Positions 1-64,000 of a DNA stretch of 64,000 nucleotides are shown piece after piece. Numbering within the stretch: the first letter of the stretch is position 1; each line of letters opens with the position of its first letter. This stretch comes from a virus. Taxonomy: Duplodnaviria; Caudoviricetes. Location: the IMG/VR virus record IMGVR_UViG_3300020577_005688, positions 1-64,000 of that record, one strand, 5' to 3'. Position numbers and translations under genes: made by a program. The notes beneath the pieces were generated by a model. The model worked only from the letters and a program-made list of their open reading frames with translations. It was not told the DNA's origin and searched no databases.

Positions 1-150
1 TGTGTTTCAGCGCTCGCCTCTGGGCCCAGGTTCGAAGAGTTCCTGAAGGTGATGTTGGATGAGGCCTATGAGAGAGCTGCCATCCTCTGGGTGATTCCTG
101 AGAAGAAAGCAACTGAACGGCCCCATACTGGGGAGAAAGAATCGAAATGA
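1..150 (+). CDS. Partial (5'-truncated) hypothetical protein
   Basis: Frame 1 is open from base 1 to TGA 148-150, overlapping the helicase start (ATGA). Confidence 0.5.
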   Translation, partial: CVSALASGPRFEEFLKVMLDEAYERAAILWVIPEKKATERPHTGEKESK

Positions 151-1991
151 CGAATCCAGACTATCTATTCCAGCAGAAGTTGGTCTTTCACTGCCTTGAG
201 CATCTCAAGTCGAGTAGAGGGGTGGTTCTGGCGGCCACTCCAGGGGCAGGCAAGACGGAGATGAGCATTGATGTCATCAGAAACTGGCTTGAGGAGAACA
301 AGAGCCAGAAGGTGCTGGTACTGACACATGGGCAAACGGTGCTGCGCAGCCAGTACTTCAACCGCCTTCAGCGCCGAGAGCGTAGTTTCAGCTTTGGGAT
401 GCTGAATTCAAAGAATCCTTCAAGTGAGGACAGTGTTCAGGTGGCTCTTCCTCACCACTTCGTCAATAGGAAGGTGGAGAAGTATGGACTCATCGTCATC
501 GATGAAGCCCATCACTTCTTCTCCGCTCCGATGGTTCAGAACGTGCTGAAAGCGAATCCTGAAGCCAAACTGCTCATGTTGACTGGGACGCCGTCGCCCT
601 TCATCGCAATGAAGACGTTCCCAATTGTGAGCTTTACGGCCTCTCAGTTGCTGGAACAGGGTGTCATCACCGATCCATTCATCGAGCTGGTGAAGACAAA
701 GCTGCCCTTCACGTTGAAGAACTTCAACAAACAGGACAACCTGGTAGAGGGTGCCGAGTTCACTTCAAAGCAAGTGAACAGTTCGTTGGATTCCGCTCTG
801 AGCCAGCTCCTCAACACCCTCACAGCTCGTTTGAAGGGTACGAGGAACCCGAAACGCTACTTCAAAAAGCTCTCAGGCAAGAAGTTGAAGAGTGCTCTGG
901 CACAGCTCGATTTCGGTAAGACGATGGTCATCTGCCACAGACAGGACCAAGCCAGAGATGTGGTGGCCTACTTCAAAGCCAAGGGCATCTCCGCCCTGTT
1001 GAGCGTCAGTGATGATGACACGGACAGTGCCAATGTGGAGCTCTTTAGGACAGACTCCACGAAGGTGTTGGTGGTGGTCAACCGAGCAACTCTTGGGTTT
1101 GACCTGCCTTCCCTGCGCAACATCATCGATCTCTCGATGACGCACAATCCAGACCGCATCTTCCAAGCCCTTTGCCGTGTCGTGAGGCGTGGGTTGAATG
1201 GAGAGAAGAAGACGTTCATCAAGGTGACCACAGATGGACTGGCGGCTCTCACCTACGTCGTAATGAGCTTCGTCGTAGCGCTGTCTCTGCCTGAGTACTA
1301 CGAGACATTCGACGGAAGGTGGAAGGATCGAAAGGTTCGAATCAAGAGATCCTCAGGCCCAAGCGGCAAGCACACTGGTGAGGGAAGGCACAAATCACCG
1401 TGGGAGGACCTGCTACCGCTTCCGTCGCTGATCGACATCAAGGGGATGATGAGTGCTGATTCTAGTCTCTACGCCTACACGACATTCAATGAAGTAAGAG
1501 CTCGTCTCGGCAAAGGAGTTTCTAAGGGATTCTGGACCAAAGAGAGATGCCTTGAAGAGGCCAAGAGACACCAATCTCGTAACTCTTTTCAACGGGAAGC
1601 AAAGGGAGCCTATAACTCAGCTTGGAGGAATGGATGGTACGAAGAGCTGTGTGAGGCAGTTTGGCCAGGAAAGAAGGTTAAAGGTTTCTGGAACAAGGAG
1701 CAGTGCGCTTTGGCAGCAAAGAAGTGTACTACTTCAACAGAGTTCCACAAAAGATTCCCAGGAGCTGCAGGAGCTGCAGCCCGTGAAGGGTGGTTGAAAG
1801 AAGTCACAAACCACTTCTCTCAGAAGCAGAAACCAACGGGATTCTGGAATGTAGAACGTATTGCCAAAGAAGCTGCCAAGTACCAAGAGAGGACCAAGTT
1901 CTTTGAAGGCAGCCCCAGTGCGTACGTTAGAGCTAGCCAATTAGGGATACTCGACGAAGTGTGTAAACACATGCCAAAGAAGGTTAGGTAG
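147..1991 (+). CDS. Superfamily 2 (DExH) helicase with three C-terminal ~52-aa repeats
   Basis: Walker A ATPGAGKT, DEAH, LTGTP, LGFDLP and QALCRVVR motifs; three GFW-x-(K/V)E repeats at the C-terminus. Confidence 0.9.
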   Translation: MTNPDYLFQQKLVFHCLEHLKSSRGVVLAATPGAGKTEMSIDVIRNWLEENKSQKVLVLTHGQTVLRSQYFNRLQRRERSFSFGMLNSKNPSSEDSVQVALPHHFVNRKVEKYGLIVIDEAHHFFSAPMVQNVLKANPEAKLLMLTGTPSPFIAMKTFPIVSFTASQLLEQGVITDPFIELVKTKLPFTLKNFNKQDNLVEGAEFTSKQVNSSLDSALSQLLNTLTARLKGTRNPKRYFKKLSGKKLKSALAQLDFGKTMVICHRQDQARDVVAYFKAKGISALLSVSDDDTDSANVELFRTDSTKVLVVVNRATLGFDLPSLRNIIDLSMTHNPDRIFQALCRVVRRGLNGEKKTFIKVTTDGLAALTYVVMSFVVALSLPEYYETFDGRWKDRKVRIKRSSGPSGKHTGEGRHKSPWEDLLPLPSLIDIKGMMSADSSLYAYTTFNEVRARLGKGVSKGFWTKERCLEEAKRHQSRNSFQREAKGAYNSAWRNGWYEELCEAVWPGKKVKGFWNKEQCALAAKKCTTSTEFHKRFPGAAGAAAREGWLKEVTNHFSQKQKPTGFWNVERIAKEAAKYQERTKFFEGSPSAYVRASQLGILDEVCKHMPKKVR

Positions 1992-2047
1992 TCCAATCGG
2001 CCCGAAAGGCCGTTTCAAAATAACTCCTTCCTGGAGAAAGACACTTC

Positions 2048-2422
2048 ATGAAGATGCCGCTCCCAGCATTCTCCTACTCTCAGAAGACGATTCCTGAGGG
2101 CTATCAATGCAGCGTCTGCAACAAGACAGGCGTAAAACTCTGGAGGGAGTATCAGACCTTCTTGGACCACCAATCCTTGAGCTGTGCGGATTGCGCCATG
2201 AAGAGAGCTGAGAAGAACAACTCAGGCTGCAGGTATGTGGGGCCGGTCAGTGCGAAGGGCACTCTCAAAGTCGAGTACACCAAGCACGGCCATTCCCATG
2301 AGACGGACACGATTGGCTGGCTGGTTCCAGCCGTGCCGACCGAAGATGGTGGGACGTTCTGGGGCTACACCTCAGTGCCGAGAGAGGGCGTTGATTGGTG
2401 GAGGCAGATTCCTTCAGAGTAA
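2048..2422 (+). CDS. Hypothetical protein with two CxxC motifs
   Basis: GGAGA RBS; CSVC and CADC; Trp-rich C-terminus. Confidence 0.75.
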   Translation: MKMPLPAFSYSQKTIPEGYQCSVCNKTGVKLWREYQTFLDHQSLSCADCAMKRAEKNNSGCRYVGPVSAKGTLKVEYTKHGHSHETDTIGWLVPAVPTEDGGTFWGYTSVPREGVDWWRQIPSE

Positions 2423-2454
2423 TGACTTAATCTTTATAAATATCCCCATGCTGT

Positions 2455-2535
2455 CGTTCCATATGGAACGGGGGTAGGCGTAAAGACGGTGTTCGGGGCT
2501 ACTAGCGTGCGTTTTAACGAACGCACGCTAGTAGC
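2455..2535. repeat. Intergenic palindrome and hairpin cluster
   Basis: 16-bp palindrome CGTTCCATATGGAACG at 2455-2470; 16-bp perfect stem 2498-2513/2520-2535. Confidence 0.85.
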
Positions 2536-2598
2536 TGGTACATGCGAATCTTTAAAATAAGCATTAGCCCTCGCTAGGACAGAACCACGACATCTCTG

Positions 2599-2606
2599 GG
2601 CATAAG
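2599..2606 (+). promoter_or_regulatory. GGYATAAG motif (putative phage promoter)
   Basis: GGCATAAG upstream of the 2657 ORF; the motif recurs before many + strand cassettes. Confidence 0.55.
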
Positions 2607-2656
2607 GACACAATGCGAACAATCACGTTCGCTCTCATCGAATGCGAGGCGGAGAA

Positions 2657-2923
2657 ATGAAGATTGAGAATGCCGACATCTATGAAGCGTCCCCTGACAT
2701 CGACGTGTTCTCTTGGAGCCCAACACCTCAATCAGAGGTCGATGCAGGGAAGCCTCAAGCACCCTCCACTCAGGTTCATCTGTTCTTCAAACTGAGCATT
2801 GGGAAGGTGATGCTTCGGTTCAAAGGACCTGGGACGCTCGATTCTCTGATTGGCGCTCTCATCAAGCATCGAGTGGATGTGTGGGGAGCTCCTCAAGACC
2901 ACAAGACCTGGTTGGCGAAATAA
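2657..2923 (+). CDS. Hypothetical protein
   Basis: ORF in track; start placed at the ATG after GGAGA; stop overlaps the next start (TAATG). Confidence 0.65.
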   Translation: MKIENADIYEASPDIDVFSWSPTPQSEVDAGKPQAPSTQVHLFFKLSIGKVMLRFKGPGTLDSLIGALIKHRVDVWGAPQDHKTWLAK

Positions 2924-3354
2924 TGCTGCTCTACATCTGGGTTCAGCTGAGAGTGAGGTTCGAGTATCTGTTGATGTTTCCCTCGCTCCTTCGAGAGTCT
3001 TTTCGAATCTCCTTCATCTGGGGTGATAACGAACAACTACTCAAGAAGAGAATGGCGGAGTTCACTGCCCGAAAGCTCCTGAAGAAGTGGATTCCCATCC
3101 AAGTCGCGAGCGCCCTCGAATCGATTCGAGAGCAGAAGCCAGTCCCTCGACTCAAAGAGGCTTGGTTCTACATGGTCGGCAAACAGGTCATCTACGAGCT
3201 CATGCATGCGGGCTGGGACCCTCTCAGAGCACATATGCTGATTGACCGTATTGTCCGTGAAGAGGCCCTCAAACAAGAGCCTACGGCAGAGATGAGGGCA
3301 GCCTGGGTAAGGGATGATGGCTCAGAAGGCCTACCCTGGGAAAAAGACGGCTAG
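2923..3354 (+). CDS. Hypothetical protein
   Basis: TAATG coupling to the upstream gene; hydrophobic N-terminus. Confidence 0.65.
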   Translation: MLLYIWVQLRVRFEYLLMFPSLLRESFRISFIWGDNEQLLKKRMAEFTARKLLKKWIPIQVASALESIREQKPVPRLKEAWFYMVGKQVIYELMHAGWDPLRAHMLIDRIVREEALKQEPTAEMRAAWVRDDGSEGLPWEKDG

Positions 3355-3359
3355 AGCCC

Positions 3360-3377
3360 GGTATAAGCCTTTTGAAG
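3360..3377 (+). promoter_or_regulatory. GGYATAAG motif (putative phage promoter)
   Basis: GGTATAAGccTTTTGAAG. Confidence 0.65.
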
Positions 3378-3433
3378 CCAAGGTACTCACGCCTTGCTTC
3401 AACACCCTTCTTGGGTGGAAAAAGGAGAAGCAC

Positions 3434-3625
3434 ATGAACTGGAATGCCATCTGGAATTCGATCAAGCCCAACCTCGTCTTCGCAGGCAAAGTCGCCGCGG
3501 GAACGGTGATCGCCATGGGGACGCAGTCCCTGGTGATCACTGCGAACAACGCCTGGCAGGACTGGCGCGAGGACTCCAAGGCGAAGAAGAAGCTGGAAGA
3601 GAAAGAAGTGAAGCAGGCTGCCTAA
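3434..3625 (+). CDS. Small predicted single-pass membrane protein (63 aa)
   Basis: AAGGAGA RBS, hydrophobic segment, GC3-rich codons, own promoter motif and terminator. Confidence 0.75.
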   Translation: MNWNAIWNSIKPNLVFAGKVAAGTVIAMGTQSLVITANNAWQDWREDSKAKKKLEEKEVKQAA

Positions 3626-3640
3626 GCTGTAAGGCGGCTT

Positions 3641-3682
3641 GAGAGAGCTCGTTCATCCCCCCTGGATGAGCTCTCTCTTTTT
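3641..3682 (+). terminator. Intrinsic terminator
   Basis: GAGAGAGCTC/GAGCTCTCTC stem followed by a T-run. Confidence 0.75.
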
Positions 3683-3712
3683 AGGCTTTGGAGCAATTCC
3701 TCGAATTACGTG

Positions 3713-3730
3713 GTCATAAGCCCTTTGAAG
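3713..3730 (+). promoter_or_regulatory. Promoter motif variant
   Basis: GTCATAAGcccTTTGAAG, near-identical context to the 3360 copy. Confidence 0.6.
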
Positions 3731-3771
3731 TGAAGGCTGGGATTCGCCCGCTTTCTACAAAGGAGATGACA

Positions 3772-4518
3772 ATGCGTTCTTTCATTCTGGCAGTTGTGGT
3801 GCTGATGGGCTGCAACTCGAATGTTGTTCCAGCCTCTGATTCATTCGCTGTCTCTCTCCAAGTGGAGCAGAGCGATGCTGGTGCGTGGCTCATCGATTCT
3901 GATGGAGGCCGCGCTTTTGTCTCGAATGGTCGAGACGGTGTGAAGGGAGAGAAGGGTGACACTGGAGCTCAGGGCGCTCAAGGTGTTCAGGGCATCCAAG
4001 GCCCTCAGGGCGTTCAGGGACAGCAGGGCATTCAAGGTCCTCAAGGACTGACGCCTGCCTCTCCGACTCTCTACTCAACTGATGGTGGAGTCATCGGATA
4101 CGGAATGTACTTGGGCAACAACAACATCCTCGAAACAGTGTTCCTGCCGAGCGAACGTTGTCTGGCCTACGTCGGTTGGGAACCTTCTACAGATGGAGGT
4201 TCTCAAGTTCAACCTATTCCGGACGCCATTCTCTTCGAAGGAACTGCATGCAGTGGAGTTGCGTTTATTCTCACCAATACTCGCTTCTTTCCGAGTGGCT
4301 GCTATCGGGAAGCGAATGATCCGAATGGGCAGATCTTCAAAGCAGTTCAGCCCATCCAGCCTCGTCGATTCTCTGCTGTATCTCGAATGGTTCGTTTCTC
4401 AACTCCAAGCGGGACCACAGTTCAATGCACTCCGTGGAACTCAAATGGAGTGGGTGTTGAAGTGACGTTCGCAACTCTTCCAAAAGTAGAGTTCCCAATC
4501 ACCATCGGTCTTCGTTGA
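3772..4518 (+). CDS. Collagen-like lipoprotein
   Basis: AGGAG RBS; signal peptide with lipobox LMGC; about 14 G-X-Y triplets; Cys-containing C-terminal domain; several DGG/DAG motifs. Confidence 0.8.
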   Translation: MRSFILAVVVLMGCNSNVVPASDSFAVSLQVEQSDAGAWLIDSDGGRAFVSNGRDGVKGEKGDTGAQGAQGVQGIQGPQGVQGQQGIQGPQGLTPASPTLYSTDGGVIGYGMYLGNNNILETVFLPSERCLAYVGWEPSTDGGSQVQPIPDAILFEGTACSGVAFILTNTRFFPSGCYREANDPNGQIFKAVQPIQPRRFSAVSRMVRFSTPSGTTVQCTPWNSNGVGVEVTFATLPKVEFPITIGLR

Positions 4519-4521
4519 AGA

Positions 4522-4552
4522 AAGAGAAACACTCCAAAAGAGTGTTTCTTCT
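4522..4552 (+). terminator. Intrinsic terminator
   Basis: AGAAACACTC/GAGTGTTTCT stem with a T-rich tail. Confidence 0.65.
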
Positions 4553-4578
4553 TACCATTCAGAAGGGCTCTTTATGGT

Positions 4579-4595
4579 GGCATAAGAGCTTTGAG
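4579..4595 (+). promoter_or_regulatory. GGYATAAG motif (putative phage promoter)
   Basis: GGCATAAGagcTTTGAG. Confidence 0.65.
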
Positions 4596-4744
4596 CGACG
4601 TCCTTCGTAGCTTCCAATGTAGAGTTTCCGGAAGTGCCATCTATGTTGGATTTCTTACCTCAGATTGAGGCTGCAATAGGCACATAGAGCGGTGCAAATC
4701 TGTTTCCACTGAAAGCTTTCTTTCACTCCTTGTGAGGACTCAAA

Positions 4745-4974
4745 TGCTCATCAAAGTAACGAACTACTGCTCAATGGGATGCAGCCACTGCATGGAAGAC
4801 TCGACAGTGGCTGGGAAGCATATGACGGATGAGACGTTCGAGAAGGCACTCGAACAGACCATTCGTCTCGAACACGAAGCGTGGTCTGCAGGTGCTCCTC
4901 CATTCGTGTTGTTGAGTGGTGACTCTTGCCCTGTGGTGGTTCTCCTAGAAATAGAGCGAATGGAGCAGGTATAA
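4745..4974 (+). pseudogene. Truncated radical SAM protein fragment
   Basis: ATG after GAGG; TNYCSMGCSHC (CxxxCxxC) then LLSG, but the frame ends where GGEP is expected (~75 aa). Confidence 0.7.
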
Positions 4975-4985
4975 GACGTTAGAGG
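4968..4985 (+). promoter_or_regulatory. GGYATAAG motif (putative phage promoter)
   Basis: GGTATAAGacgTTAGAGG; its TAA is the stop codon of the radical SAM fragment. Confidence 0.6.
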
Positions 4986-5030
4986 TAATCACCTCAATGC
5001 TCTATTTGAGCAACCAAAAAGGAGAGGGAC

Positions 5031-5828
5031 ATGACGGCAACGGAATTCATTCGGAAGTTCTTTGTCGAGAATCCGAAAGCATCGGTCAACGACTGCGCTC
5101 GGGAGATGGACAAGGTGAAGGTCGAGGGAACCTTCGACACTGGTCTCATCAGTCGCATTCGTATGAAGGAGCGGCAGAAGACGATGCCTGCAGCTGCTCC
5201 TGTCATTCCAGATAAGGGGAAGCCGCTCTTCCAACCTCCAATCGTGAGGAAGAAAGAGTGGCGAGATGGTCAGACATGGTGGAAAGACACCAAACCAAAG
5301 GAGGTGGAGAAGGTGGAGGAAAAGGTCGAAGCTCCCAAGGAAGTAACTCCTCCAGAGTCCGAGAGCATCACGACGAAGAAGCGTCGCTTCGTGAACTCCT
5401 ACGTGGAGAAGCTCACCTCAGAGGAGTTGGCAAAGCAGACTTGCCACTCAGTGCAGGAGGCTGTGAAGAAAGAGTTCACTACTGGACTCGACTTCAAGTA
5501 CGTGGCTGAGACTCTTCGCATCGCAAAGGAGATGGCAAACATCCCCATGAAGCGAGCCACTGTGAAGAAGAAGGCCCCTGCTCAGAAGACTGCAAAGTCC
5601 GTCTCGAAGAAGGTCACAAAGACCAAGGACCAGACAAAGCAGTCCTTCGATCGAATTGTCTCTTGGGGTTCGAACAACTTCAAGATTCTTCCAGAGGAGC
5701 GAGTGCGCTCGTTCGTTGGAGATCTCCTGATGGGCACTGGAGAGGATGCAACGATGACGGACCCGGCAACCATTCGAGTGTGGAAGCCCGTTCCATCCAA
5801 GATTCGACTGCAGATCGACATCGGCTGA
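5031..5828 (+). CDS. Lys-rich hypothetical protein (possible DNA binding)
   Basis: AAGGAG RBS; 265-aa ORF with phage-like codon usage. Confidence 0.8.
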   Translation: MTATEFIRKFFVENPKASVNDCAREMDKVKVEGTFDTGLISRIRMKERQKTMPAAAPVIPDKGKPLFQPPIVRKKEWRDGQTWWKDTKPKEVEKVEEKVEAPKEVTPPESESITTKKRRFVNSYVEKLTSEELAKQTCHSVQEAVKKEFTTGLDFKYVAETLRIAKEMANIPMKRATVKKKAPAQKTAKSVSKKVTKTKDQTKQSFDRIVSWGSNNFKILPEERVRSFVGDLLMGTGEDATMTDPATIRVWKPVPSKIRLQIDIG

Positions 5829-5947
5829 TTCAACACCCCACCCTTGACCAGGGCTTACCACTTGCACACGTTGTGCATGGGGGTGTTGGGGAGAACTTGC
5901 ATTGTGCAAGTTCTTCTTTAGCTCTCAGCAAAGATGAGACAGTCCAT

Positions 5948-5965
5948 GGCATAAGAGTATTGAAG
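5948..5965 (+). promoter_or_regulatory. GGYATAAG motif (putative phage promoter)
   Basis: GGCATAAGagtATTGAAG. Confidence 0.65.
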
Positions 5966-6130
5966 AAAAGAATTTGGCCAGTTCGCTTTTCTTCATCTAT
6001 GGATTGGTGAACCTCTGACTGGACTCTTTGGTTCCACCCCTCCTTCCAACGAGCACAGAAGACTCACCACTCGTGGATGTTGTTCGAACTGGTAGCCGGG
6101 TCTTGCACGCACCAAGACCCGGCTTTTTTT
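5962..6130 (+). ncRNA. Putative ~165-nt structured small RNA (rod hairpin with CCUCCU loop plus terminator)
   Basis: Bounded by the promoter motif and a strong terminator; nested helices 5978-5985/6085-6092, 5994-6001/6072-6079, 6005-6010/6064-6069 and 6028-6031/6046-6049; no credible ORF. Confidence 0.6.
6095..6130 (+). terminator. Intrinsic terminator
   Basis: GCCGGGTCTTG/CAAGACCCGGC followed by T7. Confidence 0.9.
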
Positions 6131-6181
6131 CATCTTAGAGCCATCCAGGGCTCACTCAACCAACACACAGAAAGGACACTG

Positions 6182-6298
6182 ATGAAGAGACTCATCGACT
6201 GGGTCAAGAGGGAAATTGCTTGGTGGCGATTTCATCGAGACATGGCCGAGAAAGCAGTTCATCTGCAACCTGCAGTTCAAAGGAGTTCGAAGAGATAA
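6182..6298 (+). CDS. Small hypothetical protein (38 aa)
   Basis: AAGGA RBS before ATG 6182. Confidence 0.5.
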   Translation: MKRLIDWVKREIAWWRFHRDMAEKAVHLQPAVQRSSKR

Positions 6299-6329
6299 GT
6301 AAAATGTAGGAAGAAATTCGTCTTCCTAC

Positions 6330-6833
6330 GTGCGTAGTTTCACAGAGGGGAGTGCGTTTGTGCGTATCGAAGGACCAAAAGCGGATTTGATTGTTTCGGG
6401 GATCATCAATCTCATTCAGAGCATGACGTCGACGCTGCAGGAGGTGGGAAGTGCAGCGAGGGCGTACGCGAAGAAGACTGAGTGGGAGTACGAGATCATC
6501 CATCGGCGTTCTCCTGTGACGGACGAGGAGATCGCCAAGGACGATGCAATCATGAAGATGGAACACGACGCTCGTGAGCGGGAGGCCCGAGTCCGCCTCC
6601 TGGAGGTCCAGGCTCGCGAGGAGTTGGCCAAAGCCCAAAAGGCTGAGGCCATCGTTCGGCTCAAGACAGCATCAGTGCGGCAGAACCAGCAGCGTCAGGC
6701 GCAGAGCCAGCAGTCGCGTCCGAAGTTGCCGCCGTTCAATGAAGTCATGAAGGGGGAAACGGTGAAGAAGCAAGGAGAGGGGCAACTCACCCACAGTCTG
6801 GGTGAAAAGCTGAAGAGCGACCAGCCTTCCTGA
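6330..6833 (+). CDS. Coiled-coil hypothetical protein
   Basis: ORF followed by a hairpin at 6843-6865; start uncertain. Confidence 0.7.
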   Translation: MRSFTEGSAFVRIEGPKADLIVSGIINLIQSMTSTLQEVGSAARAYAKKTEWEYEIIHRRSPVTDEEIAKDDAIMKMEHDAREREARVRLLEVQAREELAKAQKAEAIVRLKTASVRQNQQRQAQSQQSRPKLPPFNEVMKGETVKKQGEGQLTHSLGEKLKSDQPS

Positions 6834-7013
6834 TAAGGAAGGAGGACGACCCTTCGGGGTCGTCCTATCATTAACTTTCAGCTTCGAACGACTTGCTCAA
6901 TCAACAGTGGCTTATCTGTCATGAGAGCCAAATACACCACACCGCATGCTTCGCAGAGGAAATGAGAAGTCTGCTCTGTTCGAGGCGTGCTCTTGGTCAT
7001 CTTCTTCAAGTTC

Positions 7014-7544
7014 TCATCGACTCTGACCAGTGTCATGTGTTTGCACTTCGTCGCCAAGAGCTGCCTGCCTTTCAAAGAGCTCCATCAGGTCCTGTGGTGA
7101 GACCTCACTCGCAACAAGGTCCCTTGCCCATGGTACTCCACTGAGTTGAAGAACAGAGACAGCCATCTCCGAGCAGAACATAGCCTTCGAGCTCTGAGTG
7201 GGGTTACGCCACCGACGGCTCAGAATACGGCCCAGGATGACCTTGGCCATGCCCAACAAGCCTCCGAAGTCGTACGCACTCCCAAGCCACGTAGCGGCCC
7301 ATTTGAGGCCCTCCTGGAGGTTCTGGCTCGTTGACCAGAGGGCGACCACCTTGTTGTGCTTCTTGAAGCGCTCAAACGGAATGAGACGGAAGCCGAGCTC
7401 ATGGGCCTCCATCACCATGTCCATCTCGAAGTCCTGGTCATAGTACTTAAACCAGGCATGACTTGTTCTACTCTTCGTAATCTTTCGAACAAGCCACGAG
7501 ATGGGATTGAAGTAGCTTGGGGTGCTGAAGCCGATTTGAGTCAT
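7014..7544 (-). CDS. Permuted papain-like NlpC/P60 (YiiX/YebB-like) amidase/peptidase
   Basis: His-before-Cys order: SRTSHAW, YDF and MFCSEM motifs. Confidence 0.8.
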   Translation of the reverse strand: MTQIGFSTPSYFNPISWLVRKITKSRTSHAWFKYYDQDFEMDMVMEAHELGFRLIPFERFKKHNKVVALWSTSQNLQEGLKWAATWLGSAYDFGGLLGMAKVILGRILSRRWRNPTQSSKAMFCSEMAVSVLQLSGVPWARDLVASEVSPQDLMELFERQAALGDEVQTHDTGQSR

Positions 7545-7789
7545 TCCTCTTTCTTAGACCGACTGGACCTCAGTGGGGAGTGCGACAAGAAGCTCTCAAC
7601 CCACTCATCCTCAATACGAGTCCCACAGAAGGGACAGTAGGTTAGAGGAAAGAAGAATGTTCGAACGGGTCGTCCTTTTGAGACAACAACCAGATTGAAC
7701 TCCTGCATTTGGTTGGGAACAACCACCAGCTTCTGAATTGCTTGCTGGAGGTTCTCACATGGTTCGTAGTCACAGACTCTCAGAGACAT
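7541..7789 (-). CDS. Small Zn-ribbon protein
   Basis: CDYEPC and YCPFCG motifs; overlapping stop/start with neighbours. Confidence 0.7.
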   Translation of the reverse strand: MSLRVCDYEPCENLQQAIQKLVVVPNQMQEFNLVVVSKGRPVRTFFFPLTYCPFCGTRIEDEWVESFLSHSPLRSSRSKKEE

Positions 7790-8115
7790 TACTCCACTCC
7801 CCTCGATGAGCGCCTAAAGAGGTAGCCTTCAATCTCAGGGTCAGAGTCACCCTGACGAACAAGAATCTGAAGAGCGATTGCCTCAGGAAAGGTATCCAGC
7901 TCTTCCTCACTGACTCTTGGCCTCTCCAGGATCTGGATAGATGATGGAGGCATCAGGCAGACTCTCCCAAGGGCATCGACCATGAAGACGGCCATCTCGT
8001 CTTTTCGAATGGCATTCGCCCCAACCATCCCAAAGAAGTAGAGAGAAGGACGGTCTCCAGTGACCAAACTGTCTACGGTGAGGGTTTTATCCTCTTGCGG
8101 AGCTTCTTCGCTCAT
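7789..8115 (-). CDS. Hypothetical protein
   Basis: GAGG RBS; coupled to the downstream gene. Confidence 0.7.
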   Translation of the reverse strand: MSEEAPQEDKTLTVDSLVTGDRPSLYFFGMVGANAIRKDEMAVFMVDALGRVCLMPPSSIQILERPRVSEEELDTFPEAIALQILVRQGDSDPEIEGYLFRRSSRGVE

Positions 8116-8149
8116 TTCACTGTCCTCAGAAATCTAACAACCCGTGTCG

Positions 8150-8168
8150 GGCATAAGAAGGTATTGAG
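8150..8168 (+). promoter_or_regulatory. GGYATAAG motif (putative phage promoter)
   Basis: GGCATAAGaaggtATTGAG in a divergent intergenic gap. Confidence 0.6.
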
Positions 8169-8200
8169 AGGGAGTCTTACCCCTTCCTCGGAGAAATGCA

Positions 8201-8386
8201 ATGCCTAGAAACTACTATCGACTTGAGGTGCGTCTTGAGACCGAACTGAAGACCCGTCTTGAGAGACTGAGACGAGAATCAGAGTCCTACACTAAGAAGA
8301 AGGTCTCAATGAATGCCTTAGTCTCTCAAATCATTGAATCGTATCTCGAACGTCTTCCGAAAGAACGTCTTGAAGAAGAAAAGTGA
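8201..8386 (+). CDS. Arc/ribbon-helix-helix DNA-binding protein
   Basis: Pattern LEVRL..ELK.RL...SMNALV..II. Confidence 0.75.
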   Translation: MPRNYYRLEVRLETELKTRLERLRRESESYTKKKVSMNALVSQIIESYLERLPKERLEEEK

Positions 8387-8482
8387 AGAAGGCACTTGCA
8401 TTCTTTTTTTCAGAGAGTATCTTCTTCTTCGTCGGCAAGAGAGCCGTCGAAACGTAGAACTCAATTGAAAGAGAGAAAGCAA

Positions 8483-8995
8483 ATGCCTCGTGGCGTGTAC
8501 GATCGTAGCAAGCTGAAGAAGAAGGTTGGCCGTCCTGCGAAGACCGAAGTGAAGCAGAAGAGGAAGTACACCCGTCGCGCAACTTCTGCGACGCCTTCTG
8601 TTTCGGCAGACGTTGAGCGAATTGCTGAGGCCATTCAACAGGAGACTGGTGTGGCTCAGATGGAGAAGACTGGGTTCTCCAACTACGAGCTGCTCAACCA
8701 ACTCACGAGCCTCGGAACCATCCAGACCACGAACTCGGCTCTTCGAGAGCGTATCGATGGTCTGATGCTGAAGTTCGCTGACAAGCTCAGCACAGTCATC
8801 AGCTTCGAGGCTCCCAAGGCCGAAGTGAAGGCAGCCAAGGCTCCGAAGGCCAAGGTTGAGAAGACTGTGGAAGAGAAGGTTGAGGCCAAGGAAGAGGTCA
8901 AGGCTGAAGCTGCTGACGCCTCTGAGAAGAACGGGAAGCAGCACACTGTTCTTCCCGCTCCGGTCCCCTTCATCGCTATCCCGACTTCGGTCTAA
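8483..8995 (+). CDS. Basic/low-complexity protein with AT-hook-like GRP motif
   Basis: MPRGVYDR...KKVGRPAK; Ala/Lys/Glu-rich; terminator at 9019-9057. Confidence 0.7.
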   Translation: MPRGVYDRSKLKKKVGRPAKTEVKQKRKYTRRATSATPSVSADVERIAEAIQQETGVAQMEKTGFSNYELLNQLTSLGTIQTTNSALRERIDGLMLKFADKLSTVISFEAPKAEVKAAKAPKAKVEKTVEEKVEAKEEVKAEAADASEKNGKQHTVLPAPVPFIAIPTSV

Positions 8996-9074
8996 TCAAG
9001 TCGAAACACAGTGAAAAGAGAAGGGCTGGTCTCGAAAGAGGCTGGCCCTTTTTCTTTGATATGCCAGCGACCAA

Positions 9075-9509
9075 ATGACATCTCAAAAAGAGCGAGAATA
9101 CCAGCGCAAGTGGCGTTTGGAGAATGCAGAGTATAGGCGCGAATACCAAAAGCAATGGAGAGAAAACAACAAGGGTAAGCAGAGTAAGTACTACAAAACT
9201 TGGAAACTCAAAAACCCATGGAAAGCTGGGGCAAGATACAGAAAGCACAAACTCTCGGAAGCTCAATTTAAGGAACTTAAAGAGAGCCAGAAAGGACTAT
9301 GTGCAATTTGTCAGAAACCTCAAGTAACTAGGAAAGGTAAGAGCAGGGAACTTGCAATTGACCACGACCACCGAACTGGCAGAGTCAGGGGTCTTCTCTG
9401 CGATCCTTGTAATCTTCTTCTAGGGTACGTTGAGAATCATCTCGAAAGGTTCCGACGCCTAGTAATGGGTTTTGAGAAGTACTTAAACAACTCAAAACTT
9501 GGCACTTAG
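9075..9509 (+). CDS. Endonuclease VII-family (HNH-like) endonuclease
   Basis: CAIC...IDHDH.TG.VRGLLC..CN motif; AT-richer than flanks. Confidence 0.9.
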
Positions 9510-9570
9510 TGCCTACCCAGAGACAATGAAAGGGCGCTCAACGGGAGCGTTCTACAAGGAAACAGACACA

Positions 9571-9780
9571 ATGATGACGGGAACAGTGAAGTGGTTCAAT
9601 GACCAAAAGGGTTTTGGATTCATCAAGCCTGATAGTGGTGGAAATGACATCTTCGTCCACCACAGCGGCATTGTCATGAATGGCTTTAGAACTCTCGCAG
9701 AAGGTGAGCGAGTAAAGTTCGAGCTCGAAGAAGGACAGAAGGGCCCACAGGCAGTTCGAGTGACTCGTAATCCAGTCTAA
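9571..9780 (+). CDS. csp: Cold-shock domain protein
   Basis: GTVKWFN, KGFGFI (RNP1), DIFVH (RNP2) and KGPQA motifs. Confidence 0.95.
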
Positions 9781-9825
9781 AGAAAGAGGGACCTCCGACT
9801 ACTGAGTTAGTCGGAGGTCCCGTTT

Positions 9826-10218
9826 ATGATTTTATGCACAAAATGTGAAGAACCCAGAGATGGGTCGGATTTCTACAGAGACAGCTCTAAAAGGTTTGGG
9901 TTCAAACAGCCCTGTAAGAAGTGCAACAGGGAGTCTCAGAGAGAGAACAAACGGAAAGCTAAGATTAGAGAGAAACTCAAAAGAAGAGGAATCACAGAGA
10001 GTGAATTTAAGGCGATGCTCGACGCACAGAACCATGCTTGTGCTATTTGCCGAGCTCCTGCGTCCGATCAAAAGAAGTCTCTGCACATAGACCACGACCA
10101 CAAAACAGGAAAGGTCAGAGGTCTTTTATGCAGTCATTGTAACTTCATGATTGGCCATGCTTTGGACTCTTCTAAACGTCTTCTCGCCGGTGCAGCTTAC
10201 CTCAACTCATTCAAATAA
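9826..10218 (+). CDS. Endonuclease VII-family endonuclease
   Basis: N-terminal CxxC...CKKC; CAIC...IDHDH.TG.VRGLLC..CN. Confidence 0.9.
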   Translation: MILCTKCEEPRDGSDFYRDSSKRFGFKQPCKKCNRESQRENKRKAKIREKLKRRGITESEFKAMLDAQNHACAICRAPASDQKKSLHIDHDHKTGKVRGLLCSHCNFMIGHALDSSKRLLAGAAYLNSFK

Positions 10219-10275
10219 GGGACCCCACAAATTGGGGTCCCTTAACGAAAGAGGGGACCCCAATGGGGTCCCCTC
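10217..10275. terminator. Tandem near-duplicate hairpins at a convergent junction
   Basis: GGGACCCCA...TGGGGTCCC occurs twice in succession. Confidence 0.75.
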
Positions 10276-10304
10276 GGTCTATCAGGCAAATCCTTCTTTA
10301 GCCC

Positions 10305-11036
10305 TTAGACTGCCCCACCCTCAGCGAGGATGGAGTTCAGTTGAACTGACTGAGGAACAGCCACAGCCACTGGAACGACTCTCTCAGGCTGCAGAGCGAC
10401 CTGTTCCTGAACCACAACACCCTGAGCATCAGTGGCGATGGTGTGGGATGGGACGTAGGTCTCTTCCAGGTAAACCGCCCCAACAGTGCTCTCGTTGGAA
10501 TCCTTCATGTAGACCAAGAGACCGCATGGCTGGGAGAAGAGGTCCGAGGCAAGGTTGAGGTAGATGTTCTCGAACCCTGGAGGAATCTTCACATTGTGCT
10601 GATTCGCGACTTGACCTGGAATGCTCTGGTCAAGAACGTTTTGAGGGAATGCAGGGACCAGCGTCGGTGGAATCAAGTCTGCGTAGAACGAGTACAGAAC
10701 ACGGAGCAGAGATGGGCCGTGATACAGAACGCGGCCGAATCCAGCTTGTGCAACCGTTCTTCCAGAAATGAAGTACGAGCGTTCAGAGCCAAGCTCGAAG
10801 AATCGAGCAAATGCTCTGTTGTGGCTGAGGTTGAAGTTCTGGACGATTCCGATAGGAACCGCCCAGTTCTTCTGACCTACAGTCTGGCCTGCTGCGGCAA
10901 CGCCTCCGACTGCTGCCAGTCGAGGAGGACCAGCCGCAATCATCGTGAACGCACCCGAGAGAAACCGACCCTCCTTCAACGCGGAGTTGTCGATTTTCTG
11001 AGTGTATGGCTGCCAGTTCGTGACTGTAGACGGCAT
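10305..11036 (-). CDS. Probable tail tube protein
   Basis: Downstream of the sheath; tube-like IG.VQ.F...ELGS pattern; size fits. Confidence 0.6.
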   Translation of the reverse strand: MPSTVTNWQPYTQKIDNSALKEGRFLSGAFTMIAAGPPRLAAVGGVAAAGQTVGQKNWAVPIGIVQNFNLSHNRAFARFFELGSERSYFISGRTVAQAGFGRVLYHGPSLLRVLYSFYADLIPPTLVPAFPQNVLDQSIPGQVANQHNVKIPPGFENIYLNLASDLFSQPCGLLVYMKDSNESTVGAVYLEETYVPSHTIATDAQGVVVQEQVALQPERVVPVAVAVPQSVQLNSILAEGGAV

Positions 11037-11063
11037 GGATTCTCCTCTTAGGTCACCCAGCTA

Positions 11064-11468
11064 TTACGCGAAGGTGGCCACGATCATGGATGGAACGCCG
11101 CCAGAGACCGTTGCGGTCACCAGAACTTCTTCAACGGCGACGTCAGAGAGGCTGGCAACAAATCTGCCCTGAGCGTTCGTCTGCAACCAGACCTTCAATG
11201 TACCAGAACCGACCTTAGCAGTTCCGGTAGAAACCGTGAAGGTTGCGCTCGGAGTTCCATCGAAGGCCTCAATGACGACGTTCTGGACACCAGCAACTGG
11301 GTTACCAGAGGAGTCGACGACCTGACCAGTAACGGCAATTGCGTTACCAGCCTCGGCTCCCAGAGTCATTGAGACGGCCTTGTTCGAGTCAATTGCGGCT
11401 TCGGCGAGCATGTCTCCGCCCCTCTTGAGGGCCTTGAGTGTCGCGCGCTTCCTAGGTGAGAGTGGCAT
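11064..11468 (-). CDS. Ig-like virion protein
   Basis: VVDSSGNPVAG and TNAQG Big-domain-like motifs. Confidence 0.6.
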   Translation of the reverse strand: MPLSPRKRATLKALKRGGDMLAEAAIDSNKAVSMTLGAEAGNAIAVTGQVVDSSGNPVAGVQNVVIEAFDGTPSATFTVSTGTAKVGSGTLKVWLQTNAQGRFVASLSDVAVEEVLVTATVSGGVPSMIVATFA

Positions 11469-11496
11469 TGTGTTTTCTCCTTTTCTTGTTCAGTTC

Positions 11497-14400
11497 TTAC
11501 ACAGCAAGGGTCAGACGGATGTAGTTGGCTGGGTACGGCACATCGAGAGTGATATCGACCAACACAGTGTCCGGCTGGTCTGCGTCCTGAAGAATGTTGT
11601 TGATCTCAGCACCGTTGAGAACACCAGTTTCGATGAGGAAGTTCAAGATACCCTGGATAGTAGTTCCAATGGTGTCGAGGAACTGCTCGTCGATGGTCTG
11701 AACACCGATGAACTTACGGATGGATGCGCGGAGGAACTTCGCAGTGAAGTCGACAACCTTCGTGATTGAGAGCTCACGCGTCTCAATGCTGGTTCCGTCA
11801 GTCGAGACCTGGTGGCGGGAAGTAACCGGGCCGCCCTGAACATCTTGAATCAGGACGTACGTTCCACCACCTGCCATTGTGTTGAGCTGCTTCTTGGTGA
11901 ACTTCTCAGTTCCAACAACTCCCGTAAGACCCGACATTGGGAAGTTGGTGAATCCCTGCTGAGGAGGCTGAGAAGCGACCATTCCAGTGATGGCTGCACA
12001 TGCGTAGTAGCCCGGCAGGCTCTTCTCAACACCAGCAACTGTTGTCTTGATGGTGTCTGGGAAGACCGAGTACAGGCGACGGTTCTTGAATCCAGCATTG
12101 GCTTCCGCAACCACTTCCGAAACCAAGCTGTAGTCAAGACGAGGAGGGTTCGAGCCAGGAACCACGATGGAGGCTCCACGAACCTTCAACGACCAAGACG
12201 CATTGATGACTGTGCTTGAGAGCGTGGTGGTTGAGTAGAACCCATCCGTGTTCTCTCCAGTCGAGAATGTCGTCCTGAAGTTTGCAAGAGAGCCCGAGAC
12301 GCTCGAAACACTGTAGCGTCGGAGTTCACTTCCAACCTCGAACTCCATGTAGACACCATCGCTGGCCGCGAAAGGAAGAGCTGGGTTCTTTCCAGCAGCC
12401 ACCAAACCAGCAGCGGGGTTCACATCGAGCAGCATCTGATTCGAAGTCGCAGTGCTGTTCGCCTTCGTCCCAGATGCAGCGACCACGGGGTTCTTACGAA
12501 CTGGCATCGCCTTGTTGATGAAGACGATACGCTCTCCACCCTGTTCTGGAGCGGAGATCGCAACCACGTGCGCACCGAAGATGCTGTGAACCACTTCGTT
12601 CTGAGTCAAAGGTGCAATTGCGTACACCTCTTCAGACTCCAGCATGGCTGCAGCACGAGCGTAGGCTACTTCAGTTCCTTCTGGAGCCGCTGCTGAGATC
12701 TCATCAACTCCAAGAGCCTTGACCTCAAGACCTGGAGCATTGACGAGACACATGAAGAGAGCCAAACCGAGAGGATTCTCTTCCGTGATGGGGTCAAGAA
12801 CTGCTGACAGAGTCTGCTGGTCTGGAATGCGGAGAACACCAGCAGTCTGAGCAACAGCGGAGACGTCTTTCCTCAGACCCTTGTACTGAATGTACAAATC
12901 ACTGAGGTTGGTGAGAGGGTCGAGTGGGTATCCAGTGACTTGGTCACGCAGAATCTGTGAACCAATCACCAGGTTGCTGATGCTGTTGAGGTACGCATCT
13001 GGGTATGGACGACCGGAACCATTCGCAGCAGTGGTCGAGAGACCGAATGCAGTGGCGGCTGCGCCGGAGAGAACAAGAACCTCAGAAGCTGAACCCTTAA
13101 GAGGTGAGGTGAGCTTGAGAGTGTCGAGGCCACCACCAGCCTTCGAAGCAACCGTAGCACCCACAGCCGTGTTGATGTCAGCAAGAGCAAGGTCCAAGCT
13201 GTTGGAAGAGAAAGTCACTTCATAGATTCGAGGATTCTTGTCGAACTTGAACCTAAGAGTCTGGCCGTTGAGCTCTTCCTCACCAGAGTCCTGCTGCAGC
13301 GAGGTGTAGGCCAACTTACCTGCACCAATTGCGGTTGAAGCAGCCGCAATCCTGATTGCAATGTTCTGACCCGTTGCCACGCTCTTGATGGAGACTTCGC
13401 CACCAGAAGCAGAGGCGCTCAAGACAGCTCCAGCAAAGGAACCGTCAGCCTGCAGAGCAGCGGCAATTGCTGTTGCGTTTGCGAGTTCACCTGGGAAGAG
13501 GTGGGACCTCGAAGTCGGCCAAGTTGCTCCACTGTCTGTCGAAACTTCAACAGTGAGTGTCGTTCCAGTCAGAGTTGTGGTTGGGACAACCTGACCAGAG
13601 GTGAGGAGGTTGGCTGGAATATCCGTGAACTGGACATCGGTACCAGTTCCGATGGTGTCGGAAGAGGTGCTGAAGTTCAGTGCTGCATTCGCAGTTCCAG
13701 TTGCCTTGACGTTGATGGCGTTCAGACGACCCGTTGTCGTAGTCGTGAGACGCAGGGCACCGGAAGAATCGGTTGCAGTCACTCCAGGAATGTTCGAACC
13801 AACTGCGGCAGCGATTGCTGCAGAGCTTGCGAACGGACCGCCTGTGAATGTGAACGTCCCAGTCGTCTCAACACCTGCAACCGTTGAAACATACTGAATG
13901 GTCAATCCTGCAAGAGCGGCTGGTACTGTGATCACTCCAGAGGTCACCACTCCGGAGGTTGCCGCAGTTCCGAGAGTAGAACCAGTGACGGAAGCAGCAA
14001 CCGGAGCAAGAGTAGCAGGGTCGAGGCCAGTTGCCTTGAAGTAGACGTACTGTGGTGCCAAAGGATTGGCGTCAAAGAGCGTCTCAACTTCAACTGCATC
14101 GTAGACCTTTGAGGTGTAACGACCACGACTGTCTGCCGTCGAAAGAGTCGTATTGATAGTGCCGAGACGGAAACGAGCCGGCTCGACCTTCATGATTTCC
14201 GCGCTCTTGACCTTCAAACCATCTGCAAGGAAGAGGTCACCGGCAACGAGTGGAATCGTTCCAGTCGAACCAAACGTGACGGCAGCTGCCTTTGCAGAAA
14301 CGAAGAGGCCCGTCTCAATGTTGATGAGACCTGCCTTGGAAACAAAAGCAGTGTCCACTCCATCAAGGAAATAGGCTCCTCGGTAGAACTCAATCCAAGG

Positions 14401-15150
14401 ACTCGTGGTGTTGTTGTTTGAATCGTCTTGAGCACGGTAACCAGCACCCTCGACACGCTCTTCGTGAGCAGCGGATCCACCAGAGTAACCAATCTGAAGA
14501 ACCGAGTTTGCGGAGCCACCAGCACGAACAGTGATGGAGCTCGCCGCACCGGCCTTCTTGGTGGTGATGCGAACCTTGTCGTTCGGTGCTGCACCAACAA
14601 CAGTGGCCACTTCCTGGCCCAGCGCATCATTGATTTGAGCAGCACACTGAGTCGAGGTCAGGTTCAGACCAGAACCAGTGAAGGTAATGGTGACATCCTT
14701 ATCCGTCGCAGCTGCAACTGGCTGGTCGAGGGCAAGGACGAGGACCTTGCCAACGATTGCCAATCCAGTTCCGCCGTTGAAGACAACAGTCTCAATGGCA
14801 GCCTTGGCAGCTCCGTGGCTTGTGGTGAGGAATGCCTCACCAGGATTCATCAGAAGCTCAGAGAGAGAACCGCCTGCCAGAATGAATGGCCGGACAGAGT
14901 CCTCAATGATGTCGAGCTCAGTGACGTTCCCACGTGGGTCGGGAAAGCCAGTCTGTGTGACGGTTCTTCCAATCTGGTCGTAGGAACCGAGCTTGGCCTT
15001 CGAGTTGATTGTTGCGTCCGAGTTCAAGACATTGAGGACCTCGAATGCAGGTCCGACAACGCACGGAACGAGAGTGGGACGAACGAAAGAAGGCGAGGCC
15101 GTCCTGAAGGACTGGATAACCTCAACACCTGGTCTAATGAGCTCTGCCAT
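11497..15150 (-). CDS. Contractile tail sheath protein with large inserted domains
   Basis: N-terminal RPGVEV; sheath C-terminus (ELSITKVVDF, VPYPANYIRLTL); 1217 aa. Confidence 0.85.
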   Translation of the reverse strand: MAELIRPGVEVIQSFRTASPSFVRPTLVPCVVGPAFEVLNVLNSDATINSKAKLGSYDQIGRTVTQTGFPDPRGNVTELDIIEDSVRPFILAGGSLSELLMNPGEAFLTTSHGAAKAAIETVVFNGGTGLAIVGKVLVLALDQPVAAATDKDVTITFTGSGLNLTSTQCAAQINDALGQEVATVVGAAPNDKVRITTKKAGAASSITVRAGGSANSVLQIGYSGGSAAHEERVEGAGYRAQDDSNNNTTSPWIEFYRGAYFLDGVDTAFVSKAGLINIETGLFVSAKAAAVTFGSTGTIPLVAGDLFLADGLKVKSAEIMKVEPARFRLGTINTTLSTADSRGRYTSKVYDAVEVETLFDANPLAPQYVYFKATGLDPATLAPVAASVTGSTLGTAATSGVVTSGVITVPAALAGLTIQYVSTVAGVETTGTFTFTGGPFASSAAIAAAVGSNIPGVTATDSSGALRLTTTTTGRLNAINVKATGTANAALNFSTSSDTIGTGTDVQFTDIPANLLTSGQVVPTTTLTGTTLTVEVSTDSGATWPTSRSHLFPGELANATAIAAALQADGSFAGAVLSASASGGEVSIKSVATGQNIAIRIAAASTAIGAGKLAYTSLQQDSGEEELNGQTLRFKFDKNPRIYEVTFSSNSLDLALADINTAVGATVASKAGGGLDTLKLTSPLKGSASEVLVLSGAAATAFGLSTTAANGSGRPYPDAYLNSISNLVIGSQILRDQVTGYPLDPLTNLSDLYIQYKGLRKDVSAVAQTAGVLRIPDQQTLSAVLDPITEENPLGLALFMCLVNAPGLEVKALGVDEISAAAPEGTEVAYARAAAMLESEEVYAIAPLTQNEVVHSIFGAHVVAISAPEQGGERIVFINKAMPVRKNPVVAASGTKANSTATSNQMLLDVNPAAGLVAAGKNPALPFAASDGVYMEFEVGSELRRYSVSSVSGSLANFRTTFSTGENTDGFYSTTTLSSTVINASWSLKVRGASIVVPGSNPPRLDYSLVSEVVAEANAGFKNRRLYSVFPDTIKTTVAGVEKSLPGYYACAAITGMVASQPPQQGFTNFPMSGLTGVVGTEKFTKKQLNTMAGGGTYVLIQDVQGGPVTSRHQVSTDGTSIETRELSITKVVDFTAKFLRASIRKFIGVQTIDEQFLDTIGTTIQGILNFLIETGVLNGAEINNILQDADQPDTVLVDITLDVPYPANYIRLTLAV

Positions 15151-15168
15151 CTGAGTCTCCTTTTCAGC

Positions 15169-15969
15169 TTATTTCCTAGGCTTCGGAGTGCCTGATTCGA
15201 TTCGCACTCTTTGCACAAGAGAGAGGGTCTTATCGTAGTTCAGGACTCTTCCATTCATCCCTGGTTTACGGATCTGCACGGCTCCCTGAGCCGGAAAGTT
15301 GAGTTCAGACGTTAGGGCCAGGTCGATGTGTTTGAGAAGCTTTTTGTCTTGAGGACCAATTGACCAATAGTCTTGGAAATAGAATGGCACCGAGACGGAT
15401 ACCATCACTGCTTCGTTGTCTGACTCATTTGGAACAATCATCCCAGGAGCTGACTCAGAACCAACTTGAAGGTCTTCTCCAACTCGGTGAATGCCTGCCT
15501 TCATGAGAGACTTCTTGAGGCGACGAGTCGCCATCATGGAAATCCAAGCAATACGCTGCGCTTCAAGACCTTCCTTTGAAATGCAGTTGTACGTCATCGT
15601 ACAGGCAACTAGGTCTGTGTAGCGTTTTGTGCCAGAGAGAGGGTCATAGTTCGGATGAGCCATGTCTGCCCCATTCTTCGGGAGCGGACCTGGACCAGAG
15701 AACTGGTCGAGAGAGATATTCCCGAAGGAGGCAGGGCCTCTTGCCAAGAGGATAGCGGGTCTCTTCTCGACAACCTCACGAGCCAGAGTTGCTTGGTCGG
15801 AGATGATGATGTCCGTCAGAGACTCATCATCAGACCACTGGTAATTCCCCTTCTCAAACGTCGCGAACGCCAACTGAAGGAATCGAACGAACAAACGGGT
15901 GTAGTGGAGAAGAGGATCCTCTCCCGGTCCTTGTGGTTGTGGAAGACCCGTTTGAACCTTGGAACTCAT
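15169..15969 (-). CDS. Putative tail terminator/completion protein
   Basis: Immediately upstream of the sheath; RPAILL and TYNC elements. Confidence 0.5.
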   Translation of the reverse strand: MSSKVQTGLPQPQGPGEDPLLHYTRLFVRFLQLAFATFEKGNYQWSDDESLTDIIISDQATLAREVVEKRPAILLARGPASFGNISLDQFSGPGPLPKNGADMAHPNYDPLSGTKRYTDLVACTMTYNCISKEGLEAQRIAWISMMATRRLKKSLMKAGIHRVGEDLQVGSESAPGMIVPNESDNEAVMVSVSVPFYFQDYWSIGPQDKKLLKHIDLALTSELNFPAQGAVQIRKPGMNGRVLNYDKTLSLVQRVRIESGTPKPRK

Positions 15970-16292
15970 TTGTTCGCCTCTTTGCGCTCTTTATCCAACC
16001 AACTACGAGCAACGTAGGAGCCGGCCAATGTCAAACCAAGACCCGCTCCAAGGAGTTTCTTCTTTTGAGAGGAGCCAAGATTCTCCCACTTGTGGCCAAG
16101 CATCTTCTGAAAAGCCTTGTCTGCCAACATAGCAGTGCCATAGCCAGCCCCAGTACCGGCAGCAATTGTAGCAGTAGACTTAGCGAAGTTCTTGAGCTTC
16201 CTCTTTGACTCTTCTGACATCGCAATCTTCAGCAACTCATCTCTGAGTGCCACGATTGTGACCGAAGAATCTGTAGATGTCTTGGTAGTCAC
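15966..16292 (-). CDS. Small basic Gly-zipper protein with DELLKIA leader (putative capsid cargo)
   Basis: LRDELLKIA followed by two Gly/Ala hydrophobic helices; GTG start after GGAG, overlapping the upstream gene. Confidence 0.7.
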   Translation of the reverse strand: MTTKTSTDSSVTIVALRDELLKIAMSEESKRKLKNFAKSTATIAAGTGAGYGTAMLADKAFQKMLGHKWENLGSSQKKKLLGAGLGLTLAGSYVARSWLDKERKEANK

Positions 16293-17145
16293 CTGGCTTC
16301 TCCACATTATGCGGGTTGGTGAAGTTTCTGCTTGCTGCTGGTTGCAGAGCCTTCACATCGATATTGATGGGGAGGTCAAACTCAACGTCCCCTCTTGGGA
16401 TTTCGTGGAGAGTCAGTTCTTGGTGAAGAACTGAACGAAGTCGTTGTGTGGATGCGACAGTTACGACCCGCCATCTCCGGTTCTCTGATTCTACAACAAT
16501 GTCTCGTGGAGAGACCGGAGGGAACGAAATCATACGAGCAGTTGTATTCCCTGGTTGCTGCTCCTGCAGAGAATTGAGTCCAGTCTGTTTGTTGCTTGGG
16601 TCGAACTGAATGAAGGTCTCGACTGGATGTAGGAAACCACCCAACCAACCTGTTCCGAAGCATGTCGCGTGATTGGCTCTCGTCTTCCTTCCGAGAACTC
16701 TGTCGTAGCAAGTACAACGGGGCCCAAAGGTCCTTACTGGAAACAACCAACACTTACGCCCGACAAACTCACGAAAGAGGATGTCCTCAAGTCTATTGAC
16801 CTCTGCGGCGATGAGGTCTGGTTCTGGGTCGGAGCTATTGGTTGGTTGTGTTTCGTATGTCTCACCCGTTGGGCGGTGGACAATTCGAATCTTGTAGTAG
16901 AGGGTTCTCCATTTGTGGAGAAGAGAAACACGGGCATCCCTGAACGAGTAAGTATCTCTGAATGGACCCCCGACTTGGTCATACGGACCCATGGCTGCCT
17001 CAGAGCGCAACACATAGAAGTCGTAGTCGTAAATCTCGTGTGGGGCACTTTCTACTGTAGGACCAGCAACTGGTGAGATTTCCCAGAACAGGTCCAAGTA
17101 GTCGAGAGTAAAGGAACGAACAACGAGCTTGGTAACCTCAATCAT
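16237..17145 (-). CDS. Putative head-closure/neck protein
   Basis: Position in the morphogenesis cluster; RCTC...TCFGTG Zn motif; beta-rich C-terminus. Confidence 0.55.
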   Translation of the reverse strand: MIEVTKLVVRSFTLDYLDLFWEISPVAGPTVESAPHEIYDYDFYVLRSEAAMGPYDQVGGPFRDTYSFRDARVSLLHKWRTLYYKIRIVHRPTGETYETQPTNSSDPEPDLIAAEVNRLEDILFREFVGRKCWLFPVRTFGPRCTCYDRVLGRKTRANHATCFGTGWLGGFLHPVETFIQFDPSNKQTGLNSLQEQQPGNTTARMISFPPVSPRDIVVESENRRWRVVTVASTQRLRSVLHQELTLHEIPRGDVEFDLPINIDVKALQPAASRNFTNPHNVEKPGDYQDIYRFFGHNRGTQR

Positions 17146-17894
17146 GAGCCCTCTCTCACGACTGTGTAGTTCTGGACGTTGTCGCCAATATACGAAGCAG
17201 TAATCGTATACGTCTCCAGAAGACCAGTCAGACCAGCAAGAAGAGCGTTTGCCTTTGAGCTGTAGATTCTGAGCCGCCCATTTGTCATGTTGTTCTGACC
17301 ATCGAAGATGGTTTGATCGAGAACAGAGTTTTCGTGCATCAAGCCCAGGGCTCTCGTCAACTGACCACCAAGAGAAGAACTGAGTGAGCTCTGAGCAGCC
17401 GTTACGTCCGCAGTCAGTGCCCCATCTGCAAGCTTCTTCCCAGCAGAACCAGCAATCGCATGACCCGCGAGAAGCTCATCCCAGACTGCCGCTGCAATTG
17501 CAGACGTGGGAGAAGCTGCAATAGAGTCTACCTTCTCTCCTTTCGTACCTGCTCCATACGTAGCTGTGTCATCCCAGATGTCAGTAACGACCTGAGACGC
17601 AGGCTGGTCCAAGAACAAGTCCTTTGGAGAGGCCATGGAGGTTTGGAATCGAATTTCCTCAGTTGGGATGCTGATTCCTCCATCAATACAGAAAATGATG
17701 TCCGGTGAGGAGGCTGAGGTAAACGTGATGTCGAAGTAGTAAGTCCCGTTCGACAGCTCAGTGAACGCTGGTCCTGGAAGCAGAGATACAAGAGTGTCCG
17801 CCCTCTTGTAGTAAATCCAAGTGGGAGTCAGCCCAACATCTGAGTTTCGAAAGGTGACGAAATACCTCTTCGTTGCTGGGAACGTGACTGCCAC
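17142..17894 (-). CDS. Virion-associated hypothetical protein
   Basis: IAAAVWDE motif; N-terminal domain resembles that of 28868-29917. Confidence 0.65.
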   Translation of the reverse strand: MAVTFPATKRYFVTFRNSDVGLTPTWIYYKRADTLVSLLPGPAFTELSNGTYYFDITFTSASSPDIIFCIDGGISIPTEEIRFQTSMASPKDLFLDQPASQVVTDIWDDTATYGAGTKGEKVDSIAASPTSAIAAAVWDELLAGHAIAGSAGKKLADGALTADVTAAQSSLSSSLGGQLTRALGLMHENSVLDQTIFDGQNNMTNGRLRIYSSKANALLAGLTGLLETYTITASYIGDNVQNYTVVREGS

Positions 17895-17904
17895 GGGAAA
17901 CCTC

Positions 17905-18060
17905 CTACTTCGTCTTTACTCCGATGTTTCGAACTGTTCCGTAGATACCAGTAGGAGGGCGGGGTTGGACAGTACCAGAAGCAGTGGAAGAGCCTCCCGT
18001 TGTTGAGGTGGATGGGAGAAGTGGCTGGATGGCTGCCAATGATACGAATGCGTCGGCCAT
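17905..18060 (-). CDS. Small hypothetical protein
   Basis: ATG overlapping the upstream stop; fills the gap in the operon. Confidence 0.5.
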   Translation of the reverse strand: MADAFVSLAAIQPLLPSTSTTGGSSTASGTVQPRPPTGIYGTVRNIGVKTK

Positions 18061-19877
18061 TAGATGAACCCTCTCGCGTTGAAGACCCATACCCTACCGT
18101 CGGTATTCGACATACCTCCTACGATACCGACACAGTAGATTCTCTTGAGAGTTTCGTCGAGTGCGACTCCGCTGACAATACCATCTCTCTCTGAGACCGG
18201 AGTCCAGACTGCAGTCCCATCTGTCATTGTTCCAGTAAACGCCCAAGCAGGTTGAGAGACTGCAGTGGTGCCTGCTGTAGAACATCGAAAGTAATACCTA
18301 TTCTGTGCGAACTGATTTTCGGGAGTTGGCCGTACGAGTTGGTTCAAAGAGTAAGCTGTCTGAGGCTTCCAATCTGAGACCACCAGCGGCGACGCTCTCA
18401 ATTGTGCGAGTGTTCTTCCGGTAGGCCCAAAGATGAGAACACCAGCAATTCCTGCAGCCGCGACGATGTTCCCATTCGAAGCCCTCGCAACAGATAGGTA
18501 CTGTCCTCCTCCGGTCAGTGTCACGGTATCCAGTACTCGGAGAGGAATCGAAGCCCCTCTGTACTCCATGACAGACAGTCTATTGGAGTTGGAGACGTAG
18601 AGAAGAGCCCACAAAGGATTCGAAGTGTGTGGCGCAACGAAGATACTGTTGACTCGATTTGATACTTTCGAGTTCATCAACAGAGTCGGGGTTGTACCGT
18701 TCTCAGAGTACACACGAATACGCTCAATCGAAGACTCTGTCGTTGAGGCGAAGATGATTCGTGGGGTGAGGAAGTTGGCAACGGCAACAGCTCTGCCAGA
18801 AACTCCAGTCAAGAACGCAGTCTGTGAGGACAGACTTGCGAGGTCGATAAGCTTGAGCTGCCCACCAGTGGGGTTCGACTCGATGTTCTGAGCAATGTAC
18901 GCATACGTCGAAGAGACTCCCAAAGATACGGCTGGGAGGCTCACGTCGAGATCCGCACTTGAGGAGATAGCAGGAGTGAGGTCATACCTCACGATCCTAT
19001 TTCTATTTGTCCCTGTAGTAGGTCCTGCCGAAGCCGAGACTGAGATAGAAGTTCCAGATACGGATACTCGTGCAATCCCTCCAACTGAATCGGAGGTTCC
19101 TTGAGCCTCTCCATCGATTTTGATGATGGCCGAATTATCCGGAAGGAGTGCCATTCCTCCTCTCAGATTATCTACTTGAGCAACTGAGGTGATTCTAGAG
19201 GGCTCCCCAACAAAGTACTGATCCGCGTTTGTAGGGTGCTTGATGATTGAAGTCAGAGGTCTTGTTCTGGTGAAGAAAGAAATCTCTGCCAGCTTCTTGT
19301 TATCACCACCCAGTTGAGCAATCGAAAGATGGTCTTCACCATACGCAACTGCTTCGATGAAGTTCGTACCAATGACTTTGTTAACTAGTACTGGAGAGCC
19401 GCCAGTCCAAGTAAGCCCGCCGTCAGTCGTGATCCGGACAAGGACATCATCTGTCTTCGATAGAAATGAAGCAAGAATGACTGAGTTGCCTGGAGTGTTC
19501 CCACGGTACAGCATCTGAGGACGAGTTCCCGGTCCAAGTAGGGTGGGTCCTGAAATGCGCGCGCCAGTGAGAGGATCGAATCTAGCGACGAAGATTCTAC
19601 TATTCTCAATGCCTCCTACGCCTGTGTTGTCATCCCAAGCCAACAACACAGAGTCGGAGGCAGGTAGGTAGACGGTAGAGATGTTCCTGAAGTCTGTGAC
19701 TAGATCAGCGAACACTTCTGTGAAGTCAGCTCCGTCGTGCGGCTTCCAGCGAATCCTGCGTTGTACGAAACTTACCTCAGAGTTCCAGGCAACATAGACA
19801 ATACCAGACCTCTTGAATGATGCCATCTCAAGAGGCTGGCCTTCTCTGGAAATGCCTGTGATTGAAGAGACGGTCAC
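18060..19877 (-). CDS. Beta-propeller-like protein with CBM-like insert
   Basis: TTDGGLTW Asp-box-like motif; WKPQTAYS...FRCSTAGTT...DGTAVW carbohydrate-binding-like module. Confidence 0.65.
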   Translation of the reverse strand: MTVSSITGISREGQPLEMASFKRSGIVYVAWNSEVSFVQRRIRWKPHDGADFTEVFADLVTDFRNISTVYLPASDSVLLAWDDNTGVGGIENSRIFVARFDPLTGARISGPTLLGPGTRPQMLYRGNTPGNSVILASFLSKTDDVLVRITTDGGLTWTGGSPVLVNKVIGTNFIEAVAYGEDHLSIAQLGGDNKKLAEISFFTRTRPLTSIIKHPTNADQYFVGEPSRITSVAQVDNLRGGMALLPDNSAIIKIDGEAQGTSDSVGGIARVSVSGTSISVSASAGPTTGTNRNRIVRYDLTPAISSSADLDVSLPAVSLGVSSTYAYIAQNIESNPTGGQLKLIDLASLSSQTAFLTGVSGRAVAVANFLTPRIIFASTTESSIERIRVYSENGTTPTLLMNSKVSNRVNSIFVAPHTSNPLWALLYVSNSNRLSVMEYRGASIPLRVLDTVTLTGGGQYLSVARASNGNIVAAAGIAGVLIFGPTGRTLAQLRASPLVVSDWKPQTAYSLNQLVRPTPENQFAQNRYYFRCSTAGTTAVSQPAWAFTGTMTDGTAVWTPVSERDGIVSGVALDETLKRIYCVGIVGGMSNTDGRVWVFNARGFI

Positions 19878-19878
19878 T

Positions 19879-22800
19879 TTATGCCTTCAAGCAGTAGACA
19901 TATTTTGAGATTCTGAACCGTCTCTCTCCGAAGAGTCGATACGAGACAGGACCCGCATCAGCAGTGAATGAAACTGCCGCACCAGTGAGCATGTTCACAA
20001 CAGTGACAGAGGTGGAGCTCGTAAAGACCGAGATCCGATACGAACCCTTGTTGACTCCCGTAGTGATGTTGAGGATGCGTCCAACATCATCTTGATTGAA
20101 GTTGGTGCCTGTAAAGACGCCACTTCCACCAGTAATCGAACCACCTGTCCTCGTAGCTGCGGCACCTACGTCGTCTGTGAAGAACCGAAGAGAGCCGCGA
20201 GAGTCGTGAAGAACATCTCCCGTCTGTACGGGGAAGGTCGAATTTGGTCGAACCAAACGAGCCGTCTTCGAAGCGTCAGTGGTGGCAGAAGAAGTATCAA
20301 ATCCTCTTCGTCTAACCTCAAATGCCACGCTGGCCTTCACTACCAGCCCAATCTCCAAGACTGTTAGCTGAGTCAGTGCATCATTGACTGCAGAGATGGT
20401 GACCTCATCTGAACCGTCAACTGCGCCGAAGTTGATTACATCGGGAGCTGACCCACCATTGGCAATTCCCTCATGGAGTGTGAAGGTGATGTTTGTTTCT
20501 GTAGAGGCAAACGAAACAGCAGTTCCTCCAGGAAGGGCAACGGTAACCTGAGTCGCGGACGCTCTCGTAATGATGCGGTAGATCGTCCCGTTATTGGCAC
20601 CAGAGGTTACTCGCAGAAATCTCCCAACATCTGCACTGGTGAAACCAGCCGATGCAGAGACGAAGGTGTTTCCACCGGAGATAGGATTTCCATCAGTCAG
20701 CCCCGGTCGGATCTGGAACCCAAGAAACTTGTTTCCTCCAGAGAGGGTAACGATTCCTGAGGAGTTGATGGTCGCAAGTCCGTTGAAGCTGCCTCCCACG
20801 GCTGTGTTCGAACACTGAATGAAATCTGCTCGGTGAACATGGTTCGAGAGGAAGTCAGTATTCGACCAAGCCTGATCCGTGAACAGGTATGGAGAAGTGG
20901 CGATTCGCGCCCCGCTCGGACTATAGAATTCGATATCTGTGACGGTGAACGTGTGAGCGCTTGGGCCGTTATCGAACCTCGGCTGCATCACCAGTCTCCA
21001 ATAACGACCTGTTCGGATCGTTGAACTAAGGTCGGTGATGTCGAAGTACATCTTGAGGTTGTTGGCTGCGTTGGTAAAGCTCTCAATACCGTCCATCGAC
21101 ATCCACGTTCCGTTATTCTTGACATCAGGCGGAGTGGCATCGGTACTAAATGACAAGCGCTTCACGAGATTCCAAGTCGGGCGAACGACTTGCCAGTTCT
21201 GATTCGTCAGAGTTGCGTGCGGAGGAATCCGAACCTGGACGCTCGTAGATGAGAGAAGGCGTTCTACACAGAGTTCATAAGTCGGAGATGCGTTGCTTGG
21301 AATTGCAATCTTGTCGTTTGCTTGGACGCCATCTCGAACACTGTAAGAAAGAGATGACGCAGACGCAGTCCATTGCTTAGCGGTCTGGTCGATGTTCTGA
21401 ATCGTGCAGGAAGTACCACTGGGAACCGTCAGAATTCTATAAAACCCAGTATCCGCTCCAGAAGTGATGTGAAGGATCATCCCGATGTGCGAGGACAAGA
21501 ACACACTCGCAACAGAGGAGAATGTGCTTCCTCCAGCAACGGTAGAGCCGTCTGTATTTACTCCGAGAACCGTAGAGCCAATGAAGTCCCCAGAGCTCAG
21601 GCTCAACGTCGTCACATTCAATGTCCCAGAGATGTTCGATGTACCACTCGTACGAATGGAAGAGGAGGCAACAGGTGTCCCTCCCGCGTCTGGGTCATTG
21701 AACAGAGACGCAATCATTCCATGGTCTGTGGAAGTTGCTGCTCCGTAGATATTGTTTCCAGCAAACCTAACAACAACGAACCCAATGTCCTCATCTGCTC
21801 CAAGGTCAATAATTGGAGAGATTCCGTGAACTCTATTTGTCGGGAGGTTACCGTCCCAGGTGTGAGCAGGGGTGATATTGGGTTTCGAGCCGGTACCATT
21901 GTTGAGTTTGTCGATTCCAAAATCCAACAAAGAATCTCCACCACTCAGTGGTGAGCCTGGGAGTGCTCGGTGCTGTCCTAGAGCTGGCTGATACTGAGGA
22001 GAGGCTCTCGCGAAGCTCTCGAAGTACACCTCAGAGCCATTAGACTTCGAAGACCCGATCTTCGTTGGAAGGCAGAATTTGATGCTATCTGTGTTGTCCG
22101 CGAAGACTGACTTGAACGAGTAGGACTCGTACGAAATACCTGTAAGGTCTTGAGTGTTGTCCTTCGCAAACCCGTTCGCCAAGAGAGTGGTCGCATCCTC
22201 TGGGCCAGCAGTCGAACCAACGGCACCAAGGTCCCAGATTGAGTAAGACAAACTGCTAGCAGTCGCAGCAGCGGATACGGCAGTCCCATTCATCTTTGCA
22301 ATTGTGATGGTTGTGGAGTTTGTGAATACGGTGATTTTGTAGACACCGGCGTCGGACCCACTTTCGATCCTCAAGAGACGTCCGACGTCTCCAGAAACGA
22401 AGCTCGAACCATTGAAGGTGCCGGAGGCTGCTGTCGTAGAGCCATCCGTCCTAGCAACTCCAGTCTGACCTGCCCTTCCGAGGAACTCATTGTTGGGAGG
22501 AGTAGCGCCACCCTGCCTGTTGAACTGAACTGTCACGCCATAGAGGACAGGTTCCGCCGCACTATGGATAGGCTTGGACTTCAGCCCAGGACTGAAGCTG
22601 TCTGAGACACTCTTGTTGGGGAGATTGGATGCCGCGAATTCGAGAGGAACCCAACGGGTGTTCGTATTGTCCCACTGATACTGAATCTCGTAACCACCAA
22701 ATCCGTATCTCCAAGTACCGTTTTGAGATGGCGTGCAGAAGAACCATCGACCGACAGAGTCGGTAACGAAGTGGAGAGTACTGACGCTGTCTACTGTTGC

Positions 22801-25143
22801 GATGTCAGAGAATACGAAGAGGTCTGCCTCTCTTGAGTAGTAAGAGAGGTCAATGGCGTTAGATGAAGACCCGCTGTTACTGGCCACAACTCTTCCGTCT
22901 ACTCTAACGGTGTAAGACCGAACGTGACGAGAATCTACAGAGCCAGAAAATGCTGTTGTGGGACTTCCATCGCCTCTCGGGAAACCTGAGGGGTTCGCGT
23001 AGTTGGCGGTGTCGTTTCCAAAATACCGCTTGTAGTTGGCCCCAGTGAAAGCACTCTTCACCAGCTTCACGTGACCTTGGTCCGTACCAATCCATACTTC
23101 ATCGAACTTCGGGTTTACTTTGACAGTGGTGAAGGTCGTGATGGTTCCGACAGTCCCAGTTTGACCAGTAGGTGATGCGACGTTTGCAATTGTACGGAAT
23201 GAGTGAGAGTTGGCCGTTGGGTCGTACTTGTTGATCTGCTGCTGGGTATCGTTTGAGAGCCAGTATACGTCACCAGTTGCTTGGTCTACATCGACCCTGC
23301 AAGGTTCACCATTCTTGATCTGAACATTGCAGTTTGCTCCGTTGGTCATGGAGACGGTGCGAGTACGGAAAGTCCCAAGGTTGAGGGACTCCATGTAATT
23401 CATCTGACCAGCGCCGGTCGTCCCATTGTTGAAGAACAGGTAGAGACGATCTCCGATGACCATGGAGCCGCCCGTCTGATTCGTAAAGACGGGAGTGCCA
23501 CCTGCGGTCGTCCTCAATACAACTTGAGTCGCTGATGACACAGAGTTGATGATGAATGTTCCGCTATCCGCCCCAAGACCACTCAGAGCGATCGCTCTTC
23601 CGATATCTGCATTCGTAAATGCGCCACCGGTGACTGTGAGCACATCTGTACCAGAACCAGTCGAAGCAGTTCCTGTGACCGTGCGTGCCCTGCTCTTATC
23701 GATACCAGAGCCCGAGAGGTTGGAGTTCGGGACTCCTTGAGCAAGTCGATACTGGCTAGTAGTGAGGTTTGAGTTGATGACGACCACGCCACCATTACCT
23801 GCCGTTGCATGACCAATGACGATGTACACCTTGTCATCAGAACCCGTGTGCGCGCTCCGGATGATGTCACCTGCACCAAGAGTGATTGCAGGGGTCAAGA
23901 AAGAAGAATGTCCAGCAGTGCCGAGATAGTTCGCTACCTCCCTGAAGGACTCGTTCGTCTTCCATCTCCAACACGCAATTCCAGACTGATTCGACGCATT
24001 CGTGAATCCAAACCACACTCGTTGATTGGTCTCATCGAGCGCGTATGCGTTCGTGCCTCCACCAAAGAATTGGAAATTGTAGGGTAGAGCGGCACCTGCA
24101 GATTGAGCTGAGAAGAAGTTAGAAGACGCAGAAGCCATGTCTTCTTGGTTCGTGCCAACGATGCCATCACCATGGGTGTATGGCTTCATCGTGACGTAAT
24201 AGCTACCTTGCTGTTCTGTAGCAGCTGCGGCTTCGGTCGAACCTGTCTTGTCGAAGACGATTCGCATGACGAAGCTGTCGCGAGCTGTTCCAGGAACAAA
24301 CCGCCCTCCAACCTGAACAGTTCCGGTTCCAAGCGGAATGATTGACGTCTCGTTAAAGAATGCTCGCCTCCCTGGTGCGACAGAGGTTGCGAGACCGGAA
24401 GCCGTAGCAATTGCAGAGAACATCGAACCATCGAGACATCGCAGATAGAGACGATTGTTCGAGAAGTCTACATGGTGAACAAAGTACATCCCTGCGTCAG
24501 AACCAGAATGGATTCTCAGAAGGTTCCATGCACCAGAAATGAATCTGGGCATGTCAAAAAGAGTGCTAGCGGTGAACGTAACGTAGCTCAATCCAACCGA
24601 AGTAGAGACCGTTACTCCTGTCGCATAGGTTGGATGAAGATACGTCGTACCAATTTGTGTGAATGCCTTCGGAAGATCAGAAAGCGAGAATAGGGAATTC
24701 CCGACTCCCCATCCAACTTGTGATGCGACGATGGAAGTTGGATCAGAGAGAAGAAGACAACCCACAACTCTTGGAATGAGAGATGAGTTAATGGTCGTCA
24801 GAGTTCCGGTCGTTCTGAACTTCGAGTAGTCGAGCGCGGAGACGGAGGTCGGAGACCCGGTCGGGTCCATGGGGTAAAGGGATGAAGAAAGGAAACCAGA
24901 CAGGACGTCACTGAAGGGTCCTTTACCGACCGTCGTATCGTCTTGGAGCAACCCATCCATCTTGAATGGATTGGTTCGGATATAGGGGAGAGTTCCGTTT
25001 GTGTTGTTGTTCCAATTGTAGACCGCCCTCCTCCTCAAGACTTCCTTGAATGAGACGTTTCCCGTAAGAACAGGCTCTCGTGTCGAAGATCCAGATTCGT
25101 CTGGGATGATGCTCATAAAACTGAAGATGTCTTTGTTCGACAT
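19879..25143 (-). CDS. Large repeat-containing tail fibre/baseplate adhesin-like protein
   Basis: 1754 aa, Ser/Thr/Gly-rich; about 5-6 copies of an F...D(V/I)GR.L.I.SG...G.Y.I module. Confidence 0.7.
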   Translation of the reverse strand: MSNKDIFSFMSIIPDESGSSTREPVLTGNVSFKEVLRRRAVYNWNNNTNGTLPYIRTNPFKMDGLLQDDTTVGKGPFSDVLSGFLSSSLYPMDPTGSPTSVSALDYSKFRTTGTLTTINSSLIPRVVGCLLLSDPTSIVASQVGWGVGNSLFSLSDLPKAFTQIGTTYLHPTYATGVTVSTSVGLSYVTFTASTLFDMPRFISGAWNLLRIHSGSDAGMYFVHHVDFSNNRLYLRCLDGSMFSAIATASGLATSVAPGRRAFFNETSIIPLGTGTVQVGGRFVPGTARDSFVMRIVFDKTGSTEAAAATEQQGSYYVTMKPYTHGDGIVGTNQEDMASASSNFFSAQSAGAALPYNFQFFGGGTNAYALDETNQRVWFGFTNASNQSGIACWRWKTNESFREVANYLGTAGHSSFLTPAITLGAGDIIRSAHTGSDDKVYIVIGHATAGNGGVVVINSNLTTSQYRLAQGVPNSNLSGSGIDKSRARTVTGTASTGSGTDVLTVTGGAFTNADIGRAIALSGLGADSGTFIINSVSSATQVVLRTTAGGTPVFTNQTGGSMVIGDRLYLFFNNGTTGAGQMNYMESLNLGTFRTRTVSMTNGANCNVQIKNGEPCRVDVDQATGDVYWLSNDTQQQINKYDPTANSHSFRTIANVASPTGQTGTVGTITTFTTVKVNPKFDEVWIGTDQGHVKLVKSAFTGANYKRYFGNDTANYANPSGFPRGDGSPTTAFSGSVDSRHVRSYTVRVDGRVVASNSGSSSNAIDLSYYSREADLFVFSDIATVDSVSTLHFVTDSVGRWFFCTPSQNGTWRYGFGGYEIQYQWDNTNTRWVPLEFAASNLPNKSVSDSFSPGLKSKPIHSAAEPVLYGVTVQFNRQGGATPPNNEFLGRAGQTGVARTDGSTTAASGTFNGSSFVSGDVGRLLRIESGSDAGVYKITVFTNSTTITIAKMNGTAVSAAATASSLSYSIWDLGAVGSTAGPEDATTLLANGFAKDNTQDLTGISYESYSFKSVFADNTDSIKFCLPTKIGSSKSNGSEVYFESFARASPQYQPALGQHRALPGSPLSGGDSLLDFGIDKLNNGTGSKPNITPAHTWDGNLPTNRVHGISPIIDLGADEDIGFVVVRFAGNNIYGAATSTDHGMIASLFNDPDAGGTPVASSSIRTSGTSNISGTLNVTTLSLSSGDFIGSTVLGVNTDGSTVAGGSTFSSVASVFLSSHIGMILHITSGADTGFYRILTVPSGTSCTIQNIDQTAKQWTASASSLSYSVRDGVQANDKIAIPSNASPTYELCVERLLSSTSVQVRIPPHATLTNQNWQVVRPTWNLVKRLSFSTDATPPDVKNNGTWMSMDGIESFTNAANNLKMYFDITDLSSTIRTGRYWRLVMQPRFDNGPSAHTFTVTDIEFYSPSGARIATSPYLFTDQAWSNTDFLSNHVHRADFIQCSNTAVGGSFNGLATINSSGIVTLSGGNKFLGFQIRPGLTDGNPISGGNTFVSASAGFTSADVGRFLRVTSGANNGTIYRIITRASATQVTVALPGGTAVSFASTETNITFTLHEGIANGGSAPDVINFGAVDGSDEVTISAVNDALTQLTVLEIGLVVKASVAFEVRRRGFDTSSATTDASKTARLVRPNSTFPVQTGDVLHDSRGSLRFFTDDVGAAATRTGGSITGGSGVFTGTNFNQDDVGRILNITTGVNKGSYRISVFTSSTSVTVVNMLTGAAVSFTADAGPVSYRLFGERRFRISKYVYCLKA

Positions 25144-25153
25144 GAAGGTAACC

Positions 25154-25720
25154 TTAAGAAATGGGTGACATCGAGATTCTGTAGACGACTTCCAGCGTTT
25201 GAGTTGTCGTCTGAGTCTTGGCTGGTGTCAGGAGAGCATACGCCGCAATACCATACGCCCCCACGAGAGTATCAGTGTTGGTGGAAGGCCAACAGAGCAT
25301 GATGGACCCGAGAGTGCGCGTTACTGGAGGCGTTGAGAAGGTAGTGCTAAACGTCTTGGTGTTCGTAACTGAGTCGTTCGTAGGAGTAAGTGAAGAGCTT
25401 GAAAAAGTCAGTGAGTTCGATGCATCGCAGCAAATCATATACCGAGTTGGATTTACCGGCTCTGTCGACTGACAAAATGCCACCCTCATGCTCGCGAACG
25501 AAAAATCCATCCACATTCGACGACCGAAGTCGGTCAAGAGATTAGACTGCTGCAGACTCCAAGCAGTGTCTCCGTTCTCCTCTTTGCAGGTGACCTCAAA
25601 GTCACCCCTGAGTTCCAAATCACCAGGCAGTAGCAGAGTCTTCCGACTGTTCAAGAAAGAAGACGGAGCCATCTTTCTCTGGAACTCGCGAACATCGACT
25701 TCCTCGATCTTGAAACTCAT
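25154..25720 (-). CDS. Putative tail fibre attachment/baseplate protein
   Basis: NLLTDFGR and KT....TLEVVYRI patterns; operon context. Confidence 0.55.
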   Translation of the reverse strand: MSFKIEEVDVREFQRKMAPSSFLNSRKTLLLPGDLELRGDFEVTCKEENGDTAWSLQQSNLLTDFGRRMWMDFSFASMRVAFCQSTEPVNPTRYMICCDASNSLTFSSSSLTPTNDSVTNTKTFSTTFSTPPVTRTLGSIMLCWPSTNTDTLVGAYGIAAYALLTPAKTQTTTQTLEVVYRISMSPIS

Positions 25721-27453
25721 ACATCCACACTCCCTCTTCCAGTCGATGAAATAGATCCAGCGAGACCGCCTCCAATACCTACAAGGGCCTCGGCTTCCTG
25801 AAAGGCGAACTTTACAGGAGTTCGATTCACATAGGAAATTTCCTGGAAGTCCTGTCCAGGACTTCCAATACCAAGAAGAGATACCTCCTGGCCGTCGAAA
25901 GAGTCCCCCAGAGAGATGATGTCTGGAATTCGAGTAATAGTCGACCCCAACATATCAACAATCGTGTTGGAAAACTTTCCTGTCGGTTTTCCTGACTGGC
26001 CCAAAGTCTCTGCCGTGAAGGTCCTTCCTACGCCTCTCGGTGAGACTGGAACAAAGAAACGACCATCAAGGGGCATCAATACGGGAGCAGACATCAGAGT
26101 CGATACTTGGCCAGATGTCTCGAACAACCGGAACCCTGTCACTTGAGTCGTATTTGAGATTCCGATGACAACTCCAAAACCGAGGGAAGGGTGCTGCCCA
26201 AAAGCGATTCTCGGAGAGAGTGGGTACGTGTCAAAGTCGGGAGCGGCCTCACCTCCAGATAGACCGAAAGAAATAGGTCCCTCTGTTGTACCGAACTTAA
26301 CAGGCTGCCTGTCGATAGTCGTGAAGGGGAATTCAAAAGAGTTCCCGCCTCCCAAGCCCATCCTCCCACCCTCAACGTTGTCTACGCTCTTGATGATGAG
26401 ACCTGTGTCTGCCGTATACGGCATATTGATGGTTGCTGCGTCATCGGTGGATTGAGCTGTAAGTTTGAAGACTCGGTTTCCTGAGGCAAAGAAGACGTAG
26501 AGAGTGTCTGTTGCTTCGTCATAAAACAACTCTGGACGAGTTGTGAGAGAGGCAGCGCCTCCTCCTACAGTCGTAAGACGAACCTCTGGAAGGAAGTTGC
26601 CGAAAGGAGATTCTTTCGAGACGTAGATGTCTTTGTCTCTCTCGTATGCCCACCAACGGACACCTGCATTCATCTCATAGGATGAAATAGACAGGATGTT
26701 ATCGAAGTAGGTCAATCGACTCAGGTCGTTACTGAGTGCAATTCGGAAGTAAGCTTCCAGAAGGTAGGGTTGGGCCATTCGAGCAACATCGTGAATGGAG
26801 ACCTCATCAATAGACCCTTCAAGAAACGCGGAGTCAGACTCCTTCAGAGAACGCCCAATATTCAAAGAGGCAGAAGCATTTGAAAGAGGGGCAGGGACAG
26901 GGAGGGACGCAGGAGAACCGTTGACCGTGACTTCTAGGGGCTTTGAGACCCCATCGATGTAGATGTCGATCAAACGGTTCGCGCCGACTACCGTTCTCGT
27001 GAAAGAGACACTGTACGTCTGATTCGTTCGAATTGAAGAAGCTGGAGTTCGAACGACTACAGGTCCAGAAGCAGAGTCGTGCTTGTACACAACTCGACCA
27101 CTCAGGTCGACATACAAACCATACAGCAAGTTATCAGAAGTCAGGGGACCACCGCAGGACACAATTGTCCTCAAAGTGGATCCACCAGAATTGTAGTTCG
27201 AGACCTTCACCCAGGAAACGAACGTCATGTTTCCAGTGAGCCTAAACGGAGTCGAATCTGCTGGACTTGCAAACGAGCTCGTACCGTTGAATGACCGAGC
27301 GTTTCCAACTCGACCTGGAGCGATTCCAGACGCGCTTGTTACGGTGAGGTTGCGTCCGAAGCTAGACTCGTCAAATGCAACGTCTGTCTCCAGAGATTCG
27401 TCGAATCCCCAGTACCCAATGACGTTTGAATCGAGCGGGAGTCTGTCGGCCAC
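25717..27453 (-). CDS. LamG/concanavalin A-like domain protein
   Basis: IGYWGFDE, TFVSWVK, IYIDG and GSIDEVSI motifs. Confidence 0.85.
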   Translation of the reverse strand: MADRLPLDSNVIGYWGFDESLETDVAFDESSFGRNLTVTSASGIAPGRVGNARSFNGTSSFASPADSTPFRLTGNMTFVSWVKVSNYNSGGSTLRTIVSCGGPLTSDNLLYGLYVDLSGRVVYKHDSASGPVVVRTPASSIRTNQTYSVSFTRTVVGANRLIDIYIDGVSKPLEVTVNGSPASLPVPAPLSNASASLNIGRSLKESDSAFLEGSIDEVSIHDVARMAQPYLLEAYFRIALSNDLSRLTYFDNILSISSYEMNAGVRWWAYERDKDIYVSKESPFGNFLPEVRLTTVGGGAASLTTRPELFYDEATDTLYVFFASGNRVFKLTAQSTDDAATINMPYTADTGLIIKSVDNVEGGRMGLGGGNSFEFPFTTIDRQPVKFGTTEGPISFGLSGGEAAPDFDTYPLSPRIAFGQHPSLGFGVVIGISNTTQVTGFRLFETSGQVSTLMSAPVLMPLDGRFFVPVSPRGVGRTFTAETLGQSGKPTGKFSNTIVDMLGSTITRIPDIISLGDSFDGQEVSLLGIGSPGQDFQEISYVNRTPVKFAFQEAEALVGIGGGLAGSISSTGRGSVDV

Positions 27454-27463
27454 AACATACTCC

Positions 27464-27931
27464 TTAAGCTCCGCATCTCATGAAATCGAACTCACTTTGA
27501 GGCACGGTGCCTGGCTTCAATGAAATATCATTGAACTGATGGTAAAGAGAGACAGTACGGAATGAGAAAGCACAATCTAGCCTGTATCGCTTCGTGTCGT
27601 CCGAGCTCAGAAAAACGTTGAACACGAATGATGGTGCAGACCAGAAGGTAGACAGAATAATTGGCGGAGCACCGGATTCTACCAGGAACGGCATGCAGTT
27701 TCTTGGATCCGTCGTATCCAACGCCAACTTCTCCTCATTATCACTTAGGAGGAGTTGGATTGCTCGAACAGAACCGAAGTCGGCCATCCGAAGTCTAAGA
27801 AAGGAGCCCTCTTTTTCCAAAATACAATCAGAGACGGTCATTTCCCTCACAACGGAAGCAGAGACTTCGTTCTGAAGTCCTTTCTTGATTGTAAGGAAGA
27901 TATCCGAAACTGAGGAGAGGGCTACATTCAT
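27464..27931 (-). CDS. Hypothetical protein
   Basis: ORF coupled within the late operon. Confidence 0.65.
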   Translation of the reverse strand: MNVALSSVSDIFLTIKKGLQNEVSASVVREMTVSDCILEKEGSFLRLRMADFGSVRAIQLLLSDNEEKLALDTTDPRNCMPFLVESGAPPIILSTFWSAPSFVFNVFLSSDDTKRYRLDCAFSFRTVSLYHQFNDISLKPGTVPQSEFDFMRCGA

Positions 27932-28710
27932 GGAGATACCTTCGGAGTCTTCATCTCTGAAGACATAGACTTTCCGAGAGTCTTAAGTCCGTCGTGACCA
28001 CTCTTACGGGCTGCACGGGCAAGCATCTTCGTCCCATGAGCAGCTCCAACACCGGCAAGAGCGCCACCTCCGACATCTGCTGCAAAGGTTCCAATACCCT
28101 TGTTAGGGTCATTGCTCGTCATATACTTCGCAGCGCCCAAACCAGCTCCAATCATGGCTCGGTGGCTCGCCTTAGAGTCGACGACAGCCTTTCCAACACT
28201 CCCAATCGCTTTTCCAGCATCAGCCCACGAAGCCATCTTCTGGAGGGCGGTTGAGAAAGTCTCGTATGTCTTGTGCTGGGAGCGTGCGAGTTCAGCTCCG
28301 AAATCTTGTGCGAACTTCTCAAGGTTCGACTTCACAGAGGCTCCTTTGAGTTTTCCAGCAATGGTCTTTCCAAAAGCGGCACCAACAGGAAGAGCAGCCA
28401 TAGCAGCTGCACCTGGATGCTTTGCATTCAAATCGGCAATCTCGTCCCGAGCATTCGAGACGATACGAGCCATCCCCTTTGCAAAGCTCTCATCCTTCTT
28501 TGCCTTCAGTCGTGGCTTCTTCTCTCCCTGGTCCAACGAACGACCACTCGCACCAGGGCGGCTGACCAGATAAGTACCGAGAGCAGCAAGACCACCGCCT
28601 CCCACCATACCGATGAGGTCGTGAGGATTGTTCTTTGCGTAGTCAATAGCACTTCGGATTCCATCCGAGGCCACTTCTTTGAGTCCGGCTCTCTTGGAAA
28701 GCATAGGCAC
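27928..28710 (-). CDS. Basic Gly-zipper protein with KxA sites (putative capsid cargo)
   Basis: SKRA, EKFA and QKMA sites separate two modules of paired Gly/Ala hydrophobic helices. Confidence 0.75.
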   Translation of the reverse strand: MPMLSKRAGLKEVASDGIRSAIDYAKNNPHDLIGMVGGGGLAALGTYLVSRPGASGRSLDQGEKKPRLKAKKDESFAKGMARIVSNARDEIADLNAKHPGAAAMAALPVGAAFGKTIAGKLKGASVKSNLEKFAQDFGAELARSQHKTYETFSTALQKMASWADAGKAIGSVGKAVVDSKASHRAMIGAGLGAAKYMTSNDPNKGIGTFAADVGGGALAGVGAAHGTKMLARAARKSGHDGLKTLGKSMSSEMKTPKVSP

Positions 28711-28713
28711 TCC

Positions 28714-28857
28714 TTACGTGAAAAAGAGAACCCACTTACCGCTCGTTGCGTCGTACACAATCTGAATGATGGTGGTGACGTTGTTTGGACCAGCGGCTGC
28801 GAAAGCATTCAGCTTCTGCATGCTGTCGAATGTTCGGCTCTTGAGATTGACGGCCAT
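28714..28857 (-). CDS. 47-aa protein missing from the ORF track (MAVNLKSRTFDS...GKWVLFFT)
   Basis: AAGGAG RBS, ATG 28857, TAA 28714-28716; fills the operon gap. Confidence 0.75.
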   Translation of the reverse strand: MAVNLKSRTFDSMQKLNAFAAAGPNNVTTIIQIVYDATSGKWVLFFT

Positions 28858-28867
28858 GGGGATCTCC

Positions 28868-29917
28868 TTACCATTCTCCGTAGAAGTTGTTCACAAACCT
28901 GAACTCAGAGCTCAGACCACCGCCCCAAGCACTTTCGATGTTGATGGCAACCTTCATCCGCATCTTCTTCTCTTCGAAGGAGTTACGGAAGAGTTGAATC
29001 CAAGACTGCAGGAAAGGGGTCTTATCACTGATTCCTACCTGAAGGCCACCGTCAGAGAATGAAAGATGGTTTCTCGTTTGAAGAAGGCCGATGGACTCCA
29101 ACAGGCTCAACACGGTGCCTCGGACCAAGAGGCTCTTTGAGGGGAATGTCCTCAGTGTGTTTCCAGAGAAAGGAGGTGTCGAGTTGTAGTCATCGAGTGC
29201 GTCAAAGATGGCCCAAACGATTTGCCGATTAGTTGATTCTTCACCTGAGATGAGTCGGTTCAGCTCAGGATAGTCACGCATGAATGCACGGACTTGAGCG
29301 ACAAATGCATTGAGCTCCAACTCGGCGCTGGGAATTCCATCACCTGTCGGACCTGCAGCAGAAGAGCCACCAGTCGAGGTAACGATGTTGTTTACGACAC
29401 CCGACGAGAGGGGAATGCTCTTGAGATTGTCTTGAACTGACTCTGGAGATGCGCCGACGGGAGAGTTTGCGAGGAAGGTCACTCCGACGTCTGCATCTGC
29501 TTGTGTTGGAGTGAGAGAGAACAGGTAGGACCGAGCCGCAACAATCGCGGGGGCGGTCAGTACTGAAGTCATCGACCTGTAGTTTCCTGAAGTGATAGTT
29601 GGAGGTGCTCCTGTCCAGAGAGCACCTGCTCCATCTTCAAGGTACCAAACGGAGAATGGAACACTTGGGATTCCAATTCCTCCAGAGATTCTTGCTGGGT
29701 TCGCACCAGCTCCGTTGTTGATGAGGTAGCAGATTCCCTGCTGCTCATGTTGGTCTGTCGGCTGAAAACCGTAGAGCCCGCCTCCAAGTTCAATAATCGT
29801 AGGAGCAGGAGTAACAACTGCACCATTTCGAAGGCAGAAGTCTACAAAGGCTGGAGTTGCTCCGAGGAGAGGAGCTCCAGCATTGTCGTAGAGAGCCCAA
29901 GTAATCGGAGAAGCCAT
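28868..29917 (-). CDS. Putative head-tail adaptor with duplicated N-terminal domains
   Basis: Helical C-terminus (VRAFMRDYPELNRL); two similar N-terminal modules. Confidence 0.55.
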   Translation of the reverse strand: MASPITWALYDNAGAPLLGATPAFVDFCLRNGAVVTPAPTIIELGGGLYGFQPTDQHEQQGICYLINNGAGANPARISGGIGIPSVPFSVWYLEDGAGALWTGAPPTITSGNYRSMTSVLTAPAIVAARSYLFSLTPTQADADVGVTFLANSPVGASPESVQDNLKSIPLSSGVVNNIVTSTGGSSAAGPTGDGIPSAELELNAFVAQVRAFMRDYPELNRLISGEESTNRQIVWAIFDALDDYNSTPPFSGNTLRTFPSKSLLVRGTVLSLLESIGLLQTRNHLSFSDGGLQVGISDKTPFLQSWIQLFRNSFEEKKMRMKVAINIESAWGGGLSSEFRFVNNFYGEW

Positions 29918-29929
29918 TGTGACCTCCGT

Positions 29930-31624
29930 TTATCTACCGACCCAAGACCCGTATGCGTTTACGGGAGTGACTTGAGGAGAGAGTGCGTCAACTGCAGAGA
30001 GAGTATAGTTCGTTCCATCTACTTGGATTTCATTCGTCACAGTTCCATTGAAAGTGATGGTTGTCCCACCAATCTCAATCCTGCCTCCCTTATCGACTCG
30101 GAGAGCAGTTGCGGTATCTGTGAATACACTAGTCGATCCGAGTTTCCAGTGACTGTTACCCGTGATTCGAATGCCAGTGGCGCAATTTGCAATATCGTAG
30201 ACTCCACCCCCTGAGAACGCCATTGAGTCCGCAGTTGGAGTAGAAGGCGTGGTTCCTACAAGAACACCTGTACCGGAAGAACCGGGAGGACAAATGTACC
30301 TACCAGACATCAGTCCTCTTCCGAAAAAGCCACTTGCTTCGAATACATTGGTGCCTGTTGTTTGGGTCTCACTATAACCAGTGCCTGAGAGTGTACCGGT
30401 TCCAACGATCCGAAGAGCAGGCGCTCCTCTAATGAAAGCAGATGCTCCAACAGACAGGACGTATCCTGAACCAGAAGTACCAACTCCAAAGCAAGTCGCT
30501 GCAGACCCGGCACAGTCCACAACAAAGCCGTTTCCAAAAACTCCAGAGCTGCTGAAGAGAGAAGAGCCTCCTTGAATACCAATGACAGAGCCACTGAAGG
30601 AGGGAGGAACGATGAAGCGAGCACCGACAATCAAAAGTGCAGCATTTGAGACACCAAAGATGGTCGACGTCGTCGATGTTCCAGTAATGTTCACATCTGC
30701 AATTGAGACGCCGGACCCAGCAGGACCAGAAGCCGGAACAGACCGTCGAATGGTGTTCCTAATCTCAAACGCCGAGTTCGCTCCTGTTGGATTTCCAGAA
30801 ATTGATGTCTGAGACAGAGTCGTAGACGGAACTCGAATCTCGTAAGGACTTCCAGTCGGAGAAACTGGCATCCCTCCGATGTAAGTAATCGTAGTGCTGG
30901 TGTTTGATACGATTGGCCTACAATTACAGGAACGGGCTCCATTCACACACGCGGTCGCGTCCTGTGCAGTGGCACATACGAAGAGTCCTTTAAGGGCATC
31001 CGTCGCCCAACCGCCACTGACGACAGATACTGAATTCTGCCAAATGTTCGTTCCAGTCACCCAGGTTGCATCTGAGCCAGAGACAGGACCAGCGCCAAGA
31101 GTTGCTGGAACATATCCTGCGCCTCGAATCACCAAATAACCAGAAACATAAAATTCAAAATTCTCAATCAACACTCCTGGCTGAGAAATAACACCAGCAC
31201 TGTGCTCAATGTTGACAGGGTGTTTGATAACTTTTGGAACCTTAGAGAGTGCCCCCATGGTAGAGGCGCATGGAAGATTCGACTGAATGCAGGAGTTACT
31301 GTCATTCCCTCCATCTGGGTTCACATACAAAGTGAGATTAGACACTGTCTCAGAGTTCGTAGAATTCTGGATAGCGTAAGGAGAACCCCCATCAGAGAAA
31401 CCGGTCAAGATGACGGTTCCCTCGAAGGTTGTCCCTGTTCGAAGTGTTGCAATGATACCACCATCAACAAACGTCTTCAGACCTCCAAGAGTCTGAGAAC
31501 CTGTATTGACGAGACCTCTCCGAGACTCCGAAGCATCAGGCGGAGGAGAAGGAGTTGGATTGCCAGCAAGAGCGGCAAACCCAATGACCAAAAGAATCGA
31601 ACTGGCAATTCCAACTCTCTTCAT
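29930..31624 (-). CDS. Beta-helix/fibre-like protein with N-terminal signal peptide
   Basis: GAGG RBS; MKRVGIASSILLVIGFAALA signal; GLV.TG.QT..G.KTF fibre motif; LYVNPDGGNDSN. Confidence 0.7.
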   Translation of the reverse strand: MKRVGIASSILLVIGFAALAGNPTPSPPPDASESRRGLVNTGSQTLGGLKTFVDGGIIATLRTGTTFEGTVILTGFSDGGSPYAIQNSTNSETVSNLTLYVNPDGGNDSNSCIQSNLPCASTMGALSKVPKVIKHPVNIEHSAGVISQPGVLIENFEFYVSGYLVIRGAGYVPATLGAGPVSGSDATWVTGTNIWQNSVSVVSGGWATDALKGLFVCATAQDATACVNGARSCNCRPIVSNTSTTITYIGGMPVSPTGSPYEIRVPSTTLSQTSISGNPTGANSAFEIRNTIRRSVPASGPAGSGVSIADVNITGTSTTSTIFGVSNAALLIVGARFIVPPSFSGSVIGIQGGSSLFSSSGVFGNGFVVDCAGSAATCFGVGTSGSGYVLSVGASAFIRGAPALRIVGTGTLSGTGYSETQTTGTNVFEASGFFGRGLMSGRYICPPGSSGTGVLVGTTPSTPTADSMAFSGGGVYDIANCATGIRITGNSHWKLGSTSVFTDTATALRVDKGGRIEIGGTTITFNGTVTNEIQVDGTNYTLSAVDALSPQVTPVNAYGSWVGR

Positions 31625-31634
31625 GACTGAGTCC

Positions 31635-31928
31635 TCACTTCTTCTTTTTGAACGAGTTGTCCAACTTCTCTTGGGGAGCCGGTTCCTCAATCAGAAGGGG
31701 TACCTCGATCGGGGCGGCCTTTGGGGTCTCGACAGGTCGAACTGGGTCTGGCTTTGGTTCCGGCTTTGACCAGCCCTTTGGAAGAGAACCGAAAGAGAGA
31801 ACACCGGCTTTTTGCAGAGCCAAATCTCGATTCGGAATGAAGTCGATCGCAACCTCTTCGGAACCGTACGGAGCAATAGACCTCCCTCCGTACACGAGCG
31901 TTTGGTCTGTGAGATTGAATACTCTCAC
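31635..31928 (-). CDS. Small Pro-rich hypothetical protein
   Basis: Coupled ORF downstream of the capsid gene. Confidence 0.65.
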   Translation of the reverse strand: MRVFNLTDQTLVYGGRSIAPYGSEEVAIDFIPNRDLALQKAGVLSFGSLPKGWSKPEPKPDPVRPVETPKAAPIEVPLLIEEPAPQEKLDNSFKKKK

Positions 31929-32362
31929 TTGTTCTTTCCTTTCTTCGACTTCGGAGCGTCGACAACTTCCTCAGGAGCAACCTCTGCAACGACTTCCTTG
32001 GCTGCTTCTGGAGCAGGTGCTACTTCCTGAGCAACTTCCTCCACCTTGATTGGCTCCGGGGCCGGAGGCTCAGCAGGCGGGTTCTCCGGAGGCGGGGGAG
32101 GTGGAGGGTCCTGGAGTGGAACGGACGGCTGAACAGTTTCTTGTACTCCGTGTTTCTTGATGACGATGGCACCCGCTTTTTCAAGGCGGGTGAGGTGCGT
32201 CTTATTCAATTCGAACTGTGTCTCCGTGAGCACGATTGGAGGATACCCACGTCGAAAGACCTTTCCGAGAACAACTGGCTCTTCTGCAAACAAAGAAGAG
32301 GTCCTTTGAGCTGTGTTCAGCGACTGACCAGACTTCAATCCGCGATGGATTTCGTAGTGCAT
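31925..32362 (-). CDS. Pro/Glu-rich hypothetical protein
   Basis: GGAG RBS; low-complexity tail. Confidence 0.7.
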   Translation of the reverse strand: MHYEIHRGLKSGQSLNTAQRTSSLFAEEPVVLGKVFRRGYPPIVLTETQFELNKTHLTRLEKAGAIVIKKHGVQETVQPSVPLQDPPPPPPPENPPAEPPAPEPIKVEEVAQEVAPAPEAAKEVVAEVAPEEVVDAPKSKKGKNK

Positions 32363-32378
32363 AAGACTCCAAATTGAG

Positions 32379-32732
32379 TTACTTCGCCTCTGTGTCAGGC
32401 CGTGCTGGGCCCTTTACGATACGGTGTGTCAGGCGTCCTCCGCCATACCCAACGAGAGCGTCACCGGCAGTTCCGACAGCGACTCTTGCGGCCAGTGATT
32501 TCGGGCTTCCAGACGCTTTGAGTGCGATACGACGTGTTTTTGGGTGAGCGAGAATGGCAGCTCGCATCGCAGTACCCACTCCAGCATTTGCGATAGCACC
32601 CCTCTTACCCCATTTGTGGGCACGTTCTTGCTCTGACTCTGCATTTTTCTCAAGATCTAGAAACTCTTGAGCGAGTTCTTCAATCTCGTCAACACTGTAT
32701 CCGTACTCTGCGGCAATTTTTTGAAGTGACAT
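32379..32732 (-). CDS. Acidic-leader/basic Gly-zipper protein (putative capsid cargo)
   Basis: QKIA and EKNA flank an acidic leader; basic Gly/Ala helices follow. Confidence 0.75.
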   Translation of the reverse strand: MSLQKIAAEYGYSVDEIEELAQEFLDLEKNAESEQERAHKWGKRGAIANAGVGTAMRAAILAHPKTRRIALKASGSPKSLAARVAVGTAGDALVGYGGGRLTHRIVKGPARPDTEAK

Positions 32733-32750
32733 TGCGAGTCTCCTGGTAAG

Positions 32751-32784
32751 AAAAAAGGGGAGGAGGAGATCTCTCCTCCTCCCC
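32751..32784 (-). terminator. Intrinsic terminator after the capsid gene
   Basis: GGGGAGGAG stem with a T-run on the minus strand. Confidence 0.85.
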
Positions 32785-32808
32785 TAGTTTAGGACAGGTG
32801 TCTACGAA

Positions 32809-33933
32809 TTAGAACTGGTCGACCGCTGGGACCGTGAGACCGTCATCAGCACGGTTGTTCACAGTGAAGAGGCTCGACTCATCCTTCGGGAGAAGGTTGG
32901 CGAAGCCCGAGTCAGTTGCACCAGGGGTCACGGAACCACCGAAGAGCTCCAGCTTGACGATGGAGGCGATGTTTCCGATACCGATGGCGATGTCTTCCCA
33001 CGACTGCCAGGTGATCAAGTTCGCGATCTTGTCGATGTAGAACTTGGTCTGGTTCAGGACGTAGAAGCGGCCCATGAACTCAGGAGCGGTGAAGCAGTAG
33101 ACGTTACCTTCGCGGAGGAGGTCCGTCTTGATGGTGCGGATGATCTTCAGACCGACAACCGTGTTGGCCTTCCAACCTTCAGTGGCCGTCTCACCAGCGA
33201 TGGTCATACCCACGTCCTGGATGGTCCAGTTCGTGAGATCATCGTAGTCTGGCTCGGTCATGACCATCTGGTTTGCACGCAGACGGCGGCGGTGCAGGAG
33301 CTTCTTGAGCTTCACGAAGTCCGGCTTGAGGATTGGGTAGATGGTGAAGTCGTTGGCACCAGCGGACAGCGTGCCTTCGCCCTTCACAACCGACGCACCG
33401 ACAACCGAGCTGGCGTTGACGTTGGTCACGTTGAAAGCAGTGGCCACGTTGCCGTTGGCGTCGAGCTGGTAGGCCTGGACAGCAGCCTCGATGAAGACGA
33501 GGAACTGACGGTCCTCGATCTCCTGGATGTCCTTCACCGAGTTCTCTTCGATGATCTTGGTGATGGGCATCTCGTAGGCGAGCAGTTCCTGCTCCGTCTT
33601 CTCGAACTTCTCCGACCCGATCGTGAAGAACGGGATCTCAAAACGAGGAGCACGGATGAAGCGGGCAGTTGGCTGACCACGGAAGGTGAGAGCAACGGCC
33701 TTCGAGTTGGGCTCGATGTCGATGATCTTGACCAGGGTGTCGTGGTTCACTGAACGCTGGCACTCCGTCCTCTGGACAGGCTGAGGGGGGAGAATCTTGC
33801 GTGCAAACGAGACTTCACGCAGACGGTCTCGGATGTACGTTCCACCGAACTCGGCAATCTTCTCCTTGCCTTCGGTGGTTGCGACCTTCTCGAAGAAAAG
33901 GTCATTCAGGACTTTGGCTGGGACGGCACTCAT
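32809..33933 (-). CDS. Major capsid protein
   Basis: 374 aa from ATG 33933 (GGAGA RBS); strong codon bias; follows protease/scaffold genes; own terminator; YIRDRLRE.SF.RKILPP N-terminal motif. Confidence 0.8.
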   Translation of the reverse strand: MSAVPAKVLNDLFFEKVATTEGKEKIAEFGGTYIRDRLREVSFARKILPPQPVQRTECQRSVNHDTLVKIIDIEPNSKAVALTFRGQPTARFIRAPRFEIPFFTIGSEKFEKTEQELLAYEMPITKIIEENSVKDIQEIEDRQFLVFIEAAVQAYQLDANGNVATAFNVTNVNASSVVGASVVKGEGTLSAGANDFTIYPILKPDFVKLKKLLHRRRLRANQMVMTEPDYDDLTNWTIQDVGMTIAGETATEGWKANTVVGLKIIRTIKTDLLREGNVYCFTAPEFMGRFYVLNQTKFYIDKIANLITWQSWEDIAIGIGNIASIVKLELFGGSVTPGATDSGFANLLPKDESSLFTVNNRADDGLTVPAVDQF

Positions 33934-33964
33934 GTGTTTTTCTCCGTTCAATTCAGTTAGTGGA

Positions 33965-34450
33965 TTAGACCTTGACGTTGGCCATGTGGACGAAGCGAAC
34001 CTTGCTTCCCGTAATCTTCGACACGTAGCCAACAATGATGCGGTTTGCAGTCGCACCAGTGAGAGCAAGACCACGGCGCACGATGCCGCCAATGGTGATG
34101 TCTTGAACGGTAAGGGCCGAACCAATAACGAGCGAGGTCGTGTTCACGATCTGAGTTTCGGCCTCATACGTGCCGAACATCAGGACGTTCACCTTCTTGA
34201 TTGCCTGAACATCGTAGCGACCCTTCTCAGTGTGAACAGGGAAGACGTTGTACTGAGTTGCTTCGTCTGCCGTTCCTGAGTTGTTATCACCACCACGAGC
34301 AAGCTGGTAGGACGAGTTGAGCTCAAGCCACTCACCTTCAACGAGTGGACGAACCGTGAGAGGAGCAAGCATCGTCTCGTCCGCAACTGGGAAATCGCGG
34401 CGGTGAAGAGTCTGGAGCTCCGTGATGAGTTCAAACAGTGGTGCGGGCAT
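33965..34450 (-). CDS. Putative capsid decoration/cement protein
   Basis: Small beta-rich protein just upstream of the MCP. Confidence 0.55.
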   Translation of the reverse strand: MPAPLFELITELQTLHRRDFPVADETMLAPLTVRPLVEGEWLELNSSYQLARGGDNNSGTADEATQYNVFPVHTEKGRYDVQAIKKVNVLMFGTYEAETQIVNTTSLVIGSALTVQDITIGGIVRRGLALTGATANRIIVGYVSKITGSKVRFVHMANVKV

Positions 34451-34494
34451 TTTGTTGTTTCTCCGTTAGGGTGTGTTTGTTGGTCTTGAGAGCG

Positions 34495-34857
34495 TTAGTC
34501 GATTCCAGCGAGGGAGGCTGCGAAGACATCTTCTGCAGCACTTCCAGAACCTTCAACAACAACTGAACCAGAGTCCGCGATTGAAGCGAGCTTGGTCTGA
34601 GGGGCGGACATGCCGATTGCTTCCTCAACTGCATCAAGGTTGTCCTTGCGCATGAGCGAAGCAACCTTCTCTTCGTAGGAGAGTTCGGGGTTCAGACTCT
34701 TCTCTTCCATCTGAGAAGCAATCTTCTCCACGCGCTCCCTGTGTTCGAAGGCTGCCACCTTCTCCTTCAGTTGCTGGTTCTCTTCTGCAAGAGAACGGAG
34801 CGAACCGGCAGCCAGCTTCATCATTTGACCGACTTGAACGTTGCTGAGCTTATCCAT
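34495..34857 (-). CDS. Scaffold-like coiled-coil protein with KxA sites
   Basis: KLA, KVA, KIA and KLA sites; position before decoration/MCP. Confidence 0.65.
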   Translation of the reverse strand: MDKLSNVQVGQMMKLAAGSLRSLAEENQQLKEKVAAFEHRERVEKIASQMEEKSLNPELSYEEKVASLMRKDNLDAVEEAIGMSAPQTKLASIADSGSVVVEGSGSAAEDVFAASLAGID

Positions 34858-34877
34858 GATTGTTGGCTCCTTTCCTC

Positions 34878-35927
34878 TTACATCATGCCCATTGGCTTCG
34901 GAGGCGTCATTCCAGCACCCATTGCCGGAGCGCCGCCCATGCTCTTCTTCTCCAACTTCTTCTTCTCAAGCGCCTTCTTCAGTTGCTCATGACGAGGATC
35001 CTTTTCATCCTCGGCAATCTTCTGAAGGAGTGCCTTTGCCGCTGCGATCTTCACGCCACCCTTGGAGGCGTTACGCAGATTCTCATGAACCTTCGAGTCG
35101 TTTGCCTTTGAGTACGCAGGCTCAGTCAGGACCTCAGAAAGCATCTTCTTCTGTGGGCCCTTTCCATCAACCTTCTTCATGTTGATAGCAGCCTTGCTCG
35201 ACTCAAGAGGAGAGCGAACGTTGTTTCCGCCCTTTGAGTCAGAGGGAGGAGCAGTCTTCACCTTATCGTCGGTGAGGACCTCACCACCACCCTTGGCCTC
35301 GGCCATCTTGCCGAGAATGAATTCAAGAGCGGCAGACTTCTTCTCCTTCTTCTCGTCTCCCTCTTCCTTCTTCTCTTCCTTCTTAGGCTCTTCCTTCTTG
35401 TCTTCGTCCTTCTTCTTTAGAGCCTGAATCTTTGCCATCACACCTTCAGCGGCTGTCTTGAGGACGCCCTTCTTTGGATAGGCGGCCCCACCTGGTGCCT
35501 TGGCGTGGTCGTTCTGGACTTGAGTAGACGCACCAACCTCAGCCTTCTGCTCTGGGGTGTGCATTGGCACATTGTGAGACTTCGACTTGTCGTGCTTGTA
35601 GGGCTGTGTTCCAGAGACTGGCTTCATCGTTGCCAAGGTCTCTCCGCCCTGCTTCTTCTCTGTCCCAAGGTAGGTTGCATCGGAGGCAATCTTCTCTCCG
35701 ACTTCCTCAAGGGCGGAAGCAAGCTTCTCGACGTCATCAAAGTCGGCAGACGACTTCTTCTCCTTGTCGTCTTCCTTCTTCTCTTCCTTCTTCTTCATGA
35801 AAGGAAGTGCCTTCTTCTCGTCCTTCTTCTCTTCACCCTCTGACGCGATCTTGACCTGAGCGCCAGAAATCACGCTCGAAATCATTTCGTGCAGAGAGAC
35901 TTGACCTGCAAGCTTTGAGTGCATCAT
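34878..35927 (-). CDS. Lys/Glu-rich prohead core-like protein
   Basis: About ten K-x-(A/S) sites; low complexity. Confidence 0.7.
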   Translation of the reverse strand: MMHSKLAGQVSLHEMISSVISGAQVKIASEGEEKKDEKKALPFMKKKEEKKEDDKEKKSSADFDDVEKLASALEEVGEKIASDATYLGTEKKQGGETLATMKPVSGTQPYKHDKSKSHNVPMHTPEQKAEVGASTQVQNDHAKAPGGAAYPKKGVLKTAAEGVMAKIQALKKKDEDKKEEPKKEEKKEEGDEKKEKKSAALEFILGKMAEAKGGGEVLTDDKVKTAPPSDSKGGNNVRSPLESSKAAINMKKVDGKGPQKKMLSEVLTEPAYSKANDSKVHENLRNASKGGVKIAAAKALLQKIAEDEKDPRHEQLKKALEKKKLEKKSMGGAPAMGAGMTPPKPMGMM

Positions 35928-35933
35928 GGTCTC

Positions 35934-36206
35934 CTACAAATCTCCCCTCGGGAATGCGACAGGGGGTGGTTGGATTACTTTCGAACTCTCAGCAAGATCC
36001 GTTGAAGTTGCCGGTTGGGTCGGATCCTTGTGGACTTTGCTGTAATTTGGTTGTTTTGTCGACAGTGCCGTTCCCTTGCGAGAAACTACTTTCGTCACTT
36101 CCCCAACAGTCGCTGGCTTAACTGCAGCCATTCCAATCTTTTGGAGCTCATCTGAGAACCCCATCAACATTTCCAAACTGAGCTTGGGGATGTTGATGGA
36201 ATTCAC
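35934..36206 (-). CDS. Small protein with FSDELQKIG leader
   Basis: Shares the FxDELxKI motif with other cargo-like ORFs. Confidence 0.65.
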   Translation of the reverse strand: MNSINIPKLSLEMLMGFSDELQKIGMAAVKPATVGEVTKVVSRKGTALSTKQPNYSKVHKDPTQPATSTDLAESSKVIQPPPVAFPRGDL

Positions 36207-36260
36207 AGACTCTCCGAATGAATCGTGGGGGAGAGTAATCCCTCCCCCACGAAGAAACGA

Positions 36261-37070
36261 TTACTCGGCTTCAGCCTCTTCCGACTCGAACTCATAGCCT
36301 TCTGCCTGGAGAAGCTCCATTGCACGGGCCTCAACAGCAGCAGCAAGAGCGTCAGCAGGATTCGAAGCGGTCTTCTCTTCGACCTCTGCCTCCTCGTTGT
36401 AGTCGATGCCATTCTCAGCAAGGATCTCAAGAGCACGCTGAGCCGCGAGCGTGTCAAGAGCGGAAACCGCGCTCGACTTCTTGTCCTTGTACTTCTTGGC
36501 CGCAGCTCCAGTACCAACGGCCCCAGCACCAGCAACGCCCAGAGCCTTCACGGAATTCTTGTTTTCCTTGATAGTCCTCTTCACTCCGTGGGTCTTGACG
36601 CTATCCTTGAGGGCAGAAGCAGCCTGACGAGGGCTCTTGGCCATGTACGCGAGGTCCTTGAATCCTCCCTTCACATCCTCCTTGTGACGCTTGAGGTGGC
36701 CCATGACCTTTCCAGCAGTCTCCTTCACTCCTGCCTCCTTCTCGATGTTCCTGAGCTCCTGAACATACGAGTGAGCCATCACGCGGCCGAGGTAGTCAGC
36801 TTCGGCGAGCTTCTCAGAGGCCTGCTTCTCCTCAGTCTCCTCCGTTGCCTCAGCCTCTTCGGTCTCCTCAGCTGCCTGAGTCTGCTCGTCAGCACCCTGA
36901 GCGAGAACTTCCTGAGCGAGGGCCTCGATCTGGTCCTCAGACATGCCTTCGAGGTTGAGGGACTCGTCACCAGCGAGCTTCTCAGCGAGTTGAGCAGCGG
37001 CCACCTTCTCAGTGTCCTGGGTCTGCTCTTCCGAGTTCGTTCCGTAGATTTCTGCGAGACGTGGATCCAT
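36261..37070 (-). CDS. Acidic scaffold/core protein with an internal basic cassette
   Basis: EKVA, EKLA, EKQA, EKEA and EKTA sites; strong codon bias; hairpin downstream. Confidence 0.75.
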   Translation of the reverse strand: MDPRLAEIYGTNSEEQTQDTEKVAAAQLAEKLAGDESLNLEGMSEDQIEALAQEVLAQGADEQTQAAEETEEAEATEETEEKQASEKLAEADYLGRVMAHSYVQELRNIEKEAGVKETAGKVMGHLKRHKEDVKGGFKDLAYMAKSPRQAASALKDSVKTHGVKRTIKENKNSVKALGVAGAGAVGTGAAAKKYKDKKSSAVSALDTLAAQRALEILAENGIDYNEEAEVEEKTASNPADALAAAVEARAMELLQAEGYEFESEEAEAE

Positions 37071-37181
37071 TTGTTTTCTTCTCCGTGGGTATTGCGATTT
37101 TGGGTTGGCCGTCTTTGAGGCTTCTGCCTCTAGGCTGTGAAATCAGACATTCAATTGTCTGCACCGTTTACTTCGTTGAGG

Positions 37182-38762
37182 TTACCTCTCAGTGTATGCG
37201 CCCTGCAAGTACGTCACTGAATCGGGAGATAGGATTGAAGCGGTAGTGGCTGTCTTGTCAAACAGACTCGACAGGCGCACTCCGTAAACCTGCTCTCTCA
37301 ATGTTGGGTCGCTCTCAACCACTGCCTCAACCTTTGAAATCTTCGTCATGATGTTTTGCCTATAACCGTTATAGGCAGCACTGACTTTATCCAAGAGAGG
37401 ATGTTCGATTGGTTTACGGGTGGGAAGAGGGATTTTTTCTACCGAGACCCTAATGGAACGGTGCTTGAGAGGTTCGCCGAATCCGGAACGGGAACTGAGG
37501 TAGGGCTTGAGCAACTCAAGGAGTCGTGAGCCATGAACAGATGGGTCCGCGTCAAGCATTGAGTTGACACCTTCAACTCGTCTAAACACACCGTTACTTG
37601 AATCAAGCTCATCAGCAAAGTCCCTTTCACCCATTCTAATGAGGACAATCCTCTGGAACTCGTGGGGCTTGAGAACAATACCAAGTCCCATGGAGTTTCC
37701 AACGATTTCCTTCAAAGGATGGGTCTCCGCCATCTCATCCAAGGTCTCTGGCTTGATGTCTGGCTCGGAAGCCTCCAAAGCTGGAAGGACCTTCTGAGTG
37801 AAGTGACCTGCAGGAACCTGCTTCACGATTTCGCTTGTCTTGACTGAGAAGCCTTCGGCGAGCTTTTCGAATGGGTCGCATGTTCCACACCCACAAGCAC
37901 ACGAGGCTGCAGCAGCTTTGAACATTCCAGCGAGAGAAGGAGAGTTACCTGCAGTGACCTCTTGGACATGAGCGGAAAGAGATGGGACAGCACAGATGTC
38001 TCCAAGGCAAATCACATCTCCCCTTGATGCCACCTTCGCCATCACCTTCGCAGTTTTATCAGCTCCAATGAATACGAAGCTGATGTCGAAGAACTTTGGC
38101 TGCGTGTTGATGACGTAGATTCTGCGGCCATCTGGGAGAATCTTGTTTGGGCCATAGACGCTCCGGAGTTCCGGAGGAGGCATCATGTGCTGACAGTAAT
38201 CGAAACGCGTCTTCGACTTCTGACCACAGATTGAGCAAACGTCGAATGGGACCTTGCACCCCATCGACACGTCTGGGAACTCACCACCTTCGATTCTGGT
38301 GATGATGCCGTCAGCCTGCTCTTCTTTTGCTTTCGCCCTATCAAGTCGAACAATCAGTTCGACTCTCTTCATCGGATGGTTCAGTACAGAGAGAACTGGA
38401 ACACCGAATGCTCTGGTTGGGTCCTTGTTCTTGTGGTGCTGATAAGCGTGGGCAAAGGTCTCAAACGTCTTGTAGCCGTAGTCGTTGCCTTCATGAGCCA
38501 AGGCATTCCACGGAAAGAAGTCTGCATTGATGTTCGAGCCGAAGTACTCACCAGCACCCAAAGCATTCACCAGGACGTAGACGTGCTTCTTTCTGTCCTC
38601 TTTGGTGAGCTTTGAGATGTATTTCCTCAGAGCGTCTCCAGTCTCCCAGTCAGCAAATGGAGGAGCTCCTGCCTGCTTCTCAAAGGCCCCACTGGAGCCG
38701 AAGAGAGACTGACAGAAGATCCCCATCTCAGTCTGACCTTGAAACTGAATCTGCTTATCCAT
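37182..38762 (-). CDS. Prohead (capsid maturation) protease with Zn-finger insert
   Basis: QHH, DVSMGC, CSICG...CQH and FFDISFV..GAD motifs of the HK97-type protease fold; upstream of scaffold/MCP. Confidence 0.75.
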   Translation of the reverse strand: MDKQIQFQGQTEMGIFCQSLFGSSGAFEKQAGAPPFADWETGDALRKYISKLTKEDRKKHVYVLVNALGAGEYFGSNINADFFPWNALAHEGNDYGYKTFETFAHAYQHHKNKDPTRAFGVPVLSVLNHPMKRVELIVRLDRAKAKEEQADGIITRIEGGEFPDVSMGCKVPFDVCSICGQKSKTRFDYCQHMMPPPELRSVYGPNKILPDGRRIYVINTQPKFFDISFVFIGADKTAKVMAKVASRGDVICLGDICAVPSLSAHVQEVTAGNSPSLAGMFKAAAASCACGCGTCDPFEKLAEGFSVKTSEIVKQVPAGHFTQKVLPALEASEPDIKPETLDEMAETHPLKEIVGNSMGLGIVLKPHEFQRIVLIRMGERDFADELDSSNGVFRRVEGVNSMLDADPSVHGSRLLELLKPYLSSRSGFGEPLKHRSIRVSVEKIPLPTRKPIEHPLLDKVSAAYNGYRQNIMTKISKVEAVVESDPTLREQVYGVRLSSLFDKTATTASILSPDSVTYLQGAYTER

Positions 38763-38774
38763 CGAGGTCACCAA

Positions 38775-39491
38775 TTAGAACGGCGATGAGGATCCTTGGT
38801 TCTTCTTGTACTCTTTGCGGTCTTCTGAATCAGAGCGGAGCTTTTCCCTGTAGTCTTCCTTCTTCTTGAAGTCTTCGAATGTCTCCCTGCCTTCTGACTT
38901 ATCATTCTTTAGCATCAGAGGTGCAAGCTTGGAGACTTCCTGGAAGTGCTTCGATTTGGCGTTGTTGATGTTTGACTGAGTAGAGATGATGTCCTGCATC
39001 GTTTTGTAACTCTGACCAGGAAGCTCAGCAACGATCCTCAGCAGAGAGCCTCCAACAAGAGGGTCAGAGGTCATATCGGGAGCAAAACGATGGATAGCAT
39101 TGAAAGCCATCGTAAGATCTTTCTTATTCAACTCTCTCTTTAGAGACGGGTTAGCTTCCATAATTCGCTTAAAGTTTCGGCTCTTTGTCAGACCTCTCCG
39201 AGCGGCGTCATAAAGATCAGTTGCGGCTGAGCTCATAACACCAGCAGCTACACTCGATCCAAGGAGTACACCCACTCTCTTGGCCGTATCTAGAATCGTA
39301 GACTGAGAGACTTCTGCTGTCTTCTCCTTGATGGTCTCAAAAATGACCTCAAAGTCACGAAAGATGTCTTTCGTAAACTCGGGAGCAAGCTTGTCACTCA
39401 ACGCAATGACTTGTGCGGTCTTCGCCATCATCTCTGGCTGAAATTCTTCGACTTCCTTCAAGAGTTCTTCAAGAGTCATTTGATTCTCCAA
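38775..39491 (-). CDS. Putative internal head protein with KTA sites and a hydrophobic helix
   Basis: AKTA and EKTA then VGVLLGSSVAAGVM. Confidence 0.7.
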   Translation of the reverse strand: MENQMTLEELLKEVEEFQPEMMAKTAQVIALSDKLAPEFTKDIFRDFEVIFETIKEKTAEVSQSTILDTAKRVGVLLGSSVAAGVMSSAATDLYDAARRGLTKSRNFKRIMEANPSLKRELNKKDLTMAFNAIHRFAPDMTSDPLVGGSLLRIVAELPGQSYKTMQDIISTQSNINNAKSKHFQEVSKLAPLMLKNDKSEGRETFEDFKKKEDYREKLRSDSEDRKEYKKNQGSSSPF

Positions 39492-39494
39492 AAA

Positions 39495-39929
39495 TCAGAT
39501 TTGGTGATTCTCTGGGCGGAAGCCCTGTTTGAATTGCTTGTACTTAGAAGGGGCTTTTGCTGCAGAAGACATCAGCATCGCTCCACCCGCGACAGAACCA
39601 GCGACAGGAAGAACCCCATGCTTTCCTGCTTGATTCTTGAAGTGATTGGCAATCCGACCCATCACTCCACGTTTCTGAGCTGCAGGAGATACTGGGGCTG
39701 TCTTTGGAGCAGGTGCTTGTTGCTTCACAGGAGCAGTTGCTGTCGGAGTTGACACAGGAGCGGAGGACGGTGCCGCTTTTGAGGCTGCTTCTGCTGTGGC
39801 TTTATTTTGAAGTGACTTGAAAGTAGCCTGACGTTCTACCATCGAGGCACTTGCGCCCATACCACGGGCGGCAGTCTTACGAAGTGCATTTGAAAAGGAG
39901 GCAATCTTTTTCAATCTCGAATGAAGCAC
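39495..39929 (-). CDS. Basic cargo-like protein
   Basis: KKIA and RKTA leader; C-terminal GVLPVAGSVAGGAML helix. Confidence 0.65.
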   Translation of the reverse strand: MLHSRLKKIASFSNALRKTAARGMGASASMVERQATFKSLQNKATAEAASKAAPSSAPVSTPTATAPVKQQAPAPKTAPVSPAAQKRGVMGRIANHFKNQAGKHGVLPVAGSVAGGAMLMSSAAKAPSKYKQFKQGFRPENHQI

Positions 39930-39931
39930 GA

Positions 39932-41035
39932 TTAACCTCCGAAGTTCGTTGGAGGTACAGGAGCGGGCTGCTTCTTTGGAACCATAGATGCCGCAGTTGC
40001 AACGGTTGAGACTGGGTTCCGCTTCATCTCACCAATTGCATTACGGGCGAGTGACCCACCCAATGTCTTTGACTTCAACATAGAGGATCCAGCAGCGAGA
40101 AGACCCCTCCCAGCTGCCATAACGGCAGGAGCGAAGGCACTCTTGATGAAACTATTGACATCAGAGAGCTCGGACTGAACTTCCTCAAGCGCAGTCATGG
40201 TGGTCCTCAAGTCCTCACCAGACATGATCATTGCTGAGTATGACTGAATGAGTGGGTGAGTGGGGTCGACCAGACCGTGAGCCAACTTTTCCCCTTCGGC
40301 GAGCTGCTTCTTTAGCTGCGAGACAGAAGCAACCTTCTCCTGAATAAGACGACCGACGATGGGTTCCAAAAGAGTCTTGGTCTCATCGCCAGTGATTGTC
40401 TCGGTTGCAGCGTAAGCCTCGCCGAAGGAGCCTCCATCAAGAATGTGACGCTTGAGCACGTCGTAGAACTCAGACGCCGCCTCCTTGAAGAGGGACTCAT
40501 GCTGGTTGAACCTATCCATCAGGTTATCACGCAAGGAAGACAGAGTCTCCTTTGCAGACATGACCTCATGGACGATTGTTTCTTTGCTGTAGTTCTTCTC
40601 TTCTCCGGCCGTCTTGAACATGTCGGCCAGACCCTGTTCCGTCTCCTTCGAGGAGGTCTTCACCTTCTTGATTTGCCTGTTGTAGTCGATGTCGGTGTTT
40701 GTTACCACCGTTGGACGAGCTCCATCGGACAAATCCTGAATCACTCTTCCAGCATCTGCGAGGTCGAACTGAGGATAGCTGTGGTCAGAACCAGCCGTCT
40801 TATCTTGGTCGTGCTTTGCGAGGTACACAGCCGTGTTCGCAAATTCAACGACTCGCTTAACCTGCTCCGGCGAGATATAGTCATGCTGAGCAGCGAGCTT
40901 TGAGATACTGTCATTCAATGACACGCCATCCCTCAGAAACATGGTTGCAGCTTCTTTGCCCATCATCTCAAGAGACTCGGGCGAAAGCTTGGCGTGATTC
41001 TTTCCGCTCAAGAGGTAGTCTGTAAACTCATCCAT
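39932..41035 (-). CDS. Putative internal head protein with multiple KxA sites
   Basis: KLA, KTA (twice), KEA, KVA and KSA; amphipathic tail after IKSA. Confidence 0.75.
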   Translation of the reverse strand: MDEFTDYLLSGKNHAKLSPESLEMMGKEAATMFLRDGVSLNDSISKLAAQHDYISPEQVKRVVEFANTAVYLAKHDQDKTAGSDHSYPQFDLADAGRVIQDLSDGARPTVVTNTDIDYNRQIKKVKTSSKETEQGLADMFKTAGEEKNYSKETIVHEVMSAKETLSSLRDNLMDRFNQHESLFKEAASEFYDVLKRHILDGGSFGEAYAATETITGDETKTLLEPIVGRLIQEKVASVSQLKKQLAEGEKLAHGLVDPTHPLIQSYSAMIMSGEDLRTTMTALEEVQSELSDVNSFIKSAFAPAVMAAGRGLLAAGSSMLKSKTLGGSLARNAIGEMKRNPVSTVATAASMVPKKQPAPVPPTNFGG

Positions 41036-41090
41036 TGCGGTAAGCTCCTCAAAGTGGTGGAGAACTTTAGGGTAAAATCCAGGAGGATAC

Positions 41091-41792
41091 GTGGGAAGCC
41101 TTTTCTATTCTTTCCAAGAGGCTGCGAACAGCCTTGGGTGCTCGAAGCGCACGATTCACAACTACATCAAACAGGGTTACCTGCGAAAGTCAAACCAAGA
41201 AGGGAAGGTAGTCCTTTTCAGGGAGGACGTCGAGCAGCTTGCCGCAGAGACGGGCGTAAACCTCCCACCGTTCAACCGGAAGAATTTCTTCTTGTTGTTG
41301 CGGAGAGTTGAGAAACTCGAACAGGACATGCTGGTGGCAAGGAGAAGACTGGACATTCAGGCTGACCCTCTGAGGCCCTCTGCACAGGAGGCGGCTCTAT
41401 TGATGAGAGAAGCGGAGCATGCGTTTGTTCGTGGAACGTGGTCAGAGCCAGAGATGGAGCAATGGGTGTCTGTCTTTGAGCGCCTCGATGAGACAGCCCT
41501 TGAGTCAATGAAGAAACATCTTGGGAGTCTCAATCCCTATGAACCCTTCTTCAAGCTCGTGATGGCCATGATGCAGAGTGTCGCTTCGATTGAAAACTTC
41601 GAAACATCTCTGCCTGCGCAGCTCATGCACAAGAAGTTGGATGAAGGACGTAGGAAGATGAGGGAGTGCATCTTCATGTGGCTCAAGGTCTCCTCGCCAC
41701 TCAATGCCGATGAGGTCGTTCAGTCTCTGGATACAGAGAAGGAAAAGCTCTTCAAGAAGCTCAAAGCAAATAAACCAAGTCCCACGGCATAA
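41091..41792 (+). CDS. MerR/excisionase-type HTH DNA-binding protein
   Basis: YSFQEAANSLGCSKRTIHNYIKQGYL; AGGAGG RBS. Confidence 0.85.
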   Translation: MGSLFYSFQEAANSLGCSKRTIHNYIKQGYLRKSNQEGKVVLFREDVEQLAAETGVNLPPFNRKNFFLLLRRVEKLEQDMLVARRRLDIQADPLRPSAQEAALLMREAEHAFVRGTWSEPEMEQWVSVFERLDETALESMKKHLGSLNPYEPFFKLVMAMMQSVASIENFETSLPAQLMHKKLDEGRRKMRECIFMWLKVSSPLNADEVVQSLDTEKEKLFKKLKANKPSPTA

Positions 41793-41802
41793 GAGTTTTG
41801 AA
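41786..41802 (+). promoter_or_regulatory. GGYATAAG motif (putative phage promoter)
   Basis: GGCATAAGagTTTTGAA, overlapping the upstream stop codon. Confidence 0.65.
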
Positions 41803-41851
41803 CTCGGAATCGTTCCGCGTTCATTCTCTTCTAGAGGGGAAACTCAACATC

Positions 41852-42283
41852 ATGGACGCACAGCAGAACCAGCAGCAGCCTCAGGCGGCTCCTCCCATCC
41901 AGGGACATGTCATCGACACGGACTCTCCGAAGCCCGTGGAGAAGCGGGAGATCCAGAAGGAGCAGTTCGAGCTGCTCGTGAAGGAAGCCGCAGATCACGC
42001 GGAAGAAGAAGGTGATTTCCGCCGAGCCAACAAGCTTCGCGGTGTGAAGTACGAGCCGACCTTCGCCGACACGGCCAAGTCGGTCGCAGTCAAGACGAAG
42101 AACGCCCTCATCACCGTGGGCATCGCCCTCGCCCCGCTCGGTGGCGTGTGGCTCATCTACCAGGGCATCAGGCTCCTGGTTCCCGCCGCCCGCAAGTGGC
42201 CGGCGCTCGGGATCAAGTACAACAACGAGAAGGAGGCGAAGGTCGTTCGTCTCGCTCCCGCTCCCAAGGCGACCACGCCGTAA
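41852..42283 (+). CDS. Predicted membrane protein
   Basis: One hydrophobic segment; very GC3-rich; own promoter motif and terminator. Confidence 0.75.
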   Translation: MDAQQNQQQPQAAPPIQGHVIDTDSPKPVEKREIQKEQFELLVKEAADHAEEEGDFRRANKLRGVKYEPTFADTAKSVAVKTKNALITVGIALAPLGGVWLIYQGIRLLVPAARKWPALGIKYNNEKEAKVVRLAPAPKATTP

Positions 42284-42316
42284 CATTTCCCCGAGAGGAG
42301 CTTCACAGCTCCTCGG

Positions 42317-42359
42317 AGAGTGCGCACGTTTCCCTCCTTTACCGTGCGCACTCTTTTTT
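42317..42359 (+). terminator. Intrinsic (probably bidirectional) terminator
   Basis: AGAGTGCGCACG/CGTGCGCACTCT stem plus T-run. Confidence 0.8.
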
Positions 42360-44151
42360 AGGCCTCAGAGTCCAATCCTGACGTCTTCGCAGTAGGAGAA
42401 AGAATCTCGGGTCGCGGGTACTTGAGCATCGAAGCCAATGTGCAGAGCAAGATAGAGTGGAACGTGTCGTCTGTAGCGTCCGGGGTCTTGGAGTACTGAA
42501 TCTGTCGAAGCTGCTCATTGTATTCACTGAAGATGTTGAGCAGGTCCTTACCGAACGGATCCTCAAACTGCTCCCATCGAGGGAATCTGAAGAAGTCCCT
42601 CCTCTTGATAGCAGTGAAGATGTCGGTCATCACTTCAGTGCGGTGTACGAGGAAACGATGGAGCTTCTCCTCCCACTTCACCTTCTGACCTGGGTTTGAG
42701 TACTGATACTTGACGATACGGTTCTTGCTGAACATACGAGCCAGCGCGTCATTTCGATCGAAACCACCACCGTAGTCGACACCAATCAATTTGACGTCCC
42801 ACCGTCTGATGAGCTCTCCAATCAGCTCCAACTGAACGGGTGGTTCCATCTCCTGACCTTCGAAACGGTGAACGTAGAAGATAGTAAATCTGCCGTTCAC
42901 ATACGTTCCAAGAGAAATGATGGTGTACGTGTTCTCACCAGTTCCCCAGTCGATTCCAGCAAAGATGTCCATCCCACCAGACATCTTGTTCTTCAATGCC
43001 TGCATACCCTCAGCAGTCATCAAGAGCTCTGGGTCACAGTTGTCCATCACATCTTGTTGAGTAAGGGGCCTCATACCGGAGTCGCAGGCTTCTCCGAGAA
43101 CCTCATTGAAGAACTTTGGTTGAGAGTAGGTTGTGTAGGAGTCTAGAATCTCACTCCACTTCAACCAAGGAACCATCAACTGTGGGATCCGAAAGCCTTC
43201 GTACGGCTCAGTGAGCTTCTCTTTGACTGAGGCGTTCATCATTGCCCAACGAGACTCATTCCGCATTGGGTGGATGATTTCACCGCACTTGGCACAGATA
43301 AGACCCTTCTTCCCGATGTTCTGCTCTCCAAGAATGTTCCAATACCAAGTGGAAGGGTCTGATGGGACTCCATGGTGGTCGCAAGGAACAACCCACTCAT
43401 TCTGGGTTGAGTACTTCGTCCAGTAGTACTCAATCGAGTTATCGAAGGACTTCGGTGTTCCAGAGTAGATGAAGATCTTGAACGGAGAGTGAGATGCACA
43501 CTGTTCAATGACCGGGATGTTCTCTGTGATGATGTCCTGCAGCTCGTCAAGCAGGACCATGTCAGCTGGGATACCACGCGTTCTATCTGCGTTGTGGTAC
43601 GCGTACCTGAGAGTCACTTGGCTTCGATTGATGAACTTCTTCTGGAAGACGTTGTCGCTGAGCTTCGACGTCGTCCAGGCCTTCAGTACGTCTGAGGTCT
43701 CGATGGGCTCCTTCAGACGGTCCTGTGAGAAGGTCTTTGTTTGCTGGTTGGTGGGAGACACATACAAAACATTGAACGCGTTGATGATGCAACAGTAGGA
43801 GAGAGTCTTGTTACCGAGCAGGGTAGACTTCTCGACCTGACGACCGCACTTGTAGAGAGTACGCTTGGATGGGGTGTCGTAAGGAAGTCGAAGATACCTG
43901 CGGCCCTCGAACGAGAAGGGCAAGAACTTCTGGGACTTCTTGTCCGGAACTTTGACGGCAAACTCTACGAACTGAGACGGGGTTACTGAGAGAAGGGTCG
44001 ATTGCTTGAGCGCGAGCTCATCCTCATCTAGGAAGCCTTCGTACACTTCCTTTTCGTAGTCCCACTCTTCCTTGAGCTCAGGCTCTCCGCTCTCAGAAAT
44101 GACGACGTTGGCGTTGTTTCTGAAGTACTCTTCGCTTGAGACGACAGTCAT
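42358..44151 (-). CDS. terL: Terminase large subunit
   Basis: GRQVEKST Walker A variant, LLDE, SGTP, nuclease AGIDWG and DD.FHS. Confidence 0.9.
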   Translation of the reverse strand: MTVVSSEEYFRNNANVVISESGEPELKEEWDYEKEVYEGFLDEDELALKQSTLLSVTPSQFVEFAVKVPDKKSQKFLPFSFEGRRYLRLPYDTPSKRTLYKCGRQVEKSTLLGNKTLSYCCIINAFNVLYVSPTNQQTKTFSQDRLKEPIETSDVLKAWTTSKLSDNVFQKKFINRSQVTLRYAYHNADRTRGIPADMVLLDELQDIITENIPVIEQCASHSPFKIFIYSGTPKSFDNSIEYYWTKYSTQNEWVVPCDHHGVPSDPSTWYWNILGEQNIGKKGLICAKCGEIIHPMRNESRWAMMNASVKEKLTEPYEGFRIPQLMVPWLKWSEILDSYTTYSQPKFFNEVLGEACDSGMRPLTQQDVMDNCDPELLMTAEGMQALKNKMSGGMDIFAGIDWGTGENTYTIISLGTYVNGRFTIFYVHRFEGQEMEPPVQLELIGELIRRWDVKLIGVDYGGGFDRNDALARMFSKNRIVKYQYSNPGQKVKWEEKLHRFLVHRTEVMTDIFTAIKRRDFFRFPRWEQFEDPFGKDLLNIFSEYNEQLRQIQYSKTPDATDDTFHSILLCTLASMLKYPRPEILSPTAKTSGLDSEA

Positions 44152-44160
44152 TCTAGCTCC

Positions 44161-44472
44161 ATGAGTGAACTACCTCCACCGCTCGCCTGGCTTCCGGGCT
44201 TCGCAAACTCCCTATCTGGAGCTATTGATACTCCGGTCCAGATCGAATGTACACAGAGTGTAAATCCTTTGGTGTACATCGTGAAGTTCCGATTCGGGGA
44301 AAACGTCACTGGGAAACGTATGATGTTGGTGTGGAACCTCTACCAACAGTATGCCGCAAAAAATGACGCTGTCCCTCAAGGAAAGGTCGAATCAGAGGGA
44401 AAGACGCTTACGACCTCTATCATCATCAAAAGGAAAAGGGGTCTGCCAAGAAATGAGCATCCGCTGGCATAA
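44161..44472 (+). CDS. Hypothetical protein
   Basis: 103-aa ORF divergent from terL. Confidence 0.6.
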   Translation: MSELPPPLAWLPGFANSLSGAIDTPVQIECTQSVNPLVYIVKFRFGENVTGKRMMLVWNLYQQYAAKNDAVPQGKVESEGKTLTTSIIIKRKRGLPRNEHPLA

Positions 44473-44473
44473 G
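44466..44473 (+). promoter_or_regulatory. GGYATAAG motif (putative phage promoter)
   Basis: GGCATAAG overlapping the upstream stop, before RNase HII. Confidence 0.55.
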
Positions 44474-44494
44474 AAGTCAGAGGGGAAAACTTTC

Positions 44495-45100
44495 ATGCAC
44501 GAACAAGAGATTCAGGGAGGGTTGGATGAAGTTGGGTACGGCTCCCTTGCAGGACCCTTCATTGCAGTAGTTGCTGTGTTTCGGCAGAAAGACTTCACCT
44601 TCTTACCTCCCGGAGTAACAGACTCGAAGAAGCTAAGTCATAGCTCTCTGGAGGCTCTGTATGAACCCATCTGTGCTGCAGCTTCTGACATCGGTATCGG
44701 TCACGCCATGCCAGAAGAAATCGACACGATGGGTGTGTCCGTAGCTCTTCAGTTGACGTACCAGAGAGCTATTGAAGAACTCGTTGTACGTCCGACAACT
44801 CTCATCGTGGATGGGAACAAGCCCGTAAAGAGTTGGACCGGAAAGCAGATTGTGGAACCGAAGGCAGACCTCAATCACAAAGTAGTGTCTGCCGCCTCCA
44901 TCATCGCAAAGGTGTGGAGAGACAGACTGATGAATCAACTCTCGAAGAAGTTCCCAGAGTATCGATGGGACGCGAACAAGGGGTACGGTTCTGAGGAGCA
45001 CTTCGAGGCAATCAGGAAGAACGGGCTTGTTCTTCCGGGTCCAAACGGGAATGAATACATCCACAGAAAAGCCTATTGCAAAAGATTCCTCAACGACTGA
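44495..45100 (+). CDS. rnhB: Ribonuclease HII
   Basis: GLDEVGYGSLAGP, DSKKL, VDG, KAD, SAASIIAKV and NKGYG motifs. Confidence 0.95.
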   Translation: MHEQEIQGGLDEVGYGSLAGPFIAVVAVFRQKDFTFLPPGVTDSKKLSHSSLEALYEPICAAASDIGIGHAMPEEIDTMGVSVALQLTYQRAIEELVVRPTTLIVDGNKPVKSWTGKQIVEPKADLNHKVVSAASIIAKVWRDRLMNQLSKKFPEYRWDANKGYGSEEHFEAIRKNGLVLPGPNGNEYIHRKAYCKRFLND

Positions 45101-45350
45101 TGTCGTTGTTCCATGTGTCGTATGTGACCGACAAGTCTACATCCGGATGACAGATTGGGCTCTCGCCAAGAGACCCTGCGCAGTGTGTCCGTCTTGTCTG
45201 GATGTCAATCCAATCTCAGCAATCTGCCAGTTCAACAATCTCAGGAGTCAGTTCAGCGAGATGAAGAAGAGACTGGACGAGGTCACCGCATCCGTCTCCG
45301 CCCTTCGGCAAGACTTTGACGAACTTACGAATGCTGAGTACTTCGAGTAG
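45051..45350 (+). CDS. Zn-finger/coiled-coil hypothetical protein
   Basis: CVVC and CPSC motifs; terminator at 45355-45381. Confidence 0.55.
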   Translation: MNTSTEKPIAKDSSTTDVVVPCVVCDRQVYIRMTDWALAKRPCAVCPSCLDVNPISAICQFNNLRSQFSEMKKRLDEVTASVSALRQDFDELTNAEYFE

Positions 45351-45386
45351 TACGATGGGCCTGAAGTTAGGCCCATTTTTTAACTC

Positions 45387-45641
45387 TCAGAGACCAAGCT
45401 CCTGCATTCGGTCTCGCTCGTAGGCTTTTCGAAAAGCCTCCCACTTCTCTCCCATTACCGCAGCGTCGCCTTCGTTCTCAGAGATTACCTGACGGACGTG
45501 CTCGATTCTTGCCCGAATGATGTTCAGGAAATCGGTAATCTCACCTGCATCGAGAGACGGGTTCCGGGCTTTGATGAGCTCTTCCAAGGTCATTCCAGTC
45601 GTTGTGAGGCTTGGGGAACGGCAATCCTTCTCTCTCAACAT
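45387..45641 (-). CDS. Hypothetical protein
   Basis: GAGGTG RBS; coupled ORF. Confidence 0.6.
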   Translation of the reverse strand: MLREKDCRSPSLTTTGMTLEELIKARNPSLDAGEITDFLNIIRARIEHVRQVISENEGDAAVMGEKWEAFRKAYERDRMQELGL

Positions 45642-45643
45642 GG

Positions 45644-46099
45644 CTACACCTCGTTGGTCATTACCGAGTGCAGAGTCTCCAGTGCTTCAATCGCATTCTC
45701 ACGCGCAAACTGACCTGAACCAAACCCTCTCGCCTTGACGAAGAAAGAGCCCATGTCTTCGTCAAACGAGTACTCCCACTTCGAGAAGAAGACCTTGCTG
45801 AATGCCTTGTCGAGAAGTCGATCGAAGTGCTTCACGAAGCGAGGACGTACTTTTCCGGCCCTGTCTGCCTCATGAAACTTCCAAGGCCAGATGTGGAAAA
45901 TGAGGTCATCTTCCTTCGAGGCAAACTCAGCCTCGTAGTTCGATGGGCTCATGACTGGTTGGAAATCAATTTGGTCGAACCCCTTGACTCCAGAGTCTGC
46001 TTCCTTGACGACAATAGGAGACAACTCCTTCTTCAACGTATCCAATTCGGAAGAGGCCTTCTCAGAAACTACACCTTCTGACGTTCTCTCAGACCACAT
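45644..46099 (-). CDS. Hypothetical protein
   Basis: AAGGAG RBS. Confidence 0.7.
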   Translation of the reverse strand: MWSERTSEGVVSEKASSELDTLKKELSPIVVKEADSGVKGFDQIDFQPVMSPSNYEAEFASKEDDLIFHIWPWKFHEADRAGKVRPRFVKHFDRLLDKAFSKVFFSKWEYSFDEDMGSFFVKARGFGSGQFARENAIEALETLHSVMTNEV

Positions 46100-46110
46100 T
46101 GAGTGGCTCC

Positions 46111-46578
46111 TTAGCAGTACTTCCTTGTCATCTTCTTCTTCAACGACCCAGCCATTTTAGAGAAGGCTGACTTCTCCATCTTCTTCAACTTCTTGTAGTA
46201 GTCAGAATCTTCTGCAAGGTGGTCTTTTGCAATCTCTTTTGCAATTGAGGGGTCTTTGGTGTGCTCCTTCTCCACCTTCTGACCTGCCATCAACTCCTTC
46301 TTTGGAAAGTCAGAGGACTTCATATGGTCAGCGAGTCCACCTTCGATCTTGTCTGTTTGCCTGTTCTGAGGATTAAAGGAAGACCCGTCACTATAGCGAT
46401 AGACCGAGTAGAGACGCTTCGAAACTGGATCCCTCATCCGTTGAATCTTTGAAACCTTCTTCTCTTCTGGAGAAGCCTTCTTGACCTTCTCGGGGAGCTT
46501 TTTCATGTTTGGAGTCTCATCTGCCCATCGCTTTTTCGGTTTGCTTCTCTTCGACACCACTTCCCGTAAAGTTTCCAC
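46111..46578 (-). CDS. DUF5661-like protein
   Basis: GGLAD...G.KVE.EHT....AKEIAKDHL.E..DYY.KL signature; ends in EKSA/SKMA. Confidence 0.75.
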   Translation of the reverse strand: METLREVVSKRSKPKKRWADETPNMKKLPEKVKKASPEEKKVSKIQRMRDPVSKRLYSVYRYSDGSSFNPQNRQTDKIEGGLADHMKSSDFPKKELMAGQKVEKEHTKDPSIAKEIAKDHLAEDSDYYKKLKKMEKSAFSKMAGSLKKKMTRKYC

Positions 46579-47374
46579 CAGGAGCGAGCATCTTGATGTC
46601 GGGGGGAGGGATCTGAGGGTGCTCCATTCGGAATCGCTCGAAGTTCTTCAAGATGTCCTTCAGAGCCATGTCCGAAGTTGAGAGGGCTTCGTGACAGTCA
46701 ACGATGGTCTTCCCAAGGACGCCGATAGCCTTGACCTTGTCCGGCCCAGTTCCAGGCTTCCTACTGACCTCTTCAATGGTGAAGTAGGCAATCTCCTGCG
46801 TCCTCTGAATCATCGTCTTTGAGTCGATTGCCTGTTGGAGCTGCAGGTGAAACATTGCGAGCTCTGGTGTTGCTTGGAGCATCGACATGTACCGTTCGTA
46901 CATGCCTGACCTTCCATACAAGAAGCGACCCCACTCATCCCACGTCAGAAGGTCGACATTCCAGAACATGTCATGGAAGGCACCCATGCCCTCTGCTGAG
47001 AGGTGCCATCCGTGTTTCTTGTTCAAGCGAAGAGCGATGGCTTTTCGATCGAGTCGTGCGAGAAGAGCTTGCTCGACATTCAGACGAACGAGAGGGTCGC
47101 TCAGAATCTTCCACGCTTGTCGTACACCATCGGTCGGGTGGAAGAACTCGAAGATACCGTGTTTTCGAAGGAAGTTCATCGAAGGACGGTGAGCTCGGTT
47201 TGTGTAATCAAACCCAGGAGGCTCGTCCTTCAACTCTTGCTTCAAGAAATCGAGGTACACCGTCTCAGGAGTGAGAAATCCCCAATCCTCCAGATTCTTC
47301 AAAATCTCTGGAGTCTTGATGTTCTCGTCCTTCACCATCAAGTACTTGATGAAGTGGTGTGCTGGATGTTTCAT
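46517..47374 (-). CDS. Helical hypothetical protein (possible small terminase-like)
   Basis: 285-aa coupled ORF; the function is a guess from proximity to terL. Confidence 0.6.
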   Translation of the reverse strand: MKHPAHHFIKYLMVKDENIKTPEILKNLEDWGFLTPETVYLDFLKQELKDEPPGFDYTNRAHRPSMNFLRKHGIFEFFHPTDGVRQAWKILSDPLVRLNVEQALLARLDRKAIALRLNKKHGWHLSAEGMGAFHDMFWNVDLLTWDEWGRFLYGRSGMYERYMSMLQATPELAMFHLQLQQAIDSKTMIQRTQEIAYFTIEEVSRKPGTGPDKVKAIGVLGKTIVDCHEALSTSDMALKDILKNFERFRMEHPQIPPPDIKMLAPGGNFTGSGVEEKQTEKAMGR

Positions 47375-48174
47375 GACAGGTTCGAGATCTGAAGAAGCTC
47401 TTGAAAGAAAGAGGGGAGACGCATTCCGAGCTTATTGAAATCTGAGCTCTTCTTGAATGCCTCCCATGCATTATTGATGTCTTGCATGTCCTTGGTATTT
47501 CCACCCCTATCTGGGTGATGCTTTGCAGCCTGCTCGCGATATTTCTTCTTTGCATCTGCCTTCGTTTTAACGTCTTTCAACCAATCGGGGGTCCTGACGT
47601 TCTGAGGAGGCTTTGGAGGAGGAGCATACCCTCCGGCATTCGAGGAGCCACGTTGATTTTGATAGTTCTGCCGAGCTTCCCGACTCTTCCGTTCGGTGTC
47701 TGCCCATTCCTTACCAAAATCCTGCCAACGACTTTTGAAGTCTTCCCAATCTTTGTCACTCTTCTCTTGGTGAGATTTCCACTTTGCCTGAGTCTCTGCT
47801 CTTCTTTTTTCGTACCTGAAATCGTCTGCTCTCCACTTCCTTCTCATCTTGATGCTGCTTCTTGTGAGATCTTTATCCATACCAGAGAAAGAGCCAATAC
47901 CATGGCCGAGGATACCTCCGGTTGCGGCGGCACTAATCACTGCGCGTCTCTGGTTTTTGAGTATTTTCTTCTTCTTTTTTTCAGGCAGCTTTTTGAAGTG
48001 CTCTGATTTTCTGATAGACCTCACACCTGCGTATGCAGAAGTCCCACCAGCAGCGGCCCCGATACCGGCTCCAACAAGTCCTCGACGAAGTTCGTTATTC
48101 GTCTTGAGGACTCTCTTGGCATGAGTAAAAGCGCCCTTCAGAGACCTTTTGAACGCTTCTTTTGTTTCTGACAT
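47371..48174 (-). CDS. Gly-zipper protein with C-terminal J-domain (HPD)
   Basis: GAGIGAAAGG and TGGILGHGIG helices; KKKYREQAAKHHPDRGG...QDINNAWE. Confidence 0.8.
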   Translation of the reverse strand: MSETKEAFKRSLKGAFTHAKRVLKTNNELRRGLVGAGIGAAAGGTSAYAGVRSIRKSEHFKKLPEKKKKKILKNQRRAVISAAATGGILGHGIGSFSGMDKDLTRSSIKMRRKWRADDFRYEKRRAETQAKWKSHQEKSDKDWEDFKSRWQDFGKEWADTERKSREARQNYQNQRGSSNAGGYAPPPKPPQNVRTPDWLKDVKTKADAKKKYREQAAKHHPDRGGNTKDMQDINNAWEAFKKSSDFNKLGMRLPSFFQELLQISNLS

Positions 48175-48177
48175 TGA

Positions 48178-50832
48178 TCACTCCTGCGAGTACTGAAGAG
48201 CCTTCAACGAGAGGATAACCTCTTCCATGTTCTTCATTGACCGCTCGACTGCTCCAATCGGGATTTCCTTCATGCCGAGGTAACCAGCAAGAACCATCTC
48301 AGCCATCTTCTCAGAGCACTGCTCAAGCTCTGGCAAGAACTCGATGAAGGTCGAGAGGTTCTCTGGATTGATGAAGTTCAAGGCCAAGACTTTATCGACT
48401 GTACCCTGGTCTTCCATCTGGGCGGCTTCCTTGATGAGGTCCTTCCTCAAGTCAGGGAGCTTGGAGAGAAGGCTGGAGGCTGTCTTCACAGACTCCTGGA
48501 ACCTCTCAGCCAATGGAACAATGGTCTTCAACCCAGCGAGCTTGACCGAGCCGGTCCTCCGAGCCTCAGCAACCTTCTGCTTTGCGGTCACACCATCGAC
48601 GCCAAGAAGACCGAGCATGAACTCAGCACTCACGGCATCGAGACTGTGCTTCAAGTCAGCAGCAACCTTGTCGAGGCCACACCCACCAACGATGTTGAAT
48701 GCACCGTTGTAGAAGAGAACAGCAGAGGTCTTCTCTCTGTTCACCTTCTTGGAAGAACCCACAGACTCTCCCTTTTCTGCGAGAGAGACTTTGGAGTTGA
48801 GACGAGTGAATCCCCAACCATGTGGGAGTGCGTACTCATCTTCTGCAATCTTCTGAGGGGTCTTGAGGCCTGGAATGATAGAGACCTTCACTTCGTTTCC
48901 GAAGGAATCGACTCCAATATAGCGCGGAACTCCATCGGACCCATTCATTCCAAACTTCACTTCGATGGGAGCAGAGGCCTGCGTCCCATCGGAAGAACGG
49001 AACACACCAAGACCCTTTGGAATGTCGATAGGCGGAGACACATCCTCTGACTCGACCTTCTCTCCAACGATGTCCTGCTGAATGGCGTGACCCTTTTCTC
49101 CAACAAACAGGCCAGTCTTCTGAGGTGAGAACGACTCGTCCCAGGCAAAGGTCTCTGGGAAGACCCAACCTTCCATGGTCTTTCCAGCAGTCGTCTGGAC
49201 CTTGTAACGACCGAACTCGGAAACAGCAGAAGTGTCTGAAGCTTCTTCTGTGTCGAGTTCAACTGGGTCAGAAACAGCAGTTGCTGTCTGGCCAGGCTGC
49301 ATTGCCTTCGCGACTGGAGCCCCAATTGCCTCTGCCACCTCTTCAAAGGGCACGACTTGACCCTGAGCTTGGGCACCGCCTGCAAACGCCTGAACGTTTG
49401 CCGACTTCACCATGAAGGCTCCACCTGGGAGCTTCTGGAATGTCACAACAGAGGGCTCAATAGAATCGGCAAGCGTCTGCAGACGGTCATTTGCAGAAGC
49501 GAGCTTCGTGTCCATCACTTCGACAAGAGTCGCAGCAATGCCAGACTTCTTGAAACCCGCACGGAGGAACGGATCCGCTGCAACCTTCTCAACAAAGGCA
49601 TCCCTATCCGACTCTCGAAGAGTAGGAGCAATTGCTTGGAGAAGTGACGCAGTCTTCACTCCAGGCGAGGCAGCTGGCTTCTGTGGTTGAGCAGAAGACT
49701 TTTGAGCCTGAGCTGTTGCCTTTTGAGCCTGCTGACCTGGCGAAGGTGGATATACCTTTGGGTGGTATCCGTATTGGTTTGCGGCGATTGAGTAGACCTC
49801 GTTGATCACCTCTGGGTGGTCGTGGGTCATGTGCTTCTGAATCATCTTCTGAATCTTGTCGCTCTTGTAGATGGCCTCCCACTGCTCTTTCGAGATGTGC
49901 TTGAAGGCCTTCTTCTCCTTTGGCTTTGCTGCTTTTGGAGCCTTGGGAGCGGGAGCAGCCTCCTCCGGTGCTTCTTCCATTCCCCCTTCTTGAGCAGCTG
50001 CATCGAGACCCTGCTCATGTGGAGAAGGAGCAGCAGCCATCTGAACACCGGCCTGAGCTGCCAAGAGCTCTACATCAAGATTCCTCTTCTCCAAGTGGAG
50101 AGCGTCACGCTGAAGATTCTTCGCCATGCGCTGTGAGGCACGACCGGAAGACTCCTCAATAGTCTGCTCCATCTCACGCTGTGAGAGGTCCTCTTGGTCA
50201 AGAGTGAGAAACTGCTTCTGAAGTTCAAGAGCCTTCTCGAAGAGGGCGGTTCCAACATACTTCTTGAGCCACTCATCTCGATAATCGAGACTCGGCGAAG
50301 GTGATGACGAAATGGGCGAGCCCGCCTCAAGGGCCATTGCCATCTTGTACTCACCACCCATGCCGATTCCCGAACGCTGCGGAGGCATCAGAGGCTCGAC
50401 AAGACTTGGGTCTCTCGGCACAGATGTAGAGAGGTCAAACATTGCTGGGTTGAAGAGCGTCTCACGAATTCGCTCTTCACCGAGAGGAAGGACGCGCTCT
50501 CCATCCAAGAAGACGGAGAACGGACGTACTTGCCTCTCCTCCGCTACGAGAGGGATTCGAATATGAGGAATACCAGCCTCCTCATGCTCGATCTCTGGGC
50601 GTTCTGTCCTGTTCGCAACGTCAGCATAACCAAAGGCAAACCCACGCCCTTGATCAACCTTGTCGAGAGAGACATTCACTTCGTAATCAGACAGGAATGG
50701 ATACTGGCGGTGAAGTTCGCTGCCAATCTCCTGGCCCCAGTTATCTGGCGTCTCAGACAGACGATGAGTGAATCCAGCTTCCTTGGTCTGAGGCTCTTCA
50801 GTTGTTGCTGGACGCAGAAACAGTGAACGCAT
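48178..50832 (-). CDS. Large putative internal head protein with many KxA sites
   Basis: 884 aa; more than 12 K-x-(A/S) sites. Confidence 0.75.
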   Translation of the reverse strand: MRSLFLRPATTEEPQTKEAGFTHRLSETPDNWGQEIGSELHRQYPFLSDYEVNVSLDKVDQGRGFAFGYADVANRTERPEIEHEEAGIPHIRIPLVAEERQVRPFSVFLDGERVLPLGEERIRETLFNPAMFDLSTSVPRDPSLVEPLMPPQRSGIGMGGEYKMAMALEAGSPISSSPSPSLDYRDEWLKKYVGTALFEKALELQKQFLTLDQEDLSQREMEQTIEESSGRASQRMAKNLQRDALHLEKRNLDVELLAAQAGVQMAAAPSPHEQGLDAAAQEGGMEEAPEEAAPAPKAPKAAKPKEKKAFKHISKEQWEAIYKSDKIQKMIQKHMTHDHPEVINEVYSIAANQYGYHPKVYPPSPGQQAQKATAQAQKSSAQPQKPAASPGVKTASLLQAIAPTLRESDRDAFVEKVAADPFLRAGFKKSGIAATLVEVMDTKLASANDRLQTLADSIEPSVVTFQKLPGGAFMVKSANVQAFAGGAQAQGQVVPFEEVAEAIGAPVAKAMQPGQTATAVSDPVELDTEEASDTSAVSEFGRYKVQTTAGKTMEGWVFPETFAWDESFSPQKTGLFVGEKGHAIQQDIVGEKVESEDVSPPIDIPKGLGVFRSSDGTQASAPIEVKFGMNGSDGVPRYIGVDSFGNEVKVSIIPGLKTPQKIAEDEYALPHGWGFTRLNSKVSLAEKGESVGSSKKVNREKTSAVLFYNGAFNIVGGCGLDKVAADLKHSLDAVSAEFMLGLLGVDGVTAKQKVAEARRTGSVKLAGLKTIVPLAERFQESVKTASSLLSKLPDLRKDLIKEAAQMEDQGTVDKVLALNFINPENLSTFIEFLPELEQCSEKMAEMVLAGYLGMKEIPIGAVERSMKNMEEVILSLKALQYSQE

Positions 50833-50841
50833 GTGTTCTCC

Positions 50842-51945
50842 TCAAGCGGGACTTGCCAGAAGGGTTGTTGAAGTCATTGCAGGTGCCGGAGGTGGCACAA
50901 GAGGCGGGGTGGTGGGTTGTGGAGGACCGCCAGGAATTGCAAGGGCAGGGTTTGGGACAACAGTGTGAATATGAGTGCTCAACCACGTCAAGAGTGGGAT
51001 GGCGAGTGCAACTGGCTGAGGCGAGTTACCGACCAAGACTGTTGACCCCATTTGAATAGTTGGAGCACCTTTGATGGTGACCACTCCAGTAAGAGCTTGG
51101 ATGGTTACACCGGATTGCCCAGAGACTTCAACTGTACTCCCACCAGAAATCGTGACTTTTGAAGCGCTCTTCACCAAGACGTCCTGCTGCGCATCGATGG
51201 TGAACTTCCCTTTTACTGTCCAAAGAACATCTTTCTCCACCGTCCAGCTTACATCTCCATCCTTATTGAGAGTCAGAGAGATCTTCCGGGCTGCCCCAGA
51301 AGCACCTGACTCTTTGATAACCAGACTCAGGATAGTCTTTTGACCGCTCCCATGGGAACCTACTTGAAGTTCGGCGAGAGGCTTCTCATCTGAGGCTTTC
51401 TCTCTTGCTGAAATCTTCAGGGTCGTTGGGCGATTTCCATCTGTATCGGTTTCTGTTCGTTGAACAGTCCAATCCAGGTCCCCGCCGATTGTCTGGAGAG
51501 AGTAGTTCTCGCAGAAATCTTTGATGGTATTCGTCACAGGAAGAAAGAGCCTCTGACTCAGAGGGCCGCCACCAATCTGAACAACGCCTCCTCTCCGAAG
51601 AATCAGAAAATTCTCATCCCTCGTACCGAGGTAGATGTCACCTGGATTCAAGTCTGGTCTGCGAGATCTGAAATTGCCTTCCTCTGCAGCAGCAGCCCAT
51701 CCCAGTACAAAAGGACGATTGCCGTCAGATGGAAAGCAAATCCAACAGAGGCTCCCTACTTCCGGCATGAAGTGGATTCCCTCACCGTTTACAAAGTGAA
51801 GGTAAGGAGTGGACCACGTAATTCCAGTTTGTGGTTTCTTCGAGAACTGAGTCGTAACAGAGAGTGTGAAAGAGCTGATGTCTACATCAAGCACTCTTCC
51901 AGACTCAATGAATGCAGGGCTTGTTCCTTGGTGAGTGACAGCCAT
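50842..51945 (-). CDS. Baseplate central spike (gpV/gp5-like)
   Basis: OB-fold MPEVGS...PFVLG, beta-strand repeats, apical HxH (THIH). Confidence 0.8.
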   Translation of the reverse strand: MAVTHQGTSPAFIESGRVLDVDISSFTLSVTTQFSKKPQTGITWSTPYLHFVNGEGIHFMPEVGSLCWICFPSDGNRPFVLGWAAAAEEGNFRSRRPDLNPGDIYLGTRDENFLILRRGGVVQIGGGPLSQRLFLPVTNTIKDFCENYSLQTIGGDLDWTVQRTETDTDGNRPTTLKISAREKASDEKPLAELQVGSHGSGQKTILSLVIKESGASGAARKISLTLNKDGDVSWTVEKDVLWTVKGKFTIDAQQDVLVKSASKVTISGGSTVEVSGQSGVTIQALTGVVTIKGAPTIQMGSTVLVGNSPQPVALAIPLLTWLSTHIHTVVPNPALAIPGGPPQPTTPPLVPPPAPAMTSTTLLASPA

Positions 51946-51954
51946 CGTGCCTCC

Positions 51955-52629
51955 TCAAGGAGAGTTATACTGTTTAATGGTTTTTTGTTCTTGGAGGTCC
52001 GTCAGTCTTCTCCTTGCGTGTCTTGAGAGACGAGTACCCGACCCATATGGAATTCGAGCGGGCATTAGTGACGCTTCACCAATACCCTCTCTATAGTGCT
52101 TCATATGAGCCCTAACTGCCTCATTTCCGGGAGGGAGGGTCGCTAGACGATTGTGCTCCCGAAAAATAACATCTGGGCTTCTATGACCGTAATGGGCGGC
52201 TCCAATTCGTCCACGAACGGAAGATTCGTCAAGTTCGTGACCTTTAACAACTGCATGAAGCATCTTTCTTTGGTCCGCAGGGACCTTCGGAGCATTGCCG
52301 AGTCCTCCGAGAGTTGAGCTGTGCATTTGCTTTTGAATAGAACCACTGCCCGGAAAAATAGCGGGTCGGTCTCTGACGAGCTTCGAGACGGGCTGGCTCT
52401 CTACTGCCGATCGAACGTGCTCACCTGCACCCGGAGAAATCAAGTTGGCACTTCTAACGGCGTCACCAACGAGTCGACTTTTATTTGGGGAGGCAGAGAG
52501 GAATGGCTGTACTCGTGCAGACGCTTTTGGAAGCTGAATTCTCTTGGCAAGAGACAAAACCTTAGAGGCCTGATCAGCACCAAAAGCAATCTTTACTAGC
52601 TCATCAGAGAAAGACTCAAAGGAGATCAT
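51955..52629 (-). CDS. Basic protein with FSDELVKIA leader (putative capsid cargo)
   Basis: TAATG coupling to the RNAP stop; GHELDE/GH/EH residues in the C-terminal half. Confidence 0.75.
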   Translation of the reverse strand: MISFESFSDELVKIAFGADQASKVLSLAKRIQLPKASARVQPFLSASPNKSRLVGDAVRSANLISPGAGEHVRSAVESQPVSKLVRDRPAIFPGSGSIQKQMHSSTLGGLGNAPKVPADQRKMLHAVVKGHELDESSVRGRIGAAHYGHRSPDVIFREHNRLATLPPGNEAVRAHMKHYREGIGEASLMPARIPYGSGTRLSRHARRRLTDLQEQKTIKQYNSP

Positions 52630-55600
52630 TAGTAGTGGCCCTTTGGCTTTGAAGGATGGCCCTTCCCGAACTCTGCACCAAACGCGACACCTGGGATTGG
52701 GTGTTTTCCGTGGATGTCTGACTTCCATCCCTGAGATGCCGCCTGTTGCAGAGTACTGTGGAGCTCACGATAGTTGAGACGTGCCATCCAGTCTGACGTT
52801 CCGGTCAGCGGCAACTGAGAGATGCTCTTCAGGATAGGTTCGTGAGTAATTGGGCGCTTGTCCTTTGGAAGACCTCTGTTGTGTTCATCCACGATAGAGG
52901 TTGGGACGATGTCGCCGTGGAGGAAATCACTTGTTCCTGGGTCCTTTACCTTTGTGAGATTCGTCAAAGCTCGAACCACTACCTCAACGTTCCTCTTTCT
53001 AACTCCTTCCTTCTCGTACAGACCACCATACATCTCATTTGTGAGATGGTTTTGGACGGTGTGCATGTCTGTGAGTGGTAGGAGGTGATGAGGATTGATG
53101 AATCCGTGAGAGACTGGTGTTCCTTTCTTCACCTCATCCCCAACCTTCAGGTCTGTATTCACCAAGTCCTTTGGAACGAAGTGGCGCTCGTCTCCGATGA
53201 AAATATCGACGCCACCAACACTGTCCCTCTTGATGTTCGTAATCTTCCCAGAAGTGCGAGCAAGAGTGGCCGAGTTCTTCAACTTCGCTGGCATGTTGAG
53301 AGCGTTACGAAGCCGAGTCAACCGGTCTACTGACATTGCTCCTCGACCAGTAGCAACACCACCAGTGTGGAACGCGTCCATCGCCATCTGAACTGCAGGC
53401 TCCGAGAGCGCCTGTCCAGCGAGAACACCGATGTTCGTTCCGACATCGTGGAGTTTCCCACTCTCATTCAATCCGAAGCACTTCGCACAGATTCCTTCTC
53501 CGTGCTGGCACTTCAGTGGAGAACGCACCAAGACCTTGTCGATCTTTGAGTTCTTGAGTCGGTTGACGACTTCTGGCGTGACAAGTGTTCCAGCTTTGAT
53601 TTCATCTCCTTCCTTCAAACGATAAGACTTCGAGAGGAATCGGTCATGGATGTCTTTGTGGACAACATCCATCAGAACTCCATGGCTCGTCTTACAGTCT
53701 GGAGATGAAACAATCGTAGCAATCGTTGAGTTGATGATGTCCTTGGAGACAACACCAGGCTCAGACGTTCCAAGAACACGCTGCAGCGTTCCTTTTCGAG
53801 CTCCATGCTGGGCGAGCCAGTAGTCACCGATGTCCAGACCCTCTGCGTAGTTCTTGAGAATGGGGGTTGGGATGATGTTGTTTTGAGAGTCTTGAACAAG
53901 CATCGGGGCAGCAATCATCTGGCGAAGTTGCTCTGCCTTTCCACGTGCTCCTGACACGACCATGTCTGCAAGTCGATTCTGGCCAGCAGGCAACTTTGCG
54001 GCGTGCTCCAACTGTTCGGTCGCCTTTTGGTAGATGTCGATGATGCGTTTGTTCTGTTCATCTTTGTCTTTGACTGTGTTCTTGATTGCAGTCACTTGCT
54101 TCTGCGCATCACCAAGAATCTTGTGGCGCTGAGGAAGGGTGGCAAGGTCCTTGAGTCCAAAAGAGAAACCGAGCTTGTACGCCCACTCATTGCCGAGGTC
54201 TTTGAGTTGGTCGACTACTGAAGCGAAGTCTCTTGTGTGATTCTTTGCGAGGGGCGTGATGATTTGAGAGTTCAGAGACTTCTTATCGATAGTCCAGAGC
54301 GGATTGTGGAGAATGTCCTTGTTCAGATGGAAGTCGCGAGGCATCCTCGACTCAAGCAGAAGACGACCGAAGGTAGTCTCCTTCCCACCAATCTTCACGA
54401 CGTCGGTAGGCTTCACCTCTCCTCGGTCGACTGCCTTGTTGAGCTCCAGAGGTGTCTGGAACGACTTAGAGGTTTTCTCGCCCCATCGCGAGATGAGGTG
54501 CAGACCGAGCATTGAATCTTGCGTCGGTGCATACATGACTGCACCAGTAGTGGGAGAGAAGAGGTTCTTCGATGGGAACATCTTCTTTGCTTCCTCGACA
54601 GCTTCTCTTGTCAGAGGAACAGTACCTGCCATTGTATTGTGGACGATGACACCGCCAAATACGGCAAAAACATGGCTCTCGTCATCAACTTCGATGTCGA
54701 TCATCCGATCGTCATACGGCACTTCTTCGATGGTCTTGACTTCAAAACCGCGTGCGCTTTGTGATGAACGAGAATCCTTGCGCATGGTCTCATACTCCTC
54801 ACGAGCCTGACGCAACAGATCTCCTTTCTTGCCGGGGATCCGGTAGTCGAGAAGTTTAATGGCTTCTTTACCAAACGACAGAATGTAGCAAGGTCCGCAA
54901 GCATGGTCCCTGTCTCGGACAGAGAAAGGCAGTCCAAGCATATTCGCAATCAGAGCCATATCATCTCTCAAGGTTTTACTCTTTGACCACGTTCGAACAA
55001 GCCAACTTCCAGAACGAGTCACTTCGACAGATCCGTCCGATTGAATATACCCAGCGAGCATACCCTTCAAAAATTCCTCGCCCCTATACATGAGCGGGCC
55101 CATCACTGCCTTGCCTGTGCAGTAACGACCACAGAACGCAAGGAACTGCCTCGCCAGACCCACATCCGAGATCTGAAAATAACCGTGGTGAGAATCGGTG
55201 ACGTGGACGTTGAACTCTCTCTTCCACAGACCGATGAGGTACTCACGCTCAATAACAGGCTTGCAGGCGATCGAGATTCGTCCACCTCCTTGAGGAGGTG
55301 GACGAACTTCTGCTGATCCGTCACCAAGGAAGTTACCGAAGATGACACCATTTTCGTAAGAGTACGTCTCACTAGAGAACGAGGGTTCGATGCGCTGATG
55401 ATCGAGTTCAGTTCCAATCTTCATATCACCGGGCTTCATTTCCCTACGCCCGACCATCAGTGAATGGTCTTCCGAAGCAATGAACGAGAGACCATTCTTG
55501 AGAGTGACTCGGAACTTCTTCTTATTCTCGACCTTGTGGAACGAGATGTTCTTGATCGGACGCCAGCCGTTGTAGGTGTAGGCTTCGATGTTCTTGACAG

Positions 55601-58600
55601 CAGAGACCCAATTCCCATCGCCTGCACCGAGAACTTCGATCAGTCTTCGACCAGTGACTTGCTGAACTGCGCCACTGAAACGGAGCGGAATCGGGGTGTC
55701 CAAGTCGATAGAGTCCCCGTCGAAGTCGGCGTTGTACCCACCAGTCACGAGAGGGTGAATCTGAATTGCCTTTCCCTCAATGAGCTTTGGTGTGAAAGCC
55801 ATGACAGAGAACTTGTGGAGAGCCGGGTCTCGCTTCAAGAGAAGAGGACGGTCTCGTACAACACGCTCAAGAGCGTCGAACGCAGACTTAGAACCTTTAC
55901 GCATCTCCTGCTGAGCTTCGAGAGGCTTGAAGCCTGTCTTTCCGAGTTCAGCAACAACGAAGGGCTTGTACAACTCCATTGCGGCACCCTTCGGGATGCC
56001 GACCTCATCAATCCCAAGACGAGGCTCTGGAACAATCGTTGAGCGAATTGAGAGGTTCTGACGCCTCTTCACGAGTCTGGATTGGAAATACGCATCCTTC
56101 GGTTGCTCTCCATCGCCGCCACCGATGATGTCGAGGATGCCCTTCAAGGCGCGTTTGGCACCTGCAGGAGAGTCCATGTCATAACCGACAGAACCTCCCA
56201 CTGATTGAAGTGCCTTCACACTCTCGTACAACTGTGAGCGCAGAGGCATTCTGACTTGCTCTGGGAATACCTTCGGGTCGGCCTCCACAAGCTTGTTATT
56301 CAGAATCGCAATGTTCTTGTACAGACCGTTCAAAGAAGATGTTTGAAGATCTCCCTTTGGAGTTACTGTTGCTGGTCGGAAAGCTGGAGGGAGCACAGGA
56401 ACGTACTTCATGATGTACGCTTCGTGCGGTTTCAGTCCTGCTTCGTCGACTGCAAGAAGGTACTTCATCTTCTTGTTCGCTCTGTCGAGGTCCGCTCCAG
56501 TGAGAATCGGGAGACGCTCCTTGAGCGTCTTAATCTCGGCCTTGACGTCAACCTTCTTCAGGGCTTCAAGAACTGCCTCACCACCAGTCTTACCGTGGAG
56601 CTTCGTCTCTCCATTCATGACTGACTCAAACTCCTTCATCTTCATTCCAAGAAGAGAAGGGATCGGTCCAGGGCGATGATTCGAACCCACGAAGATGGGA
56701 TTGGGGATTGGCTCGGTCAACTTGATGAATCCCCACTTGGAGCCACTCAAGCCTCCAGTTGCGACCGGGTCAAAGAGGCCTCCCTTCTCCTCCTTCAAGT
56801 CCTTTGCCCTGAGAAGGAGGTGTCCCTTCGTGATTTCTCCACGAGCCCCACCCGCCATCTCAACGACTTTCTTGTCTGTGAGCGGAGTCAGTTGAAGAAT
56901 TGACCCCTTCTTCTCCACATTGACGCCGAGTCCGTTCAACAATCCAACAAACTTCTGGTAGCTGAATGGAGCTTTTGGAGGAGGAGGCTCGTATCCTTCT
57001 TGAATCATGTTCCAGAAGGTAGAGTCCTGCATGTCGGACTTGTACGTCGCCATTTCACGAATGTTGTGGCGAGCGTTGTGCGCCAAGAGAGAATAGAGAT
57101 CGAGGGCACCGATACCCTGACCTCCTCGCTCTCCACCTTTCGTAGGAGCTCTATCGATGTCGTAAGTAAGAGGACGGCCATTGATGTCTGTTCCTCCTCC
57201 TCGAACTGTGAGCTTCTTCTCGACTTGGTGCTTGAGTTTGAGAAGGTGTTGAGGACCAACGAGGACGGACCCAAGAACCTTGCTCGGATTCATAGGGTCG
57301 AACACGCTCTCCTCATCAGAGATACCGTGCTTCTTCAATTCTTGGAGGACCTTTTCTCGGTTGTCTGAGTTTGGGCCTTCGAAGTTATTGACGATGTACG
57401 TCTTCCCTGTCTTCTCTGCAATCTTACCAGCTGCAGTCTCAAGTACCTGACCGACGTTGATTCTCGTAGGTACGCCAGTCGGGTTCAGAAGAACTTCGAG
57501 AGGACGCTTTTCCCCCTTCTCGTCCTTCGTGAAAGGCATCTCATGGTCGGGGAGAATCATCGTCACGATTCCCTTGTTTCCGTGACGACCGGAGAGCTTG
57601 TCTCCGATAACAACAGGCTCGACTGTCTTTACGTAGACTTTTGCACCTCTGCCCGAGGGGTCTTTGACAATCTTGACTACCTCACCCTGGTGGTCTTCGT
57701 CCCAAACAAGTGACTTATCCTTGTAAGGTTGGAATGCTCGCTTTCCGAGAGCAGCAAGGGCACTTCCCTGCCTTGAGGCGAGGTTCTTCCCAACTGCAGC
57801 AATCAACACCTGGCCTGGGTTTACCTTCGACCCAACGCGGATGATGCCGTCATCGTCCAACATCCCGAGCTGTTCTTTGGTCAGTTGATTGGATCGAGTG
57901 GCAGCGAACGCAACGAACTTATTCTTCGAGATGACGTCGTTGTCTGGGTCAAACTCCACAGACTTCTTGTGGAGGTGCTCTGAGCTCAGTTTCTTAGAAG
58001 CGGTCTCAGAAATAACAATACCGTCTTCGTAGTTGTAACCCTTGTACGGGATGTACCCCACTCGGAGATTTGAACCGAGCGCGAGAGCTCCTCCCTTTGT
58101 GAAGTTCGAGTCCGCGATAACTTGGCCCTGAGAGACCTTGTCGCCGACCTTTACGACGGCCTCAGAGTGCATCATTCCCTTTGGGTCGTTGAGGGGGAAG
58201 TGATTGTACAGATGTACTTGGTGGTTCTTCTTTCCGTCATTGATGACGATGTGGTCGTCTTTGACTGTCTTCACCGTTCCAGAGATGGGGGCTCGATGTG
58301 AGCTGAACCCACCCAGGACTTTCTCGAAAGTCATTGAAGGGTCGGCGTGATCTGTCTTCGATTGAACGAGAGGAGCTTCTCGATACTTCAGACTGATGGC
58401 TTGCTCCATCTGCTTATCTGCCATCGAGACTCTGTTGCCTTGGTTCGATGGGAGGAAAGGAATGAGGTTCGATGCCATGTCGAACATGCCCTTCGATGAG
58501 GGCATAACAAAGCCAGCTTCCGAGAACGGCCGAACTTCAATCGACCCTCCAGGGAGCTTTACTTTCACCATGTTCGAGATTGGGACTGGCTTTCCCTTCA

Positions 58601-59969
58601 CCCATCGAACTTGGTCTGGAAGGACTGCTGTGACGTCATGGAACTTAGGAGCTGTCATGTACTGAATTCGATTGCCCTTCAAATCGAACACAGGCGTCTC
58701 AAGTTCCTTGCCGTTCTTTCGAGCACCCATGCCGAGGTGGAGCGTGATGCCGGTCCTCTCAGATTCCGGGGTGTGCATCGGATCCAGGAATCCAAAGTGG
58801 CTTGAGTTTACGACTCTCATTTCGTCGGTCAGGGAGTGGTCCTTCTTGATACCTCCCAAGTCCGAAGCCATCAGGGTGGTCTTCCTGTGGCCCGACATCA
58901 TCTGGATTGGATTGGTCTGGTCCGGTCGTTCAGTGAGAGAACCTCCCTTCGTAAAGAACTCACGAATTGGCCGGGCAAACAGATCGGCTGAAATGACCTC
59001 GGATACGGAGGTCTTCTCCTTCAGGTCAATCGTGTTCTTTAGCTTCCCTTTGATTGTCTTTGAGGCGCGTTCAATCTTCTCTGGAAGGAAGTCCTCGACT
59101 GATACAATCTCCTTGAAGGCAAGAGAGTCACGGTCATCTGGCTGAAGCGTTCCTCTTGAGACGCCGAGAATCTTGTTGGCAGCAATCTGAAGGACCTGTC
59201 CGTCAACCTTGGTTGCCTCTCTTCCGAGGGTAATCTTCGTCGTGTCTGGGCGGAGGACGGTCTTGTCAAAGAAGTCGTAGACGTACTTCCCGTAGCCCGC
59301 AACATCTGTGGGTTCCGGAACGTTCTCAAAAGAGGTCTTCTTGAAGAACGTTTGAAGTGTCTTGAGAGTCTTCTCTTCATTCTTGGGCTTGTTCGCAAGG
59401 AAGATCTCCTTGCCCCAATCCTTCTCCATCTGGTCATCTGAAACGCCCATCGACTTCAGAATGGGGTAGAGCGGAATGTGAGCTTGACCCTTCTTCAGGA
59501 AGAAGCGCTTCTTCTCTCGTTCGAGCTTGATGGAGAAACGATTACCAGCGGGGCCTCGAACGAGGTTGAACTCAGATTCGAGATCTCCGTTGTCTTGGAT
59601 TCGAGCGTAGACGCCAGACTTCAAACGAAACAAATGGTCGACCTGATACTCATTTCCATCGACAATGAATCCAAATCGATTGGTGAGTTTTGGAAGACGA
59701 GCCAACGTCATTGTCTTCGAATCGACGACCTTGCCTGTGGCCTTGTCGATGAGAGAGACGTTTGCCTTGACTGGAACACCCCAGGTGCGATCCAGGTCTT
59801 TCGCCTGTGCCTGAGATTGGATGTCTTCTGGATTCAGCTTGTCGTCGACCCAGACTTTATCCAGCTGTAGCCGACGAGACTTACCCTCATAGGGAAAGTA
59901 AGCAGAGATTGAAGAGACGATGTTGTTCTTCAAAACATCGAAGGAACCTTCGGGAGTCAGGTTTTCCAC
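52629..59969 (-). CDS. rpoBC: Fused beta-beta' multisubunit DNA-directed RNA polymerase (intein-containing)
   Basis: Beta motifs TPE, GYNYEDGI and GDKLSGRHGNKG; beta' motifs RDPALH, NADFDGD, SGARG, HGARKG and FHTGG, all in one ORF; GTG start after GAGG. Confidence 0.95.
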   Translation of the reverse strand: MENLTPEGSFDVLKNNIVSSISAYFPYEGKSRRLQLDKVWVDDKLNPEDIQSQAQAKDLDRTWGVPVKANVSLIDKATGKVVDSKTMTLARLPKLTNRFGFIVDGNEYQVDHLFRLKSGVYARIQDNGDLESEFNLVRGPAGNRFSIKLEREKKRFFLKKGQAHIPLYPILKSMGVSDDQMEKDWGKEIFLANKPKNEEKTLKTLQTFFKKTSFENVPEPTDVAGYGKYVYDFFDKTVLRPDTTKITLGREATKVDGQVLQIAANKILGVSRGTLQPDDRDSLAFKEIVSVEDFLPEKIERASKTIKGKLKNTIDLKEKTSVSEVISADLFARPIREFFTKGGSLTERPDQTNPIQMMSGHRKTTLMASDLGGIKKDHSLTDEMRVVNSSHFGFLDPMHTPESERTGITLHLGMGARKNGKELETPVFDLKGNRIQYMTAPKFHDVTAVLPDQVRWVKGKPVPISNMVKVKLPGGSIEVRPFSEAGFVMPSSKGMFDMASNLIPFLPSNQGNRVSMADKQMEQAISLKYREAPLVQSKTDHADPSMTFEKVLGGFSSHRAPISGTVKTVKDDHIVINDGKKNHQVHLYNHFPLNDPKGMMHSEAVVKVGDKVSQGQVIADSNFTKGGALALGSNLRVGYIPYKGYNYEDGIVISETASKKLSSEHLHKKSVEFDPDNDVISKNKFVAFAATRSNQLTKEQLGMLDDDGIIRVGSKVNPGQVLIAAVGKNLASRQGSALAALGKRAFQPYKDKSLVWDEDHQGEVVKIVKDPSGRGAKVYVKTVEPVVIGDKLSGRHGNKGIVTMILPDHEMPFTKDEKGEKRPLEVLLNPTGVPTRINVGQVLETAAGKIAEKTGKTYIVNNFEGPNSDNREKVLQELKKHGISDEESVFDPMNPSKVLGSVLVGPQHLLKLKHQVEKKLTVRGGGTDINGRPLTYDIDRAPTKGGERGGQGIGALDLYSLLAHNARHNIREMATYKSDMQDSTFWNMIQEGYEPPPPKAPFSYQKFVGLLNGLGVNVEKKGSILQLTPLTDKKVVEMAGGARGEITKGHLLLRAKDLKEEKGGLFDPVATGGLSGSKWGFIKLTEPIPNPIFVGSNHRPGPIPSLLGMKMKEFESVMNGETKLHGKTGGEAVLEALKKVDVKAEIKTLKERLPILTGADLDRANKKMKYLLAVDEAGLKPHEAYIMKYVPVLPPAFRPATVTPKGDLQTSSLNGLYKNIAILNNKLVEADPKVFPEQVRMPLRSQLYESVKALQSVGGSVGYDMDSPAGAKRALKGILDIIGGGDGEQPKDAYFQSRLVKRRQNLSIRSTIVPEPRLGIDEVGIPKGAAMELYKPFVVAELGKTGFKPLEAQQEMRKGSKSAFDALERVVRDRPLLLKRDPALHKFSVMAFTPKLIEGKAIQIHPLVTGGYNADFDGDSIDLDTPIPLRFSGAVQQVTGRRLIEVLGAGDGNWVSAVKNIEAYTYNGWRPIKNISFHKVENKKKFRVTLKNGLSFIASEDHSLMVGRREMKPGDMKIGTELDHQRIEPSFSSETYSYENGVIFGNFLGDGSAEVRPPPQGGGRISIACKPVIEREYLIGLWKREFNVHVTDSHHGYFQISDVGLARQFLAFCGRYCTGKAVMGPLMYRGEEFLKGMLAGYIQSDGSVEVTRSGSWLVRTWSKSKTLRDDMALIANMLGLPFSVRDRDHACGPCYILSFGKEAIKLLDYRIPGKKGDLLRQAREEYETMRKDSRSSQSARGFEVKTIEEVPYDDRMIDIEVDDESHVFAVFGGVIVHNTMAGTVPLTREAVEEAKKMFPSKNLFSPTTGAVMYAPTQDSMLGLHLISRWGEKTSKSFQTPLELNKAVDRGEVKPTDVVKIGGKETTFGRLLLESRMPRDFHLNKDILHNPLWTIDKKSLNSQIITPLAKNHTRDFASVVDQLKDLGNEWAYKLGFSFGLKDLATLPQRHKILGDAQKQVTAIKNTVKDKDEQNKRIIDIYQKATEQLEHAAKLPAGQNRLADMVVSGARGKAEQLRQMIAAPMLVQDSQNNIIPTPILKNYAEGLDIGDYWLAQHGARKGTLQRVLGTSEPGVVSKDIINSTIATIVSSPDCKTSHGVLMDVVHKDIHDRFLSKSYRLKEGDEIKAGTLVTPEVVNRLKNSKIDKVLVRSPLKCQHGEGICAKCFGLNESGKLHDVGTNIGVLAGQALSEPAVQMAMDAFHTGGVATGRGAMSVDRLTRLRNALNMPAKLKNSATLARTSGKITNIKRDSVGGVDIFIGDERHFVPKDLVNTDLKVGDEVKKGTPVSHGFINPHHLLPLTDMHTVQNHLTNEMYGGLYEKEGVRKRNVEVVVRALTNLTKVKDPGTSDFLHGDIVPTSIVDEHNRGLPKDKRPITHEPILKSISQLPLTGTSDWMARLNYRELHSTLQQAASQGWKSDIHGKHPIPGVAFGAEFGKGHPSKPKGHY
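54636..55712 (-). mobile_element. Intein (359 aa) with LAGLIDADG homing endonuclease
   Basis: Starts with Ser right after NADFDGD; SEDH block B; FLGDGS and AGYIQSDGS LAGLIDADG motifs; ends HN followed by Thr. Confidence 0.92.
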
Positions 59970-60108
59970 GTCTTCCTCTTTCGGCCACACTGCGGAGTGG
60001 TTTATGGCGTACCCGGCTCTACCCCACCGCAGAGAGGGTCATCGAGCCTTAGCATCCCACATTACATGCTTCTCGAAAGGAAGGTCAACAAAGTCGACGA
60101 AGTGTCGG

Positions 60109-60116
60109 GGTATAAG
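60109..60116 (+). promoter_or_regulatory. GGYATAAG motif (putative phage promoter)
   Basis: GGTATAAG upstream of the + strand Zn-finger cluster. Confidence 0.55.
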
Positions 60117-60360
60117 AATTTGTCAGCATCACGCTGGCCTTCAAAGCCGGAGGAGTTGATTGGGGGAGAAGTCTCAGCTCCAAATGTTCCAGGAAGACCT
60201 GACAAATTCGATTCTTGGTCAGATTCTTTACTGGTTAGAGAAAGAAAAACCCAAAAAGAAGAAAGGGAACGTCAAGTGTTGAGGCTGTTCTTCGCTGCGT
60301 TCACTCTGAGTTTCATCATGTACCTCAATTCAAGATTTCAAATAGCTCTGAGTGGTCTCA

Positions 60361-60756
60361 ATGAGCGACGAGAGTGAATTCAGGACAGCCTTTTGCCCCC
60401 TCCTCTTCGAAGCAAATGGAGGGGCTGCCAGCAGCGCCGTGATGAACGTTGTGGGAAAGTGCAACAAACCCTACGACTGCCTTGAATGTCCTCTGATGCA
60501 AGAGTGGATCAAACACCTCTCTGCTCAGGGATTTACGATGGAGTGGGAGTGTGACCAGTGCATCAAAAACTCATTCACACTCGATCTCGATAACCACGTC
60601 GAGAGAGCGGTCCCAGGGTTCTTCCAAGGAAGTCGGTTCAGAGGATTCCCAGACTCCTACGAACTGAGCGACCCAGGACGTGTTCTCGATGGATGTACGA
60701 CCTGCGGATTTGGATCTCCAATTCTTCAACTCGTCATCCGGAGAGTCTCAAAGTGA
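60361..60756 (+). CDS. Cys-rich hypothetical protein
   Basis: Several CxxC pairs; coupled to the next ORF. Confidence 0.7.
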   Translation: MSDESEFRTAFCPLLFEANGGAASSAVMNVVGKCNKPYDCLECPLMQEWIKHLSAQGFTMEWECDQCIKNSFTLDLDNHVERAVPGFFQGSRFRGFPDSYELSDPGRVLDGCTTCGFGSPILQLVIRRVSK

Positions 60757-60980
60757 CTCTGTCTTGCTGCGTATGCGGTCGGGACTTCACTGATGAAGAC
60801 CTCATCATCAGGCTCACAGCTTACAGACACGTCATCACAGAGGATGATGGGCTGGGGTTCAAATTGATGAGGTCCAAATTCGAAGACCAGACCGAGGAAA
60901 GGTTCTCACACATGTCATGTGCCGCACAGGAAGGTTCGATGTTCCTGATTGGGGCGGGCGGAGATATGGAAGATGTTTAA
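60753..60980 (+). CDS. Small CxxC...HxxC Zn-finger protein
   Basis: GTGA overlap; CCVC and HMSC. Confidence 0.6.
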   Translation: MTLSCCVCGRDFTDEDLIIRLTAYRHVITEDDGLGFKLMRSKFEDQTEERFSHMSCAAQEGSMFLIGAGGDMEDV

Positions 60981-61374
60981 GTACGATGACTCACTCCGTC
61001 AGATGACGTTCCAACAACCCGAACCCCAAGAACAACAACCAGAGTACAAGCCTCCGAGTGCAAAGGTCTGTCCTTGGTGTAGTAAGCCAATCTGGCTAGG
61101 GGATCGAGCAGTAACGATCGACCACGGAATCCTCGGCCGAGGGAAGAAAAGTGGTCAGCCGGTTGTTGTCGAAGACCGACTGACTTCCGGAGAAGCAACA
61201 CTCCACGAGCTCTGCTCCATTGCGTGGCTCTCGACAAATGTCGTCGATTCAAGCGACGAAGTCGAAGGAGTCATCGACACTATTACAGCCGACATCTTCG
61301 GCATCTCATACTCAGAGCTGGCATCAGAGGAAACCCTCTGTGCAGTGTGTGAGGAAAAGATCGATGGGGATTGA
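60973..61374 (+). CDS. CxxC...HxxC Zn-finger protein
   Basis: CPWC, HELC and CAVC. Confidence 0.7.
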   Translation: MFKYDDSLRQMTFQQPEPQEQQPEYKPPSAKVCPWCSKPIWLGDRAVTIDHGILGRGKKSGQPVVVEDRLTSGEATLHELCSIAWLSTNVVDSSDEVEGVIDTITADIFGISYSELASEETLCAVCEEKIDGD

Positions 61375-61591
61375 CCTCAGGGAACCAATCTCCAGAGAAG
61401 AGATGGAGAGGTTTGCCGAAGACACCATGGCTTTGTGGAGGACTCAGTACATGCTCTTCCTCAAGGCCCAGGCTCAAGGAGCTCCACAAGGACTCATTGT
61501 GGAGATGGCGGATGTGTCAGAGCTCTTCAGACAGACGCACGAGAGACTCAAGAACTTGGTGCAGTTCTTTCCGTCAGAGAACGACTCGTAG
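61364..61591 (+). CDS. Hypothetical protein
   Basis: GAGG RBS; hairpin plus T-run after the stop. Confidence 0.65.
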   Translation: MGIDLREPISREEMERFAEDTMALWRTQYMLFLKAQAQGAPQGLIVEMADVSELFRQTHERLKNLVQFFPSENDS

Positions 61592-61609
61592 TTTGAGTCG
61601 TTTTTTAGC

Positions 61610-62200
61610 TTACAGAATTCCCAACTCAGCCATCATGGCGTGGGCAATTGCCTGAGGAGGGTCTCCAGCATAGACCTGGAACACTCTATGAGTCAGCTCG
61701 TGCTTGAGAGCCGTTTTGTTCAAGTCAGAGTTCCATCCAACTTGAATGAACATTCCATCCTGAAGCCCGGCAACAAACTGCTCGACCTTTCCGGGTCGTG
61801 TATCCAGAGACCACTTCTCTTCTCGAAACAGAATGGCACACCCCTGAAGAGATTTAATTGCGTCTGGAAAACCTGCAGCGAGGATGGCCAAGAGCTCGGT
61901 CAACTGTTCTTGAAACTCCTCAGGCTTCACTGCGAACTTTTCAGAGGTCCACCCAACAACGACTCCATCGCAGATGAACTTGTACTGTTGAAACAGTTTC
62001 CTTCTCTGAAGGAACATCAATCCAGTGAGTGAGAAGAACCCAGCAACAACTGCCCACAGGATAATCCAACCTGGAAGAGGGATTGGGGTATCTTGTGGAG
62101 TCAGATGAGCTCCAATAGCACTGGCAAGAGCGGCGAAACTGATTCCAATTGGAAGCAGGTCACTCCAAACAAACACCCTCACCTTGACTGGAGAAATCAC
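61610..62200 (-). CDS. Membrane-anchored HExxH metallopeptidase-like protein
   Basis: Two N-terminal hydrophobic helices; LKHELTH. Confidence 0.65.
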   Translation of the reverse strand: MISPVKVRVFVWSDLLPIGISFAALASAIGAHLTPQDTPIPLPGWIILWAVVAGFFSLTGLMFLQRRKLFQQYKFICDGVVVGWTSEKFAVKPEEFQEQLTELLAILAAGFPDAIKSLQGCAILFREEKWSLDTRPGKVEQFVAGLQDGMFIQVGWNSDLNKTALKHELTHRVFQVYAGDPPQAIAHAMMAELGIL

Positions 62201-64000
62201 TTAGACACCCGTTGAGGAAGGACGACGAGTTGGTTTGAGAGTCGGCTGAGGACTCTGCACTGGATTAAGTGGGTTCTCCTGCGAGCCCTTCTCTGACTCA
62301 ATGATTTGAAGGACAAGACTGTAGAGCTGAGGGCTCGTCATCTGCATTCGGTTCATCTCAGCCATTCGGGTGCCTTCGTCCATCTTCTGAAGAGTCGTTG
62401 CTGCTCGACGGGCGAGATACAGAACGTTCATTCCTCCACCTCCCTGAGTGGAGGCGTTCAGAGGACTCATCAGAGTAGACGGGATTCCCTCAGCAGGAGC
62501 TTGTTGAGCGTTCTCGGCAGAGACGGTTGCACCCTGAGGCATTCCTGGATCGACTTGCTGTCCATCCATCATCTCACCCTCAGGACCAGTGGGAGCTCCT
62601 GTTCCTGGGCCCTCTTGACCGGGGATTGGTGCCTCTGGAGGCGGAGGTGCCCCTGGAGGAGCTCCTCCTGCAACGCCTGCCCCTCCTTGAGCTGCAACTG
62701 CTTCCTGGGGTGCCCCAGGTGCTCCGCCTTGGAGAGCTTGAGAGACCATCTCAGTTGCCATCTTCTGATAGCGAGCCTGCACCATCTGCATCTCGCCCTG
62801 AATGGTCGCCTGAGCAACTTGCATCTTGCGATTGAGTTCAATCTGTCTATCGAGCTCACCCTTGATACGGGCATCCTCAGTAGCCGGGTCGAAGTCAACT
62901 TCCTGGAGCAGCGTCTGATTCGAAATCTTCTGTCCCTGATTGAGCTGGAAGAAGAACGCAGAACGTTGCAGGTCGTCTGCCATCTTGAATCGACGCATGT
63001 GCGCCTGAACTGCAGGCCACCCCATGAATGCAGCGATGCGCTTGATTGTGAACTGATTCAACATCAAGTCATGGTCTGTCCGATACCCAAGGAACATGTT
63101 CTCCAGCATCCTCATGGAGACGTTGCTTCCTGAGTACTGCATGCCACCAAAGACGAACTCCTGAGGCACCCCCATTCCAGCCACGATTTGCTTCGACCAG
63201 ACTTCCATCTCCTGGTGAAGCATCAAGGCTCGGCCGTCCCCGCCGATGGTCTGACTTCCGATTGGAAGAGGAAGAATCGGAATGTAGTTAGGGTCGTACT
63301 TCCACTTCGCTACTTCACCTTCAATGCGACTCTTCCACGAGTCGAGAGAAATTGTCGTGTATGGGTCCGAAGAGCTACTGTTTCCTTGAGGGAAGAGAAC
63401 TCGCATCGGAATGATGTGTTCTTGCGCAATTGCCTCCTGCGCCTTCCTCAAGATTTGAAGATAGAACGTGTCCTTCAAGACAGGCATGATCAGAGGCATT
63501 CCCCAGCCAGAATCCTTCTGACTGATGATTGGCCTTCTGAAGACGAAAATGTTGTCGTCTGCGAAGCGAACATACTTCCCGCGCTTCATTGCCTCGATGA
63601 AAGTGTCTGGGATGGTATCGAGAACGCTCTTCTTCCCAAGCACCACATCGTTGCGAACCTGGAGAGGGAGCTCGAACGTGTAGACCGGCTTCGCGCCTGC
63701 AAATGCAGGGTCCACGTTCACATACTCAGGATTCCATCTCATCAAACGAATGCCGTTCAAGTCTCTCTTGTAGAAATCTTGAACCTTCGCTGGTCCGACA
63801 GTGCGGCACTTCGGACACTCGATGATGTAGTCGAGGTTCCTCCACTTGTAGTGGGTCTTCGTTGCCTTTTCTTTGTGCTTACAGTTCTGGCAGATGAGGA
63901 ACTTGTCGAATGGAAAATGAATCGTGACGAAGCAGATTCCATACGTGTAGTAATCGAGACCAATCTCAATCTGAAACGGGCGGTACCGAAGAACTCCGCC
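62201..64000 (-). CDS. Portal protein (5'-truncated by the window edge)
   Basis: Frame open to base 64000; DYYTYG.CF, GWGMP and AGMGVP portal-like motifs; Pro/Gly/Gln-rich C-terminus. Confidence 0.8.
   Translation of the reverse strand, partial: GGVLRYRPFQIEIGLDYYTYGICFVTIHFPFDKFLICQNCKHKEKATKTHYKWRNLDYIIECPKCRTVGPAKVQDFYKRDLNGIRLMRWNPEYVNVDPAFAGAKPVYTFELPLQVRNDVVLGKKSVLDTIPDTFIEAMKRGKYVRFADDNIFVFRRPIISQKDSGWGMPLIMPVLKDTFYLQILRKAQEAIAQEHIIPMRVLFPQGNSSSSDPYTTISLDSWKSRIEGEVAKWKYDPNYIPILPLPIGSQTIGGDGRALMLHQEMEVWSKQIVAGMGVPQEFVFGGMQYSGSNVSMRMLENMFLGYRTDHDLMLNQFTIKRIAAFMGWPAVQAHMRRFKMADDLQRSAFFFQLNQGQKISNQTLLQEVDFDPATEDARIKGELDRQIELNRKMQVAQATIQGEMQMVQARYQKMATEMVSQALQGGAPGAPQEAVAAQGGAGVAGGAPPGAPPPPEAPIPGQEGPGTGAPTGPEGEMMDGQQVDPGMPQGATVSAENAQQAPAEGIPSTLMSPLNASTQGGGGMNVLYLARRAATTLQKMDEGTRMAEMNRMQMTSPQLYSLVLQIIESEKGSQENPLNPVQSPQPTLKPTRRPSSTGV

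Follow-up and report, generated by a model that had tools for sequence, protein, structure and literature searches.

The motif and its neighbouring genes

We analysed a window of 64,000 nucleotides, the first part of a 141-kb record that is only ~75% complete and derives from an uncultured ~200-kb phage. Gene annotation of the record places replication and nucleotide-metabolism genes on the + strand, and the terminase, the virion genes, an intein-containing fused beta-beta' RNA polymerase (RNAP) and a single sigma factor on the - strand. A first-pass annotation had listed exact copies of GG(C/T)ATAAG at 2599, 3360, 4579, 4968, 5948, 8150, 41786, 44466 and 60109, all on the + strand, with variants at 3713 and 6292. 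The nine copies were all confirmed (0.69 expected), and none of 100 dinucleotide shuffles reached nine. Using a scoring matrix built solely from five other genomes, with a threshold of at least 10 bits, we obtained 20 sense matches and no antisense match in the record. The 11 matches in the window are identical to the 11 sites first listed, including both variants, although the one at 6292 is marginal. The sites and associated features are as follows.

2578..2613, + strand: predicted promoter, core GGCATAAG at 2599-2606, serving gene 2657-2923 (51 nt to ATG); 19.2 bits
3339..3374, + strand: predicted promoter, core GGTATAAG at 3360-3367, serving a conserved small ORF; 21.3 bits
3641..3685, + strand: intrinsic terminator, hairpin (-24.6 kcal/mol) plus TTTTTAGG, immediately ahead of the 3713 promoter
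3692..3727, + strand: predicted variant promoter, core GTCATAAG at 3713-3720, with a perfect gCAAtt box upstream; 17.0 bits
4558..4593, + strand: predicted promoter, core GGCATAAG at 4579-4586, ahead of small ORF 4732/4744-4974; 22.3 bits
4947..4982, + strand: predicted promoter, core GGTATAAG at 4968-4975, serving 5031-5828; 22.8 bits
5927..5962, + strand: predicted promoter, core GGCATAAG at 5948-5955, ahead of small ORF 6077-6298; 28.0 bits
6271..6306, + strand: marginal variant, core GAGATAAG at 6292-6299, serving 6360-6833; 10.2 bits
8129..8164, + strand: predicted promoter, core GGCATAAG at 8150-8157, in a divergent gap, serving 8201-8386 and 8483-8995; 10.1 bits
41765..41800, + strand: predicted promoter, core GGCATAAG at 41786-41793, serving 41852-42283; 31.5 bits, the record's best
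42314..42362, + strand: terminator, hairpin (-22.8 kcal/mol) plus TTTTAGG, ending the + island 41091-42283
44445..44480, + strand: predicted promoter, core GGCATAAG at 44466-44473, serving the RNase HII gene 44495-45100; 23.4 bits
52629..59969, - strand: single-chain beta-beta' RNAP, 2446 aa, candidate core enzyme
54636..55712, - strand: LAGLIDADG intein, 359 aa, inside the RNAP directly after NADFDGD
60088..60123, + strand: predicted promoter, core GGTATAAG at 60109-60116, in the divergent gap adjoining the RNAP gene; 24.9 bits
61561..61609, + strand: terminator, hairpin plus TTTTAGC, ending the + island 60184-61591

The low score at 8150 arises because its upstream box is offset; ORF 8201 is conserved in four relatives. 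The marginal variant at 6292 overlaps a sigma70-like TTCAAA-18-TAAAAT at 6276-6305. The variant at 3713 serves 3772-4518, which encodes a collagen-repeat protein (Pfam match), gene 44495-45100 matches the RNase_HII profile (1.6e-35), and the site at 60109 would serve a small ORF from 60184 and 60361-61591. One relative (G002) carries GGGATAAG at the position orthologous to 60109. As first noted, the TAA of the motif doubles as the stop codon of the upstream ORF in four cases, ending at 4974 (ORF 4732-4974), 6298, 41792 (HTH gene 41091-41792) and 44472 (44161-44472). The + strand genes 41091 and 44161 have no motif copy upstream.

Polarity, placement and architecture

The polarity of the motif holds well beyond the window. 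There are 14 sense copies and no antisense copy in the entire record, and GGBATAAG occurs 111 times sense and twice antisense in the six related genomes that we compared. The C/T alternative of the original consensus is borne out, but the third base can also be G (GGGATAAG, 30 sense versus 0 antisense). GTBATAAG is a minor variant, with 16 sense and 2 antisense intergenic copies. De novo searches recovered the same element: no intergenic 8-mer ranks above GGCATAAG (48 copies; none of its reverse complement), and the top EM motif among 317 upstream regions of + strand genes is this motif. Ten genomes were found through their RNAP, among them the six just counted, and in all ten the motif is biased to the strand opposite the RNAP gene.

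The sites had been described as lying just upstream of a gene or RNA. The placement is correct, as 97 of the 111 sense copies across the six genomes are intergenic (intergenic DNA makes up 11%). The RNA part did not hold. No RNA families were found downstream of motif sites; the long gaps after 3360, 4579 and 5948 contain small ORFs that are conserved in a relative. The first has a likely start at ATG 3434, with an RBS, and is conserved in that relative (G001) only from about residue 36, while ORF 4732/4744-4974 has 75% identity there. Divergent gaps house 35 of the 97 intergenic sites, and the median distance from motif to next start was ~50 nt in a first tally of 81 sites. In this record, five of the seven internal + blocks open with the motif, and the blocks it heads include genes for helicases, PolA, DnaB, RNR, ligase and RNase HII. 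Hairpin-TTTTAG terminators lie at + block ends (3679, 42356, 61603, 88039 and 140658).

The octamer is one part of a longer element, with the consensus g-CAA-(A/G)-(A/T), 14-15 nt, GG-B-ATAAG, 4-6 nt, T-n-G. The first-pass annotation saw no consistent sigma70 -35 box; the box is indeed not TTGACA, but a conserved upstream box, CAA(A/G)(A/T), had been overlooked. It is separated from BATAAG by 16-17 nt, and its bases are C-19 in 67, A-18 in 75 and A-17 in 87 of 97 sites. CAA stands at -19 to -17 in 46 of 93 sites in ++ and divergent gaps against a background of 1.5%, and the box holds outside divergent contexts too. Downstream, T+12 and G+14 are conserved, where a start is expected ~7 nt past the hexamer. 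TTGA(A/G), which was said to follow many sites, follows 6 of the 11 in the window and is better recast as this T-n-G start region. Within the core, 94 intergenic sense copies end in G (T 1, A 4, C 2), and the second-position A of BATAAG is near-fixed (single-substitution counts of 94 versus 4, 9 and 1). The element thus has the bipartite form of sigma70-family promoters: a -10-like hexamer, in sense orientation before genes, with a second box 16-18 nt upstream. Hairpins are not enriched downstream, where the 60 nt from the motif average -13.2 kcal/mol against -12.9 for random windows.

Conservation follows the same outline. At orthologous sites the motif is retained while the flanks diverge, and in the intergenic gap ahead of the RNAP gene the sole islands conserved across six genomes are the box, the core and TTG. 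We conclude from sequence that GGBATAAG is well supported as the -10 part of a bipartite promoter of the phage's non-structural (early or middle) genes. A phage-specific promoter of this kind was the original proposal, and it is upheld by placement, de novo recovery, architecture, conservation, terminators, the final G and the distant relatives described below.

Polymerase, sigma factor and distant relatives

The RNAP carries Rpb2_6 (Pfam, 6.6e-60) and Rpb1 domains 1-5, with NADFDGD at residue 1413. Its intein, which matches LAGLIDADG_3 and Intein_splicing, starts with S and ends with HN, followed by T, and is missing from four relatives. The FxDELxKIA leader present in neighbours' RNAPs is absent here. 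A search for an alpha subunit found none. The sigma70-family factor (record positions 112814-113656) has regions 2-4, resembles RpoD, RpoS and FliA, and gives a full-length but weak match to FliA_WhiG. All six genomes retain it, and its Arash ortholog is Gp10. No other sigma was found in the record, although, given that the record is ~75% complete, a second could lie in its missing part; searches of three complete and two further relatives with Arash gp196 found none.

Salmonella phage Arash (OQ632216.1) and Vibrio phages D69, D148 and D181 share this layout, with a non-structural strand set against a strand for virion, RNAP and sigma genes. Arash has GGTATAAG 30 times versus once on its non-structural strand, 27-45 nt before annotated starts, and D69 has G(T/C)TATAAG 27 times versus 2, where the accompanying box and start signal are the same as ours. 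These phages encode orthologous RNAP and sigma Gp10 and have the same promoter, so that an xATAAG core, a CAA-type box and a TG start region opposite the RNAP strand mark an Arash-like lineage that includes our phage. There are differences: the RNAP is split there into gp206 and gp216 (32-33% and 26% identical to ours) and accompanied by a second sigma, gp196, whereas ours is a single intein-bearing chain and only one sigma turned up. At its third base the motif has a fixed T in Arash and D69 but C, G or T here. Virion mass spectrometry of Arash detected RNAP beta (top spectral count), beta' and sigma Gp10 (PMC10585845); promoters are not mentioned in that paper (0 occurrences). Separately, a TAAAATA word of the T4-late-like kind precedes the Arash structural genes.

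Candidate readers of the promoter

We think it probable that GGBATAAG is a sigma-type promoter private to this lineage, read by the phage sigma with the phage's own beta-beta' RNAP, which is probably carried in the capsid. The sigma-type geometry points to recognition through a phage sigma70-family factor, and the sole such factor, bound to the beta-beta' RNAP, is the most likely reader. The original pairing of motif and phage RNAP is plausible given their co-conservation, with each other and with the sigma, and the Arash virion proteomics; that proposal made no mention of the phage's sigma70-family factor. Transcription would start 6-8 nt past the final G and run rightward into non-structural units (small early genes, helicases, DNA polymerase, RNR, ligase, RNase HII and tRNA arrays), which hairpin-TTTTAG(C/G) terminators would end. 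The holoenzyme is probably in the capsid, because the RNAP and sigma genes lie on the virion-gene strand and both proteins are in Arash particles, and it may begin transcribing the motif units on injection; the packaging evidence is from Arash only, whose RNAP is 32-33% identical to ours, and the leader missing from our RNAP is a further reservation. A stronger version, in which an all-phage holoenzyme (single-chain beta-beta', no alpha, plus sigma) is delivered by the capsid and alone initiates at GGBATAAG within the first minutes, independently of host polymerase, is tentative, and we put it at somewhat below an even chance. If true, no virion RNA polymerase would have been shown before to work with a genuine sigma factor and a classical promoter of two boxes.

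Phage sigma factors normally pair with the host core (PMC8948821, PMC13282480), so the phage sigma might instead direct host RNAP to the motif, an appropriation of the phiEco32, SPO1 or T4 kind, leaving the phage RNAP to serve other promoters. Its intact regions 2-4, its likeness to RpoD, RpoS and FliA and the failure to find an alpha subunit fit such a role. We nevertheless consider this unlikely: the promoter is constant across hosts that span Salmonella, probably Vibrio (by phage name) and freshwater hosts, and across phage G+C of 45-63%, the phage core enzyme accompanies it in every genome, sigma and core are both in Arash particles, and a phage with a complete beta-beta' has no evident need of a host core. 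Reading by the host sigma70 holoenzyme, as an ordinary extended -10 promoter of the type found in most phage early regions, is quite improbable. YATAAG agrees with TATAAT at 4-5 of 6 positions and the two boxes have sigma70 spacing, but the final -10 base is almost always G, which speaks firmly against a housekeeping sigma70 site. Structural work has established that sigma70 flips two bases into pockets, and T-7 is one of them. Relative to bacterial extended -10 promoters (TGnTATAAT), the motif has GG for TG, G for the final T and CAA(A/G)(A/T) for TTGACA. A sigma70 consensus scan of 2000-10500 misses all ten strong sites, canonical TTGACx, 17 nt, TAnnnT sites favour the other strand (9 versus 1), and such exact conservation across hosts is unexpected for host-type promoters.

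Two further readings are remoter. The overlap of four window copies with an upstream stop codon, and the position of some copies 30-40 nt past terminator hairpins, could suggest a strand-specific signal other than a promoter, for RNA processing or regulator binding or as part of a terminator; we regard this as very improbable, since the sites in divergent gaps have no upstream same-strand transcript to process, a second box at fixed distance and a start-region signal fit initiation, and downstream hairpins are not enriched. The consensus of FliA/sigma28 promoters is TAAA, 15 nt, GCCGATAA. These promoters and extended -10 promoters have in common with ours two boxes ~16-17 nt apart, an ATAA core, two conserved bases before the hexamer and, for ours by prediction, a purine start ~7 nt downstream. 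The xAAA box and the weak FliA_WhiG match could thus point to a host alternative sigma of this type. There is hardly any likelihood of this: GGB rather than CCG precedes ATAA, the final G of the motif is invariant, reliance on a non-essential motility sigma across many hosts is unlikely, and the phage encodes its own sigma of that architecture.

Several known promoter classes do not match. The housekeeping sigma70 promoter (TTGACA, 17 nt, TATAAT) is excluded by both the final base and the upstream box, and the N4-type virion RNAP promoter by the hairpin energies. T7-type promoters are contiguous conserved blocks of ~20 bp that go with a single-subunit RNAP, whereas here two boxes flank an unconserved spacer and only a multisubunit-type RNAP was found. 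T4-type late promoters (TATAAATA, no -35) differ in that an upstream box is present here and the genes served are non-structural.

Phage phiEco32 (gp36) and Salmonella phage 7-11 (PMC8948821) likewise have a phage sigma70-family factor and a private consensus before a gene class; they lack their own RNAP and use that of the host, and virion association is not known for their sigma, whereas a complete phage core co-occurs here. In phiKZ/AR9, N4 and crAss-like phi14:2 (gp66; PMC7598289; 10.1101/2020.03.07.982082), the polymerase gene lies among virion genes, as here, and the enzyme, which is in the particle (for this lineage, shown in Arash), has the proposed role of transcribing the first genes. 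The phiKZ/AR9 enzymes are split and without a sigma homolog, N4 pairs a single-subunit enzyme with a hairpin promoter, and no motif was found for the early transcripts of phi14:2 gp66, in contrast to the two-box motif here. Reviews describe phage-encoded multisubunit RNAPs as lacking sigma homologs and recognizing promoters unusually (PMC7824862, PMC13282480). In our lineage, by contrast, a bacterial-type core occurs together with a true sigma70-family factor and a two-box promoter that is sharply defined.

This promoter departs from the housekeeping consensus where sigma70 reads most strictly. It thus offers a compact set of polymerase, sigma and promoter in which the re-tuning of sigma specificity can be studied, G for T at the final -10 base being one example, and conservation of the motif in a Salmonella phage that is in culture makes the hypothesis directly bench-testable. 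The motif also permits annotation of transcription units in many uncultured ~200-kb phages and might yield orthogonal expression parts. On its own strand, the RNAP gene has a conserved, canonical-looking TTGACC, 16 nt, TGTAAT; host polymerase could therefore make the RNAP early, in which case the motif sites would be middle promoters.

A one-stranded motif between genes

All nine copies of GGYATAAG that the first-pass annotation had placed in the window are where it put them, and all lie on the + strand. Dinucleotide shuffles of the window give an expectation of 0.69 copies, and none of 100 shuffles held at least nine. In the whole record (141,350 bp, about 75% complete; the window is its first 64 kb), the word occurs 14 times in sense and never in antisense, against 3 versus 3 for the reversed control word. 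Intergenic sequence makes up 9% of the record by our own ORF calls; nine of the 14 copies are intergenic, two overlap the preceding gene by no more than its stop codon, one is genic, and the remaining two sit inside weak ORFs.

We retrieved 17 related viral contigs via the RNA polymerase (RNAP; 54-87% identical). The strand bias lay opposite the RNAP gene in all nine further genomes scanned, five of which were fetched whole to form a six-genome set with the source record. In this set GGYATAAG has 81 sense and 2 antisense copies; 69 sense copies fall between genes, at a median distance of about 50 nt from the next + start. An unbiased k-mer scan of the six genomes placed GGCATAAG first among 8-mers enriched between genes, with 48 copies and none of its reverse complement, and also brought up GGGATAAG (30 sense versus 0 antisense). 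The motif is therefore GGBATAAG, with 111 sense and 2 antisense copies, 97 of the former intergenic, and so shows the intergenic and orientation enrichment by which the first-pass annotation had proposed to judge it. Expectation maximization (EM) over 317 regions upstream of + strand genes ranked the same word first. Furthermore, a matrix built without the source genome found 20 sense and 0 antisense sites in the record at ≥10 bits, and its window matches are exactly the eleven sites named at first pass, including the variants at 3713 and 6292.

A 12-kb megablast against phage records gave no match, and a search for related phages by way of the 265-aa early protein found none. 'Moraphages' (PMC12619734) were rejected as the lineage, as they have no RNAP.

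Promoter architecture

We built a logo from the 97 intergenic GGBATAAG sites, with the upstream box playing no part in their selection. The box reads C-19 (67 of 97 sites), A-18 (75) and A-17 (87), followed by R and W, and is separated from BATAAG by 16-17 nt; downstream of the core, T+12 and G+14 are conserved. The box is equally frequent at sites without a - strand gene upstream, where exact CAA occurs at 26 of 58 (background, 1.5%). The gap preceding the RNAP gene is conserved across the six genomes only at the box, the core and TTG, and one genome has GGGATAAG at this site.

With two boxes and this spacer, the element has the geometry of a sigma70-family promoter. Unlike the housekeeping form, it ends its -10 hexamer in G in place of the T read by sigma70, and it has GG for TG and CAA(A/G)(A/T) for TTGACA. 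The claim that there is no consistent sigma70 -35 box thus holds for TTGACA, which is absent, but overlooks the conserved upstream box. A sigma70 consensus scan missed the GGBATAAG sites. Non-circular single-substitution counts among intergenic copies were G 94, T 1, A 4 and C 2 for the last base, and the second base gave G 94, T 16 and A 10; these counts explain the variants GTCATAAG and GAGATAAG. An N4-like signal with hairpins on its 3' side was rejected, as hairpins downstream of the motif are not enriched. The statement that some copies lie upstream of an RNA gains no support from a known family, since an Rfam search of the window returned none.

Candidate polymerase and sigma factor

The RNAP is a single-chain beta-beta' enzyme of 2446 aa encoded on the - strand (Rpb2_6 at 6.6e-60, Rpb1 domains 1-5, NADFDGD intact). 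RNAP matches in contigs L027 and L028 are even longer.

RNAP intein and sigma gene
54636-55712 (window), - strand: LAGLIDADG intein, 359 aa, directly following the RNAP's catalytic NADFDGD loop
112814-113656 (record, outside the window), - strand: single sigma70-family gene; also L011:8817-9656

The intein begins with Ser and ends with His-Asn, followed by Thr; it is missing from four relatives. The crAss-like gp66 was set aside as a model: the enzyme here is of the true beta-beta' type, and phi14:2 has no known early motif.

Relatives in culture are limited to Salmonella phage Arash and the Vibrio phages D69, D148 and D181 (RNAP 32-33% identical). On the non-structural strand of Arash, GGTATAAG occurs 30 times versus 1, its copies lying 27-45 nt ahead of the starts annotated for RNR, kinase, helicase and tRNA units, flanked by a CCAwAA box and by a start region reading GTGTA. 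GGBATAAG itself was rejected for D69 (10 versus 10, not enriched); the variant G(T/C)TATAAG occurs there 27 times versus 2, with flanks as in Arash. Arash structural-strand genes (gp185, gp204, gp212, gp216, gp218 and gp241, for example) carry (C)TAAAATA, which is like the T4 late promoter, 25-40 nt before ATG. In divergent Arash gaps it adjoins the reverse complement of GGTATAAG. D69 has the same strand-biased word, and we found no clear counterpart in the source phage's clade.

We favor the reading that the motif would be recognized by a phage holoenzyme, probably delivered in the virion. The sigma-type but non-housekeeping geometry and the Arash and D69 promoters point this way, as does the sigma factor, an ortholog of Arash Gp10 (E 2e-20). 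Mass spectrometry of Arash virions detected RNAP beta (highest spectral count), beta' and sigma Gp10 (PMC10585845). The source sigma factor also carries a conserved N-terminal tag, W-x-L-x-K-I/L-S/A-A-A (W13, L15, K17, A20, A21), followed by a variable linker. The tag resembles the FxDELxKIA leader of five neighboring - strand virion-module proteins (among them those at window 35934-36206 and 51955-52629), which suggests a common capsid-targeting peptide.

Two observations count against the favored reading. No alpha subunit was found when searched for, and the RNAP gene has its own conserved, canonical-looking - strand promoter (TTGACC, 16 nt, TGTAAT; window 59970-60108). Another such site, TTGACC, 18 nt, TACACT, precedes gene 66766-68406 (record 68407-68694, - strand), and its orthologous site is kept in five genomes. 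The TTGAC of both overlaps base pairs of the divergent + promoter's upstream box (GTCAA). When k-mer and EM searches were run for a promoter word common to the - strand genes, they yielded no more than weak CCTyAA-like signals plus a handful of canonical TTGACx...TACACT sites. A second sigma factor of the Arash gp196 type has no homolog across the six genomes.

Reviews describe RNAP-encoding jumbo phages as lacking sigma factors (PMC7824862, PMC13282480), and the Arash paper (PMC10585845) does not mention promoters. We found no paper describing the motif; full-text matches to its words were primers and the like.

Transcription units

The + strand encodes helicases, UDG, DnaB, PolA, a RecA-like protein, RNR, ligase, RNase HII, an HTH protein and many small genes; the - strand carries terminase, virion genes, the RNAP and the sigma gene. 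Five of seven internal + blocks begin with GGBATAAG, and the motif is present in all divergent gaps except two, one of 55 nt that precedes 41091 and one of 9 nt that precedes 44161. The genes that follow these gaps, at that distance from a - strand gene, are 41091-41792 (+, HTH/excisionase-like) and 44161-44472 (+, a conserved 103-aa protein).

Hairpin-TTTTAG(C/G) terminators at the ends of + blocks
3641-3685 (3679), + strand: terminator
42314-42362 (42356), + strand: terminator
61561-61609 (61603), + strand: terminator
88039 (record), + strand: terminator
140658 (record), + strand: terminator

The T-run is followed by a conserved AG(C/G) that is seen again in relatives and Arash; it may act as a private terminator signal that pairs with the promoter. 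The TTAGC words seen 5' of some sites are the tails of these hairpin terminators and were rejected as a - strand late promoter or UP element.

The first frame after the promoter at 60109 is a small ORF (MFQEDLTNSILGQILYWLEKEK...; window 60184-60282, +) that is absent from our gene calls and conserved in the six-genome DNA alignment. The genic GGTATAAG copy at record 85582, inside gene 85302-85760, is kept in five genomes at the orthologous site, some 185-194 nt before the next gene (294 nt in the relative G001 by our gene call); it could serve as an internal promoter, or it could be no more than a by-product of constraint on the coding sequence. The early-strand protein at window 3772-4518 (+) has collagen-type Gly-X-Y repeats, and similar repeat stretches are numerous in the relative G002.

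Follow-up and report, generated by a model that had tools for sequence, protein, structure and literature searches.

The window analysed here comprises the first 64 kb of a linear IMG/VR virus record of 141,350 bp, for which completeness is estimated at 75%. It comes from a large uncultured phage whose genes carry canonical AGGAG/GGAG ribosome-binding sites; among its products are a large terminase, a major head protein, fibre proteins of the collagen-like kind and a helicase. On its plus strand, a 353-nt intergenic gap follows a 265-aa gene (5031-5828) and holds a conserved non-coding structured RNA of that strand, framed, as originally noted, by a promoter motif and an intrinsic terminator. 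This RNA is present only once in its own genome. Two plus-strand genes lie downstream. The first ORF 3' of the RNA, orf38 (6182-6298), encodes a small, basic, Trp-rich protein of 38 aa, which is kept in L005 (29 aa) and L018 (38 aa), with related sequence in L020, L021, L024 and L025. The second, orf157 (6360-6833), has a GTG start at 6360 and encodes a charged, coiled-coil-like protein of 157 aa; it is our candidate for a regulated gene. Homologues of orf157 (P0004-P0012) are 47% (L018) and 52% (L005) identical to the window copy; the protein has no match in Pfam or PHROG, and a search of the Atlas gave no usable match. The succession of RNA, small ORF and larger ORF is conserved in the window group, L018 and L005. 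In the same three, a hairpin folds between orf38 and orf157 (6306-6329, plus strand), with one compensatory pair in L005.

Several features of the surroundings deserve mention. Past orf157, a G+C-rich hairpin, AGGACGACCC-CGAA-GGGTCGTCCT (6843-6866), separates convergent genes ending at 6833 (plus strand) and 7014 (minus strand); it is a probable bidirectional terminator that closes the orf38-orf157 unit. On the other side, the radical-SAM gene of the window (4732-4974) is an 80-aa remnant of what is in relatives a 260-aa gene accompanied by five to six more small genes; measured against L002:2690-5919 and L003:2415-5926, the window is short of about 3.3 kb between 4921 and 4922. Compared with the window over 5031-6185, L004 is a mosaic, with about 70% identity over the 265-aa gene and 96-100% from about 6185 on, which puts a recombination boundary at or beside the RNA.

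Promoter motif, rod and terminator

The unit opens with a bipartite motif on the plus strand, composed of a conserved -35-like element, CAGCAA (5926-5931), and of GGCATAAGA (5948-5956), which contains the -10-like CATAAG (5950-5955). The promoter motif that had been noticed ahead of the fold is real as an over-represented repeat: GGCATAAG occurs six times in the window, always on the plus strand, versus 0.69 copies expected, a number reached in none of 100 shuffles, and eight times in the 141-kb record. It differs from the standard sigma-70 consensus, a scan for which returned nothing at the locus, and a sigma-54 reading of GGCAT...TTG was discarded for a spacing two bases too long. Both halves of the motif are conserved. 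An xxGCAA element stands 18 nt upstream of (C/G/T)ATAAG at this locus, at the motif copies at 41786 and 122990, and in L018, L005 and L024, and the hexamer is kept as GATAAG or TATAAG in L018, L005, L020, L021, L024 and L025. From the hexamer to a purine-rich 5' hairpin the distance is a constant 6-7 nt, and the layout across lineages can be written as xxGCAA (or CAGAAA), 18 nt, (C/G/T)ATAAG, 6-7 nt, and a purine-rich strand that opens a hairpin. Because this geometry of promoter and hairpin is fixed across lineages, the conserved motif suggests that transcription starts at about 5962, giving the RNA a 5'-terminal hairpin. Other copies of GGCATAAG(A) are found at 2599, 4579, 8150, 41786 and 44466 in the window and at 68511 and 122990 in the remaining genome, all on the plus strand before plus-strand genes. 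Behind the copy at 8150 there is once more a 5' hairpin of the purine/pyrimidine type, GAGGGAG/CUUCCUC, and the first gene after the copies at 41786 and 44466 has a GAGGGG ribosome-binding site.

The 5'-terminal hairpin, GAAGAAAAG/CUUUUCUUC (5962-5994, plus strand), pairs 5962-5970 with 5986-5994 at -7.0 kcal/mol and holds in its loop the 5' arm of the basal stem of the rod described below; it is the alternative 5' hairpin originally described as competing with that stem. In L018 and L005 the hairpin is kept with both strands shortened by one base in step (AAAA/UUUU to AAA/UUU), and equivalent purine/pyrimidine hairpins stand 3' of the same promoter in L020, L021 and L025 and at 8150 in the window. 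Folds in which this hairpin is imposed lie about 10 kcal/mol above the minimum free energy (MFE) structure, and we therefore regard it as a kinetic, early structure.

The main element is a rod (5977-6093, plus strand), a single long interrupted hairpin of about 38 base pairs. Refolding recovered its helices and apical loop in the positions originally assigned to them. The basal helix GCCAGUUCG/CGAACUGGU joins 5977-5985 with 6085-6093 and is followed by helix 2, CAUCUAUGG/UCGUGGAUG, with three G.U pairs, and by the helices UGGUGA/UCACCA, UCU/AGA, CUG/CAG, CUC/GAG and UUGG/CCAA; in the MFE structure the largest internal loops measure 5+2 nt. The rod is capped by the 14-nt loop UUCCACCCCUCCUU (6032-6045, plus strand), with CCUCCU at 6039-6044 and CCCCUCC at 6037-6043. 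With an MFE of -42.9 kcal/mol versus -27.5 +/- 3.6 for dinucleotide shuffles (z -4.27), the rod is more stable than all 200 controls; together with the terminator it reaches -67.6 versus -43.6 (z -5.68), again matched by none of the shuffles. The minus strand of the locus has a weaker fold and a diffuse ensemble.

Directly 3' of the rod follows an intrinsic terminator (6094-6131, plus strand), as strong as anticipated, with a 12-bp stem (6094-6124) that includes eight G-C pairs, the loop CACGCAC (6106-6112) and a U7 tract (6125-6131). Given this G+C-rich stem and its U7 tail, most transcripts should end here, which would yield an RNA of roughly 170 nt. RNAalifold, like the MFE folds of individual sequences, also pairs the A-rich 5' end (GAAGAAA, 5962-5968) with the U-tail (6125-6131) in the window, L018 and L005. 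Such pairing would turn the terminated RNA into a closed three-way junction; it may also be no more than a trivial match of A with U.

Conservation and covariation in related phages

Syntenic contigs were reached via homologues of two flanking proteins in large protein collections, and a covariance model was built from close copies of the RNA. The model scores 212-218 bits on eight contigs of the window group, 126 bits on L018/L019 (contigs of 197 kb and 153 kb) and 74 bits on L005, so that the RNA is present in three phage lineages whose orf157 proteins are only 47-52% identical. Other routes yielded little. The locus had no BLAST match among 50,697 phage records, scans of IMG/VR guided by three neighbouring proteins gave no relatives, and exact DNA patterns of the loop and the terminator had zero matches in IMG/VR. 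The promoter-proximal 18-mer matched there 22 times, one match being real by the covariance model (L035, from the same record as L018). A pattern scan of metagenomes gained only two near-identical contigs, its seven other matches being due to chance, and a scan of genome contigs with P0011 found no match and hence no clue to the host.

Between the window and L003 the RNA is 97-98% identical, while identity in the upstream gene is down to 53-85%; no other stretch nearby is as well conserved in L003 as the RNA. Covariation in related phages, suggested earlier as a check on the fold, is present. Among six distinct sequences, standard pairs fill 95.9% of the cells, and changes on both sides are seen in 23 of 50 pairs, compared with 6.2 +/- 2.0 in shuffles and 3-7 when the partners are slid by 1-3 columns, in an alignment that was fitted to the model and in which one or two divergent sequences (lineages L018 and L005) carry most of the signal. 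The basal stem is rewritten in L018, from GCCAGUUCG/CGAACUGGU to GACCGUUUCA/UGAAACGGU, and the middle of the rod is different in L005. L018 and L005 each have a rewritten terminator stem, which covaries at six of its 12 pairs, its loop UGCACGCACCA being identical in the three lineages. The three conserved G.U positions of helix 2 would be A.C mismatches on the opposite strand, and they therefore fit the plus strand only.

The sequence elements that stay fixed comprise a promoter-proximal (G/C/T)ATAAGAGTATTGAAGAAA, the loop core CCCCUCC, the terminator loop UGCACGCACCA and the 13-nt GAGGGGAGUGCGU discussed below. Rod size varies between lineages from 109 to 117 nt, and the helices differ in L005, L022 and L024. 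CCCCUCC is identical in the window group, L018, L005 and the analogous units of L022 and L024, and in all five RNAs its probability of being unpaired is 0.83-1.00. On the strength of this conservation and covariation in related phages, the structure of the RNA is under selection and not a chance fold, as judged by sequence comparison.

Could the region instead be explained by a translated ORF? We find none that is conserved. The RNA is overlapped only by short, non-conserved ORFs, and although orf38 of the window can be extended upstream in frame, this extension is absent from L005 or lies in another frame there. With lineage indels that are not multiples of three, and with compensatory pair changes, we rejected a small ORF as the explanation. 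Known RNA families are likewise absent: Rfam 15 at gathering thresholds gives no match across the whole window, including to 6S, C4 antisense RNA, ar14/CcsR1 cuckoo, RsaE, LhrC and Y RNA, and at E values up to 10 the interval 5800-6200 gives four chance-level matches (sX14, SorX, eeev_FSE, mir-2060), all far below threshold and driven by terminators and hairpins. The RNA is thus a new family with a known style of seed.

Two further contigs carry units of similar layout. In L022 (1724-1934), a promoter-like TATAAA precedes a 5' hairpin with GGCCAAGUUC in its loop. A rod follows that is closed by AGUUC/GAACU and has CCUCCCCUCCCCC in a loop of 18-22 nt, and the unit has a terminator as well. Because a second GGCATAAG motif, serving the next gene, follows this terminator, the L022 RNA is a self-contained unit. 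In L024 (1990-2152), GGGATAAGA is followed by a hairpin with the loop UCUCCCCCUCCC, a terminator and an orf38-like gene. The stems of both are unrelated in sequence to the window rod, only the layout being alike, and neither of the covariance models R1 and R2 detects either unit. We therefore do not count them as proven homologues; they are analogous in architecture and possibly homologous.

The G-rich element before orf157

What could the loop be for? An invariant, single-stranded, C-rich loop that is the sole unchanging part of the rod fits a base-pairing sRNA that silences translation, as the original prediction had it. The candidate target is the G-rich element GAGGGGAGUGCGU (6345-6357, plus strand) in the ribosome-binding region of orf157, 13 nt that are identical in three lineages amid diverged surroundings. 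Its GAGGGG is complementary to CCCCUC of the apical loop and its GUGCGU to ACGCAC of the terminator loop; on geometric grounds, the two loops should be unable to reach one contiguous 13-nt target together with the rod intact.

When the downstream region of each lineage was searched with its own loop, the homologous G-rich element came out as the best or second-best partner in each of five lineages, with -12.4 kcal/mol in the window (top 2.4% of the segments scanned), -13.1 in L018 (top 1.7%), -14.5 in L005 (top 1.1%), -29.8 in L024 (top 0.1%) and -22.7 in L022 (top 0.06%). In L018 the start of orf38 scores better than the element, at -18.6. Complementarity amounts to 6-8 nt per site. Genome-wide, the match of the window loop to orf157 (6 bp, -12.4 kcal/mol) ranks 1942 of 70,664 segments (top 2.7%) and is not distinctive; the terminator loop at the same site ranks 821 (top 1.2%). 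The best non-self site in the genome (133,775-133,798, minus strand) lies within an ORF and not at a start. Longer C runs in the loop accompany longer G runs in the element. A cross-lineage matrix of loops and G-rich elements gave no cognate preference, and, loop and element lacking cognate specificity, no intermolecular covariation backs the pairing. As a counterpoint to pairing, G-rich sites are to be expected before genes anyway. GAGGGG-type sites precede several genes of this phage, three of them behind this class of promoter.

The position of the element differs between relatives. In the window group, L018 and L005 it is the ribosome-binding site of orf157; in L021, L025, L022 and L024 it has no start codon following it and sits in the loop of a small hairpin. 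These hairpins, at L021:449-476, L025:880-908, L024:2301-2325 and L022:2309-2345, immediately follow the stop codon of the gene for the small protein. Their G-rich loop (e.g. GAGGGGGGGA) is complementary to the C-rich loops of the family, and one stem pair is compensatory between L021 and L025.

How, then, might the RNA act? Our leading reading, to which we would give a little under an even chance, is that the phage makes a terminated sRNA and that this RNA uses its C-rich loop to bind G-rich ribosome-binding sequences, the GAGGGGAG site of orf157 being the likeliest target. Transcription would start at about 5962 from the phage-class promoter xxGCAA-N18-CATAAG. The 5'-terminal hairpin would form first and then be overtaken by the more stable rod (5977-6093), and the intrinsic terminator (6094-6131) would stop most transcripts. 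The rod would present the 14-nt loop, with the invariant CCCCUCC as a seed that could pair with G-rich, Shine-Dalgarno-type sequences (GAGGGG/GGAGGGG) and keep ribosomes off them. Its prime target would be the GAGGGGAG ribosome-binding site of orf157, located 250 nt downstream in the same cluster, such that the terminated leader RNA would brake the translation of read-through messages from its own operon, comparable to the action of P1 c4 on icd-ant. The RNA may in addition act on further messages, of phage or host, that carry GAGGGG-type sites. We infer from the sequence all four elements of this reading, namely production of the RNA, its ending at the terminator, pairing of its loop with RNA, and the identity of the partner; on the same grounds, the RNA is probably a translation brake.

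The style of the proposed seed has precedents in bacteria. In RsaE/RoxS, in hairpins 7, 13 and 14 of Staphylococcus aureus RNAIII and in Listeria LhrC, C-rich loops that are unpaired bind to G-rich Shine-Dalgarno regions and so block initiation. These RNAs of the Bacillota resemble ours in having the seed in an apical loop and a Rho-independent terminator at the end, but they are unrelated to it in sequence and architecture and carry several seeds, whereas the present RNA is phage-encoded, with one seed and no Rfam match. In the Cuckoo/ar14/CcsR sRNAs of Alphaproteobacteria, with their CCUCCUCCC loops, a C/U-rich anti-Shine-Dalgarno loop is similarly conserved and the stems vary; however, they consist of two or more short motif hairpins, in place of one long rod with a single CCCCUCC loop, and again there is no Rfam match.

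Possible leader function, other roles and known RNAs

Is the RNA an independent product or part of a leader? Sequence inspection of the window, L018 and L005 found no promoter motif between the terminator and orf38, so that orf38 and orf157 depend on read-through or on upstream transcription. The promoter and 5' hairpin recur in L020, L021 and L025, where they stand directly before the orf157 homologue, with neither rod nor terminator. As the promoter motif is missing 3' of the terminator and in these more distant relatives would directly drive the orf157 homologue, the unit is leader-embedded. The description of the RNA as stand-alone has thus to be divided: it does not apply to the window, where the RNA lies in the leader of orf38-orf157, and it does apply to the self-contained analogue in L022.

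The same two observations speak for the alternative that we consider unlikely but the most serious, in which the RNA is a cis-acting leader, its rod and terminator forming an attenuator or a put-like antitermination element of orf38-orf157 with the short RNA as a by-product. Whether RNA polymerase reads through would then depend on a factor, from phage or host, by which the conserved loops are recognised, a version that we hold to be just as unlikely. Such a role would agree with the conserved alternative 5' hairpin and with a terminator loop, UGCACGCACCA, that is invariant while its stem covaries, as for a recognised site. However, by eye no upstream sequence can pair with either terminator arm as an antiterminator, rod and terminator abut and do not overlap, and the downstream gene of L022 has its own promoter motif after the terminator of the RNA. 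Moreover, a two-gene operon gives processive antitermination little to act on. The put RNAs of phage HK022 are two short stem-loops that act on long, multi-terminator operons. Like our RNA, they are structured, directly follow an early phage promoter and have a terminator and genes downstream, and they differ from it in that a single rod precedes a two-gene operon here, and in that L022 has a separate promoter after the terminator.

Rather doubtful, in our view, is a more elaborate form of own-operon pairing, in which the C-rich loop and the G-rich element after the small-protein gene would be a conserved kissing pair, working as an antisense switch of timing or immunity with the terminator loop as a second recognition site. 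It is with similar doubt that we consider this a previously undescribed system of a clade of large environmental phages, parallel to P1 c4-icd-ant and evolved independently. The P1 operon comprises c4, icd and ant1/2 together with a C4 binding site (PMC8198154). As in P1 and P7 (immI operon c4-icd-ant) and the related CI RNA of P4, a structured RNA heads the operon here and is followed by a small-protein gene and a larger gene. The short loops of c4 are complementary to a ribosome-binding region further down the same transcript, a complementarity that in our case is predicted only. But c4 RNA is about 77 nt long, cloverleaf-like and released by processing, unlike the present 115-nt rod with its own terminator, and the two have no similarity in sequence or structure, with no Rfam match at E values up to 10. 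A pairing of c4 RNA through two loops was reportedly described by Citron and Schuster in 1990.

Less probable than these is a global anti-Shine-Dalgarno sponge, an abundant early RNA that would mimic the 3' tail of 16S rRNA, mask the strong ribosome-binding sites of host messages and aid host shut-off, and we consider it improbable. The 16S tail reads ...CACCUCCUU, which the loop (C)CACCCCUCCUU resembles; its CCUCC can pair with any GGAGG site, and the motif is kept whatever the arrangement of the neighbouring genes. Yet the genes of the phage itself share such sites and would suffer too, and the invariant extra C run of CCCCUCC favours GGAGGGG over a generic GGAGG.

We regard as very improbable a protein-binding RNA, be it a decoy, a scaffold or a processing site, for instance an RNase III substrate or stabiliser, or one whose loop binds a cold-shock-domain protein or RNA polymerase. 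A long, imperfect double-stranded rod with invariant loops is also typical of protein recognition, and a cold-shock-domain gene lies nearby in L003, L004 and L018 (about 3.5 kb away in relatives), but rod length (109-117 nt) and helices vary, with the loop alone being fixed, and there is no Rfam match to 6S or Y RNA. The original suggestion of a 6S-like decoy of RNA polymerase finds no support in particular. Like 6S RNA, the present RNA owes its rod shape to the pairing of its 5' half with its 3' half; the large central bubble by which 6S mimics an open promoter is missing, however, and MFE and centroid structures contain only small internal loops and bulges.

That the RNA has no function of its own and is a 3' or 5' UTR structure kept through recent recombination among close relatives is most improbable: in the window group, most contigs closely resemble one another, and the mosaic L004 is near-identical to the window downstream of 6185, but the diverged L018 and L005 (orf157 identity 47-52%) keep the fold by compensatory changes with identical loops, and in L003 nothing in the vicinity is conserved as well as the RNA.

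To our knowledge, lytic or large environmental phages have hardly been surveyed for regulatory RNAs, and only few of these RNAs have been assigned a mechanism. The translation brake favored here would be a compact unit of promoter, rod, invariant 7-nt seed and terminator with a specific candidate target 250 nt away, the new angle being the G-rich element of its own operon as candidate partner of the C-rich loop. If this own-operon pairing is true, c4-like control arose independently, and the combination of rod and seed could be used as a pattern in searches for phage sRNAs; if it is false, the RNA is still a well-supported new structured family for Rfam.

A final observation concerns the 3' end of the upstream 265-aa gene, where 5829-5915 contains two more conserved hairpins. 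The first, a long hairpin CAACACCCC...GGGGUGUUG (5832-5886), has the inner stem TGCACA/TGTGCA; the second (5890-5912), followed by UCUUCUUU, is terminator-like. Both show compensatory changes in L003, L004, L006 and L005, and the central CTTGACCAG(G/A)G(C/G)TTACCACTTGCA of the region is invariant.

Follow-up and report, generated by a model that had tools for sequence, protein, structure and literature searches.

Head maturation in T4 and in phiKZ/SPN3US follows a P3-x-P1 site logic and involves short N-terminal targeting propeptides (PMC5694885, PMC10052503). In T4, a capsid targeting sequence (CTS) is present on the internal proteins IPI-III and on Alt and is taken off by the prohead protease gp21 (PMC5694885, PMC9026906). 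The proteases gp175 of phiKZ and gp245 of SPN3US process many head proteins at an (A/S/G)-x-Glu motif; most propeptides in these phages comprise 111-254 residues and about 80% of the SPN3US head proteins stay uncut (PMC10052503). Here, we analyzed a DNA stretch of 64,000 nucleotides (the window), in which the head-assembly module of a phage is located. The source is a large uncultured phage of approximately 190 kb, and a complete relative has 197 kb. All genome-wide counts were made on a 141-kb record. Motif statistics, structure modelling and analogy together suggest that this phage probably uses a system of the T4 CTS/gp21 type with a new specificity, in which cargo is cut at Lys-x-Ala and loaded into the prohead.

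Lys-x-Ala sites in the head module

A first-pass annotation of the window had described K-x-(A/S) as dense in head-cluster proteins and not similarly dense in tail or plus-strand proteins. The excess turned out to be larger than described. Nine head-module proteins (32809, 34495, 34878, 36261, 37182, 38775, 39495, 39932, and 48178, named by the first coordinate of their genes), whose choice was partly guided by the enrichment itself, contain 47 K-[ILVMT]-A sites, while 8.5 are expected from per-protein shuffles that keep composition (z 13.8). The remaining 117 ORFs of the 141-kb record are near expectation (60 versus 52). When all 400 a-[ILVMT]-b patterns were scanned without preselection, K.A was the sole outlier (z 13.5, with the runner-up at 3.9). 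In the same scan the reversed pattern A.K was depleted (2 versus 8.1 expected) and R.A was flat (3 versus 3.9), hence composition and helix periodicity do not account for the K.A excess. A comparison of head with non-head proteins had been proposed as a check; the shuffles, A.K and R.A speak against Lys/Ala composition alone. The Ala part of the proposed motif stands, whereas Ser at the third position is weakly enriched (9 versus 5.9 expected). The site logo reads [E/D]-K-[L/T/V/I/M]-A-[S/A/E/G], and its flanks carry no information. Seven members of the set are given here, with expected counts from the shuffles; the other two are described below.

32809..33933, minus strand: major capsid protein (MCP), 374 aa from MSAVPA; phrog_2522 major head protein, E 1e-10
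34495..34857, minus strand: acidic helical head protein, 120 aa; five K-[ILV]-A (0.4 expected, z 7.6) plus KLS
34878..35927, minus strand: Lys/Glu-rich, scaffold-like head protein, 349 aa; nine K-[ILVMT]-A (1.6 expected, z 6.2), all K-x-[AGS] in the close relative G001
36261..37070, minus strand: acidic scaffold-like protein, 269 aa; four K-[ILVMT]-A (six EKxA); Gly-zipper segment
38775..39491, minus strand: head protein, 238 aa; four K-[LT]-A (0.6 expected, z 4.5); Gly-zipper segment
39932..41035, minus strand: head protein, 367 aa; five K-[LTV]-A (1.0 expected) plus KLS and KTS
48178..50832, minus strand: large head-module protein, 884 aa; ten K-[ILVMT]-A (1.7 expected, z 6.6)

The scaffold-like proteins are enriched about 5-fold in K-x-A sites. 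Cleavage of 34495 at its sites would yield predicted pieces of 12-29 residues, hinting toward a scaffold- or core-like protein. In the MCP, the 27 N-terminal residues ending in KEKIA (nt 33853-33933) form a predicted propeptide. The sites quoted in the annotation were all recovered, namely FEKVA and KEKIA at the MCP N-terminus and GADKTA, together with AKVAS, where the protease domain ends. The large protein 48178 is possibly a portal candidate; its C-terminus is weakly similar to gp218 of Salmonella phage Arash (E 0.002), and a family search with it gave no match.

Judged from sequence, the K-x-A motif is lineage-wide. Among 80 related IMG/VR loci, analyzed with all plus-strand ORFs and no selection, K-x-A ranked first of the 400 patterns in 37. 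Arash and Vibrio phage D181 are the only cultured close relatives, and both are K-x-A-enriched; their homologues of 39932, Arash gp220 (6 sites versus 0.9 expected) and D181_0275 (7 versus 1.1), are also rich in the motif. In G001, 43 of the 47 head-set sites are kept as K-x-[AGS], and the site Lys is conserved in 95.7% of cases versus 82.7% for the remaining Lys residues (p 0.025). Of 47 distinct N-termini homologous to the MCP, 46 have K-x-A exactly five residues ahead of a [YF][IV]RxxLRE anchor, with x variable. A check of site conservation, likewise proposed beforehand, found K-x-A kept in the protease, the MCP and one cargo family across distant relatives.

The prohead protease

37182..38762, minus strand: prohead protease, 526 aa from MDKQ; weak match to phrog_18299 'head maturation protease' (E 2e-6) and fold match of the AF2 model

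The protease gene resides in the head module between the terminase gene (42358-44151) and the MCP gene. A tblastn search with the protein returned phage proteases. A Pfam search gave no match even at E 10, including Peptidase_S77/S78, and a sequence search of the PDB gave no match either. An AF2 model was built of residues 1-261 (pLDDT 75, pTM 0.73). Its best match is T4 gp21 (5jbl_A, Z 9.6, rmsd 2.9 over 135 aa), and 5JBL chains also occupy the top three places in Foldseek (E 0.02). Herpesvirus proteases scored Z 8.3 (VZV, 1vzv_A), 5.6 (HCMV) and 4.8 (KSHV), and the best unrelated chain 6.4. On this model, the protease shares the seven-stranded beta-barrel core fold of gp21 and the assemblins.

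The catalytic domain covers approximately residues 40-246, and the C-terminal half is poorly conserved. H109, H110, and S166 show no variation among 33 homologues and are candidate catalytic residues. The protease itself carries conserved sites. K29-Q-A31 (nt 38670-38678) is kept in distant homologues, with K29 invariant and A31 invariant or nearly so among the 33. K243-V-A245-S, which closes the catalytic domain (nt 38028-38036), is invariant in comparison with Arash and D181, and the sites at K243-V-A245, K282, K300, and K503 are kept in these homologues at 33-35% identity. Most likely, the phage's own head protease cuts its head proteins at Lys-x-Ala, as the pattern of sites suggests. By analogy, the scissile bond most likely follows Ala, which would place Lys at P3 and Ala at P1; a bond after Lys may be the alternative position. 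The K-x-A-specific prohead protease of the first-pass annotation thereby gains in silico support from the gp21/assemblin fold and from the conserved sites.

A portable N-terminal leader

The pattern DEL.KI[AG] occurs six times in the genome versus 0.006 expected (at most once in 2000 shuffles), and every copy is near an N-terminus. Three copies are in the window, LRDELLKIA (15966), FSDELQKIG (35934) and FSDELVKIA (51955), all in place as annotated. The other three are beyond it, in genes 64297-65289, 66207-66755, and 114505-114831. The leader-bearing genes of the window and three genes with variant motifs are as follows.

15966..16307, minus strand: leader-bearing basic protein; leader nt 16221-16307, start codon uncertain; cargo 84 aa with two Gly-zipper segments
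35934..36206, minus strand: small leader-bearing basic protein within the head-assembly block; leader nt 36132-36206, ends GFSDELQKIG; cargo 65 aa, Pro/Thr/Lys-rich
51955..52629, minus strand: leader-bearing protein, 224 aa from MISFES; leader nt 52585-52629 (MISFESFSDELVKIA); cargo 209 aa
39495..39929, minus strand: basic protein with variant leader, 144 aa; 20-residue MLHSRLKKIA-SFSNALRKTA, nt 39870-39929
32379..32732, minus strand: basic Gly-rich protein, 117 aa; starts MSLQKIA, second site ...FLDLEKNA, nt 32640-32732
27928..28710, minus strand: basic Gly/Ala-rich protein, 260 aa; internal FSTALQKMA, nt 28231-28257; Gly-zipper segment

The leader consensus is M-x-[IP]-[MF]-L-x-[GAS]-F-x-D-E-L-x-K-[IL]-[AGS], with F, L, and I at i, i+4, and i+7 forming a hydrophobic face. 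Its length is about 15-29 residues in the three window genes, and across all instances 16-17 residues are commonest (30 of 57). A DNA pattern for F-x-D-E-L-x-K is present in 5-7 copies in each of five relatives and absent from the controls. In total, the leader was found on 53 distinct cargoes, which fall into 36 BLAST clusters, and the protease lineages concerned are only 35-60% identical. The earlier proposal of a portable N-terminal tag ending in K-x-A is thus borne out in silico, lineage-wide and on unrelated proteins. Arash and D181 keep the K-x-A enrichment, but no FxDELxK leader was found in either; the tag is therefore not essential to the lineage.

Within families the leader is well maintained. 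The G001 counterpart of the 15966 leader reads canonical FQDELLKIA, and the DELLKIA codons differ by four synonymous changes and no amino-acid change. Across six homologues of 35934, invariance is confined to one Pro and to the leader residues F, D, E, L, K, and I. Among 51 homologues of 51955, K-x-[AGS] directly precedes a conserved [FY] start in 47 by a strict pattern and in three more by eye. The leader of this family varies from 5 to 23 residues, and its Lys is invariant. A DEL-type core is found in just 22 of the 47 leaders, and hence what stays constant in this family is the predicted cut site rather than the putative targeting helix. The variant motifs keep K-x-A in G001, which has KLS and KLA at the two 39495 leader sites, MSLEKIA and LEKIA at those of 32379, and a retained K-M-A in 27928. 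The annotated C-terminal variant FFQELLQIS (47371) is unsupported, because it lacks a Lys, its position is not N-terminal, and G001 is missing the gene. A leader-like motif also occurs inside the scaffold-like protein 36261 (LGRVMAHSYVQEL...KEA), whose gene adjoins the protease gene; in relatives this motif reads AGRIMARGFADELxKLA.

Proposed cargo loading and known systems

In the mechanism that we favor, the protease would recognize Lys-x-Ala with Lys at P3, an aliphatic residue or Thr at P2, Ala at P1, and a small or acidic residue at P1'. Core proteins with dense sites (34495, 34878, and 36261, the scaffold-like ones) would be chopped to short peptides. Single sites would serve to take the 27-residue propeptide off the capsid protein and, in the protease, to cut its own N-terminus and to set the catalytic domain free. 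The N-terminal leader ending in K-x-A would mark otherwise unrelated, mostly basic proteins, of which the record has six and the window three. By analogy with the T4 CTS, the leader would probably bring its protein to the prohead core during assembly and then be clipped off, leaving an intact mature internal protein that exits with the DNA. We infer cleavage, scissile bond, targeting, retention, and ejection from the observed motif statistics, conservation and leader spread, and from the modelled protease fold. The cargo parts fit such a fate: they have no site excess (1 versus 2.9 expected) apart from one site at the leader junction, the pattern expected of trimmed, retained proteins.

A further-reaching version is tentative. 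It holds that the leader is an amphipathic copy of the internal docking motif of the scaffold-like protein (AGRIMARGFADELxKLA) and constitutes a modular, lineage-wide capsid-loading code. Proteins that acquire it, enzymes included, would join the prohead core, be freed after Lys-x-Ala with a herpesvirus-like P1 Ala, and be delivered with the DNA. If so, the cargo in the window would comprise basic DNA-associated or Gly-zipper proteins and the metallohydrolase-like H-E-x-x-E domain of 51955, where H131-E-L-D-E135, H149, E158, and N160 are invariant. Relatives would add a C92 amidase as well as proteins that possibly resemble ADP-ribosyltransferases or kinases.

The first-pass annotation had proposed membrane-active or effector peptides that are ejected with the DNA. 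That the tagged Gly-zipper proteins are membrane-active peptides, ejected to act on the host envelope, we consider unlikely. The segments are real in 15966, 27928, 39495, and 47371, where uncharged G/A/S/T-rich stretches of 14-20 residues have basic flanks, and one of 48 tagged proteins over all loci, from a relative, matches Pfam Gly-zipper_YMGG (E 3e-5). However, they are weakly hydrophobic (mean hydropathy 0.8-1.5), with a 19-residue Kyte-Doolittle maximum of at most 1.5, under the usual transmembrane level. They also occur in the scaffold-like head proteins 36261 and 38775. Of the window's three leader proteins, 35934 and 51955 have no such segment, and at E 0.1 or better none of the three matched a Gly-zipper family (Gly-zipper_YMGG or Gly-zipper_Omp). 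The basic character of the cargo holds, nearly all 53 having a pI of 9.3-12, but this equally suits DNA-associated internal proteins. A cargo of Gly-zipper proteins only does not hold: 51955 is confidently folded over a domain of about 200 residues (AF2, pLDDT 93.9; structure comparison gave no clear fold match), and in two relatives the tag is on a Peptidase_C92/NlpC-P60 amidase.

Alternatively, the leader might be a propeptide and not an address, presenting K-x-A as an exosite or high-affinity substrate or holding the protein inactive until head maturation, with other contacts bringing the protein to the prohead. The shrinkage of the 51955-family leader down to MKKTA with K-x-A retained, and the leaderless sites of Arash and D181, would agree with this. 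We nevertheless judge it rather improbable. A 16-17-residue peptide of fixed length with a hydrophobic face exceeds the needs of a three-residue site, yet it is maintained on some 36 unrelated cargo clusters across the diverged protease lineages, and a similar motif lies within the scaffold-like 36261, encoded beside the protease.

It is quite improbable that the leader-bearing proteins are core or scaffold parts, expelled or degraded at maturation instead of being retained and delivered to the host. In favor of this, low-complexity tails rich in Pro, Gly, Ala, and Lys make up many of the cargoes, the scaffold-like proteins 36261 and 38775 have Gly-zipper segments too, and 35934 is encoded inside the head-assembly block. 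In contrast to the scaffold-like proteins, however, the cargoes lack the internal site excess, and some are folded and enzyme-like (51955, model pLDDT 94; Peptidase_C92, E 1e-10). Finally, a K-x-A excess due to chance, composition or coiled-coil periodicity, or a Lys serving as modification or cross-link site, is hardly credible: the enriched proteins are indeed helical and rich in Lys, Ala, and Glu, but the excess survives composition-keeping shuffles, the reverse motif is depleted, Arg is no substitute, and the sites lie at domain and propeptide boundaries, conserved around a variable middle residue.

Several known systems share features with the putative cargo-loading system. Encapsulin cargo-loading peptides are short and portable and bring unrelated cargo into an HK97-fold shell. 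The likeness is in the logic alone; these peptides are usually C-terminal and stay uncleaved, with no part played by a protease. Herpesvirus assemblins cut after Ala at (V/L)-x-A|S. They share with the phage protease the fold, Ala right before a small residue, often Ser, and a catalytic domain predicted to release itself at such a site; at P3, herpesvirus sites have a hydrophobic residue, whereas the phage sites would have Lys. Herpesviruses are not known to possess a tagged cargo protein family. phiKZ and SPN3US are likewise large phages with many internal proteins, and they show what is predicted here, namely a P3-x-P1 motif, several cuts within propeptides and a protease that sheds its own C-terminal part, but most of their propeptides are long and are no common tag, and their motif ends in Glu. 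In T4, the motif is (L/I)-x-Glu, cut after Glu, instead of Lys-x-Ala, and the leader sequences are unrelated, with function demonstrated in T4 and proposed here. The phage protease, moreover, is outside Pfam families and has an invariant C176, C179, C190, H192 cluster and a C-terminal extension of 280 residues. The two proteases nevertheless have a common fold (Z 9.6 to 5JBL). As in T4, where it measures 10-20 residues, a short N-terminal peptide ending in a three-residue motif is common to unrelated, mostly basic proteins, here putatively internal ones, and one motif would serve both core chopping and capsid-protein trimming.

Genomic setting and fold of the candidate protease

The record that holds the window is 141,350 bp long, with an estimated completeness of 75%, and the window covers its initial 64 kb. 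A collinear relative, G001 (IMGVR_UViG_3300017774_005745), is complete at 196,807 bp with terminal repeats, and its gene-by-gene amino-acid identity to the record is 45-95%. The late genes lie on the minus strand at about 11.5-60 kb of the window and include the following:

42358-44151, minus strand: terminase large subunit (phrog_675, E 3e-61)
32809-33933, minus strand: major capsid protein, MCP (phrog_2522, E 1e-10)
37182-38762, minus strand: candidate head maturation protease, 526 residues (weak phrog_18299, E 2e-6)

Examined as a possible portal, 48178 matched no family and did not resemble the portal of phage G. The C-terminal 80 residues of 29930-31690 (minus strand) resembled the TcdA/TcdB pore-forming domain profile below threshold (E 0.0024; 16.7 bits, cutoff 27), a match that probably lacks meaning.

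The protease sequence matched no Pfam family at E up to 10 and nothing in the PDB. Matches by tblastn comprised proteases of Rhodococcus phage E3 and Gordonia phages, gp19 of Bacillus phage G, gp222 of the cultured relative Arash, and Vibrio phage D181. An AlphaFold2 model of residues 1-261 was built with 33 homologues as input (pLDDT 75, pTM 0.73) and submitted to an exhaustive structural search. The best match was T4 gp21 (5JBL; Z 9.6, rmsd 2.9 Å, 135 residues), followed by the varicella-zoster virus protease (Z 8.3); HCMV scored Z 5.6 and KSHV Z 4.8, and the first unrelated chain Z 6.4. The three leading Foldseek matches were likewise 5JBL chains. H109, H110 and S166 are invariant in the 33 homologues. 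So is a C-x-x-C...C-x-H cluster within the catalytic domain (C176, C179, C190, H192; 33 of 33; 38025-38240, minus strand), which from its sequence is probably a zinc site. We know of no counterpart of it in gp21 or the assemblins.

Lys-x-Ala in head-module proteins and across the lineage

ORFs were called over the whole record and motif counts compared with 300 composition-preserving shuffles per protein. The first-pass annotation had proposed Lys-x-Ala (K-x-A) as a processing site concentrated in head proteins, and the counts bear out the concentration: in nine head-module proteins, a set picked partly for enrichment, the strict form K-[ILVMT]-A was observed 47 times against 8.5 expected (z 13.8), whereas the other 117 ORFs contained 60 against 52. 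EKxA occurred 22 times in the nine proteins (3.1 expected). When all 400 a-[ILVMT]-b patterns were scanned in this head set, K.A was the sole outlier (z 13.5; runner-up 3.9). The reversed A.K pattern was depleted (2 against 8.1) and Arg did not substitute for Lys (R.A, 3 against 3.9); at the third position Ser was weakly tolerated for Ala, and Gly was not. The site logo reads [E/D]-K-[L/T/V/I/M]-A-[S/A/E/G], with zero information outside these five positions. The shuffles, the pattern scan, the A.K depletion, the failure of Arg and the confined logo therefore exclude Lys/Ala composition, an explanation already raised in the first-pass annotation, and helix periodicity as the cause.

Conservation of the sites, which the same annotation had named as a check, was found at several levels. 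A protease profile search of IMG/VR recovered at least 244 relatives of about 170-210 kb, on contigs reaching 210 kb; the analysis used 80 loci. Here all plus-strand ORFs within 10 kb of the protease were taken unselected, so that this locus-wide test is free of the choice made for the head set. Of the 80 loci, 37 had K-x-A as the top a-x-b pattern out of 400, and many others had it among the top five; in one marine clade the locus-wide excess was absent. In the 33 protease homologues (42-92% identity) K29 does not vary and A31 hardly does, within an otherwise variable stretch. Alignment with Arash and D181 (33-35% identity) placed K29/A31, K243-V-A245, K282/A284, E299-K300/A302 and K503 among the invariant columns, the majority of these K-x-A columns lying in the otherwise poorly conserved C-terminal half. 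In the MCP, K-x-A stands exactly five residues ahead of a conserved [YF][IV]RxxLRE in 46 of 47 distinct homologous N-termini, with a variable middle residue (I, V, L, M, A, E, F) and Glu/Asp before the Lys in 42. This fixed position predicts a propeptide of ~27 residues. Compared with G001, 43 of 47 sites are still K-x-[AGS], and the site Lys is conserved more often than other Lys of the same proteins (95.7% against 82.7%, p 0.025). Head proteins of Arash and D181 also show an excess (gp220, 6 against 0.9 expected; D181_0275, 7 against 1.1; gp225, 4 against 0.5), and phage G gp19 and gp21 a moderate one (8 against 2.4 and 7 against 2.7).

Several head-module proteins of the window open with a very short M-x-x-x-K-[IL]-A start (MSLQKIA, MMHSKLA, MLHSRLKKIA):

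32712-32732, minus strand: short K-[IL]-A start, N-terminus of a head-module protein
35907-35927, minus strand: short K-[IL]-A start, N-terminus of a head-module protein
39900-39929, minus strand: short K-[IL]-A start, N-terminus of a head-module protein

Arash has MSLHKLA and MDLHKAA (Arash 54867-55253 and 30356-30622). Judged by sequence, such starts may be minimal propeptides of 7-10 residues, separate from the long leader described below.

The T4 and phiKZ/SPN3US head proteases have their determinants at P3 and P1 and cut after P1 = Glu (PMC5694885, PMC10052503). In that register the Lys of K-x-A would be P3 and the Ala P1, with a small residue next, and the inferred scissile bond agrees with the site logo. 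No Lys-x-Ala prohead-protease motif was described in the literature searched, an absence that is not proof. For the Arash virion, the published proteome covers 116 of 252 proteins, has no peptide-level data and so cannot reveal neo-N-termini (PMC10585845); the phage G multi-omics study used a tryptic-only search and does not report cleavage sites (PMC12484599).

An N-terminal leader and its probable cargo proteins

Six copies of the leader core DEL-x-K-I-[AG] occur in the record, against 0.006 expected and a maximum of 1 in 2000 shuffles, and all six lie near an N-terminus:

15966-16307, minus strand: leader gene in the window
35934-36206, minus strand: leader gene in the window
51955-52629, minus strand: leader gene in the window
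64297-65289: leader gene beyond the window
66207-66755: leader gene beyond the window
114505-114831: leader gene beyond the window

Of these six leaders G001 shares five, and it has three of its own. Between the two genomes the DELLKIA codons of 15966 differ by four synonymous changes and zero replacements; the peptide is therefore translated. The motif recurs at ORF starts across the 80 loci, and near five of them (L062, L066, L068, L073 and L075), for example, a 21-kb span holds five to seven ORFs that open with M-x-x-F-L-x-G-F-A-D-E-L-x-K-[ILVT]-[AG]. At DNA level the F-x-D-E-L-x-K pattern was found 5-7 times per genome in five whole relatives (reversed control, 0). The 57 strict instances, 53 of them distinct, give the logo M-x-[IP]-[MF]-L-x-[GAS]-F-x-D-E-L-x-K-[IL]-[AGS]; a Met lies within 30 residues in 44 of the 57, and 30 have a leader of exactly 16 or 17 residues. 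Its F, L and I at i, i+4 and i+7 would share a single helix face, and residues 4-12 are helical in the 51955 model. About seven of the 57 are internal copies (AGRIMARGFADELxKLA) in small or scaffold-like proteins beside the protease, and scaffold-like 36261 of the window carries a diverged copy. The C-terminal FFQELLQIS of 47371, read in the first-pass annotation as a variant of the leader, was rejected as a tag.

Beyond the window, 66766-68406 of the record (minus strand; L015:2766-4406) adjoins leader genes 64297-65289 and 66207-66755. Its 546-aa product contains 12 K-x-A against 4.7 expected, five of them KTA, and is probably a further processed head protein.

Metagenomes supplied 51 homologues of 51955. 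In 47 of them by strict pattern, and in three more by eye, K-x-[AGS] stands immediately ahead of the conserved mature start [FY]; the third residue in the 47 is Ala in 41, Gly in 4 and Ser in 2. The leaders span 5-23 residues and just 22 contain a DEL-type core, so that the predicted cut site is the invariant element. Fourteen columns are invariant, including the leader Lys, H131-E-L-D-E135, H149, E158 and N160. The FxDEL helix is thus frequent yet dispensable inside a family; the FxDELxK DNA pattern showed no excess over control in Arash, D181 and genome G008. The family model is mostly helical (pLDDT 93.9). Foldseek against PDB and BFVD gave zero matches at E 0.001 or better, and a PDB profile search gave spurious LRR matches alone; the ESM Atlas offered no usable lead. 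With VIA-align the best Z was 3.7, and zinc peptidases recurred among the rows at Z 3-3.7, a level that is not significant and makes them a lead only. The domain may be a new metallohydrolase-like fold. Immediately adjoining 51955 is 50842-51945 (minus strand, 367 aa), a likely baseplate spike with a gpV/VgrG-type OB domain at its N-terminus (Pfam Phage_base_V, E 3e-4, just below cutoff).

The 53 distinct cargoes fall into 36 BLAST clusters; they are 45-326 residues long and nearly all basic (pI 9.3-12). They lack a site excess (K-[ILVMT]-A, 1 against 2.9 expected; K.A, 9 against 11.3), and cutting of the scaffold-like proteins at K-x-A is predicted to yield pieces of 7-80 residues. A complex prediction for the protease domain with the 35934 family scored 0.00 (mark, 0.32), evidence neither way. 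Of 48 tagged proteins searched against Pfam, two matched Peptidase_C92/NlpC-P60 amidases (E 1e-10) and one Gly-zipper_YMGG (E 3e-5), besides a weak match to a kinase.

G001 encodes two adjacent leader-bearing proteins that the record lacks, L012:16377-17151 and L012:17739-18624 (both plus strand). The former has sub-threshold PARP/Tpt1 similarity (E 0.03-0.05, TM 0.34/0.58), and we do not claim it as an ADP-ribosyltransferase; a protein-kinase similarity in the pair is also sub-threshold (E 0.008). If real, the two would be tagged effector enzymes akin to T4 Alt.

Uncharged Gly/Ala/Ser/Thr-rich segments occur in 15966, 27928, 39495 and 47371, and likewise in scaffold-like 36261 and 38775. Their hydropathy is under the usual transmembrane level, and Gly-zipper family profiles gave zero matches among window proteins. 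The first-pass annotation proposed that such proteins may be membrane-active; the Gly-rich segments and the basicity would be accounted for as well by helices packing within the prohead core, or by very basic proteins associating with DNA as they do in T4. The Gly-zipper segments of basic 47371 (47371-48174, minus strand, 267 aa), a gene that G001 lacks, lie close to the N-terminus; a J-domain-like stretch with HPD occupies the C-terminal part (Pfam DnaJ, E 2e-5, just below cutoff; phrog_13942, E 2e-9).

Comparison with known head-processing systems

Among phage head proteases with the gp21/assemblin fold, that of T4 recognises (L/I)-x-Glu and that of phiKZ (A/S/G)-x-Glu. A requirement for Lys as P3 with Ala as P1 would, if true, add a third specificity class. 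The assemblins of herpesviruses cleave between Ala and Ser, and the shared P1 would then connect the phage and herpesvirus branches of this fold in specificity as well as structure. The K-x-A rule would also place predicted mature N-termini of capsid proteins. Motif and leader together let sequence alone indicate which proteins are likely to be internal in a large lineage with very few cultured members, and give a short list of probable injected proteins with function unassigned. Salmonella phage Arash and Vibrio phages stand at the edges of this lineage, as phage G perhaps does too. The T4 capsid targeting sequence (CTS) has already been used for packing foreign proteins in capsids, and the portable 16-residue leader could serve the same use.

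The architecture is that of T4, with its CTS and gp21, and of phiKZ/SPN3US. T4 internal proteins and scaffold show the same contrast as is predicted here between cargo left intact and scaffold-like proteins chopped into pieces. The motif differs, being x-x-Glu in T4 and phiKZ/SPN3US and Lys-x-Ala here, as do the leader sequence and its strict length, and the breadth over a large, nearly uncultured lineage sets this system apart.

Follow-up and report, generated by a model that had tools for sequence, protein, structure and literature searches.

An HPD-containing J-domain activates an Hsp70. DjlA, a membrane-anchored type III J-domain protein of Escherichia coli, combines one genuine transmembrane helix with a TerB-like domain at its centre, and Pam18/Tim14 is the J-protein of the mitochondrial import motor. 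Short terminal peptides that act as addresses are known from phage T4, where a capsid-targeting sequence is carried by IPI-III and Alt, and from encapsulins, whose cargo peptides work from either terminus. To our knowledge, no phage J-domain protein other than Rki, an early factor in host takeover, has been studied. Rki is encoded by gene 057w of the T4-like phage RB43 and acts through host DnaK (PMC3486835). AtcJ of Shewanella oneidensis is a short J-domain protein in which a 21-aa C-terminal extension binds the partner (PMC6715715).

Here we describe a 267-aa J-domain protein (the J protein) of an uncultured freshwater and wastewater phage with a genome of ~200 kb. The source is a linear IMG/VR record of 141,350 bp, estimated to be 75% complete, and the window analysed is its first 64 kb (64,000 nucleotides). 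Complete relatives with terminal repeats are 179-210 kb long. Samples from ~10 studies, taken from rivers, freshwater, activated sludge and wastewater, contain near-identical DNA. The large terminase (TerL) shares no more than 30% identity with Bacillus phage terminases; hence, the cultured phages are all distant. Moraphages encode DnaJ/DnaK and have no RNA polymerase (PMC12619734), and were therefore ruled out as members of the same lineage. No phage-encoded Hsp70 was found in the 141,350-bp record.

The J protein resembles DjlA in its N-terminal Gly-rich hydrophobic helix, its linker, its C-terminal J-domain and its expected local activity on DnaK (reviewed in PMC8215388). In contrast to DjlA, it has two weakly hydrophobic glycine zippers with cationic flanks, an extra C-terminal tag and a place in a phage late operon. 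No match to TerB or to any other Pfam family was found outside the J-domain at E ≤ 10. We rejected membership of the DjlA family, since there is no TerB-like match and there are two sub-threshold hydrophobic helices rather than one transmembrane helix.

Like Rki, the J protein is a phage-encoded J-domain protein, and the action on DnaK that is known for Rki is expected here; unlike it, Rki is expressed early, carries its J-domain at the N-terminus and has neither glycine zipper nor tag. AtcJ has the same plan as relatives of the J protein that consist of 74-76 aa of J-domain and tail, but it is bacterial, its extension has another sequence, and no counterpart of its partner AtcC was identified in the phage. 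The tag itself, a terminal peptide of the form F-x-D-E-L-x-K-I-A, recalls the T4 capsid-targeting sequence and P1 DarB-type packaged enzymes, in that a short terminal peptide is shared by unrelated, mostly small basic proteins and some enzymes, and in that one carrier is encoded between protease and major head gene. However, its sequence is unrelated to that of T4, and it is C-terminal in the J protein. What appears to be new is the link that the tail of the J protein would make between host Hsp70 and an undescribed, lineage-wide terminal tag.

Architecture and spread of the J protein

The ORF at 47371-48174 on the minus strand, which had been read from the sequence as a glycine-zipper membrane protein fused to a minimal J-domain, is present as described in the ORF list and is conserved in relatives. 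Its parts, from N- to C-terminus, are as follows.

48082-48174, minus strand: residues 1-31, basic N-terminal helices, net charge +6 (charge count, AlphaFold2)
48022-48081, minus strand: residues 32-51, glycine zipper 1, G35xxxG39xxxG43
47944-48021, minus strand: residues 52-77, lysine-rich loop, net charge +11
47878-47943, minus strand: residues 78-99, glycine zipper 2, G86xxxG90xxxG94xxxG98
47650-47877, minus strand: residues 100-175, charged helix, a spacer of variable length with Trp spaced 7-11-18 residues (AlphaFold2)
47590-47649, minus strand: residues 176-195, flexible Gly/Pro-rich linker (no secondary structure and lower pLDDT in AlphaFold2)
47425-47589, minus strand: residues 196-250, J-domain, comprising a helix I remnant, helix II, HPD loop, helix III and helix IV
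47509-47517, minus strand: H220-P221-D222, invariant in 72 aligned relatives
47386-47409, minus strand: residues 256-263, FFQELLQI, a degenerate copy of F-x-D-E-L-x-K-I-A within a predicted helix (254-266)

The J-domain that the sequence-only reading proposed is supported by profile search, structure prediction and the invariant HPD. Pfam DnaJ (PF00226) matches residues 204-242 with an E-value of 2e-5 and 25.1 bits (26.8 bits when searched on DNA), against a cut-off of 27.8 bits, and two relatives carry a precomputed PF00226 annotation. When the J-family profile was compared with the PDB, J-domains were the only matches (best E-value 4.6e-6). In the predicted structure, residues 190-250 fold compactly into four helices, with II and III as an antiparallel hairpin, and superpose on the J-domains of Tim14, T-antigen and CbpA; the best match is Tim14, though at a generic Z level. 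The HPD motif is intact, as had been claimed, but the domain extends beyond helices II and III: it also has a helix I remnant, with P196 and W198 conserved, and a helix IV, with F246 and K248 conserved. Because this is a J-domain with an intact HPD, DnaK recruitment is the expected activity, and the J protein, judged by its domain family, should recruit the DnaK of the host.

Both glycine zippers were read correctly, and G35, G86 and G90 are nearly invariant among the 72 relatives. The glycine-zipper families PF05433, PF13488, PF13441 and PF13436 gave no listed match at E ≤ 10, in a search whose HMMER filters drop weak matches. We did not count homology of the N-terminal half to other small glycine-zipper ORFs in related loci, for which profile scores are weak and composition-biased. 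The stretch that had been read as a charged coiled coil is helical in the prediction: AlphaFold2 models it with pLDDT >90 as one continuous helix, residues 65-175, that runs on from zipper 2, and the spacer has Trp at positions 114, 132, 143, 150 and 157.

By contrast, the claim that the protein is anchored in a membrane is weak. The best 19-residue Kyte-Doolittle windows of the two glycine helices score 1.17 and 1.26, and values below transmembrane hydrophobicity hold family-wide (median 1.22, with 3 of 72 members reaching 1.6). Furthermore, all flanks of the two helices are net positive (+6, +11 and +7), so a simple two-pass topology with a cytoplasmic J-domain does not fit. On these hydrophobicity and charge values, we rejected an integral two-pass membrane protein. 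The glycine helices may instead insert peripherally or with the assistance of oligomerization.

The architecture is widespread. Relatives at 63-99% identity keep all of it over their full length, and distant relatives keep the glycine zippers, J-domain and tail. Searching 1.84 billion representatives with the family profile yielded 347 matches at E ≤ 1e-10 and 29 at E ≤ 1e-30, many of which span the full profile; all members that were looked up are metagenomic and named “hypothetical”. Matches in cultured phages cover the J-domain only, and never the tail. The spacer ranges from almost nothing, in locus L005 and in the complete relative G001, to ~170 aa in L002. Some relatives are permuted, with glycine zippers on both sides of the J-domain and tag, and in these, as elsewhere, the tag comes after helix IV with constant spacing. 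Because 74-76-aa proteins with J-domain and tail alone exist (P0054, P0112), we take J-domain plus tag as the basic unit.

In wastewater strains of the phage, the spacer is longer by a 30-nt in-frame insertion at 47761, so that its length is polymorphic within the species. The substitutions of these strains cluster at 47503-47775; 15 of 18 in the J-domain and linker (47503-47641) fall at third codon positions, as against 8 of 16 in the spacer.

Gene order around the J gene

The genes on the minus strand of the window that bear on the J gene are given below, together with those for TerL, protease and head.

52629-59990, minus strand: RNA polymerase, 2,453 aa, single-chain beta-beta' multisubunit type (Pfam Rpb2_6 at 6.7e-60, and Rpb1 domains)
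51955-52629, minus strand: 224-aa basic protein, tag-led, starting MISFESFSDELVKIA, directly downstream of the RNA polymerase gene
Between the 224-aa and 884-aa genes, minus strand: spike-like OB-fold protein, 367 aa
48178-50832, minus strand: 884-aa core protein of the lineage, upstream coupled neighbour of the J gene
47371-48174, minus strand: J gene, 267 aa plus stop, glycine-zipper, J-domain and tag protein (ORF list)
46517-47374, minus strand: 285-aa protein, downstream coupled neighbour of the J gene
46111-46578, minus strand: DUF5661 protein, 155 aa, two genes downstream of the J gene
After the DUF5661 gene, minus strand: 151-aa protein, the last of a run that spans ~60 kb to ~45.4 kb
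42358-44151: TerL, ~3 kb from the J gene
37182-38774: protease-like gene
35934-36164, minus strand: 76-aa tag-led protein, starting MGFSDELQKIG, between the protease-like gene and the head genes
32809-34125: major head protein, ~13 kb from the J gene

Judged by gene order, the J gene belongs to a long minus-strand late virion and packaging operon. Its ATG lies 3 nt past the TGA of the 884-aa gene, with AGGAG 6 nt upstream of the ATG, and its own stop shares an ATGA with the start codon of the 285-aa gene. The J gene is thus coupled translationally to both neighbours. Within the minus-strand run, promoter-like and terminator-like signals did not rise above background, and a strong hairpin at 45354-45377 closes the run. 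Beyond the 151-aa gene there is RNase HII on the opposite strand, then TerL, and then the portal, protease and head genes. The earlier placement of the J gene in the head gene cluster is thus only roughly right: in its late operon it stands between the spike-like and 884-aa genes on one side and a possible small terminase on the other, with TerL ~3 kb and the major head gene ~13 kb away. Wastewater RNA-seq contigs cover the J gene; we did not accept them as showing its transcription, since such libraries can contain DNA.

The order of these genes is kept in L002 and L005: RNA polymerase, spike, 884-aa gene, J and 285-aa genes in either order, RNase HII and TerL (the gene context of distant relatives was taken from IMG/VR loci). 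The J gene is absent from the fetched parts of several other syntenic relatives, which suggests that it is accessory. The RNA polymerase gene holds an intein/LAGLIDADG insert (Pfam LAGLIDADG_3). The portal-candidate ORF (39932-41035) is 367 aa long, as against 534 aa for its homologue in L002, and the 1.3 kb from there up to TerL (42358) has only plus-strand ORFs or a short minus-strand ORF; the portal gene may therefore be interrupted or rearranged.

The 884-aa protein is well conserved and part of the lineage core; at least 147 homologues share 45-95% identity with it. In its AlphaFold2 model (pLDDT 76.7), the middle is rich in beta structure and modelled with confidence, and the C-terminal domain is helical; residues ~270-400 are a low-complexity Ala/Pro/Gln/Lys insert. 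No PDB fold was found for it with Foldseek or with VIA-align in wide mode, which gave just generic helical hairpins; BFVD has one uncharacterised phage homologue, without a fold match, and Atlas has no match. DUF5661 is present in some homologues. The 285-aa protein, whose gene is syntenic in L002, L005, L129, L166 and L170, has no Pfam or PHROG match. Its nearest Atlas features are those of DUF2280, with a score of 0.89-0.90, and as a lead it is possibly the small terminase. The DUF5661 protein has a stretch of the KKLPEKVKK type in common with the N-termini of some J-family members (P0007 and L002:7272-8378), which suggests module shuffling among small proteins; these two J-family proteins also begin with the motif PFKSQAQRRKFY.

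A terminal peptide shared with other proteins

The J protein ends SFFQELLQIS, which is a degenerate copy of the tag (Q for D, L for E, Q for K and S for A). By its residues, the tail is a copy of the same peptide that leads the tag-led proteins of the lineage. Among 155 J-family representatives, the exact form F.DELEKIA occurs in 8, a near-exact form in 20 and a loose form in 81; the tag begins a median of 36 residues after the HPD and stops a median of 4 residues before the C-terminus. The tag-like tail noticed from the sequence is thus real, and conserved as a motif, but it is not an end tag of the ssrA kind, as the last residues vary. We rejected an ssrA-like C-terminal degron because the extreme C-terminal residues are not conserved, as those of an LAA-type end would be: relatives end, for example, SNLS, RSRP, AGAE, RER or YNR, and it is the helix ahead that is conserved.

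In the 141-kb record, F.DEL.KI[A/G] occurs five times, each a few residues after a start codon; 60 Markov-resampled genomes gave 0 matches. The five tag-led proteins (76, 224, 322, 182 and 99 aa) are basic, and three of them have Gly/Ala-rich hydrophobic segments. Together with the J tail, these five leaders make a terminal peptide shared by unrelated proteins, as in capsid-targeted cargo of the T4 type. The complete relative G001 (210 kb) has two such leaders and a J tail. The N-terminus of the 2,453-aa RNA polymerase lacks the F.DEL.KIA tag.

Across IMG/VR, a scan for DNA able to encode exactly F.DELEKIA found 116 stretches of uncultured-phage DNA, where a rough estimate of ~1e-11 per position would lead one to expect only a handful by chance. 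Most of the loci come from relatives of the phage studied here. Nearly all of the 75 in-frame matches in the loci kept have a start codon 3-14 codons upstream. Median values for the carriers are 120 aa in length and +10.5 in net charge, and 19 of 70 contain a Gly/Ala-rich segment. The long carriers include two SNF2-family helicases, a glyoxalase fused to a GNAT acetyltransferase, and a zinc-peptidase-like protein with HELGH. Enzymes that carry the leader are found in related IMG/VR phages at these positions:

L105:790-2925, leader-carrying enzyme
L114:90-1568, leader-carrying enzyme
L135:4862-6034, leader-carrying enzyme
L137:7188-7916, leader-carrying enzyme

A small tag carrier is also found in L126, L155, L145 and L116 at a conserved place between the protease-like and major head genes, and in L170 a tag-led glycine-zipper protein occupies the place of the J gene.

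On almost all other carriers the tag is N-terminal, whereas in the J protein it is C-terminal; it may therefore work differently there. The tag is far better conserved than is usual for phage structural proteins. Conservation this strong across diverged phages would be explained by a conserved host partner no less readily than by a fast-evolving partner in the capsid. A literature search for the motif string found nothing. Complex prediction for the J-domain without its tail (residues 186-252) and the first 45 residues of the tagged 182-aa protein gave an ipSAE of 0.00 in both runs, a value that says nothing either way.

Two small ORFs of G001 (L086-L096), at 32522 on the plus strand and 147834 on the minus strand, have C-terminal tag-like peptides, SFINELGAI... 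and FVEELSKI. C-terminal use may thus extend beyond the J protein.

Possible roles of the J protein

What might a J-domain do in a late operon? We tentatively favour, at somewhat less than an even chance, the view that the J protein is a late adaptor through which DnaK reaches tagged proteins or the place that they are bound for, which is probably the prohead. We are equally guarded in describing it as a late-expressed phage class-C (type III) J-domain protein with three address or anchor modules and one effector module. By analogy with its family, the J-domain (196-250, HPD at 220-222) would bind ATP-bound host DnaK and trigger its ATPase. The C-terminal tag helix would take the J protein to the same receptor as the tag-led small basic, glycine-zipper and enzyme proteins; AtcJ, with its partner-binding C-terminal extension, is a precedent for such a tail. 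If the analogy with the T4 capsid-targeting sequence and encapsulin cargo peptides holds, this receptor would most likely be in the assembling prohead (scaffold, protease or capsid interior). The basic glycine-zipper hairpin could pair with like helices of tagged proteins, or with a membrane surface, and the charged helix would act as a variable-length spacer. Overall, DnaK would be placed at tagged proteins or the assembly site during morphogenesis, to keep these proteins soluble or unfolded for loading, and the J protein may itself be loaded alongside them. A role in morphogenesis, with the prohead as the likeliest site, is suggested by the late coupled operon, the tag carrier in the head module and the resemblance of the carriers to basic internal proteins. 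For packaging the evidence is circumstantial: the tail peptide is the leader of small basic cargo-like proteins, one of which is encoded in the head module.

A bolder form of the adaptor reading, which we consider unlikely, makes F-x-D-E-L-E-K-I-A, a terminal peptide of ten residues, the address that the lineage puts on a varying assortment of proteins: small basic glycine-zipper proteins, SNF2 helicases, an acetyltransferase and a peptidase. The J protein would link host Hsp70 to this system. It would either help unfolded cargo into the prohead or, once ejected, serve proteins that come in with the DNA as a DnaK-driven ratchet or refolding station. The import motor proposed in the sequence-only reading is a more specific version of the adaptor idea that needs both packaging and membrane insertion, and we regard it as quite unlikely. 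Under this proposal, the J protein would be packaged and ejected, and its glycine helices would lodge in the inner membrane of the host. DnaK, recruited on the cytoplasmic side, would draw in or refold ejected proteins, among them the 2,453-aa RNA polymerase, much as mtHsp70 does with Pam18/Tim14. In its favour, the J gene shares an operon with the single-chain RNA polymerase and the spike-like protein, the J tail equals the leader of cargo-like proteins, the succession of hydrophobic hairpin, spacer and C-terminal J-domain parallels Pam18 and DjlA, and tagged helicases and other enzymes in relatives are reminiscent of injected proteins. Tim14 is also the best structural match of the J-domain, but its generic Z level tempers that point. 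Insertion is disfavoured by the hydrophobicity and charge data: the glycine helices are too weakly hydrophobic throughout the family, and with cationic flanks no topology puts the +11 loop outside and the J-domain inside. Furthermore, the RNA polymerase itself is untagged.

Host takeover in the manner of Rki is, in our judgement, less probable again. The J-domain would titrate or redirect DnaK, for example so that sigma-32 is stabilised and heat-shock proteins are induced, or so that a DnaJ/DnaK-dependent defence sensor is blunted, and the other modules would tune stability or location. This is how Rki, the only characterised phage J-domain protein, works (PMC3486835); J-domain proteins are common among uncultured and T4-like phages, and a host DnaJ-dependent defence sensor is cited in PMC12619734. 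However, Rki is early and has its J-domain at the N-terminus, whereas the J gene is joined by coupling to an operon of late genes for structure and packaging, and the conservation of glycine zippers and tag over hundreds of clusters argues for a specific address over simple titration. Least probable of all, in our view, though still attractive for the conservation of the tag, is that the tag is a helix that docks on the J-domain or DnaK, covering the DnaK-binding face in cis like helix V of DNAJB1, with leaders displacing it in trans and tagged proteins as clients. The fixed distance of the tag from helix IV, kept even in permuted relatives (J-domain, tag, glycine zipper), is consistent with this, as are the acidic, amphipathic character of the tag beside a basic helix II and a degree of conservation that fits a conserved partner such as the J-domain or DnaK. 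Against docking, the tail helix is modelled at a pLDDT of only 72-84, compared with 93-98 for the J-domain.

If the bolder form of the adaptor reading is right, the J protein would mediate the first Hsp70-dependent protein-delivery step described for a phage. The J family comprises hundreds of clusters and differs from Rki in being late, modular and equipped with a tag common to a lineage-wide set of proteins. Should the tag be a loading signal, these phages would be a tractable system in which to study how large phages select the proteins that they package, and whether host Hsp70 takes part; should it bind the J-domain or DnaK, Hsp70 client selection would gain a new short linear motif. Under either reading, the tag and the J protein provide concrete peptides and constructs that can be tested.

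Two metagenomic J-family members show further combinations of modules. In P0082 (640 aa), the J-family part lies behind a domain with a KxDG nucleotidyl-transferase (ligase/capping-like) motif. In both P0082 and P0087, the sequence W-x-L-D-K-G-D-I-E-K-S-A stands right before the glycine zippers and resembles a second variant of the leader.
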